Part shown: positions 1-64,000 of the stretch, in pieces | How the letters are laid out: each line of letters opens with the position of its first letter | Position numbering within the stretch: the first letter of the stretch is position 1 | From: an uncultured Candidatus Saccharibacteria bacterium | GTDB taxonomy: Bacteria; Patescibacteriota; CAZHWT01 | Length of the DNA: 64,000 nucleotides | Assembly: GCA_964554805.1 (NCBI GenBank) | Contig: CAZKPX010000005.1 | Span: 15,935-79,934 of the forward strand | Direction: 5' to 3' | Made by a program: the position numbers and the translations under genes | The notes under the pieces: generated by a model | The model's input: only the letters and a program-made list of their open reading frames with translations | The model's database searches: none | What the model was told of the DNA's origin: nothing

Positions 1-180
1 AAGCAAGCAGTTCATGACTACCCTGATCTACTTATCGAATGTGATGGAGGGGTCAGCACTCGAACAATTCGCAGCCTAGCCCTAGCCGGCGCTCGTCAAT
101 TTGCCATTGGATCATATTTTCATCGCACCCCAGTCCAGTCAGGTCTCCGCGCTCTCCGCGCCACCATTGACAATCAATAG
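1..180 (+). CDS. rpe: ribulose-phosphate 3-epimerase, 3-prime partial (C-terminal ~59 aa)
   Basis: Frame 1 reads ...ECDGGVSTRTIRSLALAGARQFAIGSYFHRTP... and stops at 178-180. This matches the conserved DGGV / AGA..xxGS C-terminal segment of Rpe. Confidence 0.5.
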   Translation, partial: KQAVHDYPDLLIECDGGVSTRTIRSLALAGARQFAIGSYFHRTPVQSGLRALRATIDNQ

Positions 181-223
181 GCCTCCGTCCTAAGCTGTCT
201 GTAGACATCCTTACCCATAAATC

Positions 224-913
224 ATGACCGAAGTATTTATTATTCTCGCCATTCTCATAGTCTTCGCCTCAATTACTGGTCTGATCATCGCCTATCTTAT
301 TCAACGCGGCCAACACGCCTTCAATTTCAAAACTGTCTTCTTGGCCTATTTCTATGTCGTGTCAATTATTAGCTTGCTCGCTATCGTCATGGGTGGTGCC
401 ACCGTCGGAAAAGCCATCCTATCTGACATATTCGGTCGCGACTTTAGCTATCAAACAAGCAATTTTGCTGTAGCCGAACCAATGCCAGATCCGGCGCAAA
501 GCACTGAAGAAGCCGGCTTGATAACCAAAAATGCTCAAGTAATAGCTGATCAAAACAAGCAGCATACTGAGACACTCTACCAAGACGATTTGCTCAATGG
601 CGTTAGCATGTTGGCAGTCGGGTTAATTTTCTTAGTCACTCACGTCCTTGGATGGAGGACACTCGACTCTGCGCCAAAAAGACAGTCATCTTTCCTCTTT
701 CGTGCCTACATTTTCGCTCAACTCGGATTGTATAGCTTGACTACCTTAATTGCCCTGCCGGCCGCTCTCAGTGAGTTGCTCAGGTTCTGGCTCCAATCTT
801 CGGAAGCGACCAGCACTCCACCCGCACCGGGGCAAATGGTGGCATTAGCAATCTTAGTTCTACCTCTATGGCTATTCTTTGTCTGGAGAACAATAAGTCT
901 TGCTAAGACTTAA
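224..913 (+). CDS. hypothetical polytopic membrane protein
   Basis: 690-nt ORF with 5-6 hydrophobic helices. It is followed by an imperfect inverted repeat at 923-997. Confidence 0.5.
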   Translation: MTEVFIILAILIVFASITGLIIAYLIQRGQHAFNFKTVFLAYFYVVSIISLLAIVMGGATVGKAILSDIFGRDFSYQTSNFAVAEPMPDPAQSTEEAGLITKNAQVIADQNKQHTETLYQDDLLNGVSMLAVGLIFLVTHVLGWRTLDSAPKRQSSFLFRAYIFAQLGLYSLTTLIALPAALSELLRFWLQSSEATSTPPAPGQMVALAILVLPLWLFFVWRTISLAKT

Positions 914-922
914 GAGAGAAGA

Positions 923-997
923 GAACAGTGAGAAGTGAGAAGAATGCGCATTAAATAGCAGGGTGTTTTTGCTTCTACTTCTCACTTCTCCTGTTCA
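923..997. terminator. imperfect long inverted repeat (gaacagtgagaagtgagaag ... cttctacttctcacttctcctgttc)
   Basis: Two arms of about 20 nt separated by about 30 nt, immediately after the stop codon at 913. Confidence 0.3.
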
Positions 998-1009
998 CTT
1001 ATAAATCCC

Positions 1010-1756
1010 ATGCCTCGTCCATCCCAGTCACTGCACGCCACCCCTCACGCCATTAGTCGCCAGCATCGAGTCTGGCTATATTTTCATAATCAAAACTTAG
1101 ACGATTATTTATTATCAGCAGATCAGCTAAAAGCCACTACGCATCTACCAATCAGCGCCATCGTCTTGCCCAAAAGCTTGGCTAGAACCTATTCTCAATT
1201 AAATATATCAATACCGCTCATCGTACATCTCAATGGCCGTACGGTTAAACCACTAACCGATCAGGTGATCGCGCCGGTAGTTTGCACTGTTCAAGAGGCA
1301 GTCAGCCTGAATGCCCAAGCGGTCGTCTATACTATTTTTCTCGGATCAGTCCATCAACAAGTCATGCAAACCGAACTGTCAGCTATCAAAAAGCAAGCGG
1401 CTAGAGCCAAATTACCATTGATAGTTCAACCAGTCATGGCCGGACCGAGCAAAAACAATCACAGCCATAGCAATATGCTGTCGTACGCAGCCACCACCCT
1501 CAAAAGTTTCAAAGCCGACTACCTCTGTCTGCCAACTTCATCAGATAATCAACCAGTCAGAATAGCTCAAGCAGCTAGCCCGAGCTATCTCATTGCCGAT
1601 ATTTCGCAATCCAATAGCAATGCTGAGTTATTGTCTCAGACAAAGCAAATTATTAGCTCAGGCAATGCCGGCATCTCAATCGATCAGACAGTGCTTGATT
1701 ATCTCGATAAGACTACTGCAACAAGACTATCCCAGCTAATCTTCGGTTTGAGCTAA
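1010..1756 (+). CDS. class I aldolase-like protein (DhnA/FbaB/DeoC-type fold?)
   Basis: Pattern AVVYTIFLGS..E..LSAIKKQAARAKLPLIVQPV resembles the GADAV..G..E...PL..W segment of DhnA-type aldolases. The expected Schiff-base Lys context appears as KADYLCL, so the alignment is uncertain. Confidence 0.3.
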   Translation: MPRPSQSLHATPHAISRQHRVWLYFHNQNLDDYLLSADQLKATTHLPISAIVLPKSLARTYSQLNISIPLIVHLNGRTVKPLTDQVIAPVVCTVQEAVSLNAQAVVYTIFLGSVHQQVMQTELSAIKKQAARAKLPLIVQPVMAGPSKNNHSHSNMLSYAATTLKSFKADYLCLPTSSDNQPVRIAQAASPSYLIADISQSNSNAELLSQTKQIISSGNAGISIDQTVLDYLDKTTATRLSQLIFGLS

Positions 1757-2034
1757 CAACAAGCGTTACTTCATCAGCCCGATCGCCGACCTGATTCTAT
1801 TCAATAGTTTGTCGTTCAACCAATTCTGCTACAGGAGACTCATTGGTAGAGCTATAATATAAGTTAATTATCTGCCAAGCGCGTCTGAGAATATTGAAGT
1901 TTATTGTCAGAATCCCCTCCTCATGATACAATCTGCTAGCTCTTGCAGTAATAAAAGTTAAGTTGAAGTTTAAGTAGGGAGGTTCTTCTTACTTCTCCTT
2001 CTGACTTCTACTTAAAAACGCTGTGCATTTTCAA

Positions 2035-2183
2035 GGCGCCTTCGTCTAGTGGCCCAGGACATCTGCCCTTAATGGTGAAGATCAGGGGTTCGTAGGTAGG
2101 AAGAGATTATTGAAACATCGATTTCAATAATCGGCACTACCGTCACGAATCCGCCACAGGCGGAAGAGTTACCCCTAGGCACC
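2035..2183 (+). pseudogene. tRNA-Glu-like pseudo-tRNA with a ~91-nt structured insertion in the T-loop
   Basis: The first 57 nt are near-identical to the 5-prime part of the tRNA at 2216 (acceptor, D arm, T-stem 5-prime half). The anticodon stem has 2 mismatches (loop CCTTAAT). After GGGGTTCG comes an insert starting TAGGTAGG that contains two hairpins (ATTATTGAAA..TTTCAATAAT and CCGCCACAGGCGG). The segment ends GTTACCCCTAGGCACC. Confidence 0.4.
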
Positions 2184-2215
2184 TAGGGGATGAGAAAGCT
2201 GACAAATAAATACAT

Positions 2216-2292
2216 GGCGCCTTCGTCTAGTGGCCCAGGACATCACCCTCTCATGGTGAAGATCAGGGGTTCGAATCCCCTAGGCGTCACCA
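2216..2292 (+). tRNA. tRNA-Glu (anticodon CUC)
   Basis: Hand-folded cloverleaf: acceptor GGCGCCT/AGGCGTC, D-stem GTCT/GGAC, anticodon stem TCACC/GGTGA, loop CTCTCAT (U33, A37), T-arm AGGGG-TTCGAAT-CCCCT, discriminator A, encoded CCA. It is very close to the enterobacterial tRNA-Glu sequence. Confidence 0.85.
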
Positions 2293-3800
2293 TAAAGGAC
2301 ATAGCTTTTAGCTATGTCCTTTATTTGTTGCCACTGAGGGGAATATTGGGTGTTCTGCAGGCCTGGGTACATCCAACGTAGACCTGAGGGGAAAACAGAA
2401 CACAGTAAAATTTTTTTGACTCGCATATCTCCGTTAATGTACGTTTCTTGTATGTTAGATAGTTTATTTTCTACAAAGCCACAAAGGGCGTCTATATCGT
2501 ATGCTTTAAGCTGCTTTTGCTTGAGTAATTGATGAGCCTCGGCAATCTGCTTCTCAATAATTCCCATCTGTTCTTGAAAAACCTCGTTTGAGAATATTCC
2601 TTCAAGATTCTTCTCGACAATCTTTTGCCTTTTTCCTTTAAGGGTGTCTATTTGATGAGCTGCTTTCACTGCGCCGTACTCCACCTTTTTCATATTCTCG
2701 GTGTATTTTTTTCGCAGCATTTCAACGATTGCTCTGACCTGCTGCTTACTGAATGTTTCACCTTCCATAAGCTGTTCTAGCTCTTGGTTGGCCACTTTAG
2801 TTGGAATAGATGAAGGTAGGCCGCACCTCTTCGTACAATAATAGTAGCCATACTTTCTATTCTTGCCTTTGCTAAGCGATCCAGTCATAGCTTGTCCACA
2901 GATGCCACACTTCATTTGACGCCTTAATGGAAATTCTACATTATCATAGGTGCGAGCAACTCGCTCGCCATGGCTTGGACTACGCCCATTGAGCACATTT
3001 TGTACGGCGTAATAAACCTGCTCTGAGATCATAGCTTCATGTTGCCCCTTGGCCTCACCATAGTTTTTAGACTCTAGCATTCCACAATAGAACTTACTCC
3101 TAAATACTCCAGATAAGGTTTGTGGCCGCACTTTATAGCGTATTCCATTTTTGTGCACCCCAACCTGCTTACTATTTAGAAAATCACTTATAGATCGAAG
3201 GGTGTGAGCCCCAGATGCCATCATCTGCCAAGCCTCTCTCATAAATTCAAAAGATTCGGGGTCTTTGCTAGCATGACCCAGATGATTGATATATCCAAGC
3301 GGAACTCTGGTGATAGGTAGGCCTGCCATAAATCTAGCTTTCAACCCATTGGCCGTTCTCTCACTTCTAACATCATTATCTAGCTGCGCAAACCCAGCCA
3401 GCATAGTCTCTATGAGCTTCTCAGTTGGTGATACACCTGTAGGCTCCGTTGCAGAAACAATCTCAATCCCGATACGCTGCATTTGTGATCGAATAGATAA
3501 GTAATCCGCAGCTTGCCTCGCCATTCTGTCGATGCGATAAACAATGATAGTGCTAATGTCTTTTTTATTTTTGCGACAATAGTCCATCATTTCAAGAAGT
3601 TGTGGTCGCCCGTCAATATTCTTGGCAGAGCGCCCTTCTTCTTTAAAAACACGGTCGACCGCTATGCCTCGATTTCCAGCCTCTCTGATACAAATCTCTT
3701 CCTGTGTTGCTAGTGAGAAGTTAGCGACTTGCTCCTCGCTTGACACTCTTAAATAGAGGACTGCTTTTCCACTAGCTCGTTGCTCTCGTGCCTTTGACAT
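2280..3800 (-). CDS. large serine recombinase (site-specific integrase of the island)
   Basis: N-terminal resolvase catalytic motif AVLYLRVSSEEQ (catalytic Ser), a recombinase domain and a zinc-ribbon region CGICGQAMTG...YYYCTKRCG; 506 aa. The stop codon overlaps the 3-prime end of tRNA-Glu. Confidence 0.8.
   Translation of the reverse strand: MSKAREQRASGKAVLYLRVSSEEQVANFSLATQEEICIREAGNRGIAVDRVFKEEGRSAKNIDGRPQLLEMMDYCRKNKKDISTIIVYRIDRMARQAADYLSIRSQMQRIGIEIVSATEPTGVSPTEKLIETMLAGFAQLDNDVRSERTANGLKARFMAGLPITRVPLGYINHLGHASKDPESFEFMREAWQMMASGAHTLRSISDFLNSKQVGVHKNGIRYKVRPQTLSGVFRSKFYCGMLESKNYGEAKGQHEAMISEQVYYAVQNVLNGRSPSHGERVARTYDNVEFPLRRQMKCGICGQAMTGSLSKGKNRKYGYYYCTKRCGLPSSIPTKVANQELEQLMEGETFSKQQVRAIVEMLRKKYTENMKKVEYGAVKAAHQIDTLKGKRQKIVEKNLEGIFSNEVFQEQMGIIEKQIAEAHQLLKQKQLKAYDIDALCGFVENKLSNIQETYINGDMRVKKILLCSVFPSGLRWMYPGLQNTQYSPQWQQIKDIAKSYVLYGDA
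2294..2326 (+). terminator. intrinsic terminator hairpin after tRNA-Glu (AAAGGACATAGC-tttta-GCTATGTCCTTT + T-rich tail)
   Basis: Perfect 12-bp stem followed by ATTTGTTG. It lies inside the 3-prime end of the minus-strand recombinase ORF. Confidence 0.45.
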
Positions 3801-4030
3801 ACATCGCCCCTTTGCACAGCTTCCATATGTAATTCTTCAAATTCTTCAATCCAAGTGTCTAGTAGTTGGGAGATTGCAGCTTTTTGTTCAGTTAAAAACA
3901 TTTCTTCAGACGATTCAGCCTCTTTCTCGGCAGGAAAAAACTGAGGCAACTCTATTGTAATATTCTCAATAAGATTATCATTATTGTGATACATATGTAT
4001 CAATAGTAGCATATATGTATCACATGTCAA
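3749..4030 (-). CDS. small acidic hypothetical protein upstream of the recombinase (possible excision or directionality factor?)
   Basis: 93-aa ORF that is Glu-rich and overlaps the recombinase start. No recognisable motif. Confidence 0.2.
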   Translation of the reverse strand: MTCDTYMLLLIHMYHNNDNLIENITIELPQFFPAEKEAESSEEMFLTEQKAAISQLLDTWIEEFEELHMEAVQRGDVCQRHESNELVEKQSSI

Positions 4031-4146
4031 CTACTTAATTGAGTGTGGCTTGTTAGGCTGGGTAGCTATTTTAACGGAGTCTCCACCAGATGGTACCGCG
4101 TATGGCTACAATAATTCACGAAGAAATTTAGAGTGTCGTCCGCACA

Positions 4147-4944
4147 CTATTTGCGCTTAGCCTCTGTGTTGAGTTTATTGTTCAAATTTTTAATAGAGGC
4201 TCCAACTCTTTCTTTATCTTGACGATTGACTGGCATGTAGTAAAGGTACTGTGCTGACAGCATGGACATTTGATATAGGATTATTGCCTCAGCAATCTGT
4301 GCTTGATGAGTGCTATAATCTGCTCTATCTCTATAATTGCTCGTAAAGACTTTATCCATATGGCCTATTGTTACTAATGGTGACAAGTGATTTCTTAGAC
4401 TGGTCATTCGATAGAAGTTTTTTAAAGAATGAAATTCTTCTTCATCAATCCACGCGCTTTTCTCTAAAGACTCTAGCATTTGATCTACACTTCTATCAGC
4501 CCAGTCATTTCTAGTTTCATTTTTGTCGTTTCCGCGCTTGATATATTTCTTCTTGTTCTTGTAGTAATTATTTCGTACAGAACTTAATTCATCTTTATTG
4601 ATCTTATGTCCAATCTGAAGACGATATTTATACTCCTTCTGCCTTTCTATGTGTCTAAACTGCATGAACCTTTTTAATCGCTGCTTGGTGTCTTCGGCAT
4701 AAATATAGTTTATTCCAATCACGTTCTCTATTATGCTTCGAGCTATATCCATTGCCTGGTCGCCATAGTCATCAAGTATTAATATATCGATAGCTAATGT
4801 CGATTCATAGCACCTCACATAGTTCGCATAGAAGATTTCTTGAAATTTATTTCTTGGATACTCAAATTCCAATTCTAGAATTTCTTTAATAATTTTTATT
4901 AAATCACCGTAGTAATCATGTTGATCTGAGGATTCAGTATTCAT
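4147..4944 (-). CDS. hypothetical protein (Lys-rich central segment)
   Basis: 265-aa ORF lying between the recombinase and the T4SS genes. No motif recognised. Confidence 0.4.
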   Translation of the reverse strand: MNTESSDQHDYYGDLIKIIKEILELEFEYPRNKFQEIFYANYVRCYESTLAIDILILDDYGDQAMDIARSIIENVIGINYIYAEDTKQRLKRFMQFRHIERQKEYKYRLQIGHKINKDELSSVRNNYYKNKKKYIKRGNDKNETRNDWADRSVDQMLESLEKSAWIDEEEFHSLKNFYRMTSLRNHLSPLVTIGHMDKVFTSNYRDRADYSTHQAQIAEAIILYQMSMLSAQYLYYMPVNRQDKERVGASIKNLNNKLNTEAKRK

Positions 4945-5310
4945 TCGATTTCATTCCCATATAAAGATACATGCCCATTTTTGCCTCCCAAATGAAATTC
5001 TATTTAGAATGATGTTTCTAGAGAACAGCATCCTGGCTGAGTATGTAGTGTTTCTACCATAAATAATACTCTATTATTGCCAGGTGATTACAAAACAGTT
5101 CAAAGATAGCTCTCATTCATAACGGACTAAAGCTTATTTTAAACCCGGAGCCCTGCTTGCCTCTTGTCTGACAAGCATCCTCTGTGATATATCTCTGAAT
5201 AATAAAATAATACATACGCGCGAAGATAATCTAATCTACCACTGCTGCCCAAGTACTTAAAAGTCTGGCGTGCGGTGGTTTTTTGTTTATGCGCGAAGGA
5301 GGTTTTCTTC

Positions 5311-5637
5311 ATGAAGTACGCATATCTTGGAGTATTGCTGATGGTTCTATCAGTTCTAGTCGCACCTCCGTTAGTCTTCGCTCAATCGGCTGATGTTGAG
5401 AAAGTTCAGTCTTTCGTTCAGTCAATTATCACTATCCTCGTCACCTTTGCTGGCCTCCTATCGGTGGCCTTTTTTGTATGGGGAGGAGTTGGCTATATTA
5501 CTTCAAGTGGTCAGCCTGAAGCACTGGATCGCTCAAAGCGAACCATTATCTATTCAGCTATTGGGCTCGTTGTTTGTCTGGCAGCCTTTGTTATCTCTAA
5601 CATTGTGACTGATGTGGCCAAAAATGCTTTCGGATAA
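5311..5637 (+). CDS. TrbC/VirB2-like conjugative pilin-like protein
   Basis: AAGGAGG sits 8 nt upstream of ATG 5311. The protein has a signal peptide (...PLVFAQS) and two TM helices around a conserved WGG..Y..S.GQPE segment. A paralog lies at 42771-43067. Confidence 0.5.
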   Translation: MKYAYLGVLLMVLSVLVAPPLVFAQSADVEKVQSFVQSIITILVTFAGLLSVAFFVWGGVGYITSSGQPEALDRSKRTIIYSAIGLVVCLAAFVISNIVTDVAKNAFG

Positions 5638-5654
5638 TAGATAACTAATAAGCC

Positions 5655-6833
5655 ATGAATCCAGACCTGCAACTATTCATTAGTCAGACCCTATCGTCGC
5701 TTGTTATGATAGCCGGCATTGCCTGCGCCTTTTTGCTAGTCAAAGCAGGATACATGTATATGACCTCAGTGGGGCAACCTGAGCAGTTGTATGAAGCAAA
5801 GAAAACAATTCGCAACACGCTTATAGGGCTAGTACTCGTATTTGCCTCAAGTGCATTGGTTAATATTGCGACAGACACTTGGCGAACTGCTCCCACTTCA
5901 CCTAACACGCAACAGATTGTCATTGAACAAGTAAAAGAATCTGAAGTGCCTGGGTCGTTATCTCAAATTATCATTGAGGCAACGATAGGATTTATTAAGC
6001 AGCTGATTGAATCTAGTCTGAAGCCGATGGTGGATGGCTTGTTTCAATTCCTGACAACCACACCCTTAATGGCGACGAATGGCACCATATTCCAATTCTG
6101 GGTTGTTATGCTCGGGATTACGAATGCCTTGTTTGTCTTGGTGGTAGCGCTACTAGGCTTGCATGTCATGAGCGCGTCGAGCTTAGGTCTAGAGGAAATG
6201 AGTTTGAGTCAGATGTTCCCCAAATTATTGTTGACCTTTATTGGAGCGAACAGCTCTATTTTTTTAATCGACTGGCTCATCAGTGCAACAAATACGTTTG
6301 CGGGCATACTGCTTAATGTCAATAACGGAGGGGATAGGGGTTGGATTTTGTCAGCGCTTGATCCGGTTAATCTGCTTGTTGGTGACAGTACTCTCTTCAC
6401 CCTCATAATGCTGCTTGTGCTCCTTCTTTTAGTGGTAGCTCTGCTCATTATGTATGTCGGTAGAATCATAACTCTCTCCTTTGGTGCCGCTATCTCACCA
6501 TTAGTCTGCCTGTTGCTCGCTCATCCCAAGACTCAAAACTTTGGTATGAATCTGGTTAAGTCCTATGTCATTACGACAACGATTGTCATTGTGCATGTGC
6601 TTATCCTGCAAATCTCCTCTAGTTTATTAACTAGCCTGTCCTCTCCTGAAAATCCGCTCATGAACGCGCTCCTTGGAATTGGCATTATGCTAACCCTGCT
6701 TAAGAGTTCGTCATTCTTGCTTAAGATGGCGCTTATTGCGGGAGGGGCGAGTGCCGTTAAAGCTATTGGTGGACAAATTATTAATGTGGTCAATTCACGG
6801 AAAAATACTACCGAACAAGCAAAAACAGCATAG
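5655..6833 (+). CDS. VirB6/TrbL-like polytopic T4SS membrane protein with an N-terminal pilin-like segment
   Basis: The N-terminal 70 aa resemble the pilin (TM ... SVGQPEQL ... TM). After that come at least 6 TM helices. Confidence 0.45.
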   Translation: MNPDLQLFISQTLSSLVMIAGIACAFLLVKAGYMYMTSVGQPEQLYEAKKTIRNTLIGLVLVFASSALVNIATDTWRTAPTSPNTQQIVIEQVKESEVPGSLSQIIIEATIGFIKQLIESSLKPMVDGLFQFLTTTPLMATNGTIFQFWVVMLGITNALFVLVVALLGLHVMSASSLGLEEMSLSQMFPKLLLTFIGANSSIFLIDWLISATNTFAGILLNVNNGGDRGWILSALDPVNLLVGDSTLFTLIMLLVLLLLVVALLIMYVGRIITLSFGAAISPLVCLLLAHPKTQNFGMNLVKSYVITTTIVIVHVLILQISSSLLTSLSSPENPLMNALLGIGIMLTLLKSSSFLLKMALIAGGASAVKAIGGQIINVVNSRKNTTEQAKTA

Positions 6834-6844
6834 GAGGAAAACCA

Positions 6845-7132
6845 ATGAAACAAACGACCATGCTCTCTCAAATAACAACTCAAGAAGATGTGCTGGTAGC
6901 TGGAATCACGATGAAGCAATTAGTTATTTGGTTTATCGGAGGCTTGGGTATTGCTGCAATCTATATCTTGCTGCCGGAGCCTATGAAGCTAAACGCTTAT
7001 AAAGGAGTGCCTATGTTACTAATTGGTTCAACGACTGCTCTTTCAACGGTAAAACATAAAGGAAGTATGCTGCTAGATATTTGGCTACTAAAAGCACAAT
7101 ACGCACTTAGACCTAAAATCACCACGGAGTAA
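6845..7132 (+). CDS. small T4SS membrane protein (VirB3/PrgI-like?)
   Basis: 95 aa with one or two TM helices; AGGAGGA precedes the ATG. Its position between the VirB6-like and VirB4 genes is typical of VirB3. Confidence 0.35.
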   Translation: MKQTTMLSQITTQEDVLVAGITMKQLVIWFIGGLGIAAIYILLPEPMKLNAYKGVPMLLIGSTTALSTVKHKGSMLLDIWLLKAQYALRPKITTE

Positions 7133-7136
7133 ACCT

Positions 7137-7703
7137 ATGGCGCAAACTATTATTGATCAATTTGGTATATCAGATATTGCAGATAATTTGTTGTACTTGC
7201 ATGATGGTTCGATTTGTTTGGTACTGGAAACATCGTCGGTTAATTTGGACTTAAAGAGTGAGGCGGAGTCTGATGTGATTATTACGCATTACCAGCAACT
7301 CTTGCAGTCGCTAACCATCCCTATCCAGGTTATTGTCAAAAGTAGACGAGTGGATATGAGTGACTATGAACAGGCGATTCAAAAGAGAATTTCTGAATCC
7401 TTAGATGTGGCACACCAGGGGCAACTTGAAGAATACCAAGACTTTCTATCTCAATTAGTTGTCGGCCGCAATATGTTGACCAGACGTTTTTTTATCGTTC
7501 TTAGTCTTAAATCTGGGCGGGAGTTGAACAAGCAGCAGGTCATTGAACAACTTCAAACCCAAAAAGAGTTGTTATTAAGGCAGCTTCAGAAGTTAGAGAT
7601 TAAGGCATCTCAACTATCTAACTTGGAGTTAGCTAATGTGTTTTATGAATCATTCCAGCCAGACAAAGTAGCGAGTCAGCCGCTACGGGAGGTGAACGCA
7701 TGA
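7137..7703 (+). CDS. VirB4/TrbE-family ATPase, N-terminal domain, encoded as a separate ORF
   Basis: N-terminal pattern typical of VirB4 (..LHDGSICLVLE...). The stop overlaps the next start (ATGA at 7700-7703). Confidence 0.5.
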   Translation: MAQTIIDQFGISDIADNLLYLHDGSICLVLETSSVNLDLKSEAESDVIITHYQQLLQSLTIPIQVIVKSRRVDMSDYEQAIQKRISESLDVAHQGQLEEYQDFLSQLVVGRNMLTRRFFIVLSLKSGRELNKQQVIEQLQTQKELLLRQLQKLEIKASQLSNLELANVFYESFQPDKVASQPLREVNA

Positions 7704-9430
7704 TCCAAGACCTTCTTGAGCAAGTTAGTTTGAAAGTGAAAGCTAGTCCTCATAAAACTGTTCGTGCGCTGCCGACGCCTAAACTTACATCACCGCTCGT
7801 TAAAGCAATTCTGCCAGCTGGAATTGCCGAACAACCTCGACATATAGATACGGGTAGTAGAGTAAGTCGGACTCTGTACATCTCGCAATATCCGCATATT
7901 GCTCATACTGGCTGGCTTAATCCATTGCTGCAATTTAATGCAGATATGGACATCTCCTTTCATATTGCGCCCTCGGCTCCCGATCAAGCGATTCACCAAT
8001 TAACCCGCAAGATAACTGAAATGGAGTCTACCAGGCGAAGCATGGTCAGACGCGGTCAGATTGTCGGTAGCGAGTTAACTGATCCGCTGGAATCAGCTAT
8101 GAGTCTTAAGACGAATATGCTGCGGGGCAAAGAAAAGTTGTTTGGTATTGGATTGTATATCACGCTTCACGCGGACACTTTGGAAGAATTAGACAGAACA
8201 ACTAGGCTTCTTGAAGGCACTCTTGGGAGAGGCCTGTTTTATTCAAAGTCGGCAGATTTTAGGCAGTTGGCTGGGTTTAAAACAACGCTGCCTATGGCCA
8301 AGGATTTACTGCTCAATCCTCACGACTTTGATTCGCTTGGGGCTTCAACGACATTCCCCTTCGCATCGAGCGAAGTTATAGATCCCGATGGTGTACTGTA
8401 CGGAATTAATGAGGCTAGTAATTCACTGGTTATTATTGACCGCTTTGCCTTGCCGAATGCTAATGCCATTACCATTGCTCAATCAGGGGCTGGTAAAAGC
8501 TACACTTCAAAAGTAGAGATACTCAGACAGTTGCTCTTTGGTACCCAAGTCTTTGTTATCGATCCAGAAGATGAGTACCAAGAGTTGGCAAAGAATGTTG
8601 GGGGTCAGATGATTGTTATTACTCCAACATCAGGTCAAAGCATTAACCCTTTTGCGCTACCCCTTGAGGCAACAAAACAGGAGCGAGCGCAACACATTGA
8701 AGACTGTATAAGTCTTTTATCTGTCATGGCAGGCAGTATGAATGTCGAGGAGCGATCTCGGGTTGATGGAGTGCTATCTAGGCTATTTATGGGTGGTAAA
8801 CAGGTGGTGCAGCTTAGCCATGTTGTAAAAGCACTGGTCAAAGAACGTCAGCTGGAATCACTGGTAAGCAGATTGGAGCCATATAGTACTGGCTCACTTA
8901 AAGGATTGTTCACTAGCAATAAGTCGCTGAGTTTAGAGACTCCGCTTTCAGTCTTTAGCTTAAAACATGTACCCAATACCTTAAAGCCGGTAGTGACTAT
9001 GATGATCGCCACTGCTCTGCAGCGGCAGATTATGGGACAGAAGAAAAAGCGATTGCTGCTTATTGATGAGGGTTGGTTGCTGCTTGAACATGAGGATTCG
9101 GCTAAGTTTATTGCGGGTCTTACCAGACGAGCTAGAAAGTATTACCTAGGCGTCCATATGATTACCCAGCAAGTTCAAGATTTTTTGGATAATCCGCATG
9201 GTCGATCAATTGCCTCACAATCGGCGCTACGAATCCTACTTAAGCAAGACACTACAACAATTGATCAAGTAGCTAAGGCGTTTAGACTAAGCGGATATGA
9301 AAAAGAAACGATTTTAACTTCTGACAAAGGCGAAGCCTTGATTATTGCAGGATCAAAGCATGTCAAAGTCAAAATTGTAGCCTCAAGTAAAGAGCATCCG
9401 CTACTTACAACTGACCCTCAGGAATTATGA
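7700..9430 (+). CDS. VirB4/TrbE-family T4SS ATPase (ATPase domain)
   Basis: Walker A IAQSGAGKSYTSK and Walker B LLLIDEGW; 576 aa. Confidence 0.75.
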   Translation: MIQDLLEQVSLKVKASPHKTVRALPTPKLTSPLVKAILPAGIAEQPRHIDTGSRVSRTLYISQYPHIAHTGWLNPLLQFNADMDISFHIAPSAPDQAIHQLTRKITEMESTRRSMVRRGQIVGSELTDPLESAMSLKTNMLRGKEKLFGIGLYITLHADTLEELDRTTRLLEGTLGRGLFYSKSADFRQLAGFKTTLPMAKDLLLNPHDFDSLGASTTFPFASSEVIDPDGVLYGINEASNSLVIIDRFALPNANAITIAQSGAGKSYTSKVEILRQLLFGTQVFVIDPEDEYQELAKNVGGQMIVITPTSGQSINPFALPLEATKQERAQHIEDCISLLSVMAGSMNVEERSRVDGVLSRLFMGGKQVVQLSHVVKALVKERQLESLVSRLEPYSTGSLKGLFTSNKSLSLETPLSVFSLKHVPNTLKPVVTMMIATALQRQIMGQKKKRLLLIDEGWLLLEHEDSAKFIAGLTRRARKYYLGVHMITQQVQDFLDNPHGRSIASQSALRILLKQDTTTIDQVAKAFRLSGYEKETILTSDKGEALIIAGSKHVKVKIVASSKEHPLLTTDPQEL

Positions 9431-10050
9431 ACCCAGCACTATTCTTGCTATTTACCAATGATAAAGCCTTGCGCTGGTGCTTAATGGCAGCAGTCATGAT
9501 TGCTTTAGTGCCGATGATGATTGTGTTGACTATAACTCAGGTCGGTGCGCAAGCAATTTCCGATGTACTACTACCACATGGAGAGAATACAAACCCAACC
9601 TCGATTCCAACAATATACGGTTTGATTGAGCTAGAAAATCCAGCGATTTGGCCAGTCGGTGGAGTTATTACACAGGAGTTCGGGACGCCCAACTTTCCAT
9701 TTCAAGTTGCACATACTGGCATCGATATTGCTAATCCCAATGGAGCTGCAGGAGACCCTGTTCGGGCAATCTTGCCTGGCAAGATTGTGTTTGCTGGCGA
9801 AGACTTCATAAGTCGCAATCTAGAGGTGCATGTTGATCATGGCCAAGGCTTGGTTAGTGTGTATGCACACTTATCCAAGATAACAGCCATTAAAGGGCAA
9901 GAGGTGCTGCAAGGTCAAAAGGTGGGCGAGGAAGGAAGATCTGGTTGGGCAACAGGAGTGCATTTGCACTTAGAACTCAGATTGTTTCATATACCAGTGA
10001 ACCCCAGAGTTTTAATCGGACAAGGTTCGCCGCCATTGGAGCTACCATGA
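9427..10050 (+). CDS. M23/LytM-family peptidoglycan metallopeptidase, membrane-anchored
   Basis: N-terminal TM helix, then HTGIDIA...GLVSVYAHL...GVHLHLELR, which corresponds to the HxxxD and HxH zinc motifs of M23 peptidases. ATGA coupling on both sides. Confidence 0.7.
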   Translation: MNPALFLLFTNDKALRWCLMAAVMIALVPMMIVLTITQVGAQAISDVLLPHGENTNPTSIPTIYGLIELENPAIWPVGGVITQEFGTPNFPFQVAHTGIDIANPNGAAGDPVRAILPGKIVFAGEDFISRNLEVHVDHGQGLVSVYAHLSKITAIKGQEVLQGQKVGEEGRSGWATGVHLHLELRLFHIPVNPRVLIGQGSPPLELP

Positions 10051-12440
10051 TAAGGCCGATTACGACGCAAGAGCTATATAGTATGGTGGATTCTTTTGAA
10101 CAGATAGCTTGGGAAGGGTGGTTGGTAGGGGCAGTGATTGCACTTTTGCTTGCAGTATTATTGCTAGCAGTCTATCAGGGGTGGGTTGTGTATTTAAATA
10201 GAGATAAGTCGGTCATTGTATTCACTCCAGCTTTAATGGATACAAATAATTACGAGCGTATGGAAGAGTTCTTTAGCTTTATTGATGCGCTACTCAGGCC
10301 AAAGACTATACTTGGCAAGCTCCAGCCTTCACGGCAAATTACACTTGAAATCACAACGTCCTATGATACTGGTCTTCGCTACCAGCTATTCACCCCTCCT
10401 CATTTATCAGCGCCGATTGTTCAAGGAATAAAAAGCATATTCCCAGGCTCTAAGGTGCAGCCTGTGGCTAGCAGTGATCAAAATAGTATTGATGGAGTTG
10501 TGAGGCACTTTAAGTTAAAAAACCATCCTGCGCTACCACTGCGGTTCGTGACTGCAGAGCATGTAGCTGACCCCTCAAGCTTTGTCGCCAGTAGTCTGTC
10601 TGAGTTATCAGACAAAGAGCAGGCAGTGATTCAGGTTGTTTTATCCCCCACCAGAGGATTGAGCCATGTATTGCTGCACCGGGTAAACCCTGATTCATTT
10701 GGCAAGCTGGCGGGATTGGCGGAGCAAAAGTTGCGACAGCCAATATTCAAGACAACACTTCGGATCAAAACTTCCGAAGCAAGGCTGCACGCCGTCACTT
10801 CGGCGTTGTATGGCGTTAATCAACCCAAGGTGCAACAACTTGTCACGGCTCACTTATGGCCATTGCAGCGCTCACTTGTGGAATGGAGTCTTGCTAACTG
10901 TACGCAACTATTCTCACCTAGTCTGAAATTATCTGTTGGAGAACTAGCTAGTTTATTGCACCCTGCGACTGGCAGAGTTGCAAAGACTGAAGATGTATCA
11001 ACAAACAAGAGTAAGCTATTGCCGCTTCCTACAGAGCTAAAAACAAGAACTGCAGATAGCGGAGTAATTATTGGGTCTGCCATAGGCAGCTCAAGTAATT
11101 ACCCGATCATCGTCACCGATGATGATCGTTCACGGCATATGTATTTGATTGGTCAAACAGGTTCAGGCAAGTCTACAATTCTATTTCATATGGCAACAAA
11201 GGATATACTAGACGGCTACGGAGTAGCTGTCATTGATCCGCATGGTGATTTAATCGATGACATCGTCAGCGATTTAGTCGCAAACGTTGGCCGAGAAAGG
11301 GCGAATGAGGCAACTCAAAGAGTTGTGCTCATTGACCCCTCCGACCTGCACTTTCCAGTGGGGATTAACTTGCTGGAGATACCGCAAACATCTAGCGAAG
11401 AAGAGTTAGAGCAAGAAAGGGAACTGGTTTGCGAGGGTGTAATATCGGTGTTTAAGCGTGTCTTTGGGCAAGATGAAGATTCGAATGCGCACCGAATTGA
11501 ATATATGTTGCGCAATGTCATTCATACTGCGTTCCATGTTGAGAGTGCCACCATATTTACGTTATATGACTTGCTCAACGATACGAAGTATCGCAAGCAA
11601 GTGGTTAAAACTCTAACTGATCCAAACCTCATCAACTTTTGGAAGAATGAATTTCACAAAGCTGGCGACTGGCAGCAAGTGAAAATGGTGTCAGGTGTTA
11701 CCGCAAAGATTGGACGATTCCTCTTCTCTCCAACAGTTAAGAGAATTCTTGATCAGCCAAAATCAACCATTGATTTTGATGAGTGTTTAGCAACGAACAA
11801 AGTTCTTCTATGCAATCTTTCTGAAGGAAAGATTGGTGAGGATAATGCACACCTCATGGGTAGTGTAATTATTACTAAGATTCATCTTGCCGCCCTAAGG
11901 CGGTCAAGACTGAACAAGGATTCTAGAAGTCCCTATTATTTATACGTTGATGAGTTTCAGCATTTCGCTACAAACTATTTCACAAGGCTTCTATCAGGGG
12001 GTAGAAAGTTTGGCTTGCGCGTCATAATTGCGCAGCAATCGACCGCGCAGATTAAAGACAAAAATATGCTGCAGGTTATTCTAGCTAATACTGGGACTGT
12101 GGTGTCATTTAGAACAGCCAGCTCGTTTGACGCTGACATGGTATTGCCATTGTTTGAACCAATGGTGACGAGGGAAGATATTGTAAACCTGCCACGATAT
12201 AACTTCTTTATAAAGATGGGTGCTAGTGAGCCACTGCAAGCCTTCTCTGGGAGAACGAAGGCTATTGAAGTCACACAGGATGATAAGGCTATATTGCAGC
12301 TCCTAGAGTTATCTAGAGGGCAATATGCAGGTAAGCACCATCAGGCCACTAAGTCAACGACCATTCCAGCGAAGCCTAATGACAATAAGGATACAAAGCC
12401 AATGAAGAGCTTAGCGACTAAACTAAATGGCTCAACATAA
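10047..12440 (+). CDS. type IV coupling protein (VirD4/TraG/TcpA-like, FtsK-type ATPase)
   Basis: Two N-terminal TM helices; Walker A LIGQTGSGKST, VIDPHGDL and Walker B YLYVDEFQHF. The start was moved to ATG 10047, which overlaps the previous stop; the ORF-track start at 9945 overlaps the M23 gene. Confidence 0.7.
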   Translation: MIRPITTQELYSMVDSFEQIAWEGWLVGAVIALLLAVLLLAVYQGWVVYLNRDKSVIVFTPALMDTNNYERMEEFFSFIDALLRPKTILGKLQPSRQITLEITTSYDTGLRYQLFTPPHLSAPIVQGIKSIFPGSKVQPVASSDQNSIDGVVRHFKLKNHPALPLRFVTAEHVADPSSFVASSLSELSDKEQAVIQVVLSPTRGLSHVLLHRVNPDSFGKLAGLAEQKLRQPIFKTTLRIKTSEARLHAVTSALYGVNQPKVQQLVTAHLWPLQRSLVEWSLANCTQLFSPSLKLSVGELASLLHPATGRVAKTEDVSTNKSKLLPLPTELKTRTADSGVIIGSAIGSSSNYPIIVTDDDRSRHMYLIGQTGSGKSTILFHMATKDILDGYGVAVIDPHGDLIDDIVSDLVANVGRERANEATQRVVLIDPSDLHFPVGINLLEIPQTSSEEELEQERELVCEGVISVFKRVFGQDEDSNAHRIEYMLRNVIHTAFHVESATIFTLYDLLNDTKYRKQVVKTLTDPNLINFWKNEFHKAGDWQQVKMVSGVTAKIGRFLFSPTVKRILDQPKSTIDFDECLATNKVLLCNLSEGKIGEDNAHLMGSVIITKIHLAALRRSRLNKDSRSPYYLYVDEFQHFATNYFTRLLSGGRKFGLRVIIAQQSTAQIKDKNMLQVILANTGTVVSFRTASSFDADMVLPLFEPMVTREDIVNLPRYNFFIKMGASEPLQAFSGRTKAIEVTQDDKAILQLLELSRGQYAGKHHQATKSTTIPAKPNDNKDTKPMKSLATKLNGST

Positions 12441-12530
12441 TAGTAAAGATAGTCATAACGGTTATGACTATCTTTACTCATTCTACTTCAGATATACCAA
12501 TCATATTCCTACCCCTTTATATACATACTT

Positions 12531-13250
12531 ATGCAAAGCGAAATAATCCTACTCAAACAACTCTATATTTTTCGCTACCTTACACAAAAACAGTTCTGCA
12601 CAATTTTGGGGCTTAGTGGAAACGCTCATATAAGCCGCTCCCTACAATCATTAGAGTCTAAGGGATTAGTGGTTAATTATAAATCTAAGTCAATTATAGA
12701 GCCGACCGTTTATGGATTATCCGGTTCAGCAGCTAAGGTTATTAAATTAAACGCAAGCGAATTAGGCATAGATCTTCCGCTTGCCCGGAGTGTTACCAAT
12801 CTTCGTCTAACTAGTAGTGCATTCAAACAACATTGTATGGAAGTTGCTGATATTTTTTGCCAGCTACGAAGTAGCGCAAAAGATGAGGGTAAATCTTTCT
12901 CATGGCTAAGCAAGACTCAGCTCTATGGATTTGAGCCGCTACCGAAGCCGGCTCCTGATGCTTTGATGATGCTAGGTGAGAAGAATACAAAACAATACTT
13001 CTTCATTGAAGTATTGCAGGAGGGTATGTTGAGAAAACCGCTCTATATAAGATTGAGGCAGTACTATGACTTTTGGAAAGGTGGAGATTGGGAGGCAGAC
13101 ATAGAATCAGATTGTCCAAAGCTAATGATTATTACTCAGTCTGAGAGGCAGGTGTGGCAAGTTAAAAAACTGCTTGAGGTAATTGATGAAGATTTTGCTA
13201 AAGAATGTATAATGCAAACAATTATCGAAGGGGAATATCTACAAGATTAA
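12531..13250 (+). CDS. winged-helix protein, possibly replication-relaxation (Replic_Relax)-like relaxosome accessory protein
   Basis: N-terminal wHTH-like pattern LLKQLYIFRYLTQKQF...LQSLESKGLV. It sits directly after the coupling protein gene. Confidence 0.3.
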   Translation: MQSEIILLKQLYIFRYLTQKQFCTILGLSGNAHISRSLQSLESKGLVVNYKSKSIIEPTVYGLSGSAAKVIKLNASELGIDLPLARSVTNLRLTSSAFKQHCMEVADIFCQLRSSAKDEGKSFSWLSKTQLYGFEPLPKPAPDALMMLGEKNTKQYFFIEVLQEGMLRKPLYIRLRQYYDFWKGGDWEADIESDCPKLMIITQSERQVWQVKKLLEVIDEDFAKECIMQTIIEGEYLQD

Positions 13251-13290
13251 GAATGACCAATACAAGCAAAGCAGAGGTGGGATATCGCGA

Positions 13291-13551
13291 GTGCTTGAAG
13301 TTAAATGTGAACACTGTGATACCCATTTGGCTTATTATCAAAAAGATGGCCCAGGCATACTTAAGCGTATGTATATTGATCGTTTTATCAACGGACAATC
13401 AGAAGGTAAAGAATTGAGCTGCAATAACTGCGGTCGAACGGTAGGAGTCCTTATCTTATACGAAAAGGAAAATCGTCCAGCATATCGATTGTTTGTCGGG
13501 GCAGTCACCAAGAAAATAGTAAGCAGAAATACAGCAAGTCTGCAGAATTAA
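13291..13551 (+). CDS. small zinc-ribbon protein
   Basis: CEHC ... CNNC pairs; 86 aa. Confidence 0.3.
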   Translation: MLEVKCEHCDTHLAYYQKDGPGILKRMYIDRFINGQSEGKELSCNNCGRTVGVLILYEKENRPAYRLFVGAVTKKIVSRNTASLQN

Positions 13552-13564
13552 AACGCCTTTATTT

Positions 13565-13957
13565 ATGAACGAAACGTCGCTCCAGCAATTAGTTAATCAA
13601 GTCCAAGCTCACTTTAATATATTCTTACCAGTTAGTGGTGGTATGGGTAATTCTGAGTCTGAGCCTATCGTACTTGATATCGATAATGCAAACTTAATTG
13701 CACCTCTGCAGCATGCCGTTCTTCACTATTTGTTTTTATTTAGAGATCATGAGTGGGAGTGGCGAGGCTCTGAAATGACCGAGAAGCCCAACCAAGTACT
13801 TGAAAAGGTAGTCGCTGTTTATACAGATGAGCCAGCCTATACTTATAGCTATTTCTTTGATATTACACGCCCGTGGCGTAGTAATTCAAAGCCAATGACT
13901 ATATCAGGTAATCCATATTTCCCAAATAGCAAGGTGCAAATACACTCGGAGAACTAA
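13565..13957 (+). CDS. hypothetical protein
   Basis: 130-aa ORF with tight spacing to its neighbours. Confidence 0.3.
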   Translation: MNETSLQQLVNQVQAHFNIFLPVSGGMGNSESEPIVLDIDNANLIAPLQHAVLHYLFLFRDHEWEWRGSEMTEKPNQVLEKVVAVYTDEPAYTYSYFFDITRPWRSNSKPMTISGNPYFPNSKVQIHSEN

Positions 13958-13961
13958 CGAC

Positions 13962-14774
13962 ATGGCTAAAAAGCAACGAAACCCAGAGAAGTGTCGCATT
14001 TGTGGCAAAATGGAAGTGCTAACTAGGGAGCACATTATCCCGCAAGCAGCTGGTGGTGGTGAAAAAACTAAGCTTTATACCGGAGACGAGCTTATTAAAG
14101 TTATTAGCAGAGAAACTCGGACGGACGGGGAAAAGCCCTTCGGTAAAATCCACCAGGATGGGTATTACGACTACACTCTATGCTCAGACTGTAATAGCTT
14201 GTTGGGGAGCACATACGATTCAGACTTTTCTGCCTTCTATAATTCAATCAATCACCATGTGGCCAAAATGGTTCATGGCGAGCTAGGCAGTATTCCTGAT
14301 GGTAAAGAGCTTGATGATTATCTTATGACTAAAGGGGTAGATATTCATTTAAGGAAAATTAAACCCATGAATATCGCTAAAAGAATTTTGGCGTCATTTT
14401 GCTCTGTAGATCATCCAGGATTAACAACTCGTAATCCCGAAATCCGAAGGGCGATTTTAGATAAGCATTACAAACCAGACACTAAAAACCTCTCAATTTA
14501 TATGAAACTACATGTTGGCAGTCGGAGTTCTTTCGGCACTGTAGTAGCTCTTCGTCAAGAGGGTAGTCAGTATGTACCACACGCCTATGCTGGTATTGAA
14601 ATGGGATTAGTAGCATTCTACCTAACTCAAGGCGAAGAAATATTTAGCTCTGATTGCCTCAATATTACTAATTGGCTAACAGATTACGATTATGATGAAC
14701 TAGAAGATATGACAATGGGACTAAATTTTCAAAAATCACTGTTCTTGAATATTCCGTCTGAGGCATACGAATAA
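13962..14774 (+). CDS. HNH endonuclease domain protein
   Basis: CRICGKMEVLTREHIIPQAAGG ... CSDCNSLLG; this is the Cys-x2-Cys ... H ... Cys-x2-Cys-N layout of HNH nucleases. Confidence 0.55.
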   Translation: MAKKQRNPEKCRICGKMEVLTREHIIPQAAGGGEKTKLYTGDELIKVISRETRTDGEKPFGKIHQDGYYDYTLCSDCNSLLGSTYDSDFSAFYNSINHHVAKMVHGELGSIPDGKELDDYLMTKGVDIHLRKIKPMNIAKRILASFCSVDHPGLTTRNPEIRRAILDKHYKPDTKNLSIYMKLHVGSRSSFGTVVALRQEGSQYVPHAYAGIEMGLVAFYLTQGEEIFSSDCLNITNWLTDYDYDELEDMTMGLNFQKSLFLNIPSEAYE

Positions 14775-15011
14775 ATTGATACTAAAAATTAACTATTTCT
14801 AACCAAGTAAGCTTGAGGGGTGAGATCGACGACTTTAGGAGCAGTCCTAACCATCCTTCAGGTTATAGCGGCCCTACAACAATACATACAGCAACTGCTG
14901 GGGCTTAAATGGAGATAGCCAGTCTGCAGTTTACTGAGTCGTTGAGCTTGTTAGCCTAATTGAATAGAGCAGTTTAGAGTCATGCTCAGGACTTTATATG
15001 AATGTAACCCT

Positions 15012-15578
15012 CTACATTCTTTCTTCCTTTTGGAGACTATACCAACCATCACCTATTATCATGTGGTCAATAACCTTGATGCCAATAATCTTTCCAGCGG
15101 TTACTAATCGCTTAGTTATCAGCATGTCATCCTCTGAAGGCTCTATATCGCCACTGGGGTGATTATGGATAACGATTATCTTTGAGGCACAGTCTAAAAT
15201 AGCTGCTCTAAAAACTTCTCTAGGGTGAACTAGAGATGCATCGACTATTCCAGTTGAAATACTATGCTTGCCAATAATGCGATTGCGGCTACTCAAGGTC
15301 AGAATAACCACATGCTCCTTTTTTAGAGACCTCATATACTTTACGAACTTATATGCATCTTCTGGCTCAGTTATTACTGGTCTCTTAGGCTTATACAGCT
15401 CTTGTGGCTCTGAGGCCTTGATTGCAGCTACTTGATCGTCTGATAGCGCAATGGTTATCAAATTCTTGCTTAAAGCCATCTTCTTAACTTGAATTTCCTT
15501 TGGTGTATTATTGCTTGTCATAATTTCTACCTCCTCGGTATATTTAGTGCTTTTGCACATACGAGGGTTGACCTCCAC
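15012..15578 (-). CDS. RadC-like JAB/MPN domain protein (DUF2466)
   Basis: JAMM-like motif HNHPSGDIEPSEDD. The family is common in leading regions of conjugative elements. Confidence 0.7.
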   Translation of the reverse strand: MEVNPRMCKSTKYTEEVEIMTSNNTPKEIQVKKMALSKNLITIALSDDQVAAIKASEPQELYKPKRPVITEPEDAYKFVKYMRSLKKEHVVILTLSSRNRIIGKHSISTGIVDASLVHPREVFRAAILDCASKIIVIHNHPSGDIEPSEDDMLITKRLVTAGKIIGIKVIDHMIIGDGWYSLQKEERM

Positions 15579-15700
15579 TCGTACTTAGAAAGTACGAGCC
15601 AGGGGTCCCCACTCATAGCAAGGTGGAGACTTGTACTACCTTGCTGTGCGTGGGGATGGCCAACAATGGTTATGTTGAGTGGAGGTTAAAACGGTTGGGT
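15579..15700 (-). promoter_or_regulatory. highly structured region upstream of the radC-like gene (nested inverted repeats; candidate ssDNA promoter/ssi or structured 5-prime UTR)
   Basis: Hairpin CTCGTACTT-agaa-AGTACGAG. A long-range 10-nt inverted repeat ACCTCCACTC(15597) / GAGTGGAGGT(15680). Further repeats GGTGGAGAC / CCACTCAT. Confidence 0.3.
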
Positions 15701-15799
15701 CTGACAGGTCGCTAGATGAAATATTCTGATAAGTGTTATGTCATTGGTTAAATGATATAATCATCAGAGATAAAATAATTATTCAACTTCAGAAGAATT

Positions 15800-18700
15800 A
15801 TGGCCAAAATAGACGACTCACTACTACAAGGAATCATTACTGGCAGGGTTGAGCCACACATATACTCTTTCGAAACAAATACACTACCTAATTATTTAAA
15901 GGTTGGCGACACCTATCGTCCAGTTGACGAGAGGTTGAATGAATGGAGAAAGTACTATAAGGATCTAACCGAAGTCTCAAGGCACAAGGCGATTGCCGCC
16001 GAAGGAGTGTTCTTTAGAGATTATTCTGTGCATAAGCACCTTCGCTCGAAAGGTAAGGTGCAGGCCAACTTTGACCCAGTAAGTAATTTTTACTCTGCTG
16101 AATTTTTCTCAGACACCAAAAAGACTGACGTGGAGCAGGCAGTCGAGCAAATCGTAAAAAGTTACCCCGAATCTAGTATTTACGATTACTACCACAATCT
16201 CAAAGATAGAATTGAATATCGGTTTACCAGAAATAAAGACTTTGCTCCACGAGATAATCAGCAGGAAGTTATTAATAGATTCAAAGAAGCCGTCAATGCA
16301 GGCCGTGCCAACTTGTTGATGTATGCCGTTATGCGGTTTGGCAAGTCTATTACTTCAATATGGGCAGCAAAACAAATCGATTCAAAGCTAACTGTAGTGG
16401 TTTCTGCCAAGGCTGATGTGCGACTTGAATGGAAGCAGACCGTTGAAAGCCATAAGGACTTTGCCGGGTATCGGTTCATGGATAGTGAAGATTTGCGGCA
16501 AAGCCCGGATATTGAGCAACTATATGGTCAAACCTTTAAAGCTGGATCTGAGACAGAAGAAGTGTGCACCAATATTGTGCTCTTTTTAACCTTGCAAGAT
16601 TTAGCTGGATCAACTGCCGCAATTAAGAAACGGCATGAATTCTTGCAAGAAGCTAATGTAGACTTACTGATTATTGATGAAACTCATTTTGGAGCTAGGG
16701 CACAAGTTCTAGGTAAAATTTTGGCAGGCACTGAAATCAGCGATGTTGATAAAGAAATGCTGAGTACGATGGAAGACCAAGATGACATCGGTAAGCCAAA
16801 AGAGCTAAAAGCAATAAATGCCAAGGTGAAATTACATTTATCAGGTACACCCTATCGAATCTTGATGGGTAGTGAGTTTGAACCTGAGGATATTATCGCC
16901 TTTGTGCAATTTAGTGATATCTATGAAGCAAAATTAAAATGGGCTACGGACAATCTAGAAACTGATGAATGGCATAATCCCTACTATGGCTTCCCCCAGA
17001 TGGTTCGATTCGCCTTTAATCCTAATGAGAGCTCGAGGAAGCTGCTTGATGGGATACCTGGCAGCAAGCCATCGGACTTACTTGCTCCCATTTCAACCAG
17101 CAGCAGTAATCCAAACTACGAGACTTTTCAACATGAGCAGGAGGTTCTAGAGCTTTTTGGAGCGCTAGATGGCTCACTAAGTGATACACAGCTACTTGGT
17201 GTTTTGGATAGCCCAATTATTAAGAATGGCAAACTAGCACGTCATATTGTAATCGTTTTACCCTTTAGGGCATCATGCGATGCGCTAGAAAAGCTGCTTG
17301 TCTCAAATAAGGATGAGTTTCGGAATATCGCCGAGTATAGGCTGTTTAATATCAGTGGGCACAACAAGGAGCTCTCGACTCCTGAGGAAGTTAAGGCTGC
17401 TATCTCCAACGCTGAGGCAGATGGAGATAAGACTATTACTCTGACTGTTAATAAGATGCTGACCGGCAGCACCGTACCTCAATGGGATACAATGATTTAC
17501 CTGAAAGGCACGGCAAGCCCTCAAGAGTACGATCAAGCCGTATTCCGCTTACAATCTCCCTGGGTTGAAGTGTATGAGGATGGTGAAGGTAATCGCATTG
17601 CCTATGATATGAAGCCTCAGACACTCCTCGTTGACCTTGACCCAACCCGCCTATTTTCCCTGCAGGAAGCCAAAGCCTTTACTTACGGTGCCAATGCAGG
17701 ACAGATTGGTAATGAACAAATTGAGTCTTTTATCGAGCGGGAACTAAAAATATCCCCAATTATTGCGGTCAATACTGAGAATAATAAGCTAGTTGAGATA
17801 AATGCCACTAATGTCATGGATCAAGTTCGAGATTACGCCGCTAGTCGGACTATTGTTGAAGATGTTGGCGATGTTGGTGTTGATTTAACCTTATTCGATA
17901 ATGAAGAGATTCTGGCTATGATCAGCTCTCTGTCAGAGATGGGTGGAAGGAATGGTCTGAACATTAGGCCTGCTGAAGATGAGGGGCAAGAGCTTGATAT
18001 CACGGAAGAGGTCGATGATCATGCTTCTGGCGATGATCCGACACTAGATCCTACTACTACGGGTACGCCTGCTCCTACTAGCGATTCTGAAACTGCGGCT
18101 AGCAATAGCAGTCTGGAGAAGAAATTCCGCTCATACTATGCCCAGATTCTTCTTTACGCTTTCCTAACTGACACCGAGGTGAAGAATTTATCTAGTGTAA
18201 TTGCAAGCATTGAGGCTAATGATGATAATCGTAGAATTGCCAAAAACCTTGGCCTGAGAGCCAGTGATTTACAGTTAATCAGAGACAATGTTAATTGGTC
18301 AGTACTGCGGAGTTTGGACTACAAAATTCAAAATACTGATTATAGGGCAATTGATGAGAGTATTTCTCCAGAAGAGCATATTGAGATTGCCATAAGTAAA
18401 TTTGGACGTCTGTCTGAATCAGAAATATTTACCCCCGCTATAATTGCCAATAAGATATTTGAAGGTTTTGATTCTGATTTTTGGGATAGTCTGAATTCAG
18501 AGATAGTTCTTGATATGGCAAGCAAGTCTGGTAGTTTTGCCCATGCATTCGTCCTGGTAGCAGAAGAAAATGGCGCGTCGAGAGTAGATTTGCGAGATAG
18601 GTTTTACTCAATACCCACTTCTCCAGCTGCATACGAATTTACTCTTAAAATGTACAAAGCAATTGGTTTAAACTCTCATAATATTGCTCAACACTTTAAT

Positions 18701-19870
18701 TCCTACGACCTGCTTAAACTATCTGCAGATGATGTCAATTTTCTTTTAACTCAAGATAAGAACTTTGATGATATAAAACTATCAGATCTTGAGAACCGGA
18801 ATCGTGATAGTATTAAGGGTAATAATGCAGGAGTAAATCAAGTGAGATTCAAAGCAATAGTTGGCAATCCTCCATACCAAGAGAATATCAAGAATCGAGG
18901 CGATCAACCGCCTATATACCACCACTTTCTAGAGACTGCCTACAATCTTTCAGATATTGTGTCAATGATCCACCCTGCAAGGTTCTTGTTTAATGCAGGG
19001 TTGACCCCTAGGGACTGGAATCAAAAGATGCTTAACGACAAGCATCTTAAGGTAGCATACTTTGAACAGAAATCAATGAATGTGTTCCCCAATACTGACA
19101 TTAAAGGTGGGATTGCTATTACACTTCGCGATACGAGTAAAGATTTTGGCGCAATTAAGGTATTCACTAGCTTGCCTGAGCTTAACTCTATATTGAATAA
19201 AGTCGAGCCTCAAACAATTGATACTCTAGATAAACATATAACTGGGCGCGGTGTTTATCGCCTTACAGAAGATGCACTGCGAGATCACCCGGAAATAGAA
19301 AGACTCCAATCTGTAGGCCACAAGACTGATGTTGGCTCTGGAGCTCTTAGAGTCTTAAAGGGTATTGTTCTATTTGAAAATAAACCGATTGATGAAAACG
19401 AGTATGTGCAAGTTATTGGGTTATTAGACAATCGTCGAGTTTACTATTGGATTGACCAAAGGTACTTGAGTCAGCCAAAGAACTTCAAGAAATATAAGAT
19501 TATTGTACCTAAGGCAAATGGGTCCGGGGCAATTGGTGAAATTCTAAGCACACCCCTAATCGGGGAGCCCCTAATCGGGTACACGGAGACTTTCATTGGA
19601 ATTGGTGAATTTAGTGCTGAAGTTGAAGCTAGGGCAGCGTTGAAGTATGTAAAATCAAAATTTGCACGAACGTTGCTGGGCGTACTAAAGATTACTCAAG
19701 ATAACCCGCGAGGCAAATGGGCAAAAGTTCCCTACCAAGACTTCACCAGCGCATCTGATATCGATTGGACTAGATCGGTAGCCGAGATCGATCGGCAGCT
19801 TTATGCTAAATATAACTTAAGCCCACAAGAAATTGAGTTTATTGAAGCTCGTGTTAAGGCTATGGAGTAG
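15800..19870 (+). CDS. SNF2/DEAD-like helicase fused to gamma-class N6-adenine DNA methyltransferase (Eco57I/N6_Mtase-like)
   Basis: Helicase motifs MRFGKS (I), LLIIDETHFGAR (II, DExH) and LSGTPYR (III). An acidic linker follows. MTase motif I is LDMASKSGSFAHAF and motif IV is IVGNPPYQE; about 250 aa follow the MTase core and may form a TRD. 1356 aa. Confidence 0.75.
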   Translation: MAKIDDSLLQGIITGRVEPHIYSFETNTLPNYLKVGDTYRPVDERLNEWRKYYKDLTEVSRHKAIAAEGVFFRDYSVHKHLRSKGKVQANFDPVSNFYSAEFFSDTKKTDVEQAVEQIVKSYPESSIYDYYHNLKDRIEYRFTRNKDFAPRDNQQEVINRFKEAVNAGRANLLMYAVMRFGKSITSIWAAKQIDSKLTVVVSAKADVRLEWKQTVESHKDFAGYRFMDSEDLRQSPDIEQLYGQTFKAGSETEEVCTNIVLFLTLQDLAGSTAAIKKRHEFLQEANVDLLIIDETHFGARAQVLGKILAGTEISDVDKEMLSTMEDQDDIGKPKELKAINAKVKLHLSGTPYRILMGSEFEPEDIIAFVQFSDIYEAKLKWATDNLETDEWHNPYYGFPQMVRFAFNPNESSRKLLDGIPGSKPSDLLAPISTSSSNPNYETFQHEQEVLELFGALDGSLSDTQLLGVLDSPIIKNGKLARHIVIVLPFRASCDALEKLLVSNKDEFRNIAEYRLFNISGHNKELSTPEEVKAAISNAEADGDKTITLTVNKMLTGSTVPQWDTMIYLKGTASPQEYDQAVFRLQSPWVEVYEDGEGNRIAYDMKPQTLLVDLDPTRLFSLQEAKAFTYGANAGQIGNEQIESFIERELKISPIIAVNTENNKLVEINATNVMDQVRDYAASRTIVEDVGDVGVDLTLFDNEEILAMISSLSEMGGRNGLNIRPAEDEGQELDITEEVDDHASGDDPTLDPTTTGTPAPTSDSETAASNSSLEKKFRSYYAQILLYAFLTDTEVKNLSSVIASIEANDDNRRIAKNLGLRASDLQLIRDNVNWSVLRSLDYKIQNTDYRAIDESISPEEHIEIAISKFGRLSESEIFTPAIIANKIFEGFDSDFWDSLNSEIVLDMASKSGSFAHAFVLVAEENGASRVDLRDRFYSIPTSPAAYEFTLKMYKAIGLNSHNIAQHFNSYDLLKLSADDVNFLLTQDKNFDDIKLSDLENRNRDSIKGNNAGVNQVRFKAIVGNPPYQENIKNRGDQPPIYHHFLETAYNLSDIVSMIHPARFLFNAGLTPRDWNQKMLNDKHLKVAYFEQKSMNVFPNTDIKGGIAITLRDTSKDFGAIKVFTSLPELNSILNKVEPQTIDTLDKHITGRGVYRLTEDALRDHPEIERLQSVGHKTDVGSGALRVLKGIVLFENKPIDENEYVQVIGLLDNRRVYYWIDQRYLSQPKNFKKYKIIVPKANGSGAIGEILSTPLIGEPLIGYTETFIGIGEFSAEVEARAALKYVKSKFARTLLGVLKITQDNPRGKWAKVPYQDFTSASDIDWTRSVAEIDRQLYAKYNLSPQEIEFIEARVKAME

Positions 19871-19875
19871 CGGTT

Positions 19876-21534
19876 ATGGCTACGGTAAATGGTGTTGATA
19901 TTCTTGAAAACAAGCTCAGGCGTAAAGGTTGCCTACTAGATGCGCTTCTTCTCGACCAATCCACTAAAAGAAACTTGATTTGGGGTACCGACTCGTATAT
20001 GCATTTAGGAGAAAAATATTTACCTGAAGCACAGATTCTTCCAGGACTAGTGACTGGTAAGAATGGGCTTTTAATCCAACCTAGGGCAGCAAAGAGTATT
20101 GTTGAGCAAAAACAGCGAACAAAGGATAAGGCAGAGGTTTTTACTCCTTTACATGTCGTTGACCAGATTAATGCACTCACAGATACCATTGAAGTAGATA
20201 GCGAAAATTGGCAGGACTATGTTAAGGAATTGAGGCTTGAGATTGCCTGTGGTGAAGCGCCATTCATTGTTAGTCGGTATGACCCCACCTTGCCGGCTGG
20301 GGGTACGGTTAAAATTAATCAAAGAGTCGGCTTCTTAGATAAAAAACTAATGGCAGTGTCTAGATTCTGCAATAAGCGAGCCGAATGGCTACATTGGGCT
20401 ATGGAGGCTTTTAAATCTAGCTATGGATTTGAATGGCAAGGAGACAACGTATTAATTGCGCGAGAAAACTTATTATATACACTCCTCGATTATTACTATG
20501 AAAAATTTGGCCATAGGCTTCGACTGTCTGCTCAACAAGAGTTTGCGGAAGTGATCAGCTGGAACATCTTTCAGATGGATGGATTGAAATTTGTTACGCC
20601 TATGAGCTGTCAAACTGAGATGACTGCTGAGCAAGGAGCCATCACATTATTCGATGATGAGCCCGACGCTGTTCGAGAGGCTAAATGCGAGGGGTGCAGA
20701 TTGGACATTCAAGAAAAACATAATGGGGTGTATGCTAAAGTAATGGATTGGGAGCAAGAGAAATCTAGGCGATTTATTGATCTGCTTTCTTATAAGAATC
20801 TGCTCCTATCTCCAGTCAAAACAAATGCACTGGGGCGACTAAAAGAGAGCAGCATGATTGCAAGGAATGCAAGTGAAGAAAAAATTTATAAGTTACTTCT
20901 AGAAATTGGCTACACTGCAGATATGATTCAAGAACCTGACAAGGTTAATGACCTGAATCCAGAAAAAGCTGTAGACTATGTATTGCCTGAAATCGCCATA
21001 GAGGTTAAAGAAATATACAACCCAGATATAATGTCTGACGCCGAGAGGATGAAGAGCGATTTTGACCGAGATGGCTACTCAGTCTTTGTGGCTCCAAATA
21101 TCAGTCAGAGCATTAAAACTCATCTCGACTCTACCGTTAAGAAGCTAAAGAATTTTCCAGATGTTCAATCATTGCTAATCATAGACATATCCCAGTTGGT
21201 ATATCCTCCGGATATTGAAGCGGTAGTTCTAGGATCGGAAGCTATAGAAGGTTATTTGTCCGATGCGGATGGCGAGCGCAAGTTTGTTGAGACCGATCGT
21301 GGCTGGCTGGGTAAGCTTTTTCAAGAAAAGCAATATACTAGTATTGGAGCAATAGCCTTCTTGTCAAATATTAAATTCTCGGTGTTCCACAATCTTAGTG
21401 CCAAGAAGGAAAGAAAATTATCCATCCATCGCTTATGCGATATTGCAAACATAAAGTCACTCTCAGTAGAGCAATTTGCTTTCTACAATATCAATCGGGG
21501 CCCGAGCGCTATAAGGAAAATAGAAGTTAGCTAA
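19876..21534 (+). CDS. hypothetical protein, partner of the helicase-MTase; possible PD-(D/E)xK-like nuclease segment
   Basis: Starts 6 nt after the stop of the MTase fusion. The segment AVDYVLPEIAIEVKEIY looks like a D...ExK (or Vsr/DUF559-like) core. No other motif recognised. Confidence 0.35.
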   Translation: MATVNGVDILENKLRRKGCLLDALLLDQSTKRNLIWGTDSYMHLGEKYLPEAQILPGLVTGKNGLLIQPRAAKSIVEQKQRTKDKAEVFTPLHVVDQINALTDTIEVDSENWQDYVKELRLEIACGEAPFIVSRYDPTLPAGGTVKINQRVGFLDKKLMAVSRFCNKRAEWLHWAMEAFKSSYGFEWQGDNVLIARENLLYTLLDYYYEKFGHRLRLSAQQEFAEVISWNIFQMDGLKFVTPMSCQTEMTAEQGAITLFDDEPDAVREAKCEGCRLDIQEKHNGVYAKVMDWEQEKSRRFIDLLSYKNLLLSPVKTNALGRLKESSMIARNASEEKIYKLLLEIGYTADMIQEPDKVNDLNPEKAVDYVLPEIAIEVKEIYNPDIMSDAERMKSDFDRDGYSVFVAPNISQSIKTHLDSTVKKLKNFPDVQSLLIIDISQLVYPPDIEAVVLGSEAIEGYLSDADGERKFVETDRGWLGKLFQEKQYTSIGAIAFLSNIKFSVFHNLSAKKERKLSIHRLCDIANIKSLSVEQFAFYNINRGPSAIRKIEVS

Positions 21535-21555
21535 GGCTAAGAATTAAGGCACTAA

Positions 21556-22146
21556 ATGGAAGATCTTGAAAAGTATATTAATGTTAAAGACCTAGTTACT
21601 AACTTAGTGTTTTGGGGGATTGTAGGTGTTACAGGTATACTTGCTACTCTACATAGAAAGCTTATCTGGGATAAAGTTAAACCTTTTATAAATATAAAGG
21701 TATCTTTTAGAAAAAAGCCTGAACTCCCAAAAGTAATTTTTACCAAAGATAGTATAAAAATTCTGTTTGTTGACGACCAAGAGATGCCAATTGTTGAGAA
21801 TTTAGATTCAGCAGGTTGGGATGTAAGATTAATAAAAGATATTACAGATCTAAAATCAGATGAAATTATTAATAGGCAAATAATCTTCGTTGACTATGAT
21901 GGTGTAGGCAGAAAGTTTTCAGAAGAGCACCAAGGAGTGGAGCTCATAAAAATACTGAAAGATGAATATAAGGAAACTAAATTCGTTGTGCTTTACACTT
22001 CTATGGCAAACCTACCCACAGATACAACTTTTACAACATCCTTTGATTTAGCAGATGATAAAATGAGAAAAAATGCAAATACTTCTGAGTTTATCGATAA
22101 GATCAATAAGGCTATTAAAAAGCTCAACGGTAATGAAGAAGAATGA
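21556..22146 (+). CDS. membrane-anchored receiver-domain-only protein (CheY-like REC with N-terminal TM helix)
   Basis: TM helix VFWGIVGVTGILATL. Then KILFVDDQ (acidic pocket), IIFVDYDG (candidate phospho-Asp) and VVLYTS (conserved Thr/Ser). No output domain. Confidence 0.45.
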   Translation: MEDLEKYINVKDLVTNLVFWGIVGVTGILATLHRKLIWDKVKPFINIKVSFRKKPELPKVIFTKDSIKILFVDDQEMPIVENLDSAGWDVRLIKDITDLKSDEIINRQIIFVDYDGVGRKFSEEHQGVELIKILKDEYKETKFVVLYTSMANLPTDTTFTTSFDLADDKMRKNANTSEFIDKINKAIKKLNGNEEE

Positions 22147-23147
22147 TTTATTTTGAAATAGTAGACAAAAATGGATATGTCATAGCCGGAAACGTGGATG
22201 AGTTTAGTCAAGTATCTAGCTTTAGAGAGAATAAGATTCAGTCCACGCATGTTAATGGAGTTGGCGTAAAATCTACATTTGTTAAAAAAGAAAACTATAG
22301 CTTATGGCTAATATTAGAAAATGAAAAGGATTATCTAAGAAGTTCGAGAAGGTTAAAACTACTTACAGATACCTATTTAATAGTAGCTGAAAGCATGTGG
22401 CAGCAACAAAAGAAATTACTGGATATCCATGCTCATTCATTAAGAACGATATCTGGACGTATGCAGCAAAAGCTGGAAGGCTTCTCAATGCCTGAGCGAT
22501 ACCAAGCCGCAAACTATAAAGACTCTGTAGCAAAACTGATTAATATTGTCAAAAGCCAGCCAAATAAAGCAGGAGAGCTTATATTCTATCAGAGTAAACG
22601 TATCGTAGACTTGCAAATGCATTTATTATCTATTGATATAATTCAAGAAAGTCCATTTTTACAAATTGACTTCCAGCTTGTAGATTTAAGCAAGAGTTTG
22701 TTAAATTTTTATACCCCATTCTCGGATAGATTTCATGAGGTTGATGTAATTGTTAATTTCGACTCAAGTCTTGAGACAAGAGTTAAGGTTGACAGAAAAA
22801 TGTTTAATCTTGCAATACATAATATTATTGACAATGCAGCAAAATACTCAATGCCTGGTTCGAAAATTTACATTACCCTAGACAGGGAAAGTAAGAGACT
22901 GCTCTTTAAAATGCAGAGTCTTCGTATAGACAAGGATGAAAGAAGCTTAGTATTTGATGATGGTTATAGAGGACATCACACAAATGCTAAATTCATGGGA
23001 TCTGGTCATGGGATGTATATGACAAAGAGGGCGCTATCTAAAATGGATATGACTATTTCAGTGGAGGTTAATTACGAGAATTGCACACCTTATGAAAATG
23101 ACCAATACACTGAAAATACAATAGTTATTTCTGGGCTAAAACAGTAA
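22143..23147 (+). CDS. soluble histidine kinase (HisKA + HATPase_c) with a short N-terminal domain
   Basis: H-box LDIHAHSLRTISGRM, N-box IHNIIDNAAKYS, G1 VFDDGYRGH, G2 GSGHGMYMTKRAL. No TM helix. The start overlaps the upstream stop (ATGA). Confidence 0.65.
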   Translation: MIYFEIVDKNGYVIAGNVDEFSQVSSFRENKIQSTHVNGVGVKSTFVKKENYSLWLILENEKDYLRSSRRLKLLTDTYLIVAESMWQQQKKLLDIHAHSLRTISGRMQQKLEGFSMPERYQAANYKDSVAKLINIVKSQPNKAGELIFYQSKRIVDLQMHLLSIDIIQESPFLQIDFQLVDLSKSLLNFYTPFSDRFHEVDVIVNFDSSLETRVKVDRKMFNLAIHNIIDNAAKYSMPGSKIYITLDRESKRLLFKMQSLRIDKDERSLVFDDGYRGHHTNAKFMGSGHGMYMTKRALSKMDMTISVEVNYENCTPYENDQYTENTIVISGLKQ

Positions 23148-23189
23148 AGCACTAGCTTTTACAAATAATCATTTATTACTGACTTAAAG

Positions 23190-24392
23190 CTAGAGTGCAT
23201 GAGTACTCATCTTGTCTCCAGAAAAGTATTCCGGAATTAGGGGGTTGTATCTAAACCACATATACATTGCTTGTTCTACGAGATCTAAATCTATTTCACC
23301 GCTAACCTTGAATAATTTATATCGGATACCCACCCTTTCATCTACATCGCCATTATTGTCGATTAGCTGATAAATTTCGTCGTAATCTTCTCTAGAGAAC
23401 ACCCTAACTGCAGCATCAAAGTGTTCAAATTTCCCTATATTTTGATCATAAACCAGATGTGCATAGCGCTGTATCGCATACTCATTCCCTATTCCTGGAG
23501 CCAGCTTTCTCTGAGTAGAACCATAGTAGTTCACTTCACTTAGGCAGTATTCCTCAATTGATATAGACCTTAATCCCGCCCGCTTATCCATCATCTTCGT
23601 TCTAAATATTGTGTACTTAATCGGATAAGTAAGATCATCTTGAGGATTATGATGCAATGTTCTTTCTGCCAAGAACCTATCATTCAACAAATCTTGGTTG
23701 AACTTTGGGCCATACCAATGATCTAGCTCAATGATTTCTTGATACCACTTTTTATCAGATACTCTAGTGGGATCTATTCTGACCTCTACCTCATGTCCTT
23801 TATTCAATGCATTTTGAAGTGGTACATGAATTCCTGCGAAGTTGCCTGAGAAACATCTTCGTAGGAAAGGATGCAAGAATAGGAGCTTTGAATCATCAAG
23901 TATTAATCCTTGAGGCAAAAGATCTATCCTCGCTAGACTAAGCGAAATTAGCCCGTTGTTGTGCTGTATATTAAGAGATTCTAAGAGCTCATGATTATTA
24001 ACTTGTGCTACATGATCATCAATCTTAGGTCTTGAGATCTCCATAATGTTATAAATTGCCTGCAATGCAAATATTTGCATTGATTCATCTTCAGGCTTAT
24101 CTCTTGCTAGAAACCTTGCATGGCTCACCCAATTATCTCCAGGCGGGCAATCGTTGATTAACTCCTGTGCATTTCGTTCAGCTAATTTTTTTAGTAATCT
24201 ATCTGCTAGCTCCTTCGCTGGAGTGCTTAAGTCGCTAGGCGAGGTGGAATTCAGAGCTATATGCAAGTCTCTTTTATTGTCAGAATTACGATCAATTAAT
24301 ACTTTATACACCTTTTCTCCAAGACTCATTGTATCTTGGTCAAAAAGGATATTGTTTAGTGCTTTTAGTGAGTCAGACATTCTAGTTATCAT
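23190..24392 (-). CDS. hypothetical protein (400 aa), convergent with the two-component pair
   Basis: Long ORF with no recognised motif. Coding looks coherent, with no internal stops and a balanced composition. Confidence 0.45.
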   Translation of the reverse strand: MITRMSDSLKALNNILFDQDTMSLGEKVYKVLIDRNSDNKRDLHIALNSTSPSDLSTPAKELADRLLKKLAERNAQELINDCPPGDNWVSHARFLARDKPEDESMQIFALQAIYNIMEISRPKIDDHVAQVNNHELLESLNIQHNNGLISLSLARIDLLPQGLILDDSKLLFLHPFLRRCFSGNFAGIHVPLQNALNKGHEVEVRIDPTRVSDKKWYQEIIELDHWYGPKFNQDLLNDRFLAERTLHHNPQDDLTYPIKYTIFRTKMMDKRAGLRSISIEEYCLSEVNYYGSTQRKLAPGIGNEYAIQRYAHLVYDQNIGKFEHFDAAVRVFSREDYDEIYQLIDNNGDVDERVGIRYKLFKVSGEIDLDLVEQAMYMWFRYNPLIPEYFSGDKMSTHAL

Positions 24393-24494
24393 ACCTTAGT
24401 GCACATAAGGTGCAAAGGCTGTGATGCACACCACAAGCACTCAATGCTAGCATGCTATACTTTACCCAAATCAGGCAAAGTTTTGATTACACTC

Positions 24495-24785
24495 ATGGCT
24501 GCCAAAGACTACGCTTTAACCTCTACTAGGATTCAGTTATTAAAACTGTTTGAACATAACAAGGAAGTTCTCGAACACGACTTGCTCTCGTATTTTTCAG
24601 AAAGGCGCCAAAAGCCTGCTCTATCTGAGATTTATCAGCTTGTTCGCGATGGCCTACTCGAAAGAAGCAACTGGGATCGCTCAGGTGTTTATGTAACAAA
24701 CAAGTACTACAAGATAACCCCCTATGGTCAAGAAGTTCTTGATACACTACTTTCGAAAGACCACATCATTAATCCATCTCTCTAG
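24495..24785 (+). CDS. small winged-helix (PadR-like?) regulator
   Basis: Pattern YQLVRDGLLER...YYKITPYGQEVL suggests a wHTH. The ORF track starts at 24399, only 6 nt from the divergent gene, so ATG 24495 is preferred. The intergenic region has TGCTATACT and TGCACA direct repeats. Confidence 0.3.
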   Translation: MAAKDYALTSTRIQLLKLFEHNKEVLEHDLLSYFSERRQKPALSEIYQLVRDGLLERSNWDRSGVYVTNKYYKITPYGQEVLDTLLSKDHIINPSL

Positions 24786-24816
24786 CTCCAAATCGATTTA
24801 ATCCAAGGAGGAGTCA

Positions 24817-25986
24817 TTGGAAGAGCAACCTACAATCCACCACCTTAAAGACATTTCTTATTATGAAGACCTTTACGACCGACTCACTGTAGATAGGTGC
24901 CGTAGAAGCGAGGCAACGGTTATAAAGGCATATAACAATGCTAAGCAGCGTGATCTCTCTGAAATAGACCCTGAGGTTGAAGACCCGCAGTTTGAACTCT
25001 ATAAAGTTTTTGGGCTTGCCCATTGGTTTGCCACTGAATGGGTAGCTGGAGAATGCTGGGAAGAGCGTCAAGCGACAATCAATGAGTGGATGGAGCGAGA
25101 CAAGATCAGAGATGATCAAATAGAGTCCGCTCAACTCAAACATACCCCTTTATGCAAACACTGCCATTCATCGAAGCTTCGAGTTATCTCTAAAGACTTA
25201 ATGCAAAGATTGGATGACAAAGAAGAGGCACTTTTCCTTTTCGAATGCCTTGATTGCCAAAAGCGAACCGCCATGTGGCACGACGGAAGACCATGGGAAA
25301 AGCGTAAGACGCCTTGTCCAGATTGTAATTCCGCCATGGAAGATTCGGATAGACGGGGAGGTGAAGAGTGCATTATCACAACCTATACTTGCCCTAGTTG
25401 CAAGCATAGTTATGAGGATGCTTTGGATTTAAAAGAAGAACCTAAAAAAGCGCCTGATCCAGATTATGAAAAGGATAAAGCTCGGTTCTGCTTTGATGAT
25501 AAGCGAGGTCAAGAGTTTCTTAAGGCCAAACAGCAGACAATACAGGCAACTGAGCTGATGCGCGAGATGAAAGAGCGCGTAGATAATAAAGACTTATATG
25601 ATAAAGTCGCCAACATTCAAAAGCCTACTGTCCATGAAGTAGAGCAAAGACTAATTAAAACTACTGAGGCCAAAGGATATGCCAAATTTAGTCTTGATAA
25701 CCCAACGGATGATCGCTACAGTGCTGCTGCATTTTCTGTCCGAGATGCTAAATCAGATAGGGGTAAAGATGAAAGTGTTAGCACTTTAGAAAAGCTCATA
25801 AAGCATGAGCTCAAGGATAGCAACTGGCGACTGATGAGTGATGGTGTTAATTATAGGGTAGGTATGCTTACAGGCAGGCTAAGAATCTACGAGGCAGAGG
25901 AAGACCTAATAAAGCTTGTCTCAGCGAGAGAGGGCAAGGATAATCGTGAAATACCTAAGAATAAGCAAAAAGATGCTGGGCAATGA
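24817..25986 (+). CDS. multi-zinc-ribbon protein (four CxxC pairs), highly charged, unknown function
   Basis: CKHC..., CLDC..., CPDC..., CPSC.... TTG start with AAGGAGGAG 5 nt upstream. Confidence 0.45.
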   Translation: MEEQPTIHHLKDISYYEDLYDRLTVDRCRRSEATVIKAYNNAKQRDLSEIDPEVEDPQFELYKVFGLAHWFATEWVAGECWEERQATINEWMERDKIRDDQIESAQLKHTPLCKHCHSSKLRVISKDLMQRLDDKEEALFLFECLDCQKRTAMWHDGRPWEKRKTPCPDCNSAMEDSDRRGGEECIITTYTCPSCKHSYEDALDLKEEPKKAPDPDYEKDKARFCFDDKRGQEFLKAKQQTIQATELMREMKERVDNKDLYDKVANIQKPTVHEVEQRLIKTTEAKGYAKFSLDNPTDDRYSAAAFSVRDAKSDRGKDESVSTLEKLIKHELKDSNWRLMSDGVNYRVGMLTGRLRIYEAEEDLIKLVSAREGKDNREIPKNKQKDAGQ

Positions 25987-26001
25987 TCGCGAAGACCGCC
26001 A

Positions 26002-26010
26002 TGGTATAAT
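26002..26010 (+). promoter_or_regulatory. extended -10 promoter (TGGTATAAT) for a leaderless transcript
   Basis: TGgTATAAT ends 7 nt before ATG 26017. The same CCATGGTATAAT module recurs at 26287. Confidence 0.4.
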
Positions 26011-26016
26011 TCGGCC

Positions 26017-26256
26017 ATGACAGCTATAACATGGACTGATGTCCACGACCCACACAACGAAATTCAAATAAGAGCTACTTTCCATATGTTGCAGGGAAAA
26101 CTTTCTCCCTCCGAAATCCAGGAGATGATTAATGAGAATGGGGTTCCCGGGATGGTCAAAGAGGTAAACCAGTACCTGAAAAAGAACCATATTCACTGGA
26201 CGTTAGTTTTACACCAAAATATTGTGGTTGAAGCATTCGCCTCGGAACTCGCCTAA
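26017..26256 (+). CDS. small hypothetical protein (leaderless)
   Basis: 79-aa ORF beginning at the predicted transcription start. Confidence 0.3.
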   Translation: MTAITWTDVHDPHNEIQIRATFHMLQGKLSPSEIQEMINENGVPGMVKEVNQYLKKNHIHWTLVLHQNIVVEAFASELA

Positions 26257-26289
26257 ATTTTCGGCGAACCCAGCCTTTTGGCTGCTCCA

Positions 26290-26298
26290 TGGTATAAT
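26290..26298 (+). promoter_or_regulatory. extended -10 promoter (TGGTATAAT) for the leaderless XRE regulator
   Basis: TGgTATAAT lies 7 nt upstream of ATG 26305. Confidence 0.4.
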
Positions 26299-26304
26299 CC
26301 CCTT

Positions 26305-26550
26305 ATGAAAAGCACTGAGCCAGAGCCACTGAAAACTGCAGAAAAATCTCTAGCCATTGAAGTTGGTCTAAAAATCATGACAGCTAGAAAAGCAAAGCGA
26401 CTGACTCAACAAGAATTAGCTGAGGCTTCTGGGGTTGATAGAACATATATCAGCCGTATCGAATTAGGGGCAATAAATGCCTCTTTAGATAAATACGTCG
26501 CAATTCTGCGTGCCCTTGGACTTAAGTTCGAAGATGTTATTGAAATTTAA
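26305..26550 (+). CDS. XRE-family (Cro/CI-type) HTH transcriptional regulator, leaderless
   Basis: LTQQELAEASGVDRTYISRIELG is a canonical HTH_XRE motif. The ORF-track start at 26278 would include the -10 element, so ATG 26305 is preferred. Confidence 0.6.
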   Translation: MKSTEPEPLKTAEKSLAIEVGLKIMTARKAKRLTQQELAEASGVDRTYISRIELGAINASLDKYVAILRALGLKFEDVIEI

Positions 26551-26620
26551 GCCTAGCCTAGCTCTAGGAACTTAATCCTTAAATCTTTGATCCATTCAAA
26601 CAAGTGTTCTGCTAACATTG

Positions 26621-26672
26621 TGTCAGGGTCACCAAAAATACCTCGCAACTTTTGTTACGGGGTATTTTTGTT
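26621..26672 (+). terminator. tRNA-3-prime-end remnant (GGGTCACCA) plus intrinsic terminator (AAAAATACCTCGCAAC-tttt-GTTACGGGGTATTTTT)
   Basis: A-tract, stem, T-tract hairpin. A near-identical module lies at 31488-31533. Confidence 0.5.
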
Positions 26673-26715
26673 GTTGCTTCCGGGGAGTCTCACCGCGACA
26701 AAGTCGTCAGGTTCG

Positions 26716-26811
26716 TAGGTAGGAAGAGATTATTGAAACAGCGATTTCAATAATCGGTACTACCGTTACGGATCCGCCAGCCGGCGGAGAAGTTCCCCCT
26801 AGGCATCACCA
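26716..26811 (+). repeat. ~95-nt structured repeat unit ending in a tRNA-Glu 3-prime-like core (CCCCCTAGGCATCACCA); candidate right-end att repeat of island 1
   Basis: About 85% identical to 2093-2183. It carries the same two hairpins and is preceded by a tRNA-like TCAGGTTCG. Confidence 0.5.
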
Positions 26812-27068
26812 TATTAACCCCGAGTTTTTAGGTCGGTGTATTTTATTACTACTTCCCTGAGCCTCATTGCGACAAAGTCGCCCAAGACAGAGCTAGTGAT
26901 TCGCTTAATAGAGGAGAGCAACTCGTCTAGATATCACATCGAAACGACATAACAATTCACCGCCTCCTTTTTATCTGTTATTGTAGGAGAATGTAATATT
27001 CAGTAGGTCAAACCACATCTACGTTTCCTTATTCCTTAGTTTTCAATTAAAATAACTGTACTTCTTAT

Positions 27069-28217
27069 ATGAATATAGCTCTAGGCTCTACTTCAAATTA
27101 TAAATATGAAATCTTAAAACACAAGCTATATGGGAACTTAGCTACTAGTGAAATAACCCGTGTTTTTATTGCAGATAAATCTGTAGATCTTGTGTTTAAT
27201 AAGGATACCTCTGAGCTGGCTACGAAACATGTAAAGCAGGTGCTAGACGCTCAGCCAGATACTGATCTGGCTGTAGTGCTGGAAGCGGGGCTAGAGCTAG
27301 TTGGTAAGATGTATATGCTTGTATGCGTAGCTGCCTTCTGGGACGGCAAGACGCTTTCAATAGGTAAAAGTAAAGGTATACCTTTACCATTTGTGGTGTC
27401 TGAGAGCGTTAAACAGGGTAGCAAATATGAACAAGAAATCACTAAATTCCAGAAAATAGCACTTGCCGATGAAAAAGATAGAATAAAAGAGCTTATTACT
27501 ATGGAGAGCTCATACAATACAGCTATAGAAAACGCATTGCCCGTCTTAAAGAGCTTGTATGGTAATTCGCTGATTGCAAAAGCACTAGTCTCATCGTCTC
27601 CGTATTGGATTAGTAAGGTATCTCTGAAACTAACTTCATTGCTGGCCTTTGTTTATATTACCTATGGTTCTTTTGTGACGCTTGGTTCAGGAGTGCGCTC
27701 AGATTTTGCATTTCAGTTAAAAAATTTGCAAATACTACTTCCCGCTATATTGCTCTTATGGCTAATTGGAGTTATATCGTCATTTAAAATACCAAGCCTG
27801 CAAGCCAACTCGGTAATCTGGAAAAGTTTTCAAATAGTTTTAACAGCCGCAATTCTTCAGCTTGTATTTGGAATTCTGTTTCTTTGGTTTTATTGGCAGT
27901 ATGATACTAATTCAGTGATCGACCATTTGTTGAAACTTTGGCTGGACAACTGGCTTATCATGGGGATAGTGGCTGTTTTGATTTGTGTCGCAGCAGTAGG
28001 ATACTTCTGCTTCAAGCTATGGAAGAATAGGGTTATCTCGCTAATTACTGCGATGAGTCTTATAGTTGGATGGGCTTTACTCCTGCTTAATATCTGGACT
28101 CTTATGTACGCTAGACTTCCCGTGCTTCTCATTACCCCCTTTGCTATATTTGGTCTTTCATTATGCTTCGGCACATGGAGTTTTTCAAAAGCTGTTGAAT
28201 CTAAATTTGTTAAATAG
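27069..28217 (+). CDS. membrane protein (N-terminal ~190-aa soluble domain, then 6-7 TM helices)
   Basis: 382-aa ORF with a hydrophobic C-terminal half. Confidence 0.45.
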   Translation: MNIALGSTSNYKYEILKHKLYGNLATSEITRVFIADKSVDLVFNKDTSELATKHVKQVLDAQPDTDLAVVLEAGLELVGKMYMLVCVAAFWDGKTLSIGKSKGIPLPFVVSESVKQGSKYEQEITKFQKIALADEKDRIKELITMESSYNTAIENALPVLKSLYGNSLIAKALVSSSPYWISKVSLKLTSLLAFVYITYGSFVTLGSGVRSDFAFQLKNLQILLPAILLLWLIGVISSFKIPSLQANSVIWKSFQIVLTAAILQLVFGILFLWFYWQYDTNSVIDHLLKLWLDNWLIMGIVAVLICVAAVGYFCFKLWKNRVISLITAMSLIVGWALLLLNIWTLMYARLPVLLITPFAIFGLSLCFGTWSFSKAVESKFVK

Positions 28218-28259
28218 ATTGTTTTGTATATTTGATTTGACTTAAAGTAAAAAGCAAAA

Positions 28260-28292
28260 GCACCCCCAACGCCATCTTTGTGATGGGGGTGC
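28260..28292. terminator. bidirectional terminator hairpin GCACCCCCA-(14 nt)-TGGGGGTGC flanked by A- and T-rich runs
   Basis: It lies between convergent genes ending at 28217 (+) and 28312 (-). Confidence 0.4.
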
Positions 28293-28311
28293 AATGATTT
28301 GGTGCGTTGGA

Positions 28312-28644
28312 TCAGCAGTAGGCGAACCACGTATCCTGGAAGTGCACAGTGGGTATGTTGTACGTCTTCGTTGTCGTCGATGGTGGCGAGTTGGGCAACT
28401 TCGTGTAGGTGATGTTCAATTGCCCTTCCCACCAAAGGTGGCTTGGATTGACATAGACGCCACCAACACTCGGGCCGCTCCATGTCGTCCACACGCCATT
28501 CTGGTTGTACCCAGCGTAGTAGACAGTTCCAGTGATGTAATGACACTCGAACCGGACATGTTGTCCGTTAACTCCAGCTTCAACGGGCGAAGCGGGAGTT
28601 GCGAATGAAAACGACGCCATCATGAGAATGGCGACGAGTAACAT
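28312..28644 (-). CDS. small secreted protein, candidate bacteriocin or toxin
   Basis: Signal peptide MLLVAILMMASFSFATPASPVEA. The mature part is about 88 aa, rich in Trp/Tyr/Gly/Thr, with Cys near the N terminus and at the C terminus. It is divergent from the MacB/FtsX-type ABC transporter. An alternative upstream start is at 28722. Confidence 0.4.
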   Translation of the reverse strand: MLLVAILMMASFSFATPASPVEAGVNGQHVRFECHYITGTVYYAGYNQNGVWTTWSGPSVGGVYVNPSHLWWEGQLNITYTKLPNSPPSTTTKTYNIPTVHFQDTWFAYC

Positions 28645-28804
28645 CGGGAGCTTTTTCAACTGACTCTCTCTTTCTGTTCCAGATGGCTGAAGAATAATAG
28701 CATAGCTAACTGAAAGAAGCAAGCGATTTTCTAGTCTTTTAATTTAGAGTAATTCAAAGTCTTAGGTGTTTGCCAAACAAAAATTGAAAGGATAAAATGG
28801 TTGT

Positions 28805-29524
28805 ATGCAAGAGAAACCAGTTGTTGAAGTAGTTAGTCTAACCAAAACCTATGGTAGCTCTATGAAGCAAATGATAGCATTGGACTCGGCAACGTTTAAA
28901 ATCTACTCAGAAACAAGAGTTGCAGTAATGGGTTTAAGTGGTTCCGGTAAGAGTACTATGCTGCAGCTTGTTGGTGGACTAGACAAGCCAACTAAGGGGT
29001 CAGTGTCCGTAAATGGGAGTAAAATAGAACTGTTAAATGATGCCCAGCTCTCCATGTATCGCAATCAGTCAGTCGGATTTATTTTTCAATCATATAATTT
29101 GCAGTCGCATTTAAATGCGCAAGAGAACGCAGCCTTGCCCTTAATTTTATCGGGGATTAAACCTAATAAGGCAAATGAGCATGCGTTGATATATTTAGAA
29201 AAGTTAAATGTAGCTCAGTGTGCAAAAAAATTTCCTTCCCAAATGTCTGGTGGAGAAATGCAAAGAGTGGCAATTGCTCGAGCACTGGTAAAAGAGCCTT
29301 CAATTATACTTGCGGATGAGCCGACAGCTAACTTGGACAAGGAAAATGCAGAAAATGTGCTTACAATATTGCTTAATATGCAGTTGCACAAACAGGCAAT
29401 TATTATTGTGACTCATGATGAAAGAATTGCAAGTCGTTTTGATAGGCTTATTGAGCTGGATCATGGTAAAGTTGTTAAAGATGTTGAGCTAAAGAATCAT
29501 CAAGTACGAAATGTAACAGGTTAA
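28805..29524 (+). CDS. ABC transporter ATP-binding protein (MacB/LolD-type)
   Basis: Walker A GLSGSGKST, signature LSGGEMQRVAIARAL, Walker B ILADEPTANLD. Confidence 0.8.
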   Translation: MQEKPVVEVVSLTKTYGSSMKQMIALDSATFKIYSETRVAVMGLSGSGKSTMLQLVGGLDKPTKGSVSVNGSKIELLNDAQLSMYRNQSVGFIFQSYNLQSHLNAQENAALPLILSGIKPNKANEHALIYLEKLNVAQCAKKFPSQMSGGEMQRVAIARALVKEPSIILADEPTANLDKENAENVLTILLNMQLHKQAIIIVTHDERIASRFDRLIELDHGKVVKDVELKNHQVRNVTG

Positions 29525-29528
29525 AAGT

Positions 29529-31357
29529 ATGTCAATGCCCCTGGGATATGCAGTTAAAACAAGCTTAAGAAAATATGATCGAAACAGATGGCGCACATTT
29601 TTTGGTATTGCACCATTCATGATATTAGTTATTATTCTTGTTATTTTTACAAATTTAGCATCAAGTTTTGAGAGGTATATACAAGATAAAATCGTCAGCC
29701 GCGTAGAGCTAAAAGAAGAACAAATAAGGCTTACTAAAAATGGCGGCGAACTCATAACGGATCCGCTTTCAAATAGGCCAGATCCTCAAGCATATACAGT
29801 TCAGGATCTAGGCAAGGTGAGGGAAAATGAACATGTAGTAAATGCGGAGATACAGCAGTCACTGCCACCATTACGAGTGGTGACTACAGAATTAGTTAGT
29901 GCCAAAGAATTGCACATACAAAATATTAAACTCGCATCGAAGGGTAGTACTAAGTTATATGCTCAGGAAGCATTTGAGTATGTTACTGGACAGCCTATAC
30001 CAATTATACTCAGCAAGAATGTATTTAATTATGCATACATAGACATGGGCGGCGCTACCAACATCACGCTCTCGCAAGAACAATTTAATAATGAGAAAAT
30101 AAGACGAGAACAATATCCACTAAAGAACGTATTTCTGAAGGATGATTACGATAAAGGCAAGCTAATCGGAAAAACATTCTCGGTTAAAATTGGTGGATTC
30201 TCAAATATTGCCCAGTTAACTATATCAACTAATGATGATTCAAATACGAGTTCTTTTAAGCTTCGTACAAAAAAAATATTGACGAAGAGATGCAGGCAAG
30301 AGTTTCTGCTATTGCACCATACTGGGACTATACTTTTTTGGATAAAGGAATAGAAGCAAAGTTTATAATTGTTGGATTTAATGACGATTTGGATAATTCT
30401 GCCAATTTTATTCCAGTTAATGCTGGAACTGAGATCTTCGAGCGTATTTATAATCGACAGTTAGATGCTAGAACCTCCAAGGTGCTTCCTGAAGCAAGTT
30501 ATGGACGGATGTTTGGAGGTATGCGAGTAGCCTCAGACAGAACCCTGGTTGCGTATGGCGCTGAGAATAGCCATAACGAAGTCGTTCCTCCAGTTAATGA
30601 ATTCATAACTTCTCAGGTCGCAAATAATTTCTTGCTCGATAGCGCTGGAATATATATTCCAGGTTGGGTATATTCATCAAGCGAAATAGAAGATATTAAA
30701 ATTCCAAGTGAGGTATCTGACCTTAAAATAAGCCCAGAGTCATTTGCAATATCGGATATTATAGCTATTCTAGATGACTCATCTAATAGGCTAATCGCTA
30801 TTAATAATTTAATAGATTCTGGATTTCCTGAAATCCAGAATTCGAGTAGCATAGTTGATCAAGCTAGAATCGCCAAGGAGGGGCTGGTTAAGTTCACCAA
30901 TGTCATTGCTATTATTTTAACTTCTATCTCCGTAATGTTCCTTATTTCACTGGTATGGCGATATGTGTCAGACTCCCATAGGGAAATTGGTATTTATCGC
31001 GCTCTAGGAGCTCGAAAAACAGATATTGGTTTTCTTTATATTATTTATACATCAAGCCAAGTAATTATCGGCACTCTCTTGGGCTTGTTGGTTGGCTTAG
31101 CATTTATTCGACCGCTGGCTAATCATCTCGTAAATATTATTTATGATTCAAATATTATTCCTAGTTTAAGCCCGGAGGGGGCTTACTTGAATGGCTTACA
31201 ACTTACACTAGTAAATTCTGATTTATACTTTATTGATTACTCTAAAATAGCATTGTACGTCGCTATCTTAATCATGTCAGGTCTTTTGGCTTCGCTTATT
31301 CCAGCATGGCGTGCTGCAAATATTAGCCCAGTCGAAGCAATTCGTAACTCAGAGTAG
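29529..31357 (+). CDS. FtsX/MacB-type ABC permease, apparently frameshifted (two overlapping ORFs 29529-30353 and 30290-31357)
   Basis: N-terminal TM1 plus an extracytoplasmic domain in the first ORF. The second ORF continues the extracytoplasmic domain and ends with 3 TM helices showing an FtsX-type pattern. The reading frame changes within 30290-30353. Confidence 0.5.
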
Positions 31358-31461
31358 AAAACATTAGCGTCTTCTGCGATCAGAAGTCTATAAGACTAAC
31401 TGTTTGATAAGGTTTCTCTATTGTACTGAAGCTTACGCCTAGTATCATTCAACCAGACTAA

Positions 31462-31533
31462 ATGGGGTTCGAACAAATTTGAGTAAGTGTCACCAAAAAG
31501 ACCTCGTAACTTTTGTTACGGGGTCTTTTTGTT
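31462..31533 (+). terminator. tRNA-Glu 3-prime-end remnant (GGGGTTCGAA...GTGTCACCA) plus intrinsic terminator (AAAAAGACCTCGTAAC-tttt-GTTACGGGGTCTTTTT)
   Basis: Near-perfect stem (one U.G pair) with flanking A and T tracts. It resembles the terminator of a displaced tRNA. Confidence 0.5.
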
Positions 31534-31556
31534 GCCGCTTCCGGGGGATTCTCACC

Positions 31557-31594
31557 TCCGCCAGCTGGCGAAGTAGCTACCCCTAGGCGTCACC
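31557..31594 (+). repeat. truncated copy of the att-like repeat (TCCGCCAGCTGGCG...ACCCCTAGGCGTCACC); candidate right boundary of island 2
   Basis: 16 of 17 positions match the 3-prime end of tRNA-Glu at 2276-2292. It has the palindromic core shared with units at 2150 and 26773. Confidence 0.45.
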
Positions 31595-31683
31595 GAGGAT
31601 GCAAACTAAGTTGCTGCAAGTAGCGAATTGCACCCTCATCTCAAATGCTTGACATGCCCATCTCAGAAGTTTAACTTTTAGGT

Positions 31684-32580
31684 ATGCCTGAATTTTATAA
31701 TCCTTATAGTCAAGATGAGGCTGTTGGCGCGGATGAGCAAAAGGAAGCGATCCCAGAGTACCATTTTGAAGCAATAGCAGAGCTGCTTCCCTATGCCGAG
31801 GATCTGGTCGGCCAACTGAAACAAAATATAGAGCAGAAGAAGTACAATGTGCTGATTAGCGATGATGGGGGTGGCAGAATTCCAACACTTCTGATAAAGA
31901 AAATAATCAATAAGGTAAGCCCTGACCAACCACTACACACCTATTTTGTTCAAGGAGGGCAGGCAATTAAGGAGCCTGAGAATCTAGGTCCCTTTTATAA
32001 GAGACTGTCTGATATAAATAATCGAGAGGAAGACCCGTCAGTGCTGTTGGTAACCCAGTACATACATTCGGGTGAATCAATCGTAAAATTTGCCAAAGCT
32101 ATTCAAGAGGTTGGTATGGATAAACTCGATGTGGCAGCTTTGGAGGGCATACCTACAAATACCGAGTATGCTGGTAGCATTATGCCGGAAGGTGCACGTC
32201 TGTTTGCATCAATAGCAAAAGGAATTCCCCTGGATCTGGAAGAGGATCATGAATCGTTCTCGGGAGTCAAAAAGCCGCAACCGTATAGACCTTATCCTGA
32301 AACTTTGATTAAATCTATTGAAAAGACTGGCCGGGAGCTAGATCTCGAAGAGTTGAATGAAATTTATGGAATTATGCCTTGGGATCAAGGGCCGACTATG
32401 TTTAAGAAAATGACAGAAAATGATGAGGCTAAGGCCGAAATTGAGAGGCGAAAACGAGCACCGCTGACTAGTGAGGAAAAAGATCAGATCAAGGAAAACA
32501 TCCGACTCGCTCGCAAAGATATTGACACCTTAGCCAATCAGGTTATAAGCAAAGTGTGGACAGCTGAAGGAGAAGTATAG
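31684..32580 (+). CDS. hypothetical protein with a phosphoribosyltransferase-like segment
   Basis: VLLVTQYIHSGESI resembles the PRPP-binding loop of PRTases. The match is weak. Confidence 0.3.
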   Translation: MPEFYNPYSQDEAVGADEQKEAIPEYHFEAIAELLPYAEDLVGQLKQNIEQKKYNVLISDDGGGRIPTLLIKKIINKVSPDQPLHTYFVQGGQAIKEPENLGPFYKRLSDINNREEDPSVLLVTQYIHSGESIVKFAKAIQEVGMDKLDVAALEGIPTNTEYAGSIMPEGARLFASIAKGIPLDLEEDHESFSGVKKPQPYRPYPETLIKSIEKTGRELDLEELNEIYGIMPWDQGPTMFKKMTENDEAKAEIERRKRAPLTSEEKDQIKENIRLARKDIDTLANQVISKVWTAEGEV

Positions 32581-32630
32581 ATTACAAGTAGCGGTAAATT
32601 GGCAAACAACAGTATTTTTGCAATAATCCC

Positions 32631-33113
32631 ATGTCACTTCATCCACCCAAACAAATCTCCAGCATAGAAGGCCTCGGTCTTAACACCACCAAAACCTTAG
32701 AACAAATCTCCGACTCTATTTCAATCGGCACTGAAGTATGGAATAAGCTAGAAGAGCCATGGAGGCAAGGTCGGACTGTTATTGCCAAACAAGGCTATGT
32801 ATGGAGGACCAAGTGGGAAGCTGGCAAGCCGTATATAATCACCAAATTTTATGATGAAAACAACGGATTAATCGCAGTGTATTGTGACGTTTCTCGACCT
32901 GTCCAATCGGTAGAAGGCGGTTACACCTTTGTAGACTTATATTTGGATGTCTGGATGCTGCCTGGTCAACCTCCTATACTATTAGATGAAGATGAACTAG
33001 ACGATGCCGTCAAAGCAGGGTATATAACGCAAGATGAGTCGATCAATGCTGGGCAAGTCGCCAAAGAGTTAATGAAGAATATCAAAATCAACCAGCAGTT
33101 TTTAGATTTTTAA
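32631..33113 (+). CDS. DUF402-like (FomD/YgaC-type nucleotide phosphatase-like) protein
   Basis: Pattern YCDVSRP...DLYLDVW...LLDEDELDDA. Confidence 0.35.
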   Translation: MSLHPPKQISSIEGLGLNTTKTLEQISDSISIGTEVWNKLEEPWRQGRTVIAKQGYVWRTKWEAGKPYIITKFYDENNGLIAVYCDVSRPVQSVEGGYTFVDLYLDVWMLPGQPPILLDEDELDDAVKAGYITQDESINAGQVAKELMKNIKINQQFLDF

Positions 33114-33167
33114 ATCATCCCTTCAAATTAGCTCAAGCCTCATCCATCTCAGTGATATACTAGCCGT

Positions 33168-33821
33168 ATGACCATCGATAGAGTAAAAACATTACTGGCC
33201 TACTACCAACAAGGCCTTATCCCAACCCTGTCAGAACACGAAGTCCATCCAGATGTGCCTTTGGGTAGCCGAGAAAATTATCTTTATTTCACCTTGCCGG
33301 TCTGCATAAACTTCCAGCGAAATTCGCCTGCTATGTGGCGAGCAGCCTTGGCTACGTATCAAGATCCTGCAACAAATTATTTATTCTTTCCAGAGCAGCT
33401 AGCAGTAACAGATATAGAGAAGATCAGAGTCGACTTACTCAAGCACAAATTATCTCTGCAGCCAAACAAACACACCCTCATTTGGACCACCATAGCCAGC
33501 ACCCTTCACAGTCATTTTGCTGATGATCCAAGGCAAATTATTGCACTCGCCAATAATAACGTATTCGAATTACTGCAAATATTACAGGTCAGCCACAAAA
33601 AGTTATTTCCATTTCTATCCGGACCCAAACTAGCCAATTATTGGCCGTACATTCTGTCTCAATTCACCGATGTACAGTTCAATGACATGCACAATATCTC
33701 CATCATTCCCGATACCCACATTATTCAAAGCAGCATCAAACTAGAACTGGTCCCTCCCGCAGCCACCTCCCTAGAAGTAGAAATAGCCTGGCGACAACTT
33801 ACTGCACGGCACAGACATTAA
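33168..33821 (+). CDS. hypothetical protein
   Basis: 217-aa ORF with no motif recognised. Confidence 0.35.
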   Translation: MTIDRVKTLLAYYQQGLIPTLSEHEVHPDVPLGSRENYLYFTLPVCINFQRNSPAMWRAALATYQDPATNYLFFPEQLAVTDIEKIRVDLLKHKLSLQPNKHTLIWTTIASTLHSHFADDPRQIIALANNNVFELLQILQVSHKKLFPFLSGPKLANYWPYILSQFTDVQFNDMHNISIIPDTHIIQSSIKLELVPPAATSLEVEIAWRQLTARHRH

Positions 33822-34053
33822 CCCTGTCCAAGTCCACCCAGTCCTCTGGAACTGGAGCCGAAATAACTTCCTTCCTGAAGTATAAATATCTAAATCTGCG
33901 TCATGGGCAGTGCATCGCTATATTTAAATTTGCTGCTGCAAATTAATTGGAAATTTCAATAGTGTTGTGCCGGTCATTGGCATGTATATGGCCCAGCGAG
34001 ATTTCACTGGGCCATATGGCGTGACGAGACTTTGATTCATGTGTGGAGTGACG

Positions 34054-34488
34054 TTACCACCACGCTCTCAAATCTTCCATAGCCTCTTTCATTGCCTTAA
34101 CTACTGACAGGTCGAACGGTTCGGATGGCTGTCGGCTCTCCACGTACAAGATTCCGTCTTCCATCGCATCCGCGGCTTCGTGCTCGCGATCATGTCCCAA
34201 ATAGACTCGCGCCAACATAATTCTCGAGCCGACCCAAATACTGCAGGCCAATGGCATGTTACCGTCGCTCTCTGCATTAAAGGCCAGCGCTTCAGCCGTG
34301 TCATTATACCCCTCCAAGACCTCATCAAAGGTCACTGCTCTAGTGCTCCGACCTGGTAGCAACTGGGGAGTAATCATGCAAGCCGAGAGATCAGCTCTCG
34401 CAGTTGTCATGTACTCGATTTCGTCATAGCCAGCCTTTTCTGCAAGAGAACTCAAGGCTTTCATAAAGAAATCATCGTCACTGCGCAT
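34054..34488 (-). CDS. hypothetical protein
   Basis: 144-aa acidic ORF. It is followed on the minus strand by a ~200-nt gap before the GH13 gene. Confidence 0.3.
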   Translation of the reverse strand: MRSDDDFFMKALSSLAEKAGYDEIEYMTTARADLSACMITPQLLPGRSTRAVTFDEVLEGYNDTAEALAFNAESDGNMPLACSIWVGSRIMLARVYLGHDREHEAADAMEDGILYVESRQPSEPFDLSVVKAMKEAMEDLRAWW

Positions 34489-34695
34489 GATTGTTTCTCC
34501 TTTGTAGAGACTTTCACCTATCTCCAGTCGAAAAGGTTCAGCCGACTATACCAGCAGTAGGATAAAATGTAAAGTAAAACCGCTTCATTAACAACCCACC
34601 TCACTGTTCGCGGAGCTAAACTCTTGTATATATACTATTGCCACATTATATGCTAATAATGTTGAGCAGAGTATTGCGGATAGGTTGGGTACGTT

Positions 34696-36300
34696 ATGAA
34701 ATTTAATCTATTAGCGCCACGCGCGCCGTGGGTCAAACTGGAAGGCTCATGGTTGGATGAGCCTCTTGATATGAAACAGACCGGTGAAGGTTGGTGGAGA
34801 ATCGATGTGCCGGTACCCGATGGCACTCACACCTATGCCTTTCAACTCTTGTCGCAATCACCATTCTCTTTCAACAAACATATAACAGTCGCCGATCCAC
34901 TCGCTAGTCTAATTTGCGACGCCCAAAGCACCATCATTGTCAAAGATAATCAGGATGCGACCTTGGCCTATGACTGGCAAAAGCCAGTTCAGGGCCTGCC
35001 TCAAAATGATGAGCTAAGTATCTATGAGTTGCATGTAGCCGAATTCGGATCGGATGGGTCAAAGCTAGGGACCTTCAAGGATGTCGAACAACGTCTAGAC
35101 TATTTACAATCACTCGGCATAAACACCATTGAGTTGATGCCAGTCATGTGGTTCCCCGAAGAGCATGGCTGGGGATATAATGTTCGATTCCCTTGCGCCA
35201 TTCATCAAGCCTATGGTTCTCCTCAGGACCTGCAGCATCTTATTGAGGCCTGTCATTCGCGCGGCATGCGAGTCATTTTGGATATTGTCTTCAATCATGC
35301 CGAGCAATATTCGCCCCTGACCCAGATTGATTATGATTATTGGTTCAGACCTGATCGAGAAGGGGAGGAGTCCTTTGGCCCCAAGTTTGACTATGAGACT
35401 CTCGATCCATATATCAATGACGTTGCAGCCACCAGATTCAATCTGTTAGTAGCTGCCCACTGGATCCAGCACTACCAGATTGACGGCTTCCGAATTGACG
35501 CTGCAGCTATTCTCAATAACTACAGTTTTATTTATGCTCTCCATCAATACAGCCACCAGCGCAATCTTCACAAGCCATTTATAGTTATCGCCGAACAGCT
35601 TCCCGAAGATCCAACCATAGTAGGCCAAGAGGGTCCAGCCGATTCAGCCTGGCACCAAGGCTTCGAGTTTGAGGTCGAGAGAGCTTTGATACATGGCGAC
35701 AATACTAAGACATTAGCCCAAGTCTTGGATCCTGCTACGGCCGGTTATATGTTCTCGAATCAAATCGTAAATTATGTTGAATCACACGATGAACATGCCA
35801 TCATTGAGCGAATGGCCGAGGCTGGCATCACAGGTGAGGCGGCTCAACGAAAAGCCGCCATGATTGCCGTTCTCCTGTACACCGCTGTCGGCAACCCCAT
35901 GATCTACCAGGGCCAAGAGTTCGGCGGCTTCCGACCACGAGACAAAGTTGTCAAGCCGCTCCAATGGGGATTGCTCGATAGTCAATCAGGCCAAGCGCTG
36001 CACCAGCTCTACCAAAACTGCATCAAGCTGCGAAACCAGCACCCAGCTTTGCGAAGCGATTCCCTTCGCATCCTGTCAACCGAAGATGGCATACTAATAT
36101 ACCAGCGCCAGCAAGCCGGTCAACAAATTGTCGTTGCAGTCAATTTGCATGAACAAGAAAAGACAGCAAGCCTTCCCATAGAAGACGGCCATTGGACTGA
36201 CCTGTTATCAAAAGACGTCCATCATGTTATAGGCGATGAGGGTTTAAAAATTGAAATGGGACCATCGGGCTTTAAAATAATACAGCAGACCATGGTCTAG
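34696..36300 (+). CDS. GH13-family alpha-glucan hydrolase (TreZ/isoamylase-like, N-terminal E-set/CBM48-type domain)
   Basis: Catalytic-region motifs DIVFNHA, GFRIDAA and VESHD, plus an N-terminal beta-sandwich region. Confidence 0.6.
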   Translation: MKFNLLAPRAPWVKLEGSWLDEPLDMKQTGEGWWRIDVPVPDGTHTYAFQLLSQSPFSFNKHITVADPLASLICDAQSTIIVKDNQDATLAYDWQKPVQGLPQNDELSIYELHVAEFGSDGSKLGTFKDVEQRLDYLQSLGINTIELMPVMWFPEEHGWGYNVRFPCAIHQAYGSPQDLQHLIEACHSRGMRVILDIVFNHAEQYSPLTQIDYDYWFRPDREGEESFGPKFDYETLDPYINDVAATRFNLLVAAHWIQHYQIDGFRIDAAAILNNYSFIYALHQYSHQRNLHKPFIVIAEQLPEDPTIVGQEGPADSAWHQGFEFEVERALIHGDNTKTLAQVLDPATAGYMFSNQIVNYVESHDEHAIIERMAEAGITGEAAQRKAAMIAVLLYTAVGNPMIYQGQEFGGFRPRDKVVKPLQWGLLDSQSGQALHQLYQNCIKLRNQHPALRSDSLRILSTEDGILIYQRQQAGQQIVVAVNLHEQEKTASLPIEDGHWTDLLSKDVHHVIGDEGLKIEMGPSGFKIIQQTMV

Positions 36301-36357
36301 ATTTAGACCACCAGGCTAGTAACTGAGAAGTAAGATATAGTTGCAATCAATATTGAA

Positions 36358-37170
36358 TTATAGATATCGGCTACGATAGTTGATATCTATAAGCGCTTTG
36401 ACTAAGTCATCGTGAATTGCTCCGTTAGACACAATAGCACCTTTGATATTGGTATCATATCGCTGCTCGGCACCAAACAAGTCTGTCACTCTGCCGCCAG
36501 CTTCAGGAACAATGACAGCCAAAGCTGCGATATCCTCGGGCTTTCCTTGACCAAATAGCAGCGCCTCATAAGCCCCATTTGCCACCAGGCCACCCACAAT
36601 CACCGCCGAACATAAAGTAGTAAGCTTGGCTCCCGCCTTATTGAGTTTGTCTTTCGGACTATCAAAGGCAATTTGCTCTTCTTCATTAATCCAAAGCTCT
36701 TCATCAATAAATGCTCCGCTTAAAGAATTTACAGTGGAGACCGATATGCCTTGATCATTCATAAAGGCCCCCTCACCCTTAACCGCCGAAAAGAGTCTGT
36801 CTTGAAATGGGTCATAAATCACCCCAACAACACTTTGCCCTTGCTCATCCACTAATGCTAATGAAAAAGTAGAAATAGGTATTCCTTTGGCAAAAGGTGC
36901 GGTGCCATCAATAGGGTCGCAGACCCAAGTATAAGGGGAATTGGCAATAATTGAGCTGCGTTCTTCTCCCCATACACTATAAGTAGGCGTCAACCTGTGA
37001 AGCTCATCCACAATATGATCATTAATCCGTGTATCTGCTTCTGTGACGATCGTCTGGTCGCTTTTTATTGAAGAGTTCAGTTTCTCAGACCTGAAATACT
37101 CCAGCATAATAGATCCGGCATCTTTGGCTAATCGCTTGGCAATCTCAAGCTCATGTTGGTAATTATTCAT
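36358..37170 (-). CDS. inositol monophosphatase family protein (SuhB/CysQ-like)
   Basis: WVCDPIDGT and EER.S motifs; 270 aa. Confidence 0.7.
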   Translation of the reverse strand: MNNYQHELEIAKRLAKDAGSIMLEYFRSEKLNSSIKSDQTIVTEADTRINDHIVDELHRLTPTYSVWGEERSSIIANSPYTWVCDPIDGTAPFAKGIPISTFSLALVDEQGQSVVGVIYDPFQDRLFSAVKGEGAFMNDQGISVSTVNSLSGAFIDEELWINEEEQIAFDSPKDKLNKAGAKLTTLCSAVIVGGLVANGAYEALLFGQGKPEDIAALAVIVPEAGGRVTDLFGAEQRYDTNIKGAIVSNGAIHDDLVKALIDINYRSRYL

Positions 37171-37257
37171 AAAAGCATTGTATCAGAGGGAGTCCTGGCT
37201 CGCTAACCCCTTCCCATCCCTTTTGGCTCAAAATACCGTCCTCAGATAAATTATTAA

Positions 37258-37932
37258 ATGATCAGAGCCTACTTCCGGAAGTGGGTGTTTGACATCAGTC
37301 TCTATTCCATTAATAATAAATTCATGTCCGAATCTCAACCTCAACCCCAGCCTGAAGACGAATTAAATACCAACAACGATCATGATGTTACTATCTCCCG
37401 CAGAAATCTTATTTTGGGATCAGCTGGAGGTGCTACCATAGCAGGTATGACCGGCTTCATTGGTGGAGAAGTCGCTATGGGCTGGAAAAAGAACAAGCAA
37501 CTCGATCAAAAAGATGAGCAAATCCAGCAATTAGAGCAGCAGGTGATTGAAAGTTTAGAAACGGAAGTTGTCCAGAGACTAGAGCAGGTAGGATTAACCC
37601 GTAGTCTGCCGGTTCTCGAATTTACGATAGGCAGTAACGATAATAATATTGATCAAGGGCAGGCCCGAATCGTTTTTCAATCTAGACAAGGGGATGCCTT
37701 AGAAATCACCTGGCCACTCGATAAAATCACTGTTGGCCAAGACTATTTAGAAATAGCGGACGACGGCATATTCCTTGCTTTTAATCTGGAAGAACTCGTG
37801 GGCAGAGAAGGAGACAGGTTGGTATCTCTCAACTCACCGGTACCCGAAGATTATTTCGATGCCATCAGACAAATATACGTCTCCGAAAACTCAAGCATTT
37901 ATAATCCACCATCAACTCAGATCGAAGAATGA
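37258..37932 (+). CDS. hypothetical membrane-anchored protein
   Basis: TM helix LILGSAGGATIAGMTGFIGG. An alternative start is ATG 37324. Confidence 0.35.
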   Translation: MIRAYFRKWVFDISLYSINNKFMSESQPQPQPEDELNTNNDHDVTISRRNLILGSAGGATIAGMTGFIGGEVAMGWKKNKQLDQKDEQIQQLEQQVIESLETEVVQRLEQVGLTRSLPVLEFTIGSNDNNIDQGQARIVFQSRQGDALEITWPLDKITVGQDYLEIADDGIFLAFNLEELVGREGDRLVSLNSPVPEDYFDAIRQIYVSENSSIYNPPSTQIEE

Positions 37933-38242
37933 CTAAGTCATAGCCATGGACGAGACGAGCATGAGACTCGCATGATAGTTGCTCTTAGCACTACCTCGCC
38001 CAATAAATCAAGCATGCTCCAACAAGCATTTGCCTAGACATAGCTGGCCCTGGACTATCCAACCAGCCATCGTTCCATCCAACATAACGCGTCAAGCCAT
38101 ATCAACAAAAGCGGAAACCAAACAATTCCTTAGCAGCAACTCCGGGAGTTGCCTTCTGGAGCAACCTCGGTAAGTTGTCTACTATTTGCTAAATATCAGC
38201 CAACCCCCTAATATAGACATATAACAGTTGAAAGAGGTTTAT

Positions 38243-39154
38243 ATGTCGATTTCTTTAGAACAAATCAAGGTCAATACTGCTAAGGCTCGTCAGCTCATGG
38301 AACGCAGTCGAGCTGAAAAGTTCGCTGTCGGTGCTTTTAATATTGATAATCAGGAAACCTTAATTGCTATCGCCAAAGCAGCCCAAAAGTTAAAATCACC
38401 ACTCATGGTAGAGCTAAGCCAAGGAGAGGTCGATGTTCTCGGGTTAGAAAATGTCCGTGACATGGTTGATAACTACAAAGAAGAATATGGCATCGAGATG
38501 TATATCAACCTTGATCACTCCCCTGACGTAGCTTCCGCCAAAGCTGGTGTTGATGCAGGTTTCGAATTTATCCATATTGATGTTTCCCAGGCCAATCATG
38601 AAGCCACTGATGAAGAAATCATAGCCGCCACACGAGAAGTAGTTGAGTATGCCAAAACGACCGGCGCCCTAGTCGAAAGTGAGCCGCACTATTTTGGAGG
38701 CAGCAGCAATCTCCACGAAGAAGCAATTGATTACGATACTATCCGCAAGACATTTAGCACTCCAGAAAAAACTAAGGCCTTTATCGATGCCACCGGTATA
38801 GACACTTTTGCCGCCGCTGTAGGTAATCTTCATGGCAAATATCCTGTGCCAAAAGTATTGGACCTGGAGCTGCTTCAAGAGCTGCGTGATGCCATTGATT
38901 GCAACATAAGCCTCCATGGCGGCAGCGGCACCCCTGCAGAATACTTCGAAAAAGCTGTTAAGATTGGTGTCAGTAAAATTAATATTAACTCAGATATGCG
39001 AGTTGCATTCCGCAACACACTCGAGGCAGTCTTGGATGATCATCCTAAAGAGTTTGCAGTAATCAAGCTAATGCCTCAGGTTATTCAGGCAGTCCAAGAC
39101 GTCGTCGAAGAAAAAATTCAAGCTTTCGGCAGTGCCGGCAAACAACAAGTCTAA
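38243..39154 (+). CDS. fba: fructose-bisphosphate aldolase, class II
   Basis: AVGAFNIDN near the N terminus, zinc-ligand regions INLDHS and LHGGSG, and KININSD. The start is set at ATG 38243, which has GAAAGAGG 5 nt upstream; the ORF track used TTG 38228. Confidence 0.8.
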   Translation: MSISLEQIKVNTAKARQLMERSRAEKFAVGAFNIDNQETLIAIAKAAQKLKSPLMVELSQGEVDVLGLENVRDMVDNYKEEYGIEMYINLDHSPDVASAKAGVDAGFEFIHIDVSQANHEATDEEIIAATREVVEYAKTTGALVESEPHYFGGSSNLHEEAIDYDTIRKTFSTPEKTKAFIDATGIDTFAAAVGNLHGKYPVPKVLDLELLQELRDAIDCNISLHGGSGTPAEYFEKAVKIGVSKININSDMRVAFRNTLEAVLDDHPKEFAVIKLMPQVIQAVQDVVEEKIQAFGSAGKQQV

Positions 39155-39186
39155 AGTTATACAGCGTATCAAATCTAAATAAACAT

Positions 39187-40038
39187 ATGCCTACTTCATC
39201 AAAGTCAGCTAAGTCTTCACCGGCCAAGAAAAGCCTTTCATCAAAAGAAGCAGCGCTTAAGATGCCTCCTTGGAGAGATCTTCGACTGGTCAGCTTAGCG
39301 GTTTTGGCGCTTTGTTTGGCTACAGTAGCCATGTGGGCAGGCTACGCTGCCTTCATTCGTCCGGTAGCGGAAAGCTGCTCTGGCACACATAAGGTCGAAG
39401 AAAGCACGGGCGTAATAAAGTATGATGGCAGTTTGGTGTCATTTGAGTATCTATCAACTCAAGCAACGCCTTGGCGAAATTACTATATGCTAGACCATGT
39501 TGTGCAGCCTGAGGAAGATAAGCGCTCGTGCCATTTGTCTACCATGCCTAAAACAGAGCTTGAGCAAAATTGGGCTAGATTTATACCGCCCGTCTTGGGG
39601 TTACAAGATCAGCTATTAATTTCTGTCTCAGAAAAGCTATCCAAGAAAACATATCTGAGCGTAAATTTCAGCCATCCGAGTGATGCAAAGGGTGAGTCTT
39701 TGGAGGAGTTAAAACGAACTTTCACTGAATCCATGGAGCAACAACAACGTTCCGCTGAAGCGGATCGTCAACGAGGTCGGACGACAGCATTTGAACCGGC
39801 CCAGTACTCATTTGAAGATGTTGATGTGAATGGCCACCCATCTACCAAAGTGAATATGTCGAGAGCGAGCTCCGAGAGTCTTAGTCGCTGGCAAATATAT
39901 TATGTGACGACCAGCAACCAGATTGTCGGAACAGTAACCTTCTTTGCGTCAGGCACAAACAAAGCTGCCGTTGATGCTGCATTTGAGGCATCGCAGGCAA
40001 ATATAAATAGTATGCTTAGTACAGTAGTTTTTAAGTAG
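39187..40038 (+). CDS. hypothetical signal-anchored or secreted protein
   Basis: N-terminal hydrophobic helix LVSLAVLALCLATVAMWAGYAAFI; 283 aa. Confidence 0.4.
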   Translation: MPTSSKSAKSSPAKKSLSSKEAALKMPPWRDLRLVSLAVLALCLATVAMWAGYAAFIRPVAESCSGTHKVEESTGVIKYDGSLVSFEYLSTQATPWRNYYMLDHVVQPEEDKRSCHLSTMPKTELEQNWARFIPPVLGLQDQLLISVSEKLSKKTYLSVNFSHPSDAKGESLEELKRTFTESMEQQQRSAEADRQRGRTTAFEPAQYSFEDVDVNGHPSTKVNMSRASSESLSRWQIYYVTTSNQIVGTVTFFASGTNKAAVDAAFEASQANINSMLSTVVFK

Positions 40039-40050
40039 CAATATAGCCGT

Positions 40051-40090
40051 CAACTCCCGGTGTTGCCTAGCTAGGCAACACCGGGAGTTG
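40051..40090. terminator. perfect 40-nt palindrome (CAACTCCCGGTGTTGCCTAG/CTAGGCAACACCGGGAGTTG), bidirectional terminator
   Basis: It sits between convergent genes ending at 40038 (+) and 40146 (-). Confidence 0.6.
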
Positions 40091-40145
40091 TGCTGGCTGC
40101 CACGTAAAAGCCACCTCAGAGCCTTCGTCCACGCTCGTTGCCACA

Positions 40146-41975
40146 TCAGGCATCTTCCAACTGGCTCCGGAAAATCGTGTAATAGTGTCCCTTGCGGGCT
40201 ACCAACTCAAAGTGAGTGCCTTGCTCGACCAACCGTCCATCCTTCATCACATATATCAAGTCAGCCTTTTTAATAGTGCTCAACCGGTGGCTAATCGTGA
40301 TTATGGTCTTATCGGTATCGGCAAATAGCTGATCATATATCCGACTCTCAGCCAAAGCATCAATAGCTGAAGTTGGTTCATCCAGGATAATCACCGGACT
40401 ATCACGATAGAAGTTACGAGCCAACGCCACACGTTGATGTTGACCACCAGACAGACTTACCCCTTGAGCACCCTCCTCATCATCCATCCAATTACTAATA
40501 TAGTTATCCGGACCCTTGGGCAGCTTATGAATAAACTCACTAGCCTGAGCCTTATCCATGGCCATGTTTAGCCGTGCTTCACTAAATGGTTTGGACACAT
40601 CCCCCATGGCAATATTGTCTCGGGCATTGGCAAAATAGTAAGTAATGTAATTCTGATGAAGGACAGATAGATGACGATGCCACGATTGGATGTCATATGC
40701 TGTCAGGGTAGTTCCATTAACCAGCACTTGACCAATTGCTGGTTGATACAAGCCGGAAATAATTTTGACCAAGGTCGACTTGCCTGCACCATTCTCGCCC
40801 ACGATGGCCACATGGCTACCTGGCTCAAAGGTCATGCTCACGTCTTCCAAAACCATTCGCTCTTGATTAGGGTAGCCAAATGTCACATGTTGGAGCTCAA
40901 GGTGAATAGGTGTTTTGACCGGTATACCCTCGCTACTGATGGTCGGCAACTCCATAAACTGCTGATAATCATTCAGGTTAACCACGTCGCGGTCAATAGT
41001 ATCTATGAGGCTAACCAGCTGACTACTTGATGATAAAAATCGACGAATAGTTTGCTGGACGAATAGAAATTGCCCCACAGGTTGCAAATGTCGGGTAATT
41101 TGTAAGACAATCCAAACCAATCCGCCCAGTTCTACGATAGCCTCAAGACCATCTGCCAGCAATCGGTAAGCAATATAGCGTCGCTCCAGCTCAATCTCCG
41201 CTTTTTCACTCTGATCGCGGAAGCCCCGGTACAACTTAACCAAATGCTGAACCACCCCATAAATCCGTAGCTCGGCAATATCAGCCGCATCCATCAAAAT
41301 AGTATTGCCAATAATACTGGCTTTGCGCCTGGTGCCAACATGCTTTTGCCAAAAGTTAGCCTGTAGTCGTGAAATGTGTAATTGGAGAAAAATGCTCGGC
41401 AGAATAGCCAACAGTAAAATCAGGCCCAACCATACATTAACCAAAACCAGCGCTGCGAAACTAGTAATAATGCCAATCACTACACTAATAACTTGAGCAA
41501 AGCGATCAAAGACATAAGGGAAAAATCGACTAAACTGTATAGCTTTATCAAACATGTCGATATTTTCTTTATCATCATAGCGCCAGAACTCAAGACTCAA
41601 AAAGCGATCATGCATCTGATCGGTGATGATGGCGTCTAGCTTGTAGCGATTGATTTGATTAATATATTGATCCACGCTTCGCCACACCATAGTCACAATA
41701 CTAAGAGCAGCCGTAAACACCAATAAGTACAAAGCTCTCTGACCAGCTTCAGCATCGCCCGCATAAGCCTCAGCCAAAGCAGTTGTTGTCAAAGCTGCCA
41801 AGTAGGTGGTGATCAAAGGTAGCACCGAACCAATAAGGGCATTGCCTATTTGAAACAAAGCGATGGTAGGTGCAACCTGCCAAACAGTTTTGCTCACGCC
41901 AATCAGGCTGCGGACATATTGTCGCCAGCTGCCATTTGAAGGTTGTTTGTTGGGTATCTTGTACCGTCGTGCCAT
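40146..41975 (-). CDS. ABC exporter, fused permease-ATPase (MsbA/multidrug type)
   Basis: Six N-terminal TM helices, Walker A GENGAGKST, signature LSGGQHQRVALAR, Walker B ILDEPTSAID. Confidence 0.8.
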   Translation of the reverse strand: MARRYKIPNKQPSNGSWRQYVRSLIGVSKTVWQVAPTIALFQIGNALIGSVLPLITTYLAALTTTALAEAYAGDAEAGQRALYLLVFTAALSIVTMVWRSVDQYINQINRYKLDAIITDQMHDRFLSLEFWRYDDKENIDMFDKAIQFSRFFPYVFDRFAQVISVVIGIITSFAALVLVNVWLGLILLLAILPSIFLQLHISRLQANFWQKHVGTRRKASIIGNTILMDAADIAELRIYGVVQHLVKLYRGFRDQSEKAEIELERRYIAYRLLADGLEAIVELGGLVWIVLQITRHLQPVGQFLFVQQTIRRFLSSSSQLVSLIDTIDRDVVNLNDYQQFMELPTISSEGIPVKTPIHLELQHVTFGYPNQERMVLEDVSMTFEPGSHVAIVGENGAGKSTLVKIISGLYQPAIGQVLVNGTTLTAYDIQSWHRHLSVLHQNYITYYFANARDNIAMGDVSKPFSEARLNMAMDKAQASEFIHKLPKGPDNYISNWMDDEEGAQGVSLSGGQHQRVALARNFYRDSPVIILDEPTSAIDALAESRIYDQLFADTDKTIITISHRLSTIKKADLIYVMKDGRLVEQGTHFELVARKGHYYTIFRSQLEDA

Positions 41976-42096
41976 AGATCATTTCTCTGTAGTCGTTAAA
42001 GTGGATTATAGCACTATGCCCCTAATTAAGCCTGCCAACAATGCTTGCTATACGTTTGACATTGACACTATTATCAAGCAAGGCTATTCTTGAGCC

Positions 42097-42690
42097 ATGG
42101 ATACTTTTACTCCCTACATCAAAAAGCAGTCAGGATTCGGTGTTGTTGAATTATTAGTTGCAGTAGCAGTCATCGCCATGATCGCAGTAGCGGGTTGGCT
42201 ATGGTTCAGCAATAGCCAAACAAAGACAAATGAGTCTGAAGAAATCGTTGCCTTGCCAATGACGTACAATAACAGCACCTATGGATTCTCCTTGCAGTAC
42301 ACCGAAGACTTTGAAGTCAAAGAAATACCCGCCTTTGAAGGCACTCCGAATAGTCAAGATCATCAATACGTAGCTGTTGTTAAAAAGGCGGGATACCAGG
42401 ATCCATTGACCTCGCCTATTCTTATCTCTTACCAATATCCAACCGGCTGCGGTACATCTGAAGGCCCTGCTCCTACTCAGCTTCCTACCAAGCAAGTCAC
42501 CTTCAATGGTCAGCCCTTAGAAGTAGCAGCAGTCTGCGGCGACAGCGACTATATGTTCAAGGTCAAAGACAGCAAAGGCACAGAACTCGATGTGCGCCTA
42601 ACCTACTTAACCCAAGATCTTGGCCAAGAAGATATTGCAGCCTATAATCAAGTCATAGCTTCTCTAACCGATTTAACATTAGTCAAATAA
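42097..42690 (+). CDS. type IV prepilin-like (class III signal peptide) protein
   Basis: KKQSG|FGVVELLVAVAVIAMIA is a prepilin peptidase motif, with Glu at +5. Confidence 0.5.
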   Translation: MDTFTPYIKKQSGFGVVELLVAVAVIAMIAVAGWLWFSNSQTKTNESEEIVALPMTYNNSTYGFSLQYTEDFEVKEIPAFEGTPNSQDHQYVAVVKKAGYQDPLTSPILISYQYPTGCGTSEGPAPTQLPTKQVTFNGQPLEVAAVCGDSDYMFKVKDSKGTELDVRLTYLTQDLGQEDIAAYNQVIASLTDLTLVK

Positions 42691-42770
42691 CAGATCTACC
42701 CCTATCAAATTGAAACGAACGGCCCTCATTCACGAGGGCGGTTTTGCCGTGTTGTATCAGGAGCAGTTGC

Positions 42771-43067
42771 TTAAAAGCCATAGTATGGTGCGATTCCAGG
42801 CAAAAGAATCGTAACCAAAGTTTCCCAAAACACCCCAGTCAAAGCCAGCACAATAAGACCTACCATCGCATTCACAATCGTCTTGCGAGCACCTTCCGTT
42901 TTCTTGTCATCGCCACCTGATACAATATAGCGCATGCCGCCCCACATAATATAAAACAGAGCTGCCACCGCAATAATGACGTACGCTGCGCTAATCAACG
43001 AAGCCATAGCTTGCTCCAGACTAGTGAAGCCAAATTGTTGAATTGATAATGGTCCGAGTTGATACAT
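42771..43067 (-). CDS. TrbC/VirB2-like pilin-like protein (paralog of 5311-5637)
   Basis: Shares TM-WGG..Y..SGG...K..TM topology and sequence pattern with the island pilin. The start was trimmed to MYQLGPL. Confidence 0.4.
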   Translation of the reverse strand: MYQLGPLSIQQFGFTSLEQAMASLISAAYVIIAVAALFYIMWGGMRYIVSGGDDKKTEGARKTIVNAMVGLIVLALTGVFWETLVTILLPGIAPYYGF

Positions 43068-43197
43068 AAACACAACCTTCCTATTAATTTGCCTGTGCAT
43101 TATACCTGATATGACAAGCAATAATTCAATAATATAGTTTTAAATAACCCATAGTGGCATAATATGCATCGTCGAGACTGTATCGAAAGGAAAGAGC

Positions 43198-43377
43198 ATG
43201 ACTACAGAAAACTCCGGCTCTCCAGCAAAGTTGACTGATGCCGTAGCGAGGGATCTACTCAAACTTGGTGTGGCGCGGAACCTCGACCAGGCCATACAAG
43301 ACGTCTGGGAATCTGCCGCAGGTCTTCAGGATGAGGAGGCCCGACAAAAGGTGGCCAACTTCTTGAAAAAGGCTTAA
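43198..43377 (+). CDS. small helical hypothetical protein (59 aa), not in the ORF track
   Basis: AAGGAAAGAG upstream and coherent composition. The overlapping minus-strand ORF (43259-43444) looks spurious. Confidence 0.3.
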   Translation: MTTENSGSPAKLTDAVARDLLKLGVARNLDQAIQDVWESAAGLQDEEARQKVANFLKKA

Positions 43378-43587
43378 CATCATCGCCTTCATCAGCAAAG
43401 GCTGGGTTCACTCGAACCCAGCCTTTTGTATCTTTCCCAAACATCAGCTACAACTCACATTCCGAACATGAAGCAAATTCATCTGGCCTGCCCAAGTCCG
43501 ACCCAATGCTGGATTACTGTTCGATATATCAGATAAGAGTGTGATAGACTATCAGGTAATAAATTAACTCTGCTCGGAGGATATTTT

Positions 43588-44454
43588 ATGGGTAGTACTA
43601 TTGGCAGTATTATTACTGATTGTTCAGATCACAATGCTCAAAGTCGGCAACAGCTTCGCTTTGCCTCATTATTCGGCGCCACCTCAAGCTTTCTTGGACT
43701 ACGCAAGCATGCTCCAGATCTGGAGGCCGCTGGTCATCTGATCGATCAGCTGGATATCTTATCTCGCACCCCTAAGTCAATTACCCAGTCACAGTCGGTC
43801 ATTATTTTAAATGTTGCTCCACGAGGTCAGGCAGTTAAAAAGAACTATCCCAATGGCAGCCCGTTTTGCTATGTCAAAGTCAACCAAACGTACATTATTA
43901 GCACCTACGAAGGGCGCTCTTTATCCTTGCTCAAGCAGTTCAATTTAGCTGACCAAGTCCAAGTTTTAGATATTCCAACTGTCACGGCAGCCGCCATCGG
44001 TTGGGGAGAGCTCACTTTTGAGCAATCGGCAGCCATAAATAATAGTCAGTTCCGTAGCCTTGAATTCGCTCCTCTAGCAGCCTATTGGCTAACCCACAGC
44101 TTTGATGTTCCGTCAAAACCTGCCGACATCAGAGCTTTGGAAGAGTCGGGTCTGGTCTGGACCATCGACAATTTCGGCAATGTGAAAACTACTCTTTTGC
44201 CGGAAGATATAGATTTTGCTGACGGTAAAGAAATAATTCTCAGCGACGGTAAGCCAGCCATCTGCTGCACCAAACTCGCCGATGTGCCCGATGATATAAC
44301 AGCCATAACCGTCGGCAGTTCAGGCTACGGCAGTCAACGCTTCCTGGAAATAGTCGTTCAATGGCACGACAAAGGATTCTCCGACAGCCACTCCGCCCAC
44401 CAACGCCACAACTTAAAGGTCGGCGATCCTGTCTTGCAAAGCACAACAGCATAG
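43588..44454 (+). CDS. hypothetical protein
   Basis: 288-aa ORF. Confidence 0.35.
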   Translation: MGSTIGSIITDCSDHNAQSRQQLRFASLFGATSSFLGLRKHAPDLEAAGHLIDQLDILSRTPKSITQSQSVIILNVAPRGQAVKKNYPNGSPFCYVKVNQTYIISTYEGRSLSLLKQFNLADQVQVLDIPTVTAAAIGWGELTFEQSAAINNSQFRSLEFAPLAAYWLTHSFDVPSKPADIRALEESGLVWTIDNFGNVKTTLLPEDIDFADGKEIILSDGKPAICCTKLADVPDDITAITVGSSGYGSQRFLEIVVQWHDKGFSDSHSAHQRHNLKVGDPVLQSTTA

Positions 44455-44549
44455 CAATTAAAAACCGAATCAGCCATAGGTTTGAAAAACAATCCTATGG
44501 CATGGCATAATTACGATGCGTATCAGTCATCTAGTCATGGAGAAACGTC

Positions 44550-45107
44550 ATGAATCTGGATCAGACTTTGCGACTCCTGCCAATGTGTCGCGAACTCATT
44601 GACGAGCTATACCGCCACAAGGGGTCGGTCTTCGATACAAACCGATTGTATCCTCCAGGCGAGGAAGAATTTCATCCACGAGAAAGAGTTTCTGATGAGT
44701 TACATCCTCGACATATGTGGCCAAGCAGCCAGCTCATTCAGCTTACCGCAGGCAGCGCCTACTCAATTGATAAAGCTGCAATGGGTGATATCATCCAAAT
44801 CTACCCGGTCATCACCCTGAAAGGCGCCTTTAGCGAAACGAATGCTGACTACACGGAAATCGATCATCTAGATTTCTGGCTAATCGTGAGCATTTCTTTC
44901 AACCAAGACACCTTGCAGCCTGACTATCTAGAGCTGGTTATCGGTCGTCAGCGCAACTATTGCAGCATGCATATGTCAGTCAAAGACCGGGAAGACAGCT
45001 TGCGCTTCTCCTTTGATACGTATTCCGCGGTCGGCCGCATTGACGGGGCTGACAAAGCAGCCGACTTGGCTGACTTTCAATCGAGGCACAGCTTTTATCG
45101 TCACTAG
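44550..45107 (+). CDS. hypothetical protein
   Basis: 185-aa ORF. Confidence 0.35.
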   Translation: MNLDQTLRLLPMCRELIDELYRHKGSVFDTNRLYPPGEEEFHPRERVSDELHPRHMWPSSQLIQLTAGSAYSIDKAAMGDIIQIYPVITLKGAFSETNADYTEIDHLDFWLIVSISFNQDTLQPDYLELVIGRQRNYCSMHMSVKDREDSLRFSFDTYSAVGRIDGADKAADLADFQSRHSFYRH

Positions 45108-45164
45108 ATTGGAGCACCATTCTCAGGGGTAGACATCGGCGAAAAATGTGCTATTATAGTCAAA

Positions 45165-45444
45165 CCTTGCTCGCTTGAGCAGGAGCGTCGGAAGTGGGGG
45201 AGTTCCCTGTGTTAGAATCGGCACCTCGGTTCTCTGGTTGGGGCATCATTGCCCCAGACTTCTTCCAGCTGGCGGCAACACCGCCATCACCCACTGGGCC
45301 GACAGCCCGTCCCTGGCAGGTTTTGCCAGCCAGCCGCTCCGACCACATCGGCCCGCCAAGCCAACAGGTCGAACGGCGCGCTCGTCCACCACCGAGCGGA
45401 TAGCGAGACACACCCACTCAAGTGGCGCTGATGAGTTTGTTTTG
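45165..45444 (+). ncRNA. candidate structured ncRNA (unclassified), GC-rich
   Basis: Extended -10 TGcTATTAT sits at 45149-45157 and an intrinsic terminator at 45445-45488. The segment is visibly GC-rich against an AT-moderate background and has several strong local hairpins (GGGGCA-tcat-TGCCCC; GGCGG-caaca-CCGCC; CTGGCA-ggtttt-TGCCAG; GCTCG..CGAGC). Only Arg/Pro-rich incoherent ORFs occur on both strands. Confidence 0.35.
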
Positions 45445-45488
45445 TGCCCCATCGTCAATTTATTCGCGATCGGGGCACCTTTTTTTTA
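45445..45488 (+). terminator. intrinsic terminator (GTGCCCCATCG ... CGATCGGGGCAC + T9)
   Basis: 11-bp stem with a 9-T tract. Confidence 0.55.
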
Positions 45489-45569
45489 TCCAATTTTCTT
45501 ACTTCCAGCGCATAGTTTCTTCTATAACCTCTTCAGTTCAGCCATATACAGCTCCTGTATAATTAATAT

Positions 45570-46352
45570 ATGGCTACTTCTCAAACAAAAACAATCTACA
45601 CCTGCCCTATGCATCCGGACATCATGCAGGATCAACCGGGCAAATGTCCTAAATGCGGCGGCATGGAATTGGAACCCAAGCAGGTGCCGCAAGATACACC
45701 GAGCCAAGCTCAAGTAAAAGTTTCACCCGTCATAGTCTACGGCCAATTGTTCATCGTCATTCTGCTTATCCTCATCCTAGCCAGCGCCATCAGTCTGAGT
45801 CAGCTTGTCGACCATTCCTTCCAGTGGGAAGCGTTCTTCCGCTATAGCATGGCCGGCTTCTTCATCTTCTTCAGTCTCCTCAAATTCATTGATATTAAAG
45901 GGTTTGCCGAAGGGTTTTCCACCTACGATCTGCTCGCTAAAAAATGGCCTGCCTATGGCTATATATACCCCTACCTTGAGCTTGGACTGGGCATATTCTA
46001 TCTCATCAATCTGATTCCGTTGGCCACCAACATCGCCACAGTTATCATGATGGGCCTGGCTAGTCTCGGGGTTGCCAAAGCGCTCTCTTCCAAAAGACAA
46101 CTTCAATGCGCCTGCCTTGGCACTGTTCTAAAAGTACCCTTATCCAAGGTAACGCTCATTGAGGATATCGCGATGGTGGCTATGGCTGGTATTCATATCG
46201 GCCTAATCCTGTTCGTTCATGATACGATGACCATGACCCAGCATAATCCTAACCTCAATCTGCTCGATGGCTTCATCCTCAGCCTCCTGGCAATATCCAG
46301 CCTGGTAGCCATTATCTATATTCAGTACACCACCAAGGACTCCCATTCATGA
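45570..46352 (+). CDS. heavy-metal-binding (YHS/TRASH-like CPMHP...CPKCGM) domain fused to a MauE/DoxX-like 4-TM membrane domain
   Basis: N-terminal YTCPMHPDIM...GKCPKCGGMEL followed by 4 TM helices. TGTATAAT lies 7 nt upstream of the ATG (leaderless). Confidence 0.5.
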   Translation: MATSQTKTIYTCPMHPDIMQDQPGKCPKCGGMELEPKQVPQDTPSQAQVKVSPVIVYGQLFIVILLILILASAISLSQLVDHSFQWEAFFRYSMAGFFIFFSLLKFIDIKGFAEGFSTYDLLAKKWPAYGYIYPYLELGLGIFYLINLIPLATNIATVIMMGLASLGVAKALSSKRQLQCACLGTVLKVPLSKVTLIEDIAMVAMAGIHIGLILFVHDTMTMTQHNPNLNLLDGFILSLLAISSLVAIIYIQYTTKDSHS

Positions 46353-46900
46353 CCAAGCCTATCCAGGTATCACTCAGCGCTGTCGGTATTATTCTCTTAT
46401 CATTAGGCTTGGCTTGGCTTATACAGTCAATGAGCCAGCCAGCCGATGTCTCAAATCTGCATGGCCATGGATTTGACCAACAGTACATTGCTGATATGAC
46501 CGTCCACCATCAAGGTGCTATCGAGATGGCTAATCTGGCTCTATCTCAAGGTCAGTTCCAGCCTATCAAGGATTTAGCCGCCACCATTATCGCCGATCAA
46601 AATGCTGAAAATAAAAAGATGATTGCCTGGCGAACAGCTTGGGGCTATCAGCCAGCCGAATCTTCAATGAGTCACACCATGCATAATACTGCCGCCCAAT
46701 TAGAAGGGCTTTCAGGCAATGAGTTTGATACCATCTTTCTCCAGCTTATGATTAAGCATCACCAAATGGCCATTGATATGTCCGAGCCAGCCAGAAATCA
46801 AGCTCAGCATCAGGAGTTAAAAGACTTAGCCGAGCAGGTTATTCAGGATCAGACCGCCGAAATAGAGCTAATGAAGCAATGGCAGACTGAAGTAGAGTAA
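46349..46900 (+). CDS. DUF305 (ferritin-like, CopM-type) secreted protein
   Basis: Duplicated motifs DQQYIADMTVHHQGAIEMA and IFLQLMIKHHQMAIDM. Signal peptide present. ATGA-coupled to the upstream gene. Confidence 0.6.
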   Translation: MTKPIQVSLSAVGIILLSLGLAWLIQSMSQPADVSNLHGHGFDQQYIADMTVHHQGAIEMANLALSQGQFQPIKDLAATIIADQNAENKKMIAWRTAWGYQPAESSMSHTMHNTAAQLEGLSGNEFDTIFLQLMIKHHQMAIDMSEPARNQAQHQELKDLAEQVIQDQTAEIELMKQWQTEVE

Positions 46901-46918
46901 TAATATCGGCATTATGTC

Positions 46919-46950
46919 ATTGCTGCTCCGTCAGTTGACGGAGCAGCAAT
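46919..46950. repeat. REP-like palindrome ATTGCTGCTCCGTCA-gt-TGACGGAGCAGCAAT
   Basis: Near-perfect 15-bp arms. It is a member of the ATTGC...TCCGYCAG/CTGRCGGA...GCAAT family seen at 53976, 54063, 54216 and 59036. Confidence 0.45.
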
Positions 46951-47043
46951 CTAACCTAGATAGCTAAATCCAGAATTAAGGATCAAAACAATTGATTACG
47001 CATGGTATGATGTCAACCTATAATTATCAGAAAGAAAACACGC

Positions 47044-48465
47044 ATGAGCTTAATTTTTAAACGCACCAAAATTCTAGCCACACTTGGTCCAGCGACCAAT
47101 TCATCCGAGTCAATTGAAAAGCTGCTTGAGACTGGAACGAATGGCTTTCGTCTCAATTTTAGCCACGGCAGTTATGAAGAGCGCGACGCCCAACTAGCTT
47201 GGATTCGTCAGGCTAGTCAAAAACTCAGCAAGCCGGCTGCCATCCTTCAAGACTTGCAGGGGCCTAAGATTCGCCTAGGGGTGCTGCAGGATAATAAGCA
47301 GCAAGTTAAAACTGATGAGGTGCTGACGTTAGATTTTGCCGCTGAGCATCAAGGATTAACCCTGCCTGTTCAGTACAACCTAGCCACCAAGGTCAAAGTC
47401 GGCGAAGCATTGTACTTGTTTGACGGCAAAATAAAAACAGAAGTCATTGATATATCCTCTGATACCGCTATTAAAGTGAAAGTCAAAAATCCAGGCACTC
47501 TCATGAGCAAGAAAGGTATTAACCTACCCGACACCGACTTTAGTGGAGATATTCTCACCCCCAAAGATCTGAAAGATATTGAATACGGCGCTACCAAAGA
47601 TATTGATTATGTTGCCCTCAGTTTTGTTCAGAGTGCTCAAGACTTGCACAACTTACGATCGATTCTTCACGATTTAGGCTCGACTGCTCATATAATTTCC
47701 AAAATTGAAACCAAAGCTGCAATTCAAGATAAAACCCTCGAAGAGATCATCCTTGCTTCCGATGGAGTTATGATCGCTCGTGGCGATTTGGCTGTCGAAG
47801 CAGGTGCCGAAATCGTGCCAATTGTTCAGAGGCGTATCATTGCCTTATGTCGAAAATACGGCAAATTGAGCATCGTTGCCACCCAGATGATGGCTAGCAT
47901 GGTTGATAGCCCTGAACCAACGCGGGCTGAAGTGGGCGATGTGGCGACGGCAGTCATTCTTGGTGCAGATACAGTTATGCTCAGTGACGAAACAGCCAAC
48001 GGGTCTTACCCATTAGAAACAGTCGCTGCCATGAAAAAGGTTATTCTCTACACTCAGCAACATGCCGATGTCACGCCGGCCGAGTATATTGTCCAAAGCA
48101 AAAGCCTCAAGAGCGATGCCATTAGCAATGCCGCAGTCTCCCTAGCCAAGCAGTTAAAAACGGATGCAATCATTGCCGAGACCAAAAGCGGAGCTACAGC
48201 CGCCAATGTCTCTGCCCACCGTCCAGCCATGCCTATTATTAGTGTGACGAGTGATCCAAGGGCTGCGCAACAATTAACCTTATGGTATGGTTGCAAGAGT
48301 TTTCTTCACCCTGATACTGAAGATGCTGGTCTTGATTTAGCCAAGCAGCTCAAAGACGGCGGCTTCTTCCCTGATCAGGATAGCCTAAAAGTGGTAGTAA
48401 TCAGCGGTCAGCAACCTGGCGTACCAGGCACCACCGATACTATTAAATTTAGAATCATCGACTAA
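47044..48465 (+). CDS. pyk: pyruvate kinase
   Basis: KILATLGPAT, NFSHGS, MIARGDL and other canonical PK segments; 473 aa. Confidence 0.9.
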   Translation: MSLIFKRTKILATLGPATNSSESIEKLLETGTNGFRLNFSHGSYEERDAQLAWIRQASQKLSKPAAILQDLQGPKIRLGVLQDNKQQVKTDEVLTLDFAAEHQGLTLPVQYNLATKVKVGEALYLFDGKIKTEVIDISSDTAIKVKVKNPGTLMSKKGINLPDTDFSGDILTPKDLKDIEYGATKDIDYVALSFVQSAQDLHNLRSILHDLGSTAHIISKIETKAAIQDKTLEEIILASDGVMIARGDLAVEAGAEIVPIVQRRIIALCRKYGKLSIVATQMMASMVDSPEPTRAEVGDVATAVILGADTVMLSDETANGSYPLETVAAMKKVILYTQQHADVTPAEYIVQSKSLKSDAISNAAVSLAKQLKTDAIIAETKSGATAANVSAHRPAMPIISVTSDPRAAQQLTLWYGCKSFLHPDTEDAGLDLAKQLKDGGFFPDQDSLKVVVISGQQPGVPGTTDTIKFRIID

Positions 48466-48555
48466 GCCAATCATTCCTCAACCTCGGAGGTTCTCATCCC
48501 GGACAACCTCCGAGGTTCGGTGAGCCATAGCTCGCCATAAGCCAATAATTCTTAA

Positions 48556-49518
48556 TTGCTGTATACTAAAGCCATGCCTGAAGTTTCAGTCCCACCATTG
48601 TTTCGTTTTCATTCCGAAGATTCTCATCGCCTCTCTGGGTTAATCTGGGGCATAGTTGGAGTAGGGGTAGCCATCATTGGCGGCTGGTTAATTCTACTAG
48701 TAGCCTTCTCCGCCACTTCTTCTGCCAAGCAACCCGATCAAACCTCTCAAGTCCAAGCTATGAGGGTCTTTGGTGATTATGTTCCGCAATCGAGAGAAGT
48801 TGACTGGCCAGAATTCGAAAAGCTGTTTTCTACCTCGGCCACCTCCCTTCAGGCTCAAATTGAAAATGAAGCCAAGAAATATCCTGATCATACCTTTGGG
48901 ATTTCCGTCAGAGCTATCACCGACTCTGAGCATATTGGCTATCAAGAAGATAGTGTATTTACAGCCGCCAGCACCACCAAGCTTATCACTGCCGCTGCTG
49001 TCCTCAACCTAATTGATAATCAAAAATTAACCGCTCAGGATAAACTGGGCGATCAAACTATCGACTATCATCTGCAGCGCATGGTCAACCTCAGCGATAA
49101 CGCCTCCTGGGAACTGCTCAATAACAAGGTTGGTCTTCGGGATCTGCAGGAATATGCCACCAGTATCGGTCTGCACAAATTTACGGTTAATGGCAATACA
49201 ATTAATGCCCATAACTTAGCTATCTTCTTACAGATGCTCTACCGTTACGAGCTGCTATCTGAAAGCTCAACCAAGAAAATGTTGGGCTGGATGACTCAGA
49301 CTAATGAACAGCAAATGCTACCTCAGGTTTTTGCCGATAGCCAGTCGGTATATCACAAGTATGGATGGTTCGGCGGCGCAGCCCATGATGCCGGCATCGT
49401 TGTTTATAATGATCAGCCCTTTGTGGTAGTTATCATGTCAGAAGGCTCGGACAGTTACACTCAGCGCAAGCAGCTCATCCGTCAACTCGCCCAAGTCATC
49501 CAGCAAGCTTTGAAATAG
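48556..49518 (+). CDS. beta-lactamase-fold serine hydrolase (class A-like), membrane-anchored
   Basis: N-terminal TM helix, then SxxK (ASTTK), SDN (LSDNAS) and a K(Y)G triad element. Confidence 0.55.
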   Translation: MLYTKAMPEVSVPPLFRFHSEDSHRLSGLIWGIVGVGVAIIGGWLILLVAFSATSSAKQPDQTSQVQAMRVFGDYVPQSREVDWPEFEKLFSTSATSLQAQIENEAKKYPDHTFGISVRAITDSEHIGYQEDSVFTAASTTKLITAAAVLNLIDNQKLTAQDKLGDQTIDYHLQRMVNLSDNASWELLNNKVGLRDLQEYATSIGLHKFTVNGNTINAHNLAIFLQMLYRYELLSESSTKKMLGWMTQTNEQQMLPQVFADSQSVYHKYGWFGGAAHDAGIVVYNDQPFVVVIMSEGSDSYTQRKQLIRQLAQVIQQALK

Positions 49519-49633
49519 AAATTATCCATAGGATTCCAAACGGAACACCCCCACCAGCGAATCCCAAATTCTAAATCTCTCACTCCGCTAATCGGTTTTC
49601 AATTCAGATCCACATGCAATATACTGTAGTCAT

Positions 49634-50782
49634 ATGACCCAACTGATTACGAAACGACCTGTTGTTGTAAGCCTATCATTGCTACTTATAGTAATCTTGA
49701 TTATCGCAGGTCTAATCATCTATTTTATCGGACCGAACCGAATCGGGCAGGTTATTGGCCCGTCATCATCTGCCAATCAATCCACTGATAGCCAATTGAC
49801 AGTCACCACTCTGGCCCAGGATCTAGAGGTGCCATGGGCTATAGCGTTTCTGCCCAACCGCAACCTGTTGGTCACTGAGCGTGCCGGTCAGCTCAAGGAG
49901 CTGTCCATGGATGGTCAAACTATTCACACTATCCCCATTACCGGAGTCCAAGCCAGAGGAGAAGGCGGCCTGTTGGGTCTAGCTGTCCACCCTAGTTTCG
50001 ACAGAACTGCTTGGATATACCTCTATTACACCTATGCTCAACAAAACCAGCAAACGCTCAACCGAGTCGTCCGTTTTTCCTACAGTAACGGCCAGCTAGC
50101 TAATCAACAAACTATATTGGAAGCCATTCCCGGCGCCGCCAATCACAATGGTGGTCGCCTAGCCTTTGGTCCTGATGGTTATCTCTACATTACCACCGGC
50201 GATGCTGCCGAACCCTCATTGGCTCAAGACAAGACTTCATTAGCCGGCAAAATCCTCCGTCTAACCGATCAGGGCCAGCCCGTCTCCGGCAATCCCTTCT
50301 CTTCAGATACTGCCTTTAACTCAGCCGTCTATTCCTTTGGTCATCGTAATCCTCAGGGTTTGGCCTGGGACAATCAAGGCCAACTCTGGTCCACCGAGCA
50401 TGGCCAAAGCGCCACTGATGAGCTCAACAAAATCTCCGCCGGCGCCAACTATGGCTGGCCAATCATCAGAGGCGACCAAAGCCAGTCAAGCCTCACCTCA
50501 CCACGGCTTCACAGCGGTCAAACCACCTGGGCGCCCTCCGGCGTCGCCTTTTGGCAAAACAGTCTCTACTTCACCGGTCTCCGAGGACAATCTCTCTATC
50601 AGGTCGACCCAGCGGCAGATAATCCCAGCTTAGTCACTTACTTCAACCAACAATACGGCCGTCTGCGCGACAGCCTGGTCGGTCCTGATGGCAATCTCTA
50701 TCTGACCACCAACAACCGAGACGGCCGCGGCCTGCCCGGTGGAGGAGACGATAAAATTTTGAAAGTAGAATCCCGTCAGTAG
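49634..50782 (+). CDS. PQQ-dependent soluble sugar (glucose/sorbosone) dehydrogenase-like beta-propeller
   Basis: N-terminal TM helix, then GRLAFGPDGYLY and TDELNKISAGANYGWP motifs typical of the YliI/GSDH family. Confidence 0.65.
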   Translation: MTQLITKRPVVVSLSLLLIVILIIAGLIIYFIGPNRIGQVIGPSSSANQSTDSQLTVTTLAQDLEVPWAIAFLPNRNLLVTERAGQLKELSMDGQTIHTIPITGVQARGEGGLLGLAVHPSFDRTAWIYLYYTYAQQNQQTLNRVVRFSYSNGQLANQQTILEAIPGAANHNGGRLAFGPDGYLYITTGDAAEPSLAQDKTSLAGKILRLTDQGQPVSGNPFSSDTAFNSAVYSFGHRNPQGLAWDNQGQLWSTEHGQSATDELNKISAGANYGWPIIRGDQSQSSLTSPRLHSGQTTWAPSGVAFWQNSLYFTGLRGQSLYQVDPAADNPSLVTYFNQQYGRLRDSLVGPDGNLYLTTNNRDGRGLPGGGDDKILKVESRQ

Positions 50783-50807
50783 ACGGAGTCAGACAGATGG
50801 CGCGCTA

Positions 50808-50925
50808 AGTCAAAAATCAAAAGGCAAAAGGCAAACCTCAAAGCCAAAAGTTTACCTAGCTGGTTGCTATTTTTAATTTTTGACCTTAATTTCTGCCTTT
50901 TGACCTTTGATTTAAAGCGCTCGTC
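50808..50925. repeat. low-complexity imperfect inverted repeat (GTCAAAAATCAAAAGGCAAAAGG ... CCTTTTGACCTTTGATTT)
   Basis: Related TTTGCCTTT/GACCTTTG-rich sequence recurs at 54120-54190. Confidence 0.3.
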
Positions 50926-51042
50926 GCTAGTCGCCTGGCGCTTGCCTCCCCTTGGTGACTTGACTCGTAAGACTCAGCCGTTCATAATAAAAATCAACCG
51001 AGCATGAACTCGTTATGAAGCATTGTTATATGTTCAAATCCT

Positions 51043-53757
51043 TTGAGTTTTATGTCGTCAATACTTAAAATAGGAGCGGTTATCGTTGGATTATTAGTGC
51101 TGACGCTGATATTTTTTCAGCCATCTCGGCAGTTAGTGGCCGGATTATTTGACACCAATGATCAGCCAATCGATGACCAGGCTATATCCCAGCTCCTCCA
51201 ACAAACCCCTCTCGACGCCGCCACTTTGGTTGGTCAAAACGGTCTCTATTATCTTAACGCCGCCAACTTTATCGGCACCCTGGCCACCGACCGCTACTCA
51301 GCCTACGAAGACTTGATTGCCGAAGATAAAATTCCTGTCTGGTCCACGCTTTTAACTGATAAAGACAAAGATGAGATTCTAAAACAAGCTCAGACTGACA
51401 AGAGTAGTGGCGGGGTAGGGAATAACGTCACTCCCACCAGCAATGTCATTCTAAATTCGTTTCAGGAACTCAAAGCTCTCTCATCCGGCACCCTTTCCTT
51501 AACCATCACCAACAACACCATCACCGGCTCCGTCATTCAATCAGGCTTAAAAACTTCACTACTAGTCAACGATGCCGGTTTTCTGACCAATCTATTAAGT
51601 TTTACTACAGACAACCTCACCCAAGGCTCCACCAACAAGTATTCCCAATGGACCAACATCCTCAGCGGCATCTCCTACGGCCAATCCGTTACCATTGCCC
51701 AAAACCTGACCCTCTCCCAATTCACCGCCAACGGCGGCCTCCTCTACACCACCGCCTCCGGCCAACTATCTCAACTCCCTGTAGGAACTACTGGCCAGTG
51801 TCTTAAATCCAGTGGCACTATCCCAGCCTGGGGTACCTGCGCTGCTACCAACGCCCTGTCTGGTGCAGGCGTCGCTGGTCAAGTCGCTTTCTTTGATGGA
51901 GTGGATTCGGTAGCCTCTGATAGTGGGCTACTCTGGAATAACACCGACAAGCGCCTATCCTTTGGTTCAGGAGTAGGCTCAACCTCCAGAATCAATCTAC
52001 CCGCTGGCACCACTGCCGCAGACGGTATTAATTTTGGCGACAATCTAGCTCTCTACAGAAGCCAGGCTGGTGTCCTGAGGATTACAGGAGGCAATCTCTC
52101 GATTGGAAACATATCGGCGGACCCATTGGGTGTTATCTATACTCCAGTAGGGCTCTCAAATAGTGTATCGACCTCAAACGCTCGAGTAGCAGTTTTGGAA
52201 TTGGGCGCTCAAATCACTCGCAACATCGCAGACGCCAATCCGGCCCTTATTATCCATCAGAAAAATGCCGGTAGCACAGGAGACTTATTGCAGTTAATCA
52301 ATAGCGCTAGTACCAGACTCAGTGTCTCTCAAGCAGGCGCCTTAACCATAGCCAACTACACCACCAATGGCGGTCTCCTCTATACCAACGGCTCCGGCGC
52401 AGTCACTCAACTAGCTGCCGGCGCCACCGGCCAATGTCTAACCGCCACCACCGGCGCAGCCGCAGCCTGGAATAGCTGTACACCAGTCAACAACCTCACC
52501 GGCTCCGGCACAGCAGGCCAAGTTGCTTACTGGGATGGCATCAACTCCACTGCAGGCTCCAACACCTTCTTGTGGAACAATGCTAGCGCTCGGCTTAGTC
52601 TTGGCGCAAATCCCGCTCAAACAGGAGTTATTGCTCTAAGGAATGACTCTTCAATTAATTTCCGAAATGCTGCTAATAGCGCCGATGTTGTCGGCTTGCG
52701 CTTCGATAGCGCCAATATCTTCACTATAGCCAATGGCGCAATTAGTGCAGGCGGGGCAGGAGGAGCAACTACCTTAACGGTAGGTTCGAACAATGGCAAC
52801 GTCGGCATTGGGACTAGTCCAACTGCCGGCAAACTCGAAGTAGTCTCTACCGGCACCACCACCCACGGCACTCAGATTACCGCCAACTCCCTCACTACCG
52901 GCCGCGGTCTCAACATCTCTTCCACCTCCACCGCCCTCACCACCGGTGGTCTAGTCGGACTATCCTGGACTCCAGCCTCAGCCACTACCATGACTGGCGA
53001 TCTATTCTCAGTCAATGTCGGCCCCAACGGTACCGTCGGCAACTTACTCAACCTGATGAATGACGGGTTATCTGTCTTTAGCGTCTCCCAATCCTTGATT
53101 ACCGCCAACGTTCCCATCGCCTTCATGGCCGCCGGCGATATGTCCATTGCCTACGATCTCCAGTTCACCAACGTCGCCTCCGGTAACATCAAGTCCAACG
53201 GCCCACTCCGTCTCCAAGCCGGCGAACCATTCAATTCTTCCGACTTAACGCTTGGCACCTACGACAATGGCGTTATTATGTTTGATTCCGGCATCGTCGG
53301 CACCGCCACTGGCACCAAGCTGGGTCTAGGTATCTACAATCCAACAGCCCGCCTGTCTCTGGCCGCCGGTACCGCCGCCACCGACGGCATCGCCTTCGGC
53401 ACTGACACCAACCTTTATCGCTCCGCCGCCGACACGCTCCGCACCGACGACTTGCTGATTGTTAACAGCCTGCAGATCGGCAGTGGTGCCGCCTTAACTG
53501 CCATGTATTCAGCCACCACCACCTGGGATCCTGCCAGCATTAACAGCGCTGAAACCGACTTCGCCACCCTGACCGTCACTGGTGCTGCAGTCGGAGACCT
53601 GGTCACTGTCAGCTTTAGTCAAACCATTCCCGATGGCCTGATCCTGACTGCCCAAGTCAGCGCCACCAACACCATCCGCGTCACCCTGCTCAACAGCACC
53701 GCCTCTCCAGTCGACCTATCTTCCGGCACCATCCGCGTTCAAGTCAATAAATTCTAA
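51043..53757 (+). CDS. secreted Gly/Thr/Ser/Ala-rich repeat protein (tail-fibre-like or surface fibre)
   Basis: Signal or TM helix present. Internal repeats TANGGLLYTTASGQLSQLPVGTTGQCLKSSGTIPAWGTC and TTNGGLLYTNGSGAVTQLAAGATGQCLTATTGAAAAWNSCT; 904 aa. Confidence 0.5.
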   Translation: MSFMSSILKIGAVIVGLLVLTLIFFQPSRQLVAGLFDTNDQPIDDQAISQLLQQTPLDAATLVGQNGLYYLNAANFIGTLATDRYSAYEDLIAEDKIPVWSTLLTDKDKDEILKQAQTDKSSGGVGNNVTPTSNVILNSFQELKALSSGTLSLTITNNTITGSVIQSGLKTSLLVNDAGFLTNLLSFTTDNLTQGSTNKYSQWTNILSGISYGQSVTIAQNLTLSQFTANGGLLYTTASGQLSQLPVGTTGQCLKSSGTIPAWGTCAATNALSGAGVAGQVAFFDGVDSVASDSGLLWNNTDKRLSFGSGVGSTSRINLPAGTTAADGINFGDNLALYRSQAGVLRITGGNLSIGNISADPLGVIYTPVGLSNSVSTSNARVAVLELGAQITRNIADANPALIIHQKNAGSTGDLLQLINSASTRLSVSQAGALTIANYTTNGGLLYTNGSGAVTQLAAGATGQCLTATTGAAAAWNSCTPVNNLTGSGTAGQVAYWDGINSTAGSNTFLWNNASARLSLGANPAQTGVIALRNDSSINFRNAANSADVVGLRFDSANIFTIANGAISAGGAGGATTLTVGSNNGNVGIGTSPTAGKLEVVSTGTTTHGTQITANSLTTGRGLNISSTSTALTTGGLVGLSWTPASATTMTGDLFSVNVGPNGTVGNLLNLMNDGLSVFSVSQSLITANVPIAFMAAGDMSIAYDLQFTNVASGNIKSNGPLRLQAGEPFNSSDLTLGTYDNGVIMFDSGIVGTATGTKLGLGIYNPTARLSLAAGTAATDGIAFGTDTNLYRSAADTLRTDDLLIVNSLQIGSGAALTAMYSATTTWDPASINSAETDFATLTVTGAAVGDLVTVSFSQTIPDGLILTAQVSATNTIRVTLLNSTASPVDLSSGTIRVQVNKF

Positions 53758-53975
53758 CCCCCGCTGCCTGCGGCAGAGAAGATAGAATATTGAACAGAGA
53801 CACAGACGACAAGAATGAGTACGAGTCAACACCCTTCGGTCGTGGATATTGAGATGCAGGCGACAAGCGACAAGAACAAGCATAAAAAGTCAAAAACCCA
53901 GTCAGCTCGCCACTAGTCACCGACCAGATAATACTGATTCTAGATACTAGTCATCCCATCTTCCCCACATTGTGT

Positions 53976-54010
53976 CATTGCCATCCGCCAGCTGGCGGAG
54001 CGGCAATCCA
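53976..54010. repeat. REP-like palindrome (ATTGCCATCCGCCAG/CTGGCGGAGCGGCAAT)
   Basis: Same family as 46919 and 59036. Confidence 0.4.
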
Positions 54011-54055
54011 GGATAGACATAGCTACACTCCTGAGCCAGATGTAATCATTCCTTC

Positions 54056-54106
54056 CTAGATTGCCACGTCTCCGCCAGCTGGCGGATCCTCGCAATGACC
54101 CAATAC
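54056..54106. repeat. 51-bp direct repeat, copy 1 (CTAGATTGCCACGTCTCCGCCAGCTGGCGGATCCTCGCAATGACCCAATAC)
   Basis: Identical to 54209-54259 at a 153-nt period. It contains the TCCGCCAGCTGGCGGA palindrome. Confidence 0.6.
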
Positions 54107-54208
54107 TGGCTAACTTGGCACTACTTGTACCCTTGGACTTTGATTTTTAACTTTAATTTTTGCCCTTTGCCTTTCGACCTTTGCCTTTCCAACCCCTCAT
54201 CAAGTGAA

Positions 54209-54259
54209 CTAGATTGCCACGTCTCCGCCAGCTGGCGGATCCTCGCAATGACCCAATAC
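54209..54259. repeat. 51-bp direct repeat, copy 2
   Basis: 100% identical to 54056-54106. Confidence 0.6.
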
Positions 54260-54405
54260 CCACCAATCTCTCATGGAAAGAAAAGAGAAGCACTGCAACC
54301 CCTCCCAGAATCCACTTCTCCCTTCTCCTTCTCACCTCTCACTGTTAAAGAGCCAGCCCCACTGGCTCTTTAACAGCCAACCATAATCGCGTATACTAAT
54401 TACTA

Positions 54406-57400
54406 ATGAGACTCCCGTTCTCAGCTTTAACATTGGATAAAAAACAGGTGCCTCCCATCCTACCTGGATCAAGTGGGCGTAAGTCCCGGATTAAGTCAGG
54501 ACTCAGACGCCGCCTTCGCACATCAACTGCCATCACCATGGCAGTTATCACCATGCTCGGCCTCGGCCTACCCATCCTCGGCTTCATCACTCCCCAAACA
54601 GTCCAGGCTTCCCAAGGTTGGTGGAACGAAGACTACCGCTATCGCCAGGTTATCAATATTTCCCACGCCACCAGTCAAGACAATGTCTATCACCAGTTCC
54701 AACTCGATACGTCCGCCTCTGGTAAATTTAAAGGTGATTGCTCAGACCTCAGGTTTACCACCCAATCCGGCCAGGAAGTCCCTTACCACATCGTCTCTGG
54801 TTGCGGTACTAACAATACCCAAGTCCAACTCTTATTCTCCACCTTGCCCGCCGGCAATCAGGATCTTTACCTCTACTACGGCAACCCCCAAGCCTCCATT
54901 GTTAGCTCAGCCGATCCTTTCAACAGCCCCGCCAGCGGAGTAACAATTAACTCCACCTCCGCCGAACAACCTTCCCCGGCTCCTGTTGCTCATTGGAAAT
55001 TTGACGAGGGCTACGGCACCACCAGCAATTCCTCAACCACCCTCACTGGCAACTCTGGATCCGCCGCCACCATGAATTGGCTGGCTGAGGATAACTGCAT
55101 CTCCGGCAAATGTCTGCGCCTTGATGGTACAGCCAGCACTCAGATTACGACCGCTGATCAACCCTACTTTAGTCCGGCCAACAATGATATGACTATTTCA
55201 GTCTGGGCCAAAGTCCCTCGCCAGGCCTTAGCCCAAGCTTCCGGGGATTGCGGTGGAGATGGGGCCTATTTAATGACCAAGGGTCAAGCTTCCAAGTATG
55301 AATGGGGGCTTGAGATAGAAAATAATACCAGCGTCTGTTTTACTACCTGGAGTATTGCCGGCAACGATAGTACCTACGTTCAGGCCAATTTCCAGGCCAA
55401 TGATGACAGGTGGCACCATTATGCGGTTGTTGTTGACAGTAATTACCCCTCGCTCTACATTGATGGACGCCAGGTAGGGGTCGTCACTACCTTCGGTCAG
55501 CCAATTAGCGATGATACAGCCCCTGTCAGAATTGGTGGTCGCAACAACGAGTTTTACTTCACCGGAGACCTGGACGAACCCAAAATCTACAACTACACCC
55601 GCACCCAGCAACAAATCCAACAAGACTACATAGCCGGAGCTCAATCCCTGGCTCGCCAACAAGCCAATCTATCCAACGGCCTGATCGGTCATTGGAAAAT
55701 GGATGAAGACAGCTGGAATGGCACAAACGGCGAGGTGAAAGATGTCAGTGGCAATACCAATCATGGCACGGCCGGGGGAGCATCACCGATCACGGGTAAA
55801 TATGGTAACGCCGGACAGTTTGATGGAGTAGATGACTATGTCGAAACCACCAATACTTTAACTTCAGGCAACAGCACCACCCTATCTGCCTGGGTCTACG
55901 CTACTGCCGGCAATGCCCGGGTTATTTCCTGGGCCGACCGGTCGCTCCGCATTGGCTGTACCGATGGCCCCGGCCTAAAGCTATGCGGGATGACGGATAA
56001 TTCAGGAGATTGGCCCGACCGATCAATCGAAGGCCCAGACCTGTCACTTAATGGCTGGCATCATCTAGTCTTTACCACCCAAGACAACAAATACCTCAAG
56101 CTCTACCTCAATGGAGTTGTCGTTGCCAGCCGAACCCTAGCTGATGACAAAATGCCCGGCCCGGTAGTCGACCAAATAAACATAGGTCGCAGTCCTTATG
56201 GGTGGGAGAATCAGTTTTTTGAAGGCTACCTGGACGAAGCCCGCCTCTACAACCGCGCCCTCAATCAAACCGAAGTCTCCCAGCTCTATACCTATGCCCC
56301 AGGCCCCAGCATTCAGTTAAATTTTGAAGAAAAGACTGGATCGACGGCCTATGATACTTCCGGTAATAATAAGCATGCTCAAGTCAGTGGCAGTCGAACT
56401 GTTGGGAAATATGGCGGAGCCCTTCGTGCTCAAAATGCCACCGGCGCCTCTATCGCCACCGGTTACCACTATGGCCAGCAAAACCTGACTATGATGGCCT
56501 GGGTCAAATCCACCGATACTCAGGATGAACAATCCCGAATCATGGGCAGCAGTTATGTTGATGGGTATGTCTGGCTCAACTTCCGCAATGGCACACCAAC
56601 GCTAGAATATCGTTCAGATACCGACGGTGGCTACTGGCTAAATTCTGCTGGAATCAACATTGCCGACGGACAATGGCACCATATTGCCGCCATTGTTGAC
56701 CGCAGCAATAATCGACAGCAGCTACTTATTGATGGCATTGTCAGAGCCGATGATAACCAGCAAATTTTAGAGCATTGGAACAACTCCAGTGGCACCTACC
56801 CCTTCCGCATCGGCTACCAAAACGCCTGGCCTGAATTAGCATTAGATGGTGATATTGACGATGTTCGAGTTTACAACTACGCCCGCACCCCATCCCAAAT
56901 CCTATCCGACATGCAATCCAGCATGCCTGGTGAATTAAACCCTGTTGGGCATTGGAAGTTTGATGAAAATCAAGGCGCCGTTGCCAACGATTCGTCTGGC
57001 CTTGATCATCACGGAACGCTCGGCTGCGTTGGGGTTGGCTGCCAACTGCCTCAATGGGATTCTGATAGCAAAGACAAATCCGGCCTAATCTTCAACGGGC
57101 AATCAGCCGCCGATAACAGCATGGTTACTATCCCCGCAAGCCAACAACTCAATCCAATTAACTATTCAATCAGCGGCTGGATCAAGCCTTCTTCGACCTA
57201 TTTCGATGCCAGTGGAACAATCATTAGCAATGGGTTCTCTGGCGACTTGTTGTATAGGATAGGCCTAAACCCTGTTGAAAAACGACTATTCTTACAGTGG
57301 TATAACGGCGTGACGTCTACTGCTATCTATACCCCCAACAACACGCTCAGCTTAGATGAATGGAGCTACATTACAGTTATTAAGCAAGGGGCTACTGGCA

Positions 57401-59004
57401 GCTTTTATGTAAATGGCAGATATATAAGTAGCGGCACGGTCACGCCAACCACTGGAGCGGGCGGAGATGTTGTGTTGGGTCGCTCAGCCGTCTCTCAAAT
57501 TCTGGATTTCTCGGGAATAATAGATGACCTCAAAATCTACAACCACGCCCTGACCTCACAACAAATCGCCATCGACTACAACCAATCCTCAGCCATGGTC
57601 GTCGGAGCCACTTCAACTGAGCCAACCATCTCCGGAACTGGCCAGCCTGCCACCAAGCCCGCCAATTCCACCGACTCCCGCTACTGCGTCCCCGGCTCCG
57701 CCGACTACTGCGCCAAGCCGGTAGCTCATTATGATTTTGAAGAAGGGAGTGGTGTCACGGCTAAAGATATTTCAGGAAATGGCAATAACGCGTCCTTAGC
57801 AGGAAATGCAACTTGGAAGGTTGGTCATGCAGGAAAAGGACTATACCTTCCATCTGGTGGATCTAGCGGAACTGTATCGAGTATGGCTGGCCAGCTAGAG
57901 TCCGAGCTGACTGTAGAGGCATGGGTAGATTACTCCGCAACTGGCTCGGGTAATTTTAATCGTATTGTCAACAGAGGATGGGTCAACAATGGCTGGCTTT
58001 TGGGGGTATATAATCCCGGATCTGGAGATAGGGCTATGTTTGGCATTGGCCAATCAGGTGTTCAATACAACGCAACAACCTCCATTGTCCCAGGGAAAGT
58101 TCATTTGGTTGGCGTTTATGACGGGTCGAAAGTCGTACTATACGTCAACGGGATCCAAGTCAGCTCACTAAACCTCTCTGGGGCCACACTCGATATTTCA
58201 TCCAATATAATCCTCGGCACCTCCAATGTTACTCCTGAGACAGTCGATGACATCCGCATCTACAACTACGCCCGCACCCCCTCCCAAGTAGCTTGGGATT
58301 ACAACAACGGCAAACCAGTCGCCCATTACAAAATGGATGAATGCCAAGGCGCCGCCATCCACGACTCCTCCGATAACCACCTTCATGCTGCGTTGAATCT
58401 AGGATCTTCTGGAGTCACCTCAGCCGGCACCTGCAACACCCCAACAACCGCCTGGTCTCTGGGGAAGATGGGCAAAGTAAATAGTGCTATGAATTTTGAT
58501 GGAGTGGATGATGAGGTTACCATCCCTGTTAATCCCAAGTTAATCTTTGGCACTAGTGATTTTTCCTACTGCTTCTGGATCAAATCAACCGATAATCAAG
58601 GCATGGTAATGGGTCATGAGACCTGGGCTTATTCGGGCTGGGGGGCGTATGCTTGGGATGGTGGATTTATTAGATTTGAAATCAAAATGCCCAATCCGCC
58701 AGGCATAGGCTATTTTCTTGATTCGCCTGTAGTATTAAATGGCTCCTGGAACCATTTATGCGCCACGGTAGACCGCGATGACAGAATGATTGTGTATGCC
58801 AATGGCAATAGAGCAGGAAGTACTTCTATTGCCGCCAGCCAGTCAATAGCAGTCACTGGCAGCGGTTGGCCCCTATCAATCGGCAACGGCCTACCTGGAC
58901 CACTCCAAGGCCAAATCGACGACGTCCAAATCTTCAACTACGCCCTAACCCCCGACCAAATCAAAGTCATCCACAACGGCGGCGCAGTCAGGTGGGGACC
59001 ATGA
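54406..59004 (+). CDS. giant secreted/surface protein with multiple LamG/ConA-like lectin (Laminin_G_3-type) domains
   Basis: N-terminal signal-anchor AITMAVITMLGLGLPILGF. At least 7 modules, each beginning PV(A/G)HWKFDEG.G and ending DD(V/L)(R/K)IYNYA(R/L)TP.QI. 1532 aa. GTATACT lies 8 nt upstream of the ATG. Confidence 0.7.
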   Translation: MRLPFSALTLDKKQVPPILPGSSGRKSRIKSGLRRRLRTSTAITMAVITMLGLGLPILGFITPQTVQASQGWWNEDYRYRQVINISHATSQDNVYHQFQLDTSASGKFKGDCSDLRFTTQSGQEVPYHIVSGCGTNNTQVQLLFSTLPAGNQDLYLYYGNPQASIVSSADPFNSPASGVTINSTSAEQPSPAPVAHWKFDEGYGTTSNSSTTLTGNSGSAATMNWLAEDNCISGKCLRLDGTASTQITTADQPYFSPANNDMTISVWAKVPRQALAQASGDCGGDGAYLMTKGQASKYEWGLEIENNTSVCFTTWSIAGNDSTYVQANFQANDDRWHHYAVVVDSNYPSLYIDGRQVGVVTTFGQPISDDTAPVRIGGRNNEFYFTGDLDEPKIYNYTRTQQQIQQDYIAGAQSLARQQANLSNGLIGHWKMDEDSWNGTNGEVKDVSGNTNHGTAGGASPITGKYGNAGQFDGVDDYVETTNTLTSGNSTTLSAWVYATAGNARVISWADRSLRIGCTDGPGLKLCGMTDNSGDWPDRSIEGPDLSLNGWHHLVFTTQDNKYLKLYLNGVVVASRTLADDKMPGPVVDQINIGRSPYGWENQFFEGYLDEARLYNRALNQTEVSQLYTYAPGPSIQLNFEEKTGSTAYDTSGNNKHAQVSGSRTVGKYGGALRAQNATGASIATGYHYGQQNLTMMAWVKSTDTQDEQSRIMGSSYVDGYVWLNFRNGTPTLEYRSDTDGGYWLNSAGINIADGQWHHIAAIVDRSNNRQQLLIDGIVRADDNQQILEHWNNSSGTYPFRIGYQNAWPELALDGDIDDVRVYNYARTPSQILSDMQSSMPGELNPVGHWKFDENQGAVANDSSGLDHHGTLGCVGVGCQLPQWDSDSKDKSGLIFNGQSAADNSMVTIPASQQLNPINYSISGWIKPSSTYFDASGTIISNGFSGDLLYRIGLNPVEKRLFLQWYNGVTSTAIYTPNNTLSLDEWSYITVIKQGATGSFYVNGRYISSGTVTPTTGAGGDVVLGRSAVSQILDFSGIIDDLKIYNHALTSQQIAIDYNQSSAMVVGATSTEPTISGTGQPATKPANSTDSRYCVPGSADYCAKPVAHYDFEEGSGVTAKDISGNGNNASLAGNATWKVGHAGKGLYLPSGGSSGTVSSMAGQLESELTVEAWVDYSATGSGNFNRIVNRGWVNNGWLLGVYNPGSGDRAMFGIGQSGVQYNATTSIVPGKVHLVGVYDGSKVVLYVNGIQVSSLNLSGATLDISSNIILGTSNVTPETVDDIRIYNYARTPSQVAWDYNNGKPVAHYKMDECQGAAIHDSSDNHLHAALNLGSSGVTSAGTCNTPTTAWSLGKMGKVNSAMNFDGVDDEVTIPVNPKLIFGTSDFSYCFWIKSTDNQGMVMGHETWAYSGWGAYAWDGGFIRFEIKMPNPPGIGYFLDSPVVLNGSWNHLCATVDRDDRMIVYANGNRAGSTSIAASQSIAVTGSGWPLSIGNGLPGPLQGQIDDVQIFNYALTPDQIKVIHNGGAVRWGP

Positions 59005-62000
59005 AACACTTCTCCTTCCTCCCCACCCTCCCGTCATTGCGATCCGCCAACCGGCGGAGCAGCAATCCAGGACAGACTACTACCCCTAATAGATCATCAC
59101 TTCTTCCTGGATTGCCACGTCGCTCCACTCCTCGCAATGACGAGAGGGGTGGATTGCCACGTCGCTCCACTCCTCGCAATGACATACAAAAAACTACAGC
59201 CCTCACCCTCATTACCACCCTCATCCTCAGTCTCTTTCTACCTCTCGTAGGCTTCATCACTCCCCAAGCAGCCCAAGCCTCCAATGATTGGTGGAACGAA
59301 GACTATAGATACCGTCAAATTATAGAGGTAGATGCAGCTACTCCCCAAGATAGTGTCTACATAACCCTAACCCTAGATACCTCGGATACTACGAAGTTTA
59401 AGAATGATTGTTCTGACCTTAGATTTGTTACCCAATCGGGTCAACAAATTCCTTACCACATTGTCTCCGGCTGCACCACCAACAACACCCAAGTCCAAGT
59501 CCTCTACAGCAGTCTGCCAGCTTCAGTCTCCGACCTGTATCTCTATTATGGTAATCCCCAAGCCACCACCACCAACATCCCCGACCCCTTCAACAACCCC
59601 GCCACTGGCGTCACCACCGCCTTTGGCACCGAACAACAATCCCCAGCTCCGGTAGCTCATTGGAAGTTTGATGAAGGGTATGGTACGACAGTTAATTCCT
59701 CCACCCCAACCAACTACCCCGGCACCTTAACCAATGGCCCCGCCTGGCAGACTGAAGACATGTGCCCCTCTGGTAAATGCCTGTCTTTTGATGGAGTGGA
59801 TGATTGGGTAAATATAGGTCCAATAAACATACAAACAACTCAGACTATAACTATGAGTGCTTGGATTAATGTCAAGGAACATAAAAGCTGGAATAGTGTT
59901 ATCCGCAGCAATTGGGGTGGCGATGGAGGCTGGAGCCTTATCGTCAATGCATATGGCAGGTTGACGGCAGGAGTATGGAGTGATGGAATTGGCTATGCAG
60001 CTCTTTCGAGCGACTACTCTGTGAAAACCAATACATGGCACTATGTAGCTGGTGTGTATGATGGGCAAAGTCTAAGCGCCTATCTAGATGGAAAACTTGT
60101 AGATAACATTTCTTTGATTAATAAAAATATTATTTATACCAATAATGTAGCAATAAGCCATCCTTCTAGCTATTTCGATGGTCTGATAGACGACCCCAAA
60201 ATCTACTCTTACTCCCGCACCCAACAACAAATCCAGCAAGACTATGTCAAAGGCATCCAATCCCTCAACCAACAACAAGCCAATCTATCCAACGGCTTAG
60301 TCGGTCATTGGAAAATGGATGAAGCCAGTTGGAATGGCGCGGCGGAGGAAGTGAAGGATGCCAGCGGCAATACCAATCACGGCACTGCAACCAACGCCAC
60401 TATCACCTCACCAGCAAAATTTGGCAATGGCGGATCATTTAATGGCTCGACTACCTCAGTCAGCGTTACAGGAAGCGCCAGTCTGTCCCCAGACAAAGTA
60501 ACCCTCGCAGCCTGGGTCAAACCCGCAGCAGCTACTCAAAGTGGCTATGCTCGCCTGGTCGAAAAAAACTGGCAGAACTCGTATTACTTAGGCTTTGACA
60601 CCACCGGCACAAAGTTTAAAGGCATCTTTGCCAATAATTCCGCCCCCTACGGCACCCTCGATTCCGCCACAACGATTACTGCTGGAGTCTGGTATCATGT
60701 GGTCGTCACTCATGATGGGGTGACGGATAAACTCTATATAAATGGAGCATTAGAGGCAACACAAGCAAACACAACCACCCTCAATACTTCAATTGCTGAT
60801 GTATTCTTCGGCAAGCAATATAATGCGTCCCCTAGATACAACGGAGTTATGGATGAGGTAAGAATCTACAATCGAAGCCTTGCCTCAACCGAAGTCACCC
60901 AACTCTACAACCATGCCCCCAAGCCAGTGGCTTATTATGACTTCGAAGAGGGATCGGGCAACACTGCACATGATAAGTCTGGCAACAACAACCATGGAGC
61001 TCTAGTTAACAACCCTATTCGGTCCTCAGGAAAATTAGGTCAGGCCGTCGCCTATAATTCAAGCAATTATACTCAAGCAAGCAGCACGCCTTCATTATCC
61101 GTCTCTGGCAGCATCTCAGTCAGTGCTTGGGTTTATCGGAGTGAAGATCCGGCCGGCCAGCGACGTATTATAAGTAAGGAAGGGAATGTTGCTCCTTACG
61201 GTGATGGATATAGTCTGTATATTCATGGAGGATCGCTCTCTGCAAAGGTCGGCGACGGCGCTAATTGTTTTCACAACACTGGATCAGCGATACCCCTGAA
61301 CACCTGGACGCATGTGGCAATGGTAGCCAATGGTTCGACACTCACTTCGTATAAAAATGGAGTTCAAGTAGGACAAAGAAGTTGCGGAAGCCTGACAACT
61401 AACGCTTACGATCTCCACCTTGCCAGCAATCCATTTGGCTCAGAGCGTCTCATTGGCTCCATCGACGAAGTCAAAATCTACAACTACCCCCGCACCCCCG
61501 CCCAAATCCTCCAAGATATGCAATCCAGCATGCCCAATGAATTAAACCCTGTTGGGCATTGGAAGTTTGATGAAGGACAAGGGACAACAATTCAAAACTC
61601 TGGGGTAGCAGGATCAAGCCTTGATGGGACAAGCGCCAACCCTCAATGGACAGCCGGAAAAATAGCTGGGGCTCTAGATTTTAATAACACTAACTCCCAC
61701 AGCGTAGTTCTGCCCGCAGACTCTCAATTGCCAATCCATAATAATCGCACAGAGGGGTACAGTGTTAGCTTCTGGGTTAAGGGGCAACCAAATCAAACAA
61801 ACAGGCAGATCTACGCCGAAGGAAACCAAGGATCGGTCACGCCGCTATTTCTTATAGGTACTCGAGACTCCCCTCCGCTAACTGACAAGATACGCATCTT
61901 TGTGAGAAGTGACAGTGATGGAGATAGTCTTAACAAGGAGTCCAGTCAACCGGTTCTAGACAATACCTGGCATCATGTAGCTTGGACCGACAGCAATGGA

Positions 62001-63725
62001 CAAGGACGCCTATACATTGATGGTAAGCGCGACTCAACAGATTTTAGCTATACGCCAATGACAACCACTATCAATACGGCCACCATCGGTGCCCTTCGTC
62101 GCAATGGAGAAACGGGGAACCCCTTCATAGGTCAGATTGACGATCTCAAAATCTACAACTCCGCCCTAACCCCCCAACAAATCGCCATCGACTACAACCA
62201 ATCCTCAGCCATGATTGCCGGCGCCACCTCAACCGAACCCACCACTTCCGGAAGTGGTGCCGCAACCACCCAGCCCTCCCAATCCACCGACTCCAAATAC
62301 TGCGTCCCCGGCTCCACCGACTACTGTGCCAAGCCGGTAGGGGAGTGGAGCTTTGAAGATGGTGGCGGATCAACAGTCAAGGATACTTCAGGCAATAGCA
62401 ATAATGGTGCCTGGAACGGCAGCTTAGGCAATCAATGGGCTTCCGGCAAAAACGGCACAGCTGGTAGCCTTGATGGTTTAACAAACTACATAGAAGTTGC
62501 TGACAACGACAGTCTAGATTTTGGCACTGGAGATATGAGTATCTCAACCTGGGTGAAATCTACTCAACCAGACTCAGGAACCATACTACTCATAGATAAA
62601 AAAGGTGGTGGAGGCAACGGTCCTGGGTATAATATTAATTTAACCTCCGACGGCAGGCCTTACCTCAGAATAGCCAATGGCGCCACCCAGTTCAATTCTG
62701 GGGGGGCAGCAGTAGCAAGCATCAAAGACGGCAAGTGGCACCACCTCACCGGGGTATTAAGTAGGGCAGGCGGCACAGCCACCTTGATAATGTATTTAGA
62801 CGGTCAAAGGGTAGCATCCACAAGTAATGGTGGGGCCGCCAGCTGGGACATAAACTCAGCCGGACCATTGGTATTCGGTCGAATCAACACAGCAAACTCA
62901 GCTCATTTTCAAGGCCAAATGGACCAAATACGCATCTACAACTACGCCCGCACCCCATCACAAGTTGCCTGGGACTACAACAACGGCAAACCACTAGCCC
63001 ATTACAAAATGGATGAATGCCAAGGTGCCGCCATCCACGACTCCTCCGGCAATAACCTGCACGGCATACTAAACCTCGGCCTATCAGGTATTACTACTCC
63101 TGGCACCTGCAACTCCACCAACACCGCCTGGTCTCTAGGCAAAATGGGCAAGCGCAATGCTTCGATGAGTTTTGATGGAGTAGATGACTACGTGATAGTC
63201 AATAGCGGGGATAGTATGAAGAATGCTCAGGCAAATAATATATCTCTGGCCGCCTGGATAAAGATCCCTTCGTACTCGAGCACCAATGCATGGATAGTGC
63301 AGCTATCAGAGGGAATCCTTAGCTCTCCGGGAACATCTCATATTGGCCTGTACGTTAGAAACACTGGCACCCTGGGATTCAGAACCAGAGCTACCTCATT
63401 TGGGGCAACATCCACTACCCTAAGCAGCAGCATTCTGCCCCTTAACCAATGGCATCATGTGGTAGGCGTGACTGATAATCTGGGGATCATGAGACTTTAT
63501 ATCAACGGGCTTCCGGCCAAATCAACTGAAGAAACAGCGGTTATGCTAAGTAATCTAGACACCCTTAGCGTTGGAGCAGAACTGTCTAGCAGTAACAGCC
63601 AAACCTCAGCCCCCGAGGAGTATTTCCCTGGCCAAATCGACGACGTCCAAATCTTCAACTACGCCCTAACCCAAAAACAAATCGACGTCCTCTACAACGG
63701 AGGAGCCATCCGCTGGGGGCAATAA
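59001..63725 (+). CDS. giant secreted/surface LamG/ConA-like repeat protein, tandem paralog
   Basis: Same module architecture and a near-identical C terminus (QIDDVQIFNYALT...NGGA.RWG). The start is set at the ATG overlapping the upstream stop (ATGA). The N-terminal region contains two in-frame 33-nt repeats (GATTGCCACGTCGCTCCACTCCTCGCAATGAC) before the signal-anchor. Confidence 0.65.
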   Translation: MKHFSFLPTLPSLRSANRRSSNPGQTTTPNRSSLLPGLPRRSTPRNDERGGLPRRSTPRNDIQKTTALTLITTLILSLFLPLVGFITPQAAQASNDWWNEDYRYRQIIEVDAATPQDSVYITLTLDTSDTTKFKNDCSDLRFVTQSGQQIPYHIVSGCTTNNTQVQVLYSSLPASVSDLYLYYGNPQATTTNIPDPFNNPATGVTTAFGTEQQSPAPVAHWKFDEGYGTTVNSSTPTNYPGTLTNGPAWQTEDMCPSGKCLSFDGVDDWVNIGPINIQTTQTITMSAWINVKEHKSWNSVIRSNWGGDGGWSLIVNAYGRLTAGVWSDGIGYAALSSDYSVKTNTWHYVAGVYDGQSLSAYLDGKLVDNISLINKNIIYTNNVAISHPSSYFDGLIDDPKIYSYSRTQQQIQQDYVKGIQSLNQQQANLSNGLVGHWKMDEASWNGAAEEVKDASGNTNHGTATNATITSPAKFGNGGSFNGSTTSVSVTGSASLSPDKVTLAAWVKPAAATQSGYARLVEKNWQNSYYLGFDTTGTKFKGIFANNSAPYGTLDSATTITAGVWYHVVVTHDGVTDKLYINGALEATQANTTTLNTSIADVFFGKQYNASPRYNGVMDEVRIYNRSLASTEVTQLYNHAPKPVAYYDFEEGSGNTAHDKSGNNNHGALVNNPIRSSGKLGQAVAYNSSNYTQASSTPSLSVSGSISVSAWVYRSEDPAGQRRIISKEGNVAPYGDGYSLYIHGGSLSAKVGDGANCFHNTGSAIPLNTWTHVAMVANGSTLTSYKNGVQVGQRSCGSLTTNAYDLHLASNPFGSERLIGSIDEVKIYNYPRTPAQILQDMQSSMPNELNPVGHWKFDEGQGTTIQNSGVAGSSLDGTSANPQWTAGKIAGALDFNNTNSHSVVLPADSQLPIHNNRTEGYSVSFWVKGQPNQTNRQIYAEGNQGSVTPLFLIGTRDSPPLTDKIRIFVRSDSDGDSLNKESSQPVLDNTWHHVAWTDSNGQGRLYIDGKRDSTDFSYTPMTTTINTATIGALRRNGETGNPFIGQIDDLKIYNSALTPQQIAIDYNQSSAMIAGATSTEPTTSGSGAATTQPSQSTDSKYCVPGSTDYCAKPVGEWSFEDGGGSTVKDTSGNSNNGAWNGSLGNQWASGKNGTAGSLDGLTNYIEVADNDSLDFGTGDMSISTWVKSTQPDSGTILLIDKKGGGGNGPGYNINLTSDGRPYLRIANGATQFNSGGAAVASIKDGKWHHLTGVLSRAGGTATLIMYLDGQRVASTSNGGAASWDINSAGPLVFGRINTANSAHFQGQMDQIRIYNYARTPSQVAWDYNNGKPLAHYKMDECQGAAIHDSSGNNLHGILNLGLSGITTPGTCNSTNTAWSLGKMGKRNASMSFDGVDDYVIVNSGDSMKNAQANNISLAAWIKIPSYSSTNAWIVQLSEGILSSPGTSHIGLYVRNTGTLGFRTRATSFGATSTTLSSSILPLNQWHHVVGVTDNLGIMRLYINGLPAKSTEETAVMLSNLDTLSVGAELSSSNSQTSAPEEYFPGQIDDVQIFNYALTQKQIDVLYNGGAIRWGQ

Positions 63726-63868
63726 GCAAGCGCAGCTCGCTGAACTCTCTAACGCCCAACCTCGGAGGTTCTCTGAGTAGAGAACCTCCGAGGTTGGGCA
63801 AGTTCAGCCTGCCTCCAGCCCAATGAAGAGAGATCTGCTCGCGTCTGTTAGCTTCACTGTATCAGGCA

Positions 63869-63877
63869 TGCTATAAT
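63869..63877 (+). promoter_or_regulatory. extended -10 element TGcTATAAT
   Basis: 8 nt upstream of a candidate GTG start at 63885 (leaderless pattern). Confidence 0.3.
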
Positions 63878-63884
63878 ACTCCCC

Positions 63885-64000
63885 GTGATCAAAGGTACAA
63901 ACATTTCTTTTAACTATAATACGAGACAAATCCTGATTGATACCAGCTTTCTCATTCCGCGCAACTCCAAAGTAGCTTTGGTGGGGCCAAACGGTGCTGG
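63885..64000 (+). CDS. ABC-type ATP-binding protein (ABC-F-like N terminus), 5-prime partial
   Basis: Frame reads (M)IKGTNISFNYNTRQILIDTSFLIPRNSKVALVGPNGAG..., i.e. it runs into a Walker A motif at the window edge. A GTG start is assumed. Confidence 0.4.
   Translation, partial: MIKGTNISFNYNTRQILIDTSFLIPRNSKVALVGPNGA

Follow-up and report, generated by a model that had tools for sequence, protein, structure and literature searches.

A conjugative element at the 3' end of a tRNA-Glu gene, followed by probable relics of earlier serine-recombinase junctions

Within the 64,000-nucleotide stretch of DNA analysed here (the window), the 3' end of a tRNA-Glu(CUC) gene is met again at two places further to the right, which raises the question of what was inserted at this gene, and how often. 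A first-pass annotation, made from the sequence alone, had proposed serial integration of two islands with older attR ends preserved. Its observations are in part confirmed and its interpretation is in part supported: tRNA calling places the gene at 2216-2292 (+ strand), ending where it had been said to end, and the recurring core CCCCTAGGCRTCACC is exact at 2277, 26796 and 31580 only, the other match in the window being a single unrelated one with 2 mismatches (chance expectation in the window 0.07). We consider it likely that an integrative conjugative element (ICE) was placed by its own large serine recombinase (LSR) at the 3' end of the tRNA gene, and that a rightward array of relics of earlier junctions lies beyond it.

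Segment 1 (2.29-26.6 kb) is an ICE of about 24 kb (24.3 kb). Its host is an uncultured bacterium, probably of the Patescibacteria type, and its insertion at the extreme 3' end of tRNA-Glu(CUC) is supported. Family searches found an LSR, a type IV secretion system (T4SS), a coupling protein, a Replic_Relax protein, a type IIG restriction-modification (R-M) protein and PDC-M43. The T4SS block (5275..12440, + strand), assigned with Pfam and with gene calls on a matching Logan contig, consists of two pilins (5275-5637 and 5655-6833), a PrgI-like protein (6845-7132), a TraC-like protein (7137-7703), VirB4 (7700-9430), an M23 hydrolase (9427-10050) and the coupling protein (9945-12440). The Replic_Relax protein (12531..13250, + strand; PF13814, 1.7e-14) is, by its family, which is not established as a relaxase family, a candidate relaxase or initiator; its homolog adjoins the coupling protein and the LSR in 14 related loci. 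Cargo and regulators occupy 13962..26550, namely HNH (13962-14774), a RadC-like JAB protein (15012-15578, - strand), the type IIG R-M protein (15800-19870; REase_MTase_IIG, 4.3e-281), an MTase (19876-21534), PDC-M43A/B (21556-23147), ORFs without an assigned family (23190-25986) and HTH_3 (26278-26550). The T4SS and the defence cargo had been read correctly from the sequence; the proposed anti-restriction-like gene had no such family match, the nearest being the RadC-like protein. A sister ICE, L009, lies at tRNA-Lys(CUU) in another chromosomal context, its LSR 63% identical and its T4SS block syntenic at 54-72% amino-acid identity. Each window protein that was looked up fell into a 90%-identity cluster of just 1-2 members. 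Short-read contigs break at a 31-mer common to 2087-2117 and 26710-26740, and the graph at this point is compatible with the integrated state and equally with an excised-plus-empty state.

The LSR (506 aa, 2280..3800, - strand) is recognized by Pfam (Resolvase 1.6e-29, Recombinase 8.8e-09, Zn_ribbon_recom 8.1e-06), and S20 and four cysteines are invariant in its alignment (A4); NCBIfam gives XisF/Ccr-like matches below cut-off. The recombinase had been described as reading out of the tRNA end, but it reads toward the tRNA, overlaps its last 13 nt and has its stop codon inside the tRNA 3' end. Directly after the tRNA, within the 3' coding end of the LSR, the P' arm is formed by a hairpin, AAAGGACATAGC-TTTT-GCTATGTCCTTT (2293..2326, + strand), whose region shares 80% identity over 154 nt with its counterpart in L009, which lies beside tRNA-Lys. 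A 93-aa ORF (3749..4030, - strand), for which family searches gave no match, overlaps the start of the LSR gene and by its position may be a directionality factor or a regulator. Small ORFs occupy the equivalent position in L009, L012 and L013, that of L009 being 40% identical.

The association with tRNA genes is found throughout the family. Of 48 related LSR loci for which enough DNA is available downstream, 36 have the 3' end of the homologous LSR gene in antisense orientation inside a tRNA gene; the tRNAs are of more than 12 identities. In addition, 16 of 18 LSR C-terminal tails contain G-x-R-T, the antisense translation of the T-arm, in a constant register. Tandem scars and repeats of tRNA ends also exist elsewhere in the family: in L004 a 16-nt direct repeat of the 3' end of tRNA-Gln, beginning right after the T-loop, is found 5 kb away, and L063 has tandem fragments of tRNA ends. 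We infer that this large clade, widespread in CPR-type metagenome-assembled genomes, uses the T-arm plus the acceptor 3' strand of a tRNA gene as attB.

The position of the junction is given by a pair of loci, L014 and L047, which have 2,029 bp in common (92% identity), stopping exactly 7 nt into tRNA-Glu(UUC); beyond this point L014 continues with the tRNA and L047 with a non-tRNA arm. L012 and L031 form a similar pair. Since the same LSR module is joined to either a tRNA or a non-tRNA arm, the crossover should fall within the terminal 7 nt of the tRNA. In serine integrases the motif bound by the zinc-ribbon domain (ZD) lies 5 bp further from the centre in attP half-sites than in those of attB (PMC3783163). 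From this geometry and the L014/L047 junction, the crossover dinucleotide in the tRNA-Glu gene of the window, which provides the B arm of attL, is predicted to be TC at 2287-2288, inside GTCACCA (2286-2292).

In agreement with the published shift, the non-tRNA arms have a mimic of the T-loop 5 bp further out: B arms have the motif 17 nt from the tRNA end, P-type arms at 22 nt. Among the half-sites analysed, which were the left ones, the best match to GGTTCGAA is at exactly +5 in L047, L031, L015 and the attR of L004 (at least 6/8; chance 0.004 per offset) and at +4 in L022, and the window has an 8/8 match at 31466-31473; the +5 rule covers few independent sites, and 2 of 7 do not follow it.

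Two modules to the right of the ICE, M (26571-26685) and R (31432-31546), are 75% identical over 115 nt and align with the region made up of the tRNA 3' half, the hairpin and the LSR 3' end. Both contain the hairpin ACCTCGYAAC-TTTT-GTTACGGGGT, found in the window at 26640 and 31501 only (chance expectation 0), and both have the same order of parts: a P-type half-site, ACCA, the hairpin, a stretch of about 25 nt with homology to the 3' end of the LSR reading frame, and a palindrome-containing piece that resembles the 3' part of tRNA-Glu. At the left one, the half-site (26604..26634, + strand; GTGTTCTGC, then 22 nt with GTCACCA at the end) is followed by the hairpin (26635-26669, + strand), the LSR relic (26670-26694, + strand), a 78-nt block that is missing from module R (tRNA positions ~44-57 plus a hairpin block, Z') and the tRNA-like piece c2, the last two filling 26695..26811 (+ strand) with the core CCCCTAGGCATCACCA at 26796-26811. 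In alignment A3, 26635..26694 has the same layout as the stretch leading from the end of the tRNA into that of the LSR gene, in L009 as well as in the window. The right one has a perfect half-site (31465..31495, + strand), in which GGGTTCGAA, identical at 9/9 positions to the tRNA T-arm and 5 nt further from the end, precedes 22 nt with GTCACCA at the end; the chance of an exact 9-mer at one offset is ~4e-6, and the crossover is predicted at TC, 31490-31491. After it, in 31496..31594 (+ strand), come the hairpin (31496-31530), the LSR relic (31531-31556) and the tRNA-like piece c3 with the core CCCCTAGGCGTCACC at 31580-31594. The left half-site aligns with the right one without gaps, matches the T-loop motif at 4/8 at +5 and is a candidate attR of the 24.3-kb ICE. 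By the serine-integrase criterion these are the best right-end half-sites, 100-175 nt to the left of the cores that had been taken as boundaries.

The best explanation of the modules at 26.57-26.81 and 31.43-31.59 kb is that they are relics of earlier LSR-element junctions. They had been described as conserved terminators preceding each core; the hairpins are indeed terminator-like and recur before both right-hand cores, but the genuine tRNA gene has another hairpin behind it, and the homology to the LSR 3' end points to junctions. M and R are paralogous over their whole length, which could be due to one duplication instead of two independent integrations.

Segment 2 (26812..31431, + strand) encodes a 382-aa NTPase_I-T-like protein (27069-28217; family match at the N-terminus, no homologs in a homology search), an ABC ATPase (28805-29524), a 274-aa protein without an assigned family and an FtsX permease (30290-31357). 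The C-terminal half of the 382-aa protein, as its translation reads by eye, is hydrophobic and resembles a membrane protein. The transporter announced for this segment is present; the bacteriocin-like gene is unconfirmed. Family searches found no recombinase and no mobility gene. The GC content is 0.39, and the tetranucleotide correlation is 0.895 to the ICE versus 0.621 to the chromosome; past 31.6 kb the genes are housekeeping, as had been reported, and the composition shifts. Because its composition is ICE-like and it has no mobility genes, segment 2 is probably either what is left, in degraded form, of an earlier element or cargo that was captured.

At least one more scar, overlooked so far, is situated upstream of the tRNA. 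This degenerate tRNA-Glu-like copy, X1 (2035..2183, + strand), is composed of a tRNA 5' part (2035-2092), the 54-nt hairpin block Z' (2093-2146), GAATCC, a 20-nt insert with the palindrome CCGCCACAGGCGG, and CCCCTAGGC-ACC (2172-2183). Identity to tRNA-Glu is 90% over its first 61 nt, and its 3' part matches 26710-26811 at 85-90% (2087-2175 versus 26710-26798, 85%).

Repeated integration at the tRNA-Glu site is supported in outline and is the most economical history, because segment 1 is a mobile element integrated there, direct att-like repeats lie to its right and segment 2 has an ICE-like composition. The LSR gene stands at the tRNA-proximal end, convergent with the tRNA, and its last codons would span the recombination junction. 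The T-loop sequence would serve as the ZD motif, strand exchange near the discriminator/CCA would keep the tRNA intact, and the element-borne P arms would carry the shifted mimic. Each right-hand module has a P-type half-site fused at GTC|ACCA to the parts that follow it, and X1 would be a further scar. Segment 2 would have lost its recombinase and may now be mobile only in company with the ICE, the joint unit measuring 29.2 kb and reaching to the perfect P-type site at 31490. Both the sequence of these events and their count, like present-day mobility, are inferred.

A single composite element is a real possibility, if short of probable: the mobile unit would be 29.2 kb (2288-31490), from the tRNA attL to the half-site 31465-31495; the module at 26.6-26.8 kb would be a fossil inside the element, and segment 2 its ordinary cargo. 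That half-site is the sole strong P-type site in the window (9/9 at +5, exact 7-nt core), the copy at 26.6 kb is decayed (4/8), and segment 2 has the composition of the ICE. The internal module, however, keeps a full junction architecture, most easily made by an earlier tandem insertion; therefore this alternative differs from repeated integration mainly in what moves today and not in history.

We regard as rather unlikely the literal form of the earlier proposal, in which displaced tRNA 3' ends (26796-26811 and 31580-31594) bound two islands and a classical crossover took place within a 15-17-nt core. The cores do match at 15/16 and 15/15 positions, they are confined to these sites, and the repeat in L004 is of a like kind. 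But the identity common to both types of L014/L047 junction is just 7 nt, and because the crossover lies there the cores are not simply displaced tRNA ends; c2 and c3 also show no T-loop motif at the shifted position where a P arm should have one. Moreover, the insertions that they have in common with X1 (the 20-nt palindrome insert, and Z' in c2) mark them as derived from a gene that had already degenerated. They may be displaced tRNA pieces, captured DNA or REP-invaded sequence.

It is improbable that the ICE alone is foreign, with segment 2 native chromosome flanked by chance by generic terminator or REP-type repeats. Segment 2 does lack mobility genes, the hairpins resemble intrinsic terminators, and the palindrome CCGCCAGCTGGCGG within the repeated ends recurs at four unrelated loci, a recurrence that the first-pass annotation had missed. 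However, the other 32 kb of the window contain neither the hairpin module nor the core at an unrelated site, the modules include a T-arm mimic and LSR 3'-end homology, and segment 2 departs from the backbone composition as much as the ICE does. That X1 is a functional tRNA-like gene with an intron-like T-loop insertion, and the copy at 26710-26811 its paralog, is scarcely credible: it folds more stably than shuffled sequence (z = -4.2), its acceptor-like ends are kept, it precedes the tRNA by 30 nt, and 1904-1932 resembles a promoter, but neither ARAGORN nor Rfam (E<=1) calls a tRNA, the anticodon stem is broken, C replaces U33, the acceptor 3' strand has a 2-nt deletion and the insert was found nowhere else.

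It is instructive to compare this locus with known systems. The composite SCC/SCCmec islands are moved by Ccr large serine recombinases and occupy the 3' end of rlmH (orfX). The similarities are an LSR insertion that meets a conserved housekeeping gene at its 3' end and does not inactivate it, short direct repeats of the integration site, tandem arrays including recombinase-less remnants, and weak NCBIfam CcrA/B/C matches to the LSR (1e-16 to 1e-18); here, on the other hand, the target is a tRNA, the LSR is single and the element conjugative. The LSR as a Ccr ortholog was rejected, since the matches are far below the Ccr cut-offs. In the ICE-CIME accretion of Streptococcus thermophilus (ICESt1/ICESt3), a recombinase-less segment with att-type flanks likewise stands in tandem with a functional ICE and could be mobilised in cis, although a tyrosine integrase and the fda locus are involved there and co-excision here is putative. 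Islander-type tRNA islands and ICEs with tyrosine integrases (PMC4383910) also have an intact tRNA beside the integrase gene at one end, tRNA 3'-end-like repeats at the far end and serial occupation of one site. Here, in contrast, the enzyme is a serine recombinase, the crossover would fall in the last ~7 nt and not in the anticodon loop or T-loop, and the far-end arm is a spaced T-loop mimic instead of a simple displaced fragment. Serine-recombinase elements usually disrupt protein-coding genes, with very short repeats (PMC5704250). The att model of the Listeria innocua/A118 integrase (PMC3783163) has the same motif displacement, while here ZD binding to the T-loop sequence is presumed and left half-sites were analysed. 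Finally, most T4SS loci of Patescibacteria are reported to be without a relaxase, and a non-conjugative, epibiosis-linked role has been argued for them (PMC12102498, PMC12857230). The present cluster has the same VirB2-like pilins (PF18895), VirB4, hydrolase and coupling protein and is of the MPF-FATA type, but the element around it is LSR-bounded and encodes a Replic_Relax protein, and a sister copy is found at another tRNA in another genome.

Segment 1, the element of 2.29-26.6 kb bounded by a gene for a large serine recombinase (LSR), is securely an island; as befits an ICE, att repeats flank it on either side and one of its ends carries its own recombinase gene. The LSR combines Resolvase, Recombinase and Zn_ribbon_recom domains (PF00239, 1.6e-29; PF07508, 8.8e-09; PF13408, 8.1e-06), its catalytic serine lies within a Y-x-R-V-S motif, and residues Y16, R18, V19 and S20 as well as the zinc-ribbon cysteines C298, C301, C322 and C326 are invariant across 18 aligned homologs. 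VirB4 ATPase, coupling protein and mating-pore genes form a single block, the T4SS set consisting of two pilins, PrgI-like and TraC-like proteins, VirB4, an M23 hydrolase and the coupling protein. There are also genes for a Replic_Relax protein, an HNH protein and a RadC-like JAB protein, with an HTH protein at the far end; the Replic_Relax protein (PF13814, 1.7e-14), to which NCBIfam and PHROG give no match, is the sole relaxase candidate. Defence cargo is represented by a type IIG restriction-modification enzyme of 1356 aa (PADLOC, 4.3e-281) plus a methyltransferase, and by the candidate defence pair PDC-M43A/B (21556-23147), i.e. a 196-aa protein and a histidine-kinase-like ATPase. The T4SS and the defence genes that the first-pass annotation read in this segment are thus present, while the anti-restriction gene it also listed found no match to an anti-restriction family in the searches of segment 1. 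The PDC-M43A/B pair directly follows the type IIG enzyme and the separate methyltransferase, forming a small defence island within the ICE.

Segment 2 (26.8-31.4 kb) encodes a 382-aa protein (27069-28217) with an NTPase_I-T-like N-terminus and a C-terminal half that is hydrophobic as read from the translation; a homolog search through 5.8 billion proteins at E<=1e-5 returned only the protein itself. The other genes are for an ABC ATPase, a 274-aa unknown protein and an FtsX permease. The ABC transporter proposed for this segment is borne out by the ATPase and the permease; family searches of its genes revealed no recombinase and nothing resembling the proposed bacteriocin. The tetranucleotide profile of segment 2 correlates with the ICE at 0.895 vs 0.621 with the backbone, and GC content is 0.39 in segment 2, 0.41 in the ICE and 0.46 in the backbone. 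Both flanks are metabolic, with DeoC-like and DUF5671 proteins on the left (further left, on the Logan contig L001, Rpe, RpiB and glutaredoxin) and DUF402, amylase, inositol phosphatase and FBP aldolase on the right. Together with a turn of the composition to backbone values at about 31.6-32.2 kb, these right-hand genes confirm that housekeeping content begins after 31.6 kb. Two giant ORFs lie further to the right, at 54406-59004 (1532 aa) and 58866-63725 (1619 aa); they constitute a tandem duplication of about 4.6 kb with 70-83% identity (repeat families D1-D10), and the 1532-aa ORF, the only one of the two scanned with Pfam, has at least 6 Laminin_G_3 (concanavalin-like) domains and a Toxin_R_bind_N-like end.

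The LSR belongs to a large family, with 926 homologs at E<=1e-10; the best are mostly 44-48% identical and one is 63% identical. Together with the Pfam content, the taxon names attached to homologs (Saccharibacteria, Woykebacteria) indicate that the window comes from an uncultured organism of CPR/Patescibacteria type; a cyanobacterial origin, considered at first, was given up in view of the Pfam content and the LSR relatives. The window gene (2280-3800, minus strand) does not read out of the tRNA, as had been proposed; it converges on the tRNA, overlapping it with the final 13 nt of the gene. The same antisense arrangement is found in every genomic context fetched, where the LSR ORF runs into tRNA-Lys(CUU) in L009, tRNA-Gly(GCC) in L012, tRNA-Lys(UUU) in L013 and tRNA-Gln(CUG) in L004, the last with an LSR of 25% identity. 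When these four are combined with 44 metagenome loci, each of the 48 having 120 nt or more of DNA downstream, an antisense tRNA is found at the LSR end in 36, with more than 12 tRNA identities, Glu being the commonest. In 16 of the 18 aligned C-terminal tails the sequence G-x-R-T, the antisense reading of the T-arm TCGAACC, stands in constant register after a conserved SIFPSG..W.YPGYSNT.ISP.YQ motif, which places the P' arm of the att site within the LSR 3' coding end. Direct evidence that this type of element moves comes from the sister ICE L009 (GCA_964536215.1), whose LSR is 63% and whose pilins, VirB4 and coupling protein are 54-72% identical to those of the window, and which sits at a different tRNA between different flanks.

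Coupling-protein genes adjoin the LSR in 19 loci and Replic_Relax genes in 14, and VirB4 is found within 10 kb in four. Ten loci (L013, L017, L021, L025, L028, L036, L039, L041, L043 and L044) carry only a coupling protein and Replic_Relax next to the LSR and no VirB4 within 10 kb; such loci look like mobilisable rather than self-transmissible elements. A small ORF of 67-93 aa lies over the LSR start codon at a position conserved across the family (window 3749-4030, minus strand; L009 9786-10052; L012 9718-9999; L013 9814-10017). The window and L009 versions are 40% identical, the ORF has no family match, and it is a candidate for a recombination directionality factor or regulator.

The position of the crossover can be approached by comparing related loci. 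L014 (9497-11521) and L047 (9485-11512) have 2,029 bp in common at 92% identity, comprising the LSR and about 500 bp upstream, and this identity stops exactly 7 nt into tRNA-Glu(UUC), at GCTACCA, where L014 continues as tRNA and L047 as the unrelated arm GAGCCGTGCGAACATCGACTACGAGCC. On the strength of this 7-nt junction a crossover at the TTCG of the T-loop was rejected for the LSR family. The element side, upstream of the LSR module, shows no relationship between L014 and L047, a hint that the integration module is exchanged in modular fashion. L012 and L031 are a second pair of this type, and in L004 the 3' end of tRNA-Gln recurs as a 16-nt copy at a distance of 5 kb, on the LSR side. In L063 the order is tRNA-Lys(UUU), 128 nt of GC-rich filler, a 22-nt copy of the tRNA's own 3' end (11466-11689 for the tRNA side), the LSR element and a 13-nt fragment (415-427, 11.2 kb away), and this arrangement is a miniature tandem scar at another tRNA. 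Taken together, the junctions of L014/L047, L012/L031, L004 and L063 indicate that recombination takes place within the last few tRNA bases and that tandem scars exist elsewhere in the family.

A second regularity concerns the T-loop motif GGTTCGAA, which in the tRNA ends 17 nt ahead of the 3' end. Its best match (6-7 of 8) is displaced outward by exactly 5 nt in four non-tRNA arms, those of L047, L031, L015 and the attR of L004, and by 4 nt in L022; L028 and the attR of L063 show none. Of 7 independent non-tRNA arms, examined for their left half-sites, 4 thus have the +5 placement and one more has +4; the window shows +5 as well, at 31465-31495. A match of 6/8 or better has a probability of 0.004 at any one given offset. 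The shift fits the published serine-integrase model, in which the zinc-ribbon domain (ZD) motif covers base pairs 11-19 of attB half-sites and 16-24 of attP half-sites (PMC3783163), i.e. is displaced by 5 bp. If the T-loop is set at 11-19, the central dinucleotide becomes the TC of GCG-TC-ACCA, in agreement with the 7-nt junction, and we infer that the crossover in the window would lie at TC 2287-2288.

The window junctions can be re-read accordingly. One tRNA is called, tRNA-Glu(CUC) at 2216-2292 (ARAGORN and Rfam), and a 15-nt core of its 3' end, CCCCTAGGCRTCACC, recurs exactly, at 2277, 26796 and 31580 (0.07 expected by chance in the window scan), the sole additional match in the window being one unrelated site with 2 mismatches. 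A displaced tRNA 3' fragment is thus present as a far-end direct repeat, the copy at 26796 matching in 15/16 nt and the one at 31580 in 15/15. The hairpin ACCTCGYAAC-TTTT-GTTACGGGGT is limited in the window to 26640 and 31501, none being expected by chance. The two junction modules that contain it (26.57-26.81 kb and 31.43-31.59 kb) are 75% identical over 115 nt, their hairpin stems differ by one compensatory change (T-A vs G-C), and a clean 78-nt indel (26695-26772) sets them apart. Exact core matches, hairpin matches above chance and the identity of the modules show that the repeats described in the first-pass annotation are real and correctly placed. The genuine tRNA is not trailed by the module hairpin, since the hairpin at 2293-2326 has another sequence.

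When the 9-mer of the tRNA was sought, shifted in position, beside an exact GTCACCA, the window gave one perfect hit, a P-type (attP-like, element-borne) half-site: GGGTTCGAA at 31465-31473 plus the next 22 nt, which end in GTCACCA (31489-31495). The homologous site of the other module, GTGTTCTGC at 26604-26634, is decayed (4/8). Each module continues beyond its P-type half-site with ACCA and the hairpin, then with about 25 nt (GTTGYYGCTTCCGGGG.A.TCTCACC) and then with a tRNA-Glu-like 3' piece with the core, c2 (26773-26811) or c3 (31557-31594). The stretch of about 25 nt aligns, in the same layout, with the succession of tRNA 3' half, hairpin and LSR 3' coding end in the window and in L009. 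The "terminator module" of the first-pass annotation is therefore right as regards its hairpins, which resemble intrinsic terminators; as a whole, the layout makes it a relic att junction with an LSR gene stub. Reading the mid and right elements as acceptor/T-arm minihelices fails, as the LSR 3' coding end gives the better alignment for their 5' part, and a role of c0, c2 and c3 as P-type arms (GGCGGA at +5/+6) was rejected on a score of just 4/8; c2, c3 and the 3' part of X1, a degenerate tRNA-Glu-like copy, show no shifted T-loop motif.

A generic repeat of the REP type, the alternative named for these sequences, is disfavoured, as the core and the hairpin module are confined to the island junctions, with the caveat that a 14-nt palindrome within c2 and c3 also occurs at four unrelated loci. 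This palindrome, CCGCCAGCTGGCGG, is part of a 20-nt insert common to c2, c3 and the 3' part of X1, and is found at 53985-53998, 54072-54085, 54225-54238 and 59044-59057 besides 26774 and 31558, with a variant at 2152 (12 strand-hits vs 0.14 expected). Its sites are intergenic DNA near the giant LamG genes and the interior of the island junction pieces, and at 53974 and 59033 it belongs to a longer hairpin, GTCATTGC.ATCCGCC...GGCGGAGC.GCAATCC. The palindrome itself looks like a REP-type element of the source genome. Two further small repeats may be mentioned: the 12-mer GCGACAAAGTCG, a small hairpin (GCGAC-AAA-GTCGC-like) flanking the 26.8-kb core (26695-26706 and 26869-26880), and CT-rich 25-nt repeats (CTTCTCACTTCTCCTTCT-like), intergenic and upstream of genes, at 965-1002, 1985-2009 and 54315-54339, one of them just upstream of X1.

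X1 (2035-2183) explains the start of the interval at 2035 in the first-pass annotation, which corresponds to this second, degenerate copy and not to the intact gene. Its opening part is the tRNA up to nt 58, with five changes that are confined to the anticodon arm; after GGGGTTCG come a 54-nt hairpin block (Z'), GAATCC, the palindrome insert and the core with a 2-nt deletion. ARAGORN and Rfam do not recognise X1 as a tRNA, and its anticodon stem is broken; a tRNA with a T-loop intron or a structured RNA was rejected on the lack of a tRNA call and of relatives. Among 93 loci compared, the Z' insert and both modules match only Logan contigs of the same organism and none of the related loci from other genomes, and the hairpin module and T-loop insert gave 0 hits in viral-contig scans. 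The 3' block of X1 recurs as 26710-26811 with 85-90% identity. On the most economical reading X1 would be another insertion scar: an element once inserted in a tRNA-Glu copy further upstream would have been lost through a deletion running from the tRNA T-loop to a GGTTCG in the element's right end. Equally possible is a capture of part of an X1-like gene by the right end of the ICE.

The array thus holds three or more directly repeated att pieces and an internal segment without a recombinase. Segment 2 has paralogous junction relics on either side, with a perfect P-type site at its end; the best reading makes it what remains, or the cargo, of an LSR element that came earlier and would have lost its recombinase. 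Serial accretion at tRNA-Glu is plausible and partly supported: the outline given in the first-pass annotation stands (repeated att pieces, recombinase-less segment 2), and the mechanism has to be recast with a serine recombinase, a last-base crossover and P-type half-sites, just as several gene labels have to be corrected. The unit that may move today would be one of three candidates, of 24.3 kb (2289-26629), 24.5 kb (to 26806) or 29.2 kb (to 31490). Excision of the ICE only would leave the empty site CCCCTAGGCGTCACCAAAAATACCTCGCAAC and the circle junction CATTGTGTCAGGGTCACCATAAAGGACATAGC, 29.2-kb excision would give CCCCTAGGCGTCACCAAAAAGACCTCGTAAC and TTTGAGTAAGTGTCACCATAAAGGACATAGC, and the model of the first-pass annotation predicts CCCCTAGGCGTCACCATATTAACCCCGAG and GTTCCCCCTAGGCATCACCATAAAGGACATAGC, respectively. 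Among the Logan contigs, L001 ends at 2116, a 24,652-bp island contig spans 2088-26739 and the right-hand contigs begin at 26711. These short-read breaks (three samples) all fall at a 31-mer common to 2087-2117 and 26710-26740, so that the contig graph is compatible with the integrated and the excised state alike. The empty-site search with the left-flank DeoC-like protein (1010-1756) gave no homolog at E<=1e-30, a scan of genome contigs for relatives yielded only one LSR, 25% identical, and each protein looked up falls in a 90%-identity cluster of just 1-2 members; the source lineage is very sparsely sampled.

Taken singly, the locus is an ordinary, if well-preserved, island array. It is the family-level pattern that goes beyond it and merits a systematic survey. 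We consider it quite possible, if not quite probable, that all of the following holds jointly for a deep, very large Patescibacteria/CPR serine-integrase clade using tRNA genes as attB. The universally conserved T-loop would be read as the outer, zinc-ribbon domain motif, and because the cut falls in the last few bases the tRNA would survive. Retargeting among at least 12 tRNA species would need only changed contacts to the inner acceptor/T-stem sequence, and the element-borne attP arms would retain a mimic of the T-loop at a 5-bp shift. The integrase C-terminus would vary with the integration state, as the stop codon lies across the junction. Finally, the integrases would carry coupling-protein/Replic_Relax modules and sometimes full T4SS clusters, by virtue of which some, at the least, of the T4SS loci counted as "relaxase-less" in Patescibacteria would be genuinely conjugative. 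Such att logic, a conserved T-loop motif plus variable inner sequence, could serve integrase engineering.

It is instructive to compare the array with known systems. SCC elements use Ccr serine recombinases at the rlmH 3' end and form tandem arrays with recombinase-less remnants. The window array works alike, with a serine recombinase at the 3' end of a gene; its LSR is not a Ccr ortholog, as NCBIfam matches are far below the cut-off. With respect to T4SS, the loci of Patescibacteria have been argued to be mostly non-conjugative and relaxase-less (PMC12102498), and the passages on Patescibacteria in this and a second paper (PMC12857230) stress the missing relaxases and mention neither recombinases nor tRNA sites. 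The window bears on this question with a complete cluster beside a Replic_Relax protein inside a bounded, evidently transposed element. Our literature search found no report of serine recombinases at tRNA genes in Patescibacteria. Classical tRNA islands are alike in outline, but their defining tyrosine integrase is missing here: the main ORFs scanned in 2.3-31.6 kb hold no phage-integrase domain, the only recombinase being of the serine type. Reviews describe tRNA 3' ends as targets of tyrosine recombinases, and serine-recombinase elements as inserting within or disrupting protein genes with very short (about 2-bp) repeats (PMC5704250, PMC4383910). If our reading is true, a widespread clade of tRNA-targeting, tRNA-sparing serine integrases would extend this picture.

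What the first reader, a model, noticed from the sequence alone, without database searches (positions are those of the whole stretch)
15800..21534. 1356-aa SNF2-helicase/gamma N6-adenine methyltransferase fusion with a 552-aa partner carrying a possible PD-(D/E)xK core: anti-restriction gene or single-polypeptide restriction-like system?
The domain order is helicase first (motifs I, II DExH, III LSGTP), then an Eco57I-like MTase (LDMASKSGSF ... NPPY) with about 250 aa of C-terminal extension. The helicase has no obvious nuclease domain in front, which sets it apart from classical Type ISP enzymes. The immediately downstream 552-aa protein of unknown function carries a D...EVK segment (AVDYVLPEIAIEVK). 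The pair could be an orphan helicase-methylase that protects transferring DNA, which would fit a leading-region position. It could equally be a split Type ISP/Type IIG-like restriction system or a new defence module.
Basis: partly seen in the sequence, partly recalled or inferred. Interest (0 to 1): 0.65.

Follow-up and report, generated by a model that had tools for sequence, protein, structure and literature searches.

The report
Two-gene helicase-methylase restriction system, extra nuclease
This gene pair is a member of a widespread but apparently uncharacterised two-protein, helicase-driven restriction-modification system carried on a conjugative element, and in this one genome its small subunit has gained an extra, rare nuclease-like domain.

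Summary
Its statement that there is no nuclease domain in front of the helicase is wrong: aa 20-118 are a T5orf172 (GIY-YIG-related) domain whose candidate catalytic residues are invariant in 83 homologues.

The 1356-aa protein matches a PADLOC "Type IIG RE-MTase" profile end to end. It reads nuclease-like domain, SF2 helicase, gamma N6-adenine methylase (NPPY), then a target-recognition region. That region is swapped between close homologues (identity falls from 56-70% to 10-34% while the helicase stays at 62-69%), as in sequence-specific R-M enzymes.

The fusion is never solitary. In 77 of 80 genomes a homologue of the partner's first 305 aa lies beside it, and the other 3 contigs are cut at that side. 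This ~306-aa subunit resembles a methylase around motifs X and I but has no NPPY.

The partner's C-terminal ~230 aa occur in no other locus. They belong to a rare uncatalogued family whose only invariant residues include the flagged D...EVK. The model is confident and PD-(D/E)xK-like, but no fold match is significant.

Flanking genes elsewhere are defence genes. Verdict: a Type ISP-like, two-component R-M system, not an anti-restriction gene. It is a new variant of a known kind, of moderate interest.

The parts
15800..19870 (+). Large subunit gene (1356 aa): T5orf172 nuclease-like domain, SF2 helicase, gamma N6-adenine methyltransferase, target-recognition region
   Evidence: ORF. Full-length match to PADLOC REase_MTase_IIG PDLC03626, E 4e-281, aa 8-1355 against profile 11-1359/1359. 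More than 4600 full-length homologues.
15857..16153 (+). T5orf172 (GIY-YIG-related) domain, aa 20-118; putative nuclease
   Evidence: Pfam PF10544 at 26.5-31.5 bits, cut-off 20. G15, Y22, F24, K34, G36, D37, R40, R45, E48, R73, D74, H78 and E101 are each identical in 83 of 83 homologues.
16241..17689 (+). SF2 helicase/translocase, aa ~148-630 (Pfam ResIII covers aa 148-352; the second RecA-like half is inferred from conserved motifs)
   Evidence: Pfam ResIII, E 5e-8. Conserved in the 83-sequence alignment: G181 and K182 in 82 of 83, residue 183 S or T in 82 of 83, D293, E294 and H296 in 83 of 83, residue 295 T or S in 83 of 83, S348-P351 in 83 of 83, Q579 and Q585 in 83 of 83, R583 in 82 of 83. 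This is the most conserved part of the protein.
17960..18139 (+). Variable acidic/low-complexity linker, aa 721-780
   Evidence: Lowest conservation outside the recognition region: 0.29-0.36 and 23-38% identity in close homologues.
18401..19087 (+). Gamma-class N6-adenine methyltransferase core, aa ~868-1096 (motif X SEIFTP, motif I LDMASKSGSF, motif IV NPPY)
   Evidence: Pfam Eco57I PF07669, E 3e-16, aa 979-1096. NPPY is present in 83 of 83 and motif I is conserved.
19130..19489 (+). Variable core of the target-recognition domain, aa 1111-1230
   Evidence: Identity to close homologues falls stepwise from 56-70% (P0122-P0133) to 10-34% (P0134-P0169) while the helicase stays at 62-69%. There is a dip in family conservation here.
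19490..19867 (+). Conserved C-terminal part of the methylase/recognition module, aa 1231-1356
   Evidence: Conservation 0.59-0.71. aa 1014-1355 match the PADLOC MTase_II profile PDLC03375. In L. plantarum this part, starting at NPPY, is a separate polypeptide.
19876..21534 (+). Small subunit gene, here 552 aa; 5 nt after the large gene
   Evidence: The same fused ORF appears in assemblies of two sequencing runs.
19876..20790 (+). Conserved small-subunit domain, aa 1-305: methylase-like around motifs X and I (AEVFTP, LEIACGEAPF), no NPPY
   Evidence: PADLOC MTase_II PDLC03390, E 5e-87. More than 5600 homologues of ~306 aa. There are 37 invariant columns across 24 diverse members. hhalign places aa 66-138 on aa 854-921 of the large protein, probability 68%, E 4.7e-5. 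It lies next to the large gene in 77 of 80 genomes.
20791..20853 (+). Non-homologous linker, aa 306-326; it ends at a retained ATG (20854) preceded by a purine-rich Shine-Dalgarno-like stretch
   Evidence: M327 aligns with the start Met of the free-standing homologues.
20854..21531 (+). Add-on domain found only in this locus, aa 327-552: PD-(D/E)xK-like putative nuclease followed by a beta-rich subdomain
   Evidence: Only 11 distant free-standing homologues among 1.84 billion representatives. Absent from all 84 other loci. AlphaFold model with pLDDT 86.8 and pTM 0.84.
20974..21009 (+). Candidate catalytic motif D367-x8-E376-V-K378
   Evidence: D367, E376 and K378 are the only invariant columns in the 12-sequence alignment. 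In the 16-sequence alignment the invariant columns are D355, D367, E376, K378 and G453. In the model, D367 begins one strand of a hairpin and E376/K378 lie on the next strand.

Best explanation
The two genes encode a two-component, ATP-dependent restriction-modification system, carried as cargo on an integrated conjugative element. The large subunit has the Type ISP domain order: nuclease-like domain, SF2 translocase, gamma N6-adenine methylase, target-recognition domain. Its nuclease-like domain is T5orf172 (GIY-YIG-related) rather than Mrr. Proposed mechanism, which is inferred and not shown: the recognition domain reads a short asymmetric site. On host DNA the NPPY methylase marks the adenine. 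On unmodified incoming DNA the helicase motor translocates from the site and DNA is cut by the N-terminal nuclease-like domain. The ~306-aa small subunit is an obligate partner. It resembles a methylase around motifs X and I but lacks the catalytic NPPY, so it most likely acts as a non-catalytic structural or regulatory subunit of the complex. In this genome alone, the small subunit has absorbed a formerly separate downstream gene for a rare PD-(D/E)xK-like protein. That tethers a second putative nuclease to the complex, possibly so that each DNA strand has its own catalytic site. What is shown: the domain content, the conservation of motifs, the gene linkage, the swapping of the recognition region, the defence-island context and the uniqueness of the fusion. 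What is inferred: every enzymatic activity, the assembly of a complex and the mode of cleavage.
For: There is a full-length match to the PADLOC REase_MTase_IIG profile. The Pfam hits are T5orf172, ResIII and Eco57I. In 83 homologues the T5orf172 candidate catalytic residues and NPPY are invariant, and the helicase motif residues are conserved in 82-83 of 83, counting S/T exchanges. aa 1111-1230 show stepwise loss of identity (56-70% down to 10-34%) against a constant helicase (62-69%), which means recognition-domain swapping. The partner's N-domain homologue lies beside the large gene in 77 of 80 species genomes, and the 3 exceptions have less than 120 bp of flank on the relevant side. The same linkage holds in plasmids of Enterococcus, Lactiplantibacillus and Bifidobacterium. 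The genes downstream of the pair elsewhere are SIR2, Dsr2, LmuA, AbiH/J, Cap4 nuclease, OLD, dGTPase, AriA and other R-M genes. Here the candidate system PDC-M43A/B follows. For the C-domain, D367, E376 and K378 are invariant in a rare family. Its model is confident and has a helix-strand-hairpin-helix-strand core. It gives sub-threshold hits to DpnII-MboI REase and DUF4420 PD-(D/E)XK. The junction retains an in-frame ATG with an upstream purine-rich stretch.
Against: No activity has been measured, and I found no paper that characterises any member. The functionally analogous split cluster dnmA-yeeB-yeeC of B. subtilis gave no phage protection (PMC9973331). T5orf172 domains have also been proposed to be DNA-binding rather than catalytic (same paper). 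Fold searches with the C-domain model gave no significant match: best E 0.05 in PDB and 0.01 in BFVD. The fold of the small subunit's N-domain is unknown, because the model was poor at pLDDT 49. The profiles hit no solved structure, Type ISP enzymes included.
Confidence: 0.62

Rival explanations
1. It is a methylation-dependent exclusion system that does not cleave DNA, in the manner of BREX or DISARM. The T5orf172 domain only binds DNA, the helicase and methylase discriminate self from non-self, and replication of unmodified DNA is blocked without cutting. The added PD-(D/E)xK-like domain would then be a secondary effector specific to this genome.
For: T5orf172 has been described as a possible DNA-binding domain (PMC9973331). 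BREX methylases were once listed as Type IIG in REBASE (PMC12707154), so the PADLOC name does not prove cleavage. No solved nuclease matches the N-domain.
Against: The residues that correspond by spacing to the GIY-YIG Tyr, Arg and Glu are invariant in 83 of 83 homologues. No BREX or DISARM profile was hit in PADLOC. The conserved core has only two genes.
Confidence: 0.13
2. It is an orphan or anti-restriction helicase-methylase that protects the conjugative element's DNA on entry into a new host.
For: The pair lies on a conjugative element, downstream of the relaxase and next to radC. A strongly structured intergenic element lies just upstream.
Against: The family is mostly chromosomal, spans many phyla and sits among defence genes. 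It always carries the partner. It has a swapped recognition domain typical of restriction specificity and a conserved nuclease-like domain. Phage records hold only distant, partial relatives.
Confidence: 0.06
3. It is a decayed R-M relic whose methylase now acts as an orphan epigenetic regulator, as proposed for B. subtilis DnmA.
For: There is a precedent in dnmA-yeeB-yeeC (PMC9973331).
Against: All catalytic motifs of all domains are intact, both ORFs are uninterrupted, and the locus sits on a recently mobile element.
Confidence: 0.08
4. The 552-aa fusion is not functionally a fusion. Either the C-domain is translated separately from the retained ATG at 20854, or the missing stop codon is a population-level or sequencing variant. 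In that case the locus is really three genes.
For: M327 aligns with the start Met of the free-standing homologues, and a purine-rich stretch lies 7-14 nt upstream.
Against: The identical continuous ORF occurs in assemblies of two runs and in the NCBI record. There is no stop codon in frame.
Confidence: 0.1

Closest known systems
Type ISP restriction-modification enzymes (LlaGI, LlaBIII)
   Same: The domain order is the same: N-terminal nuclease, SF2 translocase, gamma N6-adenine methylase, C-terminal recognition domain (definition from PMC3874165). The size is similar, and these enzymes are also carried on plasmids or mobile elements.
   Different: The nuclease-like domain is T5orf172 (GIY-YIG-related), not Mrr/PD-(D/E)xK. 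An obligate second gene is conserved, whereas Type ISP enzymes are self-contained. No sequence similarity to any solved structure was detected, even with a family profile.
PADLOC/REBASE-derived 'Type IIG RE-MTase' family PDLC03626 with 'MTase_II' family PDLC03390
   Same: Both proteins match these profiles essentially end to end, so automated tools would call this locus an R-M system.
   Different: Classical Type IIG enzymes (Eco57I, BpuSI, MmeI) have no helicase and cut at a fixed distance without ATP. The 'MTase_II' partner lacks the catalytic NPPY. The 247-aa extension of the partner is not part of either profile.
dnmA-yeeB-yeeC cluster of Bacillus subtilis and its Vibrio crassostreae homologues
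   Same: It has the same three activities as separate genes: an N6-adenine methylase, an SF2 helicase and a T5orf172 protein. It is also found in defence islands (PMC9973331).
   Different: The methylase there is MmeI-like, and the domains are on three polypeptides. That paper mentions no ~306-aa methylase-like subunit. Homology to the window proteins was not tested.
Type III restriction-modification (Mod2Res, e.g. EcoP15I)
   Same: It is a helicase-nuclease working with a methylase that marks one strand of an asymmetric site. It contains a methylase-fold subunit that does not itself methylate (one Mod protomer recognises the site while the other methylates; abstract of PMC4490356 seen). That is a possible analogy for the NPPY-less small subunit.
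   Different: The gene and domain organisation differ. In Type III the nuclease is C-terminal and PD-(D/E)xK, and both Mod protomers are identical.

Membership tests
Type ISP R-M enzymes | Single self-contained polypeptide | tested here: not met
   A second gene (homologue of the partner's N-domain) is adjacent in 77 of 80 genomes. The other 3 contigs are truncated on that side.
Type ISP R-M enzymes | N-terminal Mrr-like PD-(D/Q/E)xK endonuclease domain | tested here: not met
   The N-terminus is Pfam T5orf172, and there is no Mrr hit.
Type ISP R-M enzymes | SF2 translocase, then gamma N6-adenine methylase, then C-terminal recognition domain | tested here: met
   ResIII and Eco57I hits, conserved motifs and a swapped region at aa 1111-1230.
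Type ISP R-M enzymes | Detectable sequence homology to LlaGI/LlaBIII | tested here: not met
   phmmer and a family-profile hmmsearch against all PDB chain sequences gave no hit at E up to 1.
Type ISP R-M enzymes | ATP-dependent translocation; cleavage requires two head-to-head sites | not testable with these tools
   This needs biochemistry.
Type IIG R-M enzymes (as modelled by PADLOC PDLC03626) | Full-length match to the family profile | tested here: met
   E 4e-281, aa 8-1355 against profile 11-1359/1359.
Type IIG R-M enzymes (classical definition) | Endonuclease and methylase in one chain; cleavage at a fixed distance without ATP | tested here: inconclusive
   The methylase motifs are present and there is a nuclease-like domain. 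However, helicase motifs that are nearly invariant argue for ATP-dependent action. The activity itself is not testable here.
GIY-YIG superfamily / T5orf172 (PF10544) | Score above the Pfam curated cut-off | tested here: met
   26.5 and 31.5 bits against a cut-off of 20.
GIY-YIG superfamily / T5orf172 (PF10544) | Conserved Tyr, Arg and Glu catalytic-type residues | tested here: met
   Y22, R40/R45 and E101 are identical in 83 of 83 homologues. Their assignment to catalytic roles rests on spacing only and is an inference.
PD-(D/E)xK nucleases (partner aa 327-552) | D...(D/E)xK motif conserved in the family | tested here: met
   D367, E376 and K378 are invariant across 12 and across 16 distant homologues.
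PD-(D/E)xK nucleases (partner aa 327-552) | Alpha-beta-beta-beta-alpha-beta core, with D at the start of one strand and ExK on the next | tested here: inconclusive
   The secondary-structure order of the confident model fits. No coordinates could be superposed.
PD-(D/E)xK nucleases (partner aa 327-552) | Significant profile or fold match to a known member | tested here: not met
Gamma-class N6-adenine methyltransferases (partner aa 1-305) | Catalytic motif IV (D/N/S)PP(Y/F/W) | tested here: not met
   The motif is absent from the window protein and from all aligned family members.
Gamma-class N6-adenine methyltransferases (partner aa 1-305) | Motif X and motif I region | tested here: inconclusive
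   hhalign to motifs X and I of the large subunit gives probability 68% and E 4.7e-5. The loop reads CGEAPF, not GxGxF. There is no usable structure model.
Anti-restriction / polyvalent helicase-methylases of mobile elements | Stand-alone protective methylase without restriction-type specificity turnover; carried by phages or plasmids | tested here: not met
   The partner is obligate, the recognition region is swapped, the family is mainly chromosomal in defence islands, and phages hold only distant, partial homologues.

The most novel reading that the evidence does not exclude
The large-plus-small gene pair defines a distinct and so far uncharacterised class of ATP-dependent R-M system. It combines a GIY-YIG-type nuclease-helicase-methylase with an obligate catalytically dead methylase-like subunit, and relatives were found at 494 places in a collection of 185,579 species genomes. 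The window's natural fusion of a PD-(D/E)xK-like nuclease to that subunit shows that the small subunit sits at the cleavage site. The fusion gives the complex two nucleases of different folds, so that one complex could make a double-strand break without colliding with a second enzyme.
Probability: 0.3. Interest if true: 0.6.

Novelty: new variant of a known kind. Interest (0 to 1): 0.45.

Why it matters
The family deserves attention in its own right for four reasons. It is common: relatives of the large protein were found at 494 places in a collection of one genome per species. It has the Type ISP layout but a different nuclease-like fold. It depends on a strongly conserved methylase-like subunit of unknown role. 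No member seems to have been studied biochemically or structurally. The fusion found only in this window is a natural clue that the small subunit works next to DNA cleavage, and it brings a rare nuclease-like family with no Pfam, PADLOC or PHROGs entry into a functional context. Practically, such systems are barriers to genetic manipulation of Saccharibacteria-like and gut Bacteroidota organisms, and they are candidate sources of new specificities.

Tried and rejected
1. AlphaFold of the whole partner with a 32-sequence alignment in which the homologues are 55-61% identical to the query gave pLDDT 49. A Foldseek search with that model was meaningless, with best E 2.8. The fold of the N-domain therefore remains open.
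2. Sequence and profile searches of PDB chains with the large family, the small family and the C-domain family found nothing meaningful.
4. megablast of the locus against plasmids found no match.
5. NCBIfam has no model for either protein.
6. Promoter and terminator scans did not differ from shuffled controls.
7. Rfam found only the tRNA.
8. Six literature searches and five papers consulted turned up no characterised member. The Prevotella intermedia 'Type IIG plus SNF2 helicase' locus (PMC5608340) has a different arrangement.
9. I looked for a conserved third gene downstream of the pair and rejected the idea, because the downstream genes are heterogeneous.
10. The gene context of the free-standing C-domain homologues was uninformative: the contigs are short, with an HTH gene and an unknown gene upstream and an Mrr-type gene nearby.


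Full report
OBSERVATION. All quoted motifs are present in the large protein: GKS at aa 181-183, DETH at 293-296, LSGTP at 347-351, LDMASKSGSF at 904-913 and NPPY at 1023-1026. AVDYVLPEIAIEVK lies at aa 365-378 of the partner. Two descriptive statements do not hold. First, the large protein does have a nuclease-type domain in front of the helicase. Pfam T5orf172 (PF10544) covers aa 20-118 above its curated cut-off. This family is treated as GIY-YIG-related in PMC9973331 and, to my knowledge, in Pfam's clan assignment. Second, the label 'SNF2' is not established, because the only helicase family hit is ResIII, a generic SF2 family.

THE LARGE SUBUNIT. It matches the PADLOC profile REase_MTase_IIG PDLC03626 end to end (E 4e-281, aa 8-1355 against 11-1359 of 1359). 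It has more than 4600 homologues in the protein collection, and all 120 listed cover at least 99% of the query, from Saccharibacteria, Bacteroidota, Bacillota, Actinomycetota, Spirochaetota, Campylobacterota and others. In one genome per species (185,579 species), 494 stretches encode a relative. I aligned the window protein with 82 full-length homologues taken from the fetched loci. In that alignment the T5orf172 residues G15, Y22, F24, K34, G36, D37, R40, R45, E48, R73, D74, H78 and E101 are identical in all 83 sequences, as is NPPY. The helicase motif residues (GK[S/T], DE[T/S]H, SGTP, Q579/R583/Q585) are conserved in 82 or 83 of the 83. The spacing Y22 ... R45 ... E101 fits the Tyr, Arg and Glu of GIY-YIG nucleases, but this assignment is an inference. 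Conservation along the chain is highest in the helicase. It is lowest in an acidic linker (aa 721-780), in aa 991-1020 just before NPPY, and in aa 1111-1230.

A SWAPPED RECOGNITION REGION. I compared the window protein with its 48 closest homologues, region by region. The helicase is 62-69% identical throughout and the T5orf172 region is 54-65% identical. aa 1111-1230 are 56-70% identical in twelve homologues and then drop abruptly to 10-34% in the remaining thirty-six. A discontinuity confined to the C-terminal module is what exchange of target-recognition domains produces in Type I, Type IIG and Type ISP enzymes. This is my strongest argument that the protein is a sequence-specific R-M enzyme under diversifying selection for specificity, rather than a general protective methylase.

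The first 305 aa of the 552-aa protein belong to a very large family of proteins. The 119 listed homologues are 303-326 aa long and 56-63% identical to the query (more than 5600 hits in all). The family has no Pfam or NCBIfam model. PADLOC models it as MTase_II PDLC03390 (E 5e-87), and NCBI records variously name it 'restriction endonuclease subunit M' or 'restriction endonuclease'. Of 80 genome loci fetched through the large protein, 77 carry a homologue of this domain beside the large gene, usually 10-60 bp away. The three without it are contigs with less than 120 bp of sequence on the side where it normally lies. It lies upstream in most phyla and immediately downstream in the Saccharibacteria-like clade to which the window belongs. 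The same linkage holds for distant (23-29% identical) helicase-methylase variants on plasmids of Enterococcus, Lactiplantibacillus and Bifidobacterium, including forms in which the methylase is split just before NPPY.

WHAT THE CONSERVED SMALL SUBUNIT IS. Its invariant motifs are AEVFTP, LE[I]xCGEAPF, RxGxxDxK, GD...AR and N..QMDG. A profile-profile comparison places aa 66-138 on aa 854-921 of the large subunit, that is on methylase motifs X and I, with modest support (probability 68%, E 4.7e-5). No (D/N/S)PP(Y/F/W) motif exists anywhere in the family. By the canonical criterion it is not an active N6-adenine methylase. I read it as a methylase-derived, non-catalytic subunit. An analogy is the non-methylating Mod protomer of Type III enzymes (abstract of PMC4490356, seen). 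This is inference. Its fold could not be determined, because the model had pLDDT 49 and there was no PDB profile hit.

THE D...EVK DOMAIN IS AN ADD-ON FOUND ONLY HERE. Across 84 other loci the small subunit is 282-386 aa long, and only the window's version reaches 552 aa. An exhaustive HMMER scan of 1.84 billion cluster representatives with aa 306-552 found the protein itself and only 11 distant relatives (22-36% identity), all free-standing proteins; ten are 199-224 aa long and one is 113 aa. In a 16-sequence alignment the invariant columns are D355, D367, E376, K378 and G453. An AlphaFold model built on that alignment is confident (pLDDT 86.8, pTM 0.84). It shows a helix, a short strand and then a beta-hairpin that carries D367 at the start of its first strand and E376/K378 on its second. 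Helices and a further strand follow, which is the canonical PD-(D/E)xK order, and a beta-rich subdomain completes the model. Individual members give sub-threshold Pfam hits to DpnII-MboI restriction endonuclease (23.4 bits, cut-off 27) and to DUF4420, a 'putative PD-(D/E)XK' family. Against this, Foldseek found no significant match in PDB or BFVD. The best E-values were 0.05 and 0.01, although the weak lists are rich in PD-(D/E)xK nucleases. The more sensitive libraries were unavailable. The family is absent from PADLOC and has no meaningful PHROGs match. I put the probability that this is a PD-(D/E)xK nuclease at about 0.6.

HOW THE FUSION AROSE. The conserved N-domain ends near aa 305 and a 21-residue stretch with no homologue follows. 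M327 (ATG at 20854) aligns with the initiator Met of the free-standing relatives (MIAR-NASEE against MIKR-NQSED). It is preceded by aaagagag 7-14 nt upstream. The simplest reading is that the stop codon of the small-subunit gene was lost, so that translation reads through a former intergenic spacer into a downstream gene. The continuous ORF occurs in assemblies of two sequencing runs. Separate translation of the C-domain from the retained ATG cannot be excluded.

CONTEXT. A tRNA-Glu (2216-2292) abuts a large serine recombinase (2280-3800, minus strand). Type IV secretion genes and a Replic_Relax relaxase follow (5655-13250), then an HNH protein and RadC. Next comes the pair, then homologues of the PADLOC candidate system PDC-M43A/B (21556-23147). 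From about 28 kb the genes are housekeeping genes. The pair is therefore cargo of an integrated conjugative element in what is probably a Saccharibacteria-like host; the closest homologues and DUF5671 point that way. In 60 other genomes the gene immediately downstream of the pair is heterogeneous and is very often a defence gene: SIR2, Dsr2, Lamassu LmuA, AbiH, AbiJ, Cap4 nuclease, OLD, dGTPase, PARIS AriA or another R-M enzyme. No third gene is conserved.

MECHANISM (inferred). The model is by analogy with Type ISP enzymes as defined in PMC3874165. The recognition domain binds an asymmetric site and the NPPY methylase marks host DNA. On unmodified sites the SF2 motor translocates and the N-terminal T5orf172 domain cuts. 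The small subunit is an integral, probably non-catalytic, part of the complex. In this genome it also delivers a second nuclease of a different fold, which could supply a catalytic site for the second strand. Confidence in the overall R-M reading is about 0.6. Confidence that the large subunit is a sequence-specific m6A methylase is higher, about 0.85.

RIVALS. (a) A non-cleaving BREX- or DISARM-like system (0.13): T5orf172 may only bind DNA, and 'Type IIG' labels have been wrong before (PMC12707154). (b) An anti-restriction or orphan methylase (0.06): contradicted by the obligate partner, the swapped recognition region and the defence-island distribution. (c) A decayed relic like B. subtilis dnmA-yeeB-yeeC (0.08; PMC9973331): all motifs are intact here. 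(d) The fusion is functionally two proteins (0.10).

COMPARISON AND NOVELTY. The system works like a Type ISP enzyme, but it fails three defining features of that family: it is not self-contained, it has no Mrr nuclease, and it has no detectable homology to solved structures. It is a member of the PADLOC 'Type IIG' and 'MTase_II' profile families, so as a predicted R-M locus it is already catalogued. The classical Type IIG definition (no ATP, fixed-distance cutting) is unlikely to apply, given the nearly invariant helicase motifs. I found no experimental work on any member. Absence from the searchable library is not proof of absence. The fusion of the nuclease-like domain to the small subunit has no second example in the data searched. 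I classify the finding as a new variant of a known kind, with moderate interest (0.45).

Noticed in passing
window 15579-15720: The intergenic region between radC and the large gene forms strong hairpins: an 8-bp stem and an imperfect stem of about 25 bp. The fold z-score is about -4.5 on both strands, and 0 of 200 shuffles fold as well. There is no Rfam match. It could be an oriT or single-strand-initiation structure of the conjugative element, or a small RNA.
   Followed up: partly
window 21556-23147: Two genes directly downstream (196 aa; 334 aa with an HATPase_c domain) match the PADLOC candidate defence system PDC-M43A/B. They are co-directional, start 21 nt after the partner, and no terminator-like site lies at the junctions. 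Their GC content is much lower (0.32-0.34 against 0.42), which suggests separate acquisition. No paper mentions PDC-M43.
   Followed up: partly
window 2216-3800: A tRNA-Glu (CTC) overlaps the 3' end of a 506-aa large serine recombinase gene on the opposite strand. This is probably the integration site and left end of the conjugative element. The right end was not mapped; by composition and gene content it lies somewhere between 26 and 33 kb.
   Followed up: no
L006/L007 5249-5860 and 10980-12854 (Saccharibacteria RAAC3_TM7_1 and a relative): In the homologous locus of a complete Saccharibacteria genome, a free-standing 203-aa T5orf172/MUG113 protein lies just upstream of the large gene. A 624-aa OLD-family (AAA_15 and TOPRIM) nuclease gene starts 3 nt after the small-subunit gene. 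This is another case of an extra nuclease joined to the pair.
   Followed up: no
L002 906-5191 (L. plantarum plasmid) and L003 11216-15708 (B. longum plasmid): In these distant variants the methylase is split between two polypeptides just before NPPY. Motif X (FTP) stays on the helicase chain and NPPY is at residue 9 of the next protein. In B. longum the gene order is permuted and an IS256 separates the small subunit from the rest.
   Followed up: partly
phage records MK250019.1 / MK250029.1 (Prevotella Lak megaphages): Lak megaphages encode a 27%-identical relative that covers aa 19-1033 of the large protein, from the T5orf172 domain to the start of the methylase catalytic region. Whether they also carry the small subunit was not checked.
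   Followed up: no
L001 9894-14132 (E. faecium plasmid pK195-6b-A): The 1412-aa partner of the small-subunit homologue has an unrelated N-terminus of about 280 aa in place of T5orf172; the alignment starts at aa 281. It is followed by a DUF262 protein, with an McrC-family gene further downstream. The nuclease module of this system family may be exchangeable.
   Followed up: no
L090 2331-4454: A free-standing homologue of the partner's C-domain abuts an unknown 193-aa gene directly upstream (the 193-aa gene ends at 2912 and the homologue starts at 2913), behind an HTH regulator. An Mrr_cat restriction-type gene lies on the opposite strand nearby.
   Followed up: no

Follow-up and report, generated by a model that had tools for sequence, protein, structure and literature searches.

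The analysis of the window, a 64,000-nucleotide stretch of DNA from an uncultured Candidatus Saccharibacteria bacterium, identified two overlapping genes, here called A and B, whose products are, by their profile matches, a very divergent member of the PADLOC phage-defence candidate family PDC-M43. A is a membrane-anchored protein consisting of a divergent receiver domain with no output domain, and B is predicted to be a soluble histidine kinase. The pair is most likely, we infer, a defence or abortive-infection module linked to restriction-modification (R-M), in which the effector is tethered to the membrane and controlled by phosphorylation. The genes are located in a mobile island, an integrative conjugative element (ICE), directly after an R-M gene pair, as the initial annotation had placed them:

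15800..19870, + strand: Type IIG restriction-methyltransferase with T5orf172, ResIII helicase and Eco57I methylase domains (PADLOC REase_MTase_IIG, 4e-281; Pfam domains)
19876..21534, + strand: 552-aa partner of the Type IIG enzyme (PADLOC MTase_II model, 5e-87)
21556..22146, + strand: gene A, 196-aa membrane-anchored receiver-only protein of the PADLOC PDC-M43A family (ORF list, PDC-M43A match)
22143..23147, + strand: gene B, 334-aa soluble histidine kinase of the PADLOC PDC-M43B family (ORF list, PDC-M43B match, HATPase_c)

The Type IIG gene is the first gene of a same-strand operon, and A and B are its last two genes. The gene for the 552-aa partner, which has no Pfam match, is separated from the preceding Type IIG gene by 5 nt and from A, which follows, by 21 nt; the stop codon of A and the start codon of B share 4 nt (ATGA at 22143-22146, both genes on the + strand). 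Neither the 552-aa protein nor the product of a 400-aa convergent ORF located downstream was retained as a component of the system, their homologs being found in 0/57 related loci each. Promoter and terminator scans gave results at chance level (25 promoter-like sites against 25.1 expected), and therefore no internal promoter is claimed. At the DNA level this region of the window has no plasmid match. The edge of the island carries a repeated hairpin element, for which no Rfam match was obtained.

The assignment to PDC-M43 is based on both genes. The PADLOC profile PDLC04646 (PDC-M43A) matches A at 6.3e-27, with two further A models also matching, and the profile PDLC04647 (PDC-M43B) matches B at 3.2e-29 over residues 4-330. 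All 135 aligned relatives of A match PDC-M43A models. The family was catalogued by "guilt-by-embedding", its members being found repeatedly within BREX, DISARM or Type I R-M systems, and corresponds to cassette CAS_00151 (FAM_00604>>FAM_02649) with two adjacent genes on the same strand (Payne et al. 2024 preprint, 10.1101/2024.01.29.577857). That source gives family identifiers only, its main text mentions histidine kinase, receiver and two-component not once, and it contains no experimental test (10.1101/2024.01.29.577857). In the searchable literature we found no experimental or anti-phage report on PDC-M43, and no characterised system was found in the literature on kinase-plus-receiver pairs linked to R-M. 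The copy in the window differs from the catalogued arrangement: it closes an operon of Type IIG, carried by an ICE, and is not located inside a Type I operon.

The number of relatives and the conserved adjacency of A and B place the pair far beyond chance. Altogether, 489 cluster representatives match A at E<=1e-3. The closest match to the A of the window among 1.84 billion representatives has an identity of at most 47%, and the nearest relatives (45-47% identity) belong to Patescibacteria. The order A then B was observed at 13/17 genome loci and, in metagenomes, wherever the contig is long enough; an overlap of 1-8 nt between the two genes is usual. Searches based on word indexes with A, with B and with the A-family alignment found essentially nothing. 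A single weak match to B (P0003) was discarded, being an ordinary BceS-type kinase beside an OmpR-type regulator and an ABC/FtsX transporter. We also rejected the possibility that the family is phage-borne: a phage collection gave only weak generic matches to the catalytic domain, and viral contigs gave no relatives.

The receiver identity of A needed proof, because Pfam Response_reg gives no match to it even at E<1. The following features were located:

21592..21651, + strand: N-terminal transmembrane (TM) helix of A, residues 13-32 (Kyte-Doolittle profile, AlphaFold2 helix, flanking charges)
21745..22125, + strand: receiver (REC) domain of A, residues 64-190, with D73/D74, D113 (nt 21892-21894), T148 and K172 (conservation, PDB profile, Foldseek)

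In the family alignment D73 and D74 of the receiver pocket are conserved, D113 and K172 are invariant, and position 148 is occupied by S or T (T in the window). When the A family profile was compared with the PDB, it matched receiver domains only. The AlphaFold2 model of A (pLDDT 90) consists of a helix at residues 10-41 and a (beta-alpha)5 fold, and a Foldseek search with this model returned receiver domains as the top matches with TM-scores of 0.7-0.79 normalised to the target. A is thus a true but divergent receiver with the full DD/D/T/K pocket. Pfam misses the receiver in 120/135 members of the A family, and a DxxGVG loop after the phospho-acceptor Asp is a trait of this family. The receiver makes up the C-terminal ~130 aa of the protein, and no output domain is present.

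Residues 13-32 of A (LVTNLVFWGIVGVTGILATL) form its single hydrophobic segment (Kyte-Doolittle mean of 1.79 in a 19-residue window), which is followed by a strongly basic stretch. The charges, acidic before the segment and basic after it, predict that the N-terminus is outside and the receiver in the cytoplasm. An N-terminal TM segment was found in 90/150 sampled members of the A family (~60%) with a positive-inside topology: in this class the mean net charge changes from -0.9 ahead of the helix to +2.4 behind it, the latter being the larger in 81/90. Anchors of other kinds are a hydrophobic C-terminal tail (10/150) and a conserved WxFSGxG TM motif (23/150). In about a quarter of the sampled members no TM helix is present. 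These include the nearest relatives of A, which carry a conserved aromatic N-terminal peptide instead. The initial annotation had stated that its view would fail if the receiver aligned full-length with ordinary CheY-type regulators lacking the helix; the closest relatives do lack it, but with their aromatic peptide they are not ordinary CheY proteins.

The organization of B was found to be as follows:

22143..22397, + strand: N-terminal ~85-aa domain, presumed input domain (conserved in the family alignment)
22398..22652, + strand: helical dimerisation/phosphotransfer-like region with His98 (nt 22434-22436) in the H-box HAHSLRT (H98 invariant)
22710..23132, + strand: catalytic ATP-binding domain with N box (N227, N231), G1 (G274, G277) and G2 (G286, G288, G290)

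B matches HATPase_c (4e-10), many NCBIfam models of sensor kinases, and class I kinases in the PDB with values down to 7.5e-12. Six residues of B, His98, N231, G277, G286, G288 and G290, do not vary within the family, and N227 and G274 are retained by at least 90% of the members. No TM segment is present, the maximum Kyte-Doolittle value being 0.79. On these grounds B is assigned as a probable soluble histidine kinase of the class I type. No Pfam, NCBIfam or PDB match covers its ~85-aa N-terminal domain, which is nevertheless conserved in the family; the single-sequence structure model of B had a pLDDT of 37 and was unusable. In the alignment with SrrB the H-box falls on the SHELRT motif, in a stretch that is not significant on its own. 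As judged from the alignment, this box appears atypical: the position following the His is occupied by T, I, V, S, M, A or N, and D or E occurs there in 0/42 homologs. HisKA models of Pfam also gave no match. Since an acidic residue next to the His and a HisKA match are both lacking, the chemistry of the kinase may differ from the canonical one.

These data largely bear out the initial description of the pair. The coordinates, the single TM helix and the receiver fold without an output domain all hold, as do the ATGA coupling to a soluble kinase, its lack of a membrane sensor and the small size of its N-terminal domain. The kinase had also been credited with clear H, N, G1 and G2 boxes; this is correct for the last three and for the invariant His98, while the H box itself departs from the standard pattern.

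We examined the neighbourhoods of homologs, as the initial annotation had suggested. The scan was performed with an alignment of 16 sequences, the broad 135-sequence alignment being too diverse, and covered 57 related loci. R-M genes account for 23/60 of the genes directly adjacent to A-B and for 3/190 of those at least four genes away (Fisher p = 1.9e-13). With conservative labels a directly adjacent R-M gene is present at 15/41 dereplicated loci, so that more than half are without one. The counts of neighbouring Pfam families are led by Methylase_S, HSDR_N, N6_Mtase and ResIII, with Eco57I, DpnI, GmrSD_N, NOV_C and AAA_21 also recurrent. Neither transporters nor metabolic genes are the recurrent neighbours, and there are no conjugation or transfer families among them. 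Embedding of PDC-M43 homologs in defence systems was thus reproduced independently in 57 loci.

A number of the homologous pairs are nested in Type I R-M operons (L010, L015, L019, L045, L046, L047, L049, L057 and L058). In the layout hsdM-A-B-hsdS the stop codon of B overlaps the start of hsdS by 4 nt. The order hsdS-A-B-hsdR was found in L019, L045, L047, L057 and L058, and in the layout hsdM-(x)-hsdS-A-B-hsdR the start of hsdR lies between -4 and +2 nt of the B stop (L019, L045, L047 and L058). At other loci GmrSD/HNH, C5-methylase or PD-(D/E)XK genes are located upstream of A-B. Most loci are chromosomal contigs of metagenome-assembled genomes, with A-B in R-M operons, and not plasmids. 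Standalone cassettes were observed on plasmids of E. coli, Shewanella and Burkholderia amid toxin-antitoxin (TA), NACHT, DUF262 and transposon genes, and A-B is also present on a Phaeobacter plasmid. The plasmid cassettes sit in accessory regions with HigB, HigA and ParD toxin-antitoxin genes beside them. The E. coli copy (L027) is carried by plasmid pZ1322MEC0001-2, with A at 8770-9375 and B at 9368-10432; at the DNA level it has no match in complete E. coli genomes. In the 57 loci no conservation of the gene neighbourhood was detected beyond the pair itself, which indicates a mobile cassette.

The initial annotation proposed a similarity to Detocs. Detocs consists of three genes, dtcA, dtcB and dtcC, all of which are required for detection, and His-Asp phosphotransfer drives abortive infection (Rousset et al. 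2023, 10.1101/2023.01.24.525353). DtcA is large and contains TPRs, and in the type system its phosphorylated His is residue 645; in DtcC the receiver is N-terminal and is followed by a C-terminal effector domain (PNP, nuclease, TM or hydrolase), which is an ATP nucleosidase in 80% of systems and TM in a minority; DtcB is a separate buffering receiver, and removal of its Asp makes the system toxic (10.1101/2023.01.24.525353). A-B shares with Detocs a His-Asp architecture outside transcriptional control, a cytoplasmic kinase, a receiver without a DNA-binding domain and a context of defence genes. However, A-B has two genes and not three, and a second receiver gene is neither present in the operon of the window nor recurrent in the 57 loci. 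Unlike DtcA, B has only 334 aa with a conserved His98, and neither TPRs nor any other Pfam match was found N-terminal to its catalytic domain. A, in contrast to DtcC, has a single TM helix ahead of its receiver, nothing behind the receiver and no enzymatic effector. A PADLOC scan at E<=1 returned PDC-M43 models only, from a library version in which Detocs profiles are unconfirmed. Membership in Detocs was rejected on the gene count, the TPR-less kinase and the domain order; the more general part of the proposal, an atypical two-component pair that looks like mobile defence cargo and not like housekeeping signalling, is supported by the PDC-M43 match, the R-M neighbours and the accessory cassettes of plasmids.

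In the loci with the order hsdS-A-B-hsdR, the pair occupies the position that prrC has in prr, where the gene order of the Type IC system EcoprrI is hsdM-hsdS-prrC-hsdR. PrrC is a suicide effector that combines ABC-ATPase and nuclease in one protein and is kept latent by the R-M complex, whereas A-B is a kinase plus a receiver, and Pfam, PADLOC and NCBIfam detected no ABC-ATPase or anticodon-nuclease domains in either protein. A-B also differs in occurring as standalone copies and with unrelated R-M types; the copy in the window is appended to a Type IIG operon. As reviewed previously, prrC is embedded in the prr operon, and its product backs up restriction as a second line of defence. Canonical two-component systems such as HK853-RR468 and PhoR-PhoB have in common with A-B the N, G1 and G2 boxes of the catalytic domain, a His conserved within a helical region, the receiver fold with its complete phospho-acceptor pocket, and adjacent, overlapping genes. 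They differ from it in that in A-B the anchor is on the receiver instead of the kinase, there is no output domain, no acidic residue follows the His, HisKA does not match and the receiver has its own DxxGVG loop.

The conserved residues and the strict pairing of the genes suggest that a phosphoryl group would be transferred from B to A. We propose that the N-terminal domain of B would receive an intracellular cue, most plausibly arising from invasion by phage or foreign DNA or from interference with restriction. B would then autophosphorylate at His98 and pass the phosphoryl group to Asp113 of A. Association of A receivers driven by phosphorylation could alter the packing of the membrane segments and so compromise the membrane or the growth of the infected cell, resulting in abortive infection or a back-up behind restriction. 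An effect on the membrane is proposed because A has no enzymatic or DNA-binding output and the membrane anchor is its sole other feature; phosphorylated A may be either the active or the inactive form. The association with several unrelated types of R-M partner (Type I, Type IIG, Type IV-like and C5 methylase) argues against physical sensing of one R-M complex. The full explanation, in which A and B form a self-sufficient cognate pair for phosphotransfer within PDC-M43 and act as an R-M-linked abortive-infection or back-up layer with a membrane effector, is advanced tentatively, with slightly less than even confidence. A broader version, which we find possible but doubtful, is that PDC-M43 as a whole is a minimal two-component immune switch. 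Its kinase would sense failure or inhibition of restriction or another sign of invasion, and the receiver anchor would be the effector. Depending on the subfamily this anchor would be the N-terminal helix, the C-terminal tail or the aromatic peptide, and association of phosphorylated receivers would bring the anchors together in a membrane-disrupting oligomer. With a quarter of the family, closest relatives included, being without a TM segment, a single TM helix cannot be the universal effector unless the aromatic/basic peptide binds membranes.

Translational coupling of A-B inside R-M operons could also be explained by a role in regulating R-M itself, expression of hsdS or hsdR following translation of B because of this coupling. 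The phosphorylated receiver would then bind an R-M subunit and tune restriction, as in a delay in a new host or alleviation after DNA damage. Receiver-only (CheY-type) proteins commonly act through protein-protein binding, CheY binding FliM, and the strong enrichment of R-M adjacency and the carriage of A-B by elements that must establish R-M in naive hosts are in line with such a regulator. We nevertheless consider it unlikely: R-M systems of unrelated classes occur as partners (Type I, Type IIG, GmrSD/HNH, C5 methylase and DpnI-like), many standalone cassettes have no R-M gene nearby, and the membrane tether of A is hard to square with an enzyme bound to DNA.

An addiction module, in which the kinase keeps the anchored receiver in a harmless phospho-state and loss of the element or of ATP frees a toxic form, would ensure that the ICE, plasmid or R-M operon is stably inherited. 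The location of A-B on an ICE and on conjugative plasmids, beside toxin-antitoxin genes and transposons, would fit, as would the tight overlapping layout typical of TA pairs and the gating of toxicity by phospho-state that Detocs displays when its buffering receiver loses the Asp. On the other hand, both proteins are of ordinary predicted stability with no sign of a labile partner, and most loci are chromosomal contigs within R-M operons; this makes the explanation distinctly improbable, although its mechanism overlaps that of abortive infection and is not truly exclusive of it. We regard as very improbable that the pair is a hitch-hiking system of ordinary environmental signalling, a phosphate sink, or a regulator of the conjugative transfer genes. 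Ordinary signalling often employs receiver-only proteins and soluble kinases, one homologous pair (L013) adjoins murG and cell-wall genes, and the pair of the window is on an ICE. The recurrent neighbours, however, are R-M and defence genes and not transporters, metabolic or T4SS genes, the neighbourhood beyond A-B is unconserved as expected for a mobile cassette, and the family is highly divergent and absent from receiver annotation at the Pfam level. Control of transfer genes, which the initial annotation had raised, finds no support in the survey, as the top neighbour families include none of conjugation.

The data have a direct consequence for annotation: a family of true receiver domains comprising at least 489 sequence clusters goes largely undetected by Pfam and is at present labelled 'hypothetical protein', while its B partner bears the incorrect label 'HAMP domain-containing histidine kinase'. 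Should PDC-M43 prove to be functional in defence, it would join Detocs as only the second family known to use His-Asp phosphotransfer as an immune signal. With a total of about 530 aa it would be by far the smaller of the two, and a membrane-tethered receiver would replace the enzyme effector. The translational coupling of A-B in Type I operons offers a tractable model of how second-line defence is wired to restriction, following the PrrC paradigm. If the family is indeed an immune switch, it would represent a back-up wired translationally into R-M operons and especially common in Patescibacteria, with a mechanism distinct from that of Detocs, and the first reported immune system of its type in CPR bacteria. 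The concentration of PDC-M43 in Patescibacteria may open a view of the immune strategies of this poorly studied, host-dependent branch of bacteria.

Two genes on the forward strand of the window, encoding a receiver protein (A) and a histidine kinase (B), were located as the initial annotation had described them, coupled through a 4-nt ATGA overlap. They are the last genes of a same-strand string starting with a Type IIG enzyme, in which a 5-nt gap precedes the 552-aa gene and a 21-nt gap precedes A:

15800-19870, + strand: Type IIG restriction-methyltransferase (PADLOC, 4e-281)
19876-21534, + strand: 552-aa partner protein (PADLOC MTase_II model, 5e-87, residues 109-304)
21556-22146, + strand: A, ORF of 196 aa
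22143-23147, + strand: B, ORF of 334 aa
23190-24392, - strand: 400-aa ORF, convergent with B and 42 nt from its stop

The receiver identity of A needed demonstration because Pfam Response_reg does not match it even at E<1; there was also no match in NCBIfam. HMMER, run exhaustively against 1.84 billion representatives, gave 489 relatives at E<=1e-3; the closest have 45-47% identity at most, and residues ~60-190 are common to all of them. In a 135-member alignment D113, G127 and K172 are invariant, and D73, D74 and S/T at position 148 (T in the window protein) are at least 90% conserved. These residues, spaced as in CheY, form the receiver pocket. The family profile retrieved only receiver domains from PDB; the E-values, at best 1.6e-4, were weak but consistent, and the phospho-acceptor of these domains aligned with the invariant Asp. 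In the AlphaFold2 model of A (pLDDT 90), a linker joins a helix spanning residues 10-41 to a (beta-alpha)5 fold. The model's top 50 Foldseek matches were all receiver domains, with TM-scores, normalised to target, of 0.7-0.79 for single-domain receiver entries. The D-x-x-G-V-G loop after the phospho-Asp is the family's own feature. Since Pfam detects a receiver in only 15 of the 135 members, the family is a divergent and essentially unannotated receiver clade.

The only hydrophobic stretch in A covers residues 13-32 (Kyte-Doolittle 19-residue window mean 1.79), and the earlier description of a TM-anchored receiver was borne out by this stretch together with the family profile, the model and Foldseek. 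An acidic N-terminus precedes the stretch and a basic run follows it; such charges predict that the short N-terminus is external and the C-terminal domain cytoplasmic. Among 150 representatives of A, 90 have an N-terminal TM helix (mean net charge -0.9 before the helix and +2.4 after), 10 have the receiver first and a hydrophobic C-terminal tail, 36 are short and have no TM helix, and 14 are of other types. A WxFSGxG motif within the TM helix is common to 23 of the 150. The short class, which includes the nearest relatives of the window protein, is marked by a conserved N-terminal peptide that is aromatic and basic (M-x-D-x-N-L...G-G-x-F-W...K-K). Its existence means that an integral helix is not obligatory, and both TM-bearing and TM-less forms were found adjacent to restriction-modification (R-M) genes. 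The repeated occurrence of structurally different anchors suggests that membrane location matters for A function. Weak holin matches in single family members (Phage_holin_2_1, E = 0.0065; Phage_holin_2_3, E = 0.0069) probably reflect TM-helix composition, but are of interest under a membrane-effector hypothesis.

B has no hydrophobic segment (Kyte-Doolittle maximum 0.79), in agreement with the proposed lack of a membrane sensor. It matches Pfam HATPase_c at 4e-10 and, over residues ~90-315, many NCBIfam sensor-kinase models; in PDB its family profile found class I kinases including SrrB, VicK, WalK, PhoR and HK853 (best 7.5e-12). Of the H, N, G1 and G2 boxes that the initial annotation called clear, the N and G residues stood up to comparison of 13 homologs, in which His98, N231, G277, G286, G288 and G290 are invariant and N227 and G274 at least 90% conserved. 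The H box is atypical: HisKA-type Pfam models do not match B, and in 42 homologs the His is followed by T, I, V, S, M, A or N, never by an acidic residue. The N-terminal ~85 aa are conserved within the family and have no match in Pfam, NCBIfam or PDB. A single-sequence structure model of B reached a pLDDT of 37.

In PADLOC, A matches the A component (6e-27) and B the B component (3e-29) of PDC-M43, a phage-defence candidate family, and PDC-M43A models match 135/135 aligned relatives of A. By every testable criterion the pair is a PDC-M43 member, and it represents a divergent new member of this catalogued candidate. PDCs derive from genes that are repeatedly found embedded in BREX, DISARM and Type I R-M systems, and they entered PADLOC as untested candidates; PDC-M43 is a supplementary-table entry, a two-family cassette CAS_00151 with a count of 72 (10.1101/2024.01.29.577857). 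The main text of that preprint mentions histidine kinase, receiver and two-component zero times, and the name PDC-M43 was found in no other paper in the searchable literature. On annotated plasmids PGAP labels A as 'hypothetical protein' and B as 'HAMP domain-containing histidine kinase'. Phage genomes and viral contigs lack the family.

We analyzed 57 loci with A-B relatives: 40 from metagenomes and 17 from species-representative genomes, the latter mainly Patescibacteria MAGs and some Gammaproteobacteria. The overwhelming majority of the closest relatives (L010-L026) belong to Patescibacteria (CPR) MAGs of Saccharibacteria, Kaiserbacteria, Gottesmanbacteria and Nomurabacteria. B follows A in 13/17 genome loci and, in metagenome loci, wherever the contig continues, usually with an overlap of 1-4 nt. 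R-M genes dominate the flanks; two Type I layouts recur (first two entries), and other copies follow nuclease or methylase genes:

hsdM-A-B-hsdS: L010, L015/L049 and L046, partial in L031 and L043; the hsdS start overlaps the B stop by 4 nt in L010, L015, L031 and L049
hsdM-(x)-hsdS-A-B-hsdR: L019, L045, L047, L057 and L058; the hsdR start lies -4 to +2 nt from the B stop in L019, L045, L047 and L058
A-B after a GmrSD/HNH nuclease: L020 and L055
A-B after a C5 methylase: L024
A-B after a PD-(D/E)XK nuclease: L018

A Pfam scan of 113 genes no more than two positions from the pair, in 44 dereplicated loci, gave Methylase_S (10 neighbours), HSDR_N (6), N6_Mtase, ResIII and DEAD (5 each), SWI2_SNF2 and T1R_D3-like (4 each), YgjP-like, HsdM_N, Eco57I and T1RH-like_C (3 each) and, among others, DpnI, DNA_methylase, GmrSD_N, NOV_C, AAA_21, HNH and T5orf172 (2 each). 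No conjugation or metabolic family recurred among them. By conservative phmmer labels only, R-M genes make up 23/60 of directly adjacent genes and 3/190 of those at least four genes away (odds ratio 39, Fisher p = 1.9e-13). The neighbourhood survey thus favoured the defence setting proposed earlier.

In the three fullest embedded Type I operons a conserved gene of ~185 aa lies directly 3' of hsdR (L019 8446-9003, L045 10659-11204, L047 12348-12917). As YgjP-like was counted three times among the neighbours, it is probably a YgjP-like metallopeptidase. In a Gammaproteobacteria MAG (L023 10082-12787) the pair is decayed, with only 94 aa of A and 241 aa of B left and two inserted ORFs (309 and 100 aa) between them; it looks as if an insertion disrupted the system.

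On annotated plasmids A-B occurs as a standalone cassette:

E. coli plasmid (IncF): flanked by IS3 and Tn3 transposases; a few kb upstream, NACHT and DUF3800 genes
Shewanella plasmid: beside higB and diadenylate cyclase
Burkholderia plasmid: after a DUF262 gene
Phaeobacter plasmid: near T4SS genes

On Shewanella baltica OS117 plasmid pSBAL11701 (L028) a small 'diadenylate cyclase' gene and, overlapping it, a hypothetical gene (3476-4587) lie beside HigB, ~4 kb upstream of the cassette. Since a 2026 preprint reports that minimal diadenylate cyclases have been co-opted for phage defence, this stretch may be a small defence islet.

In the window, the string from the Type IIG gene to B is cargo of an integrative conjugative element, which contains tRNA-Glu (2216-2292), a large serine recombinase, T4SS pilin, VirB4-like and coupling ATPases, an M23 peptidase and a Replic_Relax relaxase. 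The 15 nt at the 3' end of tRNA-Glu (CCCCTAGGCGTCACC; 2277-2291) recur exactly at 31580-31594, 29 kb downstream. This second copy is a plausible att-type island boundary and agrees with a stretch of low GC between ~3 and ~33 kb; across A-B, GC drops to 0.35. A direct repeat of ~80 nt (~90% identical) lies at 2087-2165 (within 2050-2165) and 26710-26790, and either boundary pair encloses A-B. The repeat holds two hairpins, a perfect one (GATTATTGAAA-N5-TTTCAATAATC) and CCGCC-N3/4-GGCGG, and has no match in Rfam; its left copy lies inside a decayed tRNA-Glu-like fragment, exactly at the T-loop continuation (GGTTCG / insert / AATCC). It could mark nested or tandem integration, or be a small structured element.

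The 552-aa protein, with no Pfam or NCBIfam match, is probably an uncharacterised partner of the Type IIG enzyme; by eye, a D...E-V-K motif at its C-terminus (VDYVLPEIAIEVKEIY) resembles a PD-(D/E)XK nuclease. The 400-aa ORF, island cargo of unassigned function, matched nothing in Pfam, PADLOC or NCBIfam, and the 57 related loci contain no homolog of it. Further cargo (27069-28217, + strand, 382 aa) has an N-terminal NTPase_I-T (DUF84) domain and a C-terminal half whose translation is strongly hydrophobic on inspection, suggesting multiple TM segments; an ABC ATPase gene and an FtsX-type permease gene follow.

A-B differs from canonical two-component systems in that the anchor sits on the receiver and not the kinase, A has no output domain, the H box of B is atypical and the receiver is too divergent for Pfam. 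The initial annotation was right about defence-type cargo. Membership in Detocs (10.1101/2023.01.24.525353) was not supported: Detocs has three genes, a TPR-bearing kinase and a protein with the receiver N-terminal and the effector C-terminal, and none of these features is found in the two-gene pair. By these three features A-B is not a Detocs system. This lowers the case for A-B being Detocs, and not the case for phosphotransfer-gated abortive infection; the signalling chemistry proposed below would resemble that of Detocs.

A and B are strictly paired and integrated with R-M at the operon level, and membrane anchoring is recurrent. From its conserved residues A is a phosphorylation-competent receiver and B a catalytically equipped kinase. 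We infer a function in defence. The N-terminal domain of B would sense an intracellular cue, B would autophosphorylate at His98, and the phosphate would pass to Asp113 of A. The phospho-state of A, whose active form may be the phosphorylated or the dephosphorylated one, would then alter anchor association and harm the membrane or growth of the invaded cell. A-B would back up restriction as a second line of defence, following a logic like that of PrrC in the EcoprrI operon. The rival explanations are that A-B directly regulates the adjacent R-M enzyme, that it is an addiction module, or that it performs ordinary signalling.

The architecture is unusual and testable, but phosphotransfer-based defence has precedent and the family is already in PADLOC. 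New here are the domain identity of PDC-M43 as a histidine kinase with a receiver-only, usually membrane-anchored protein, the finding that it is translationally coupled within Type I R-M operons in two arrangements, the variety of its anchors, and the predominance of Patescibacteria among the closest relatives of the window pair.
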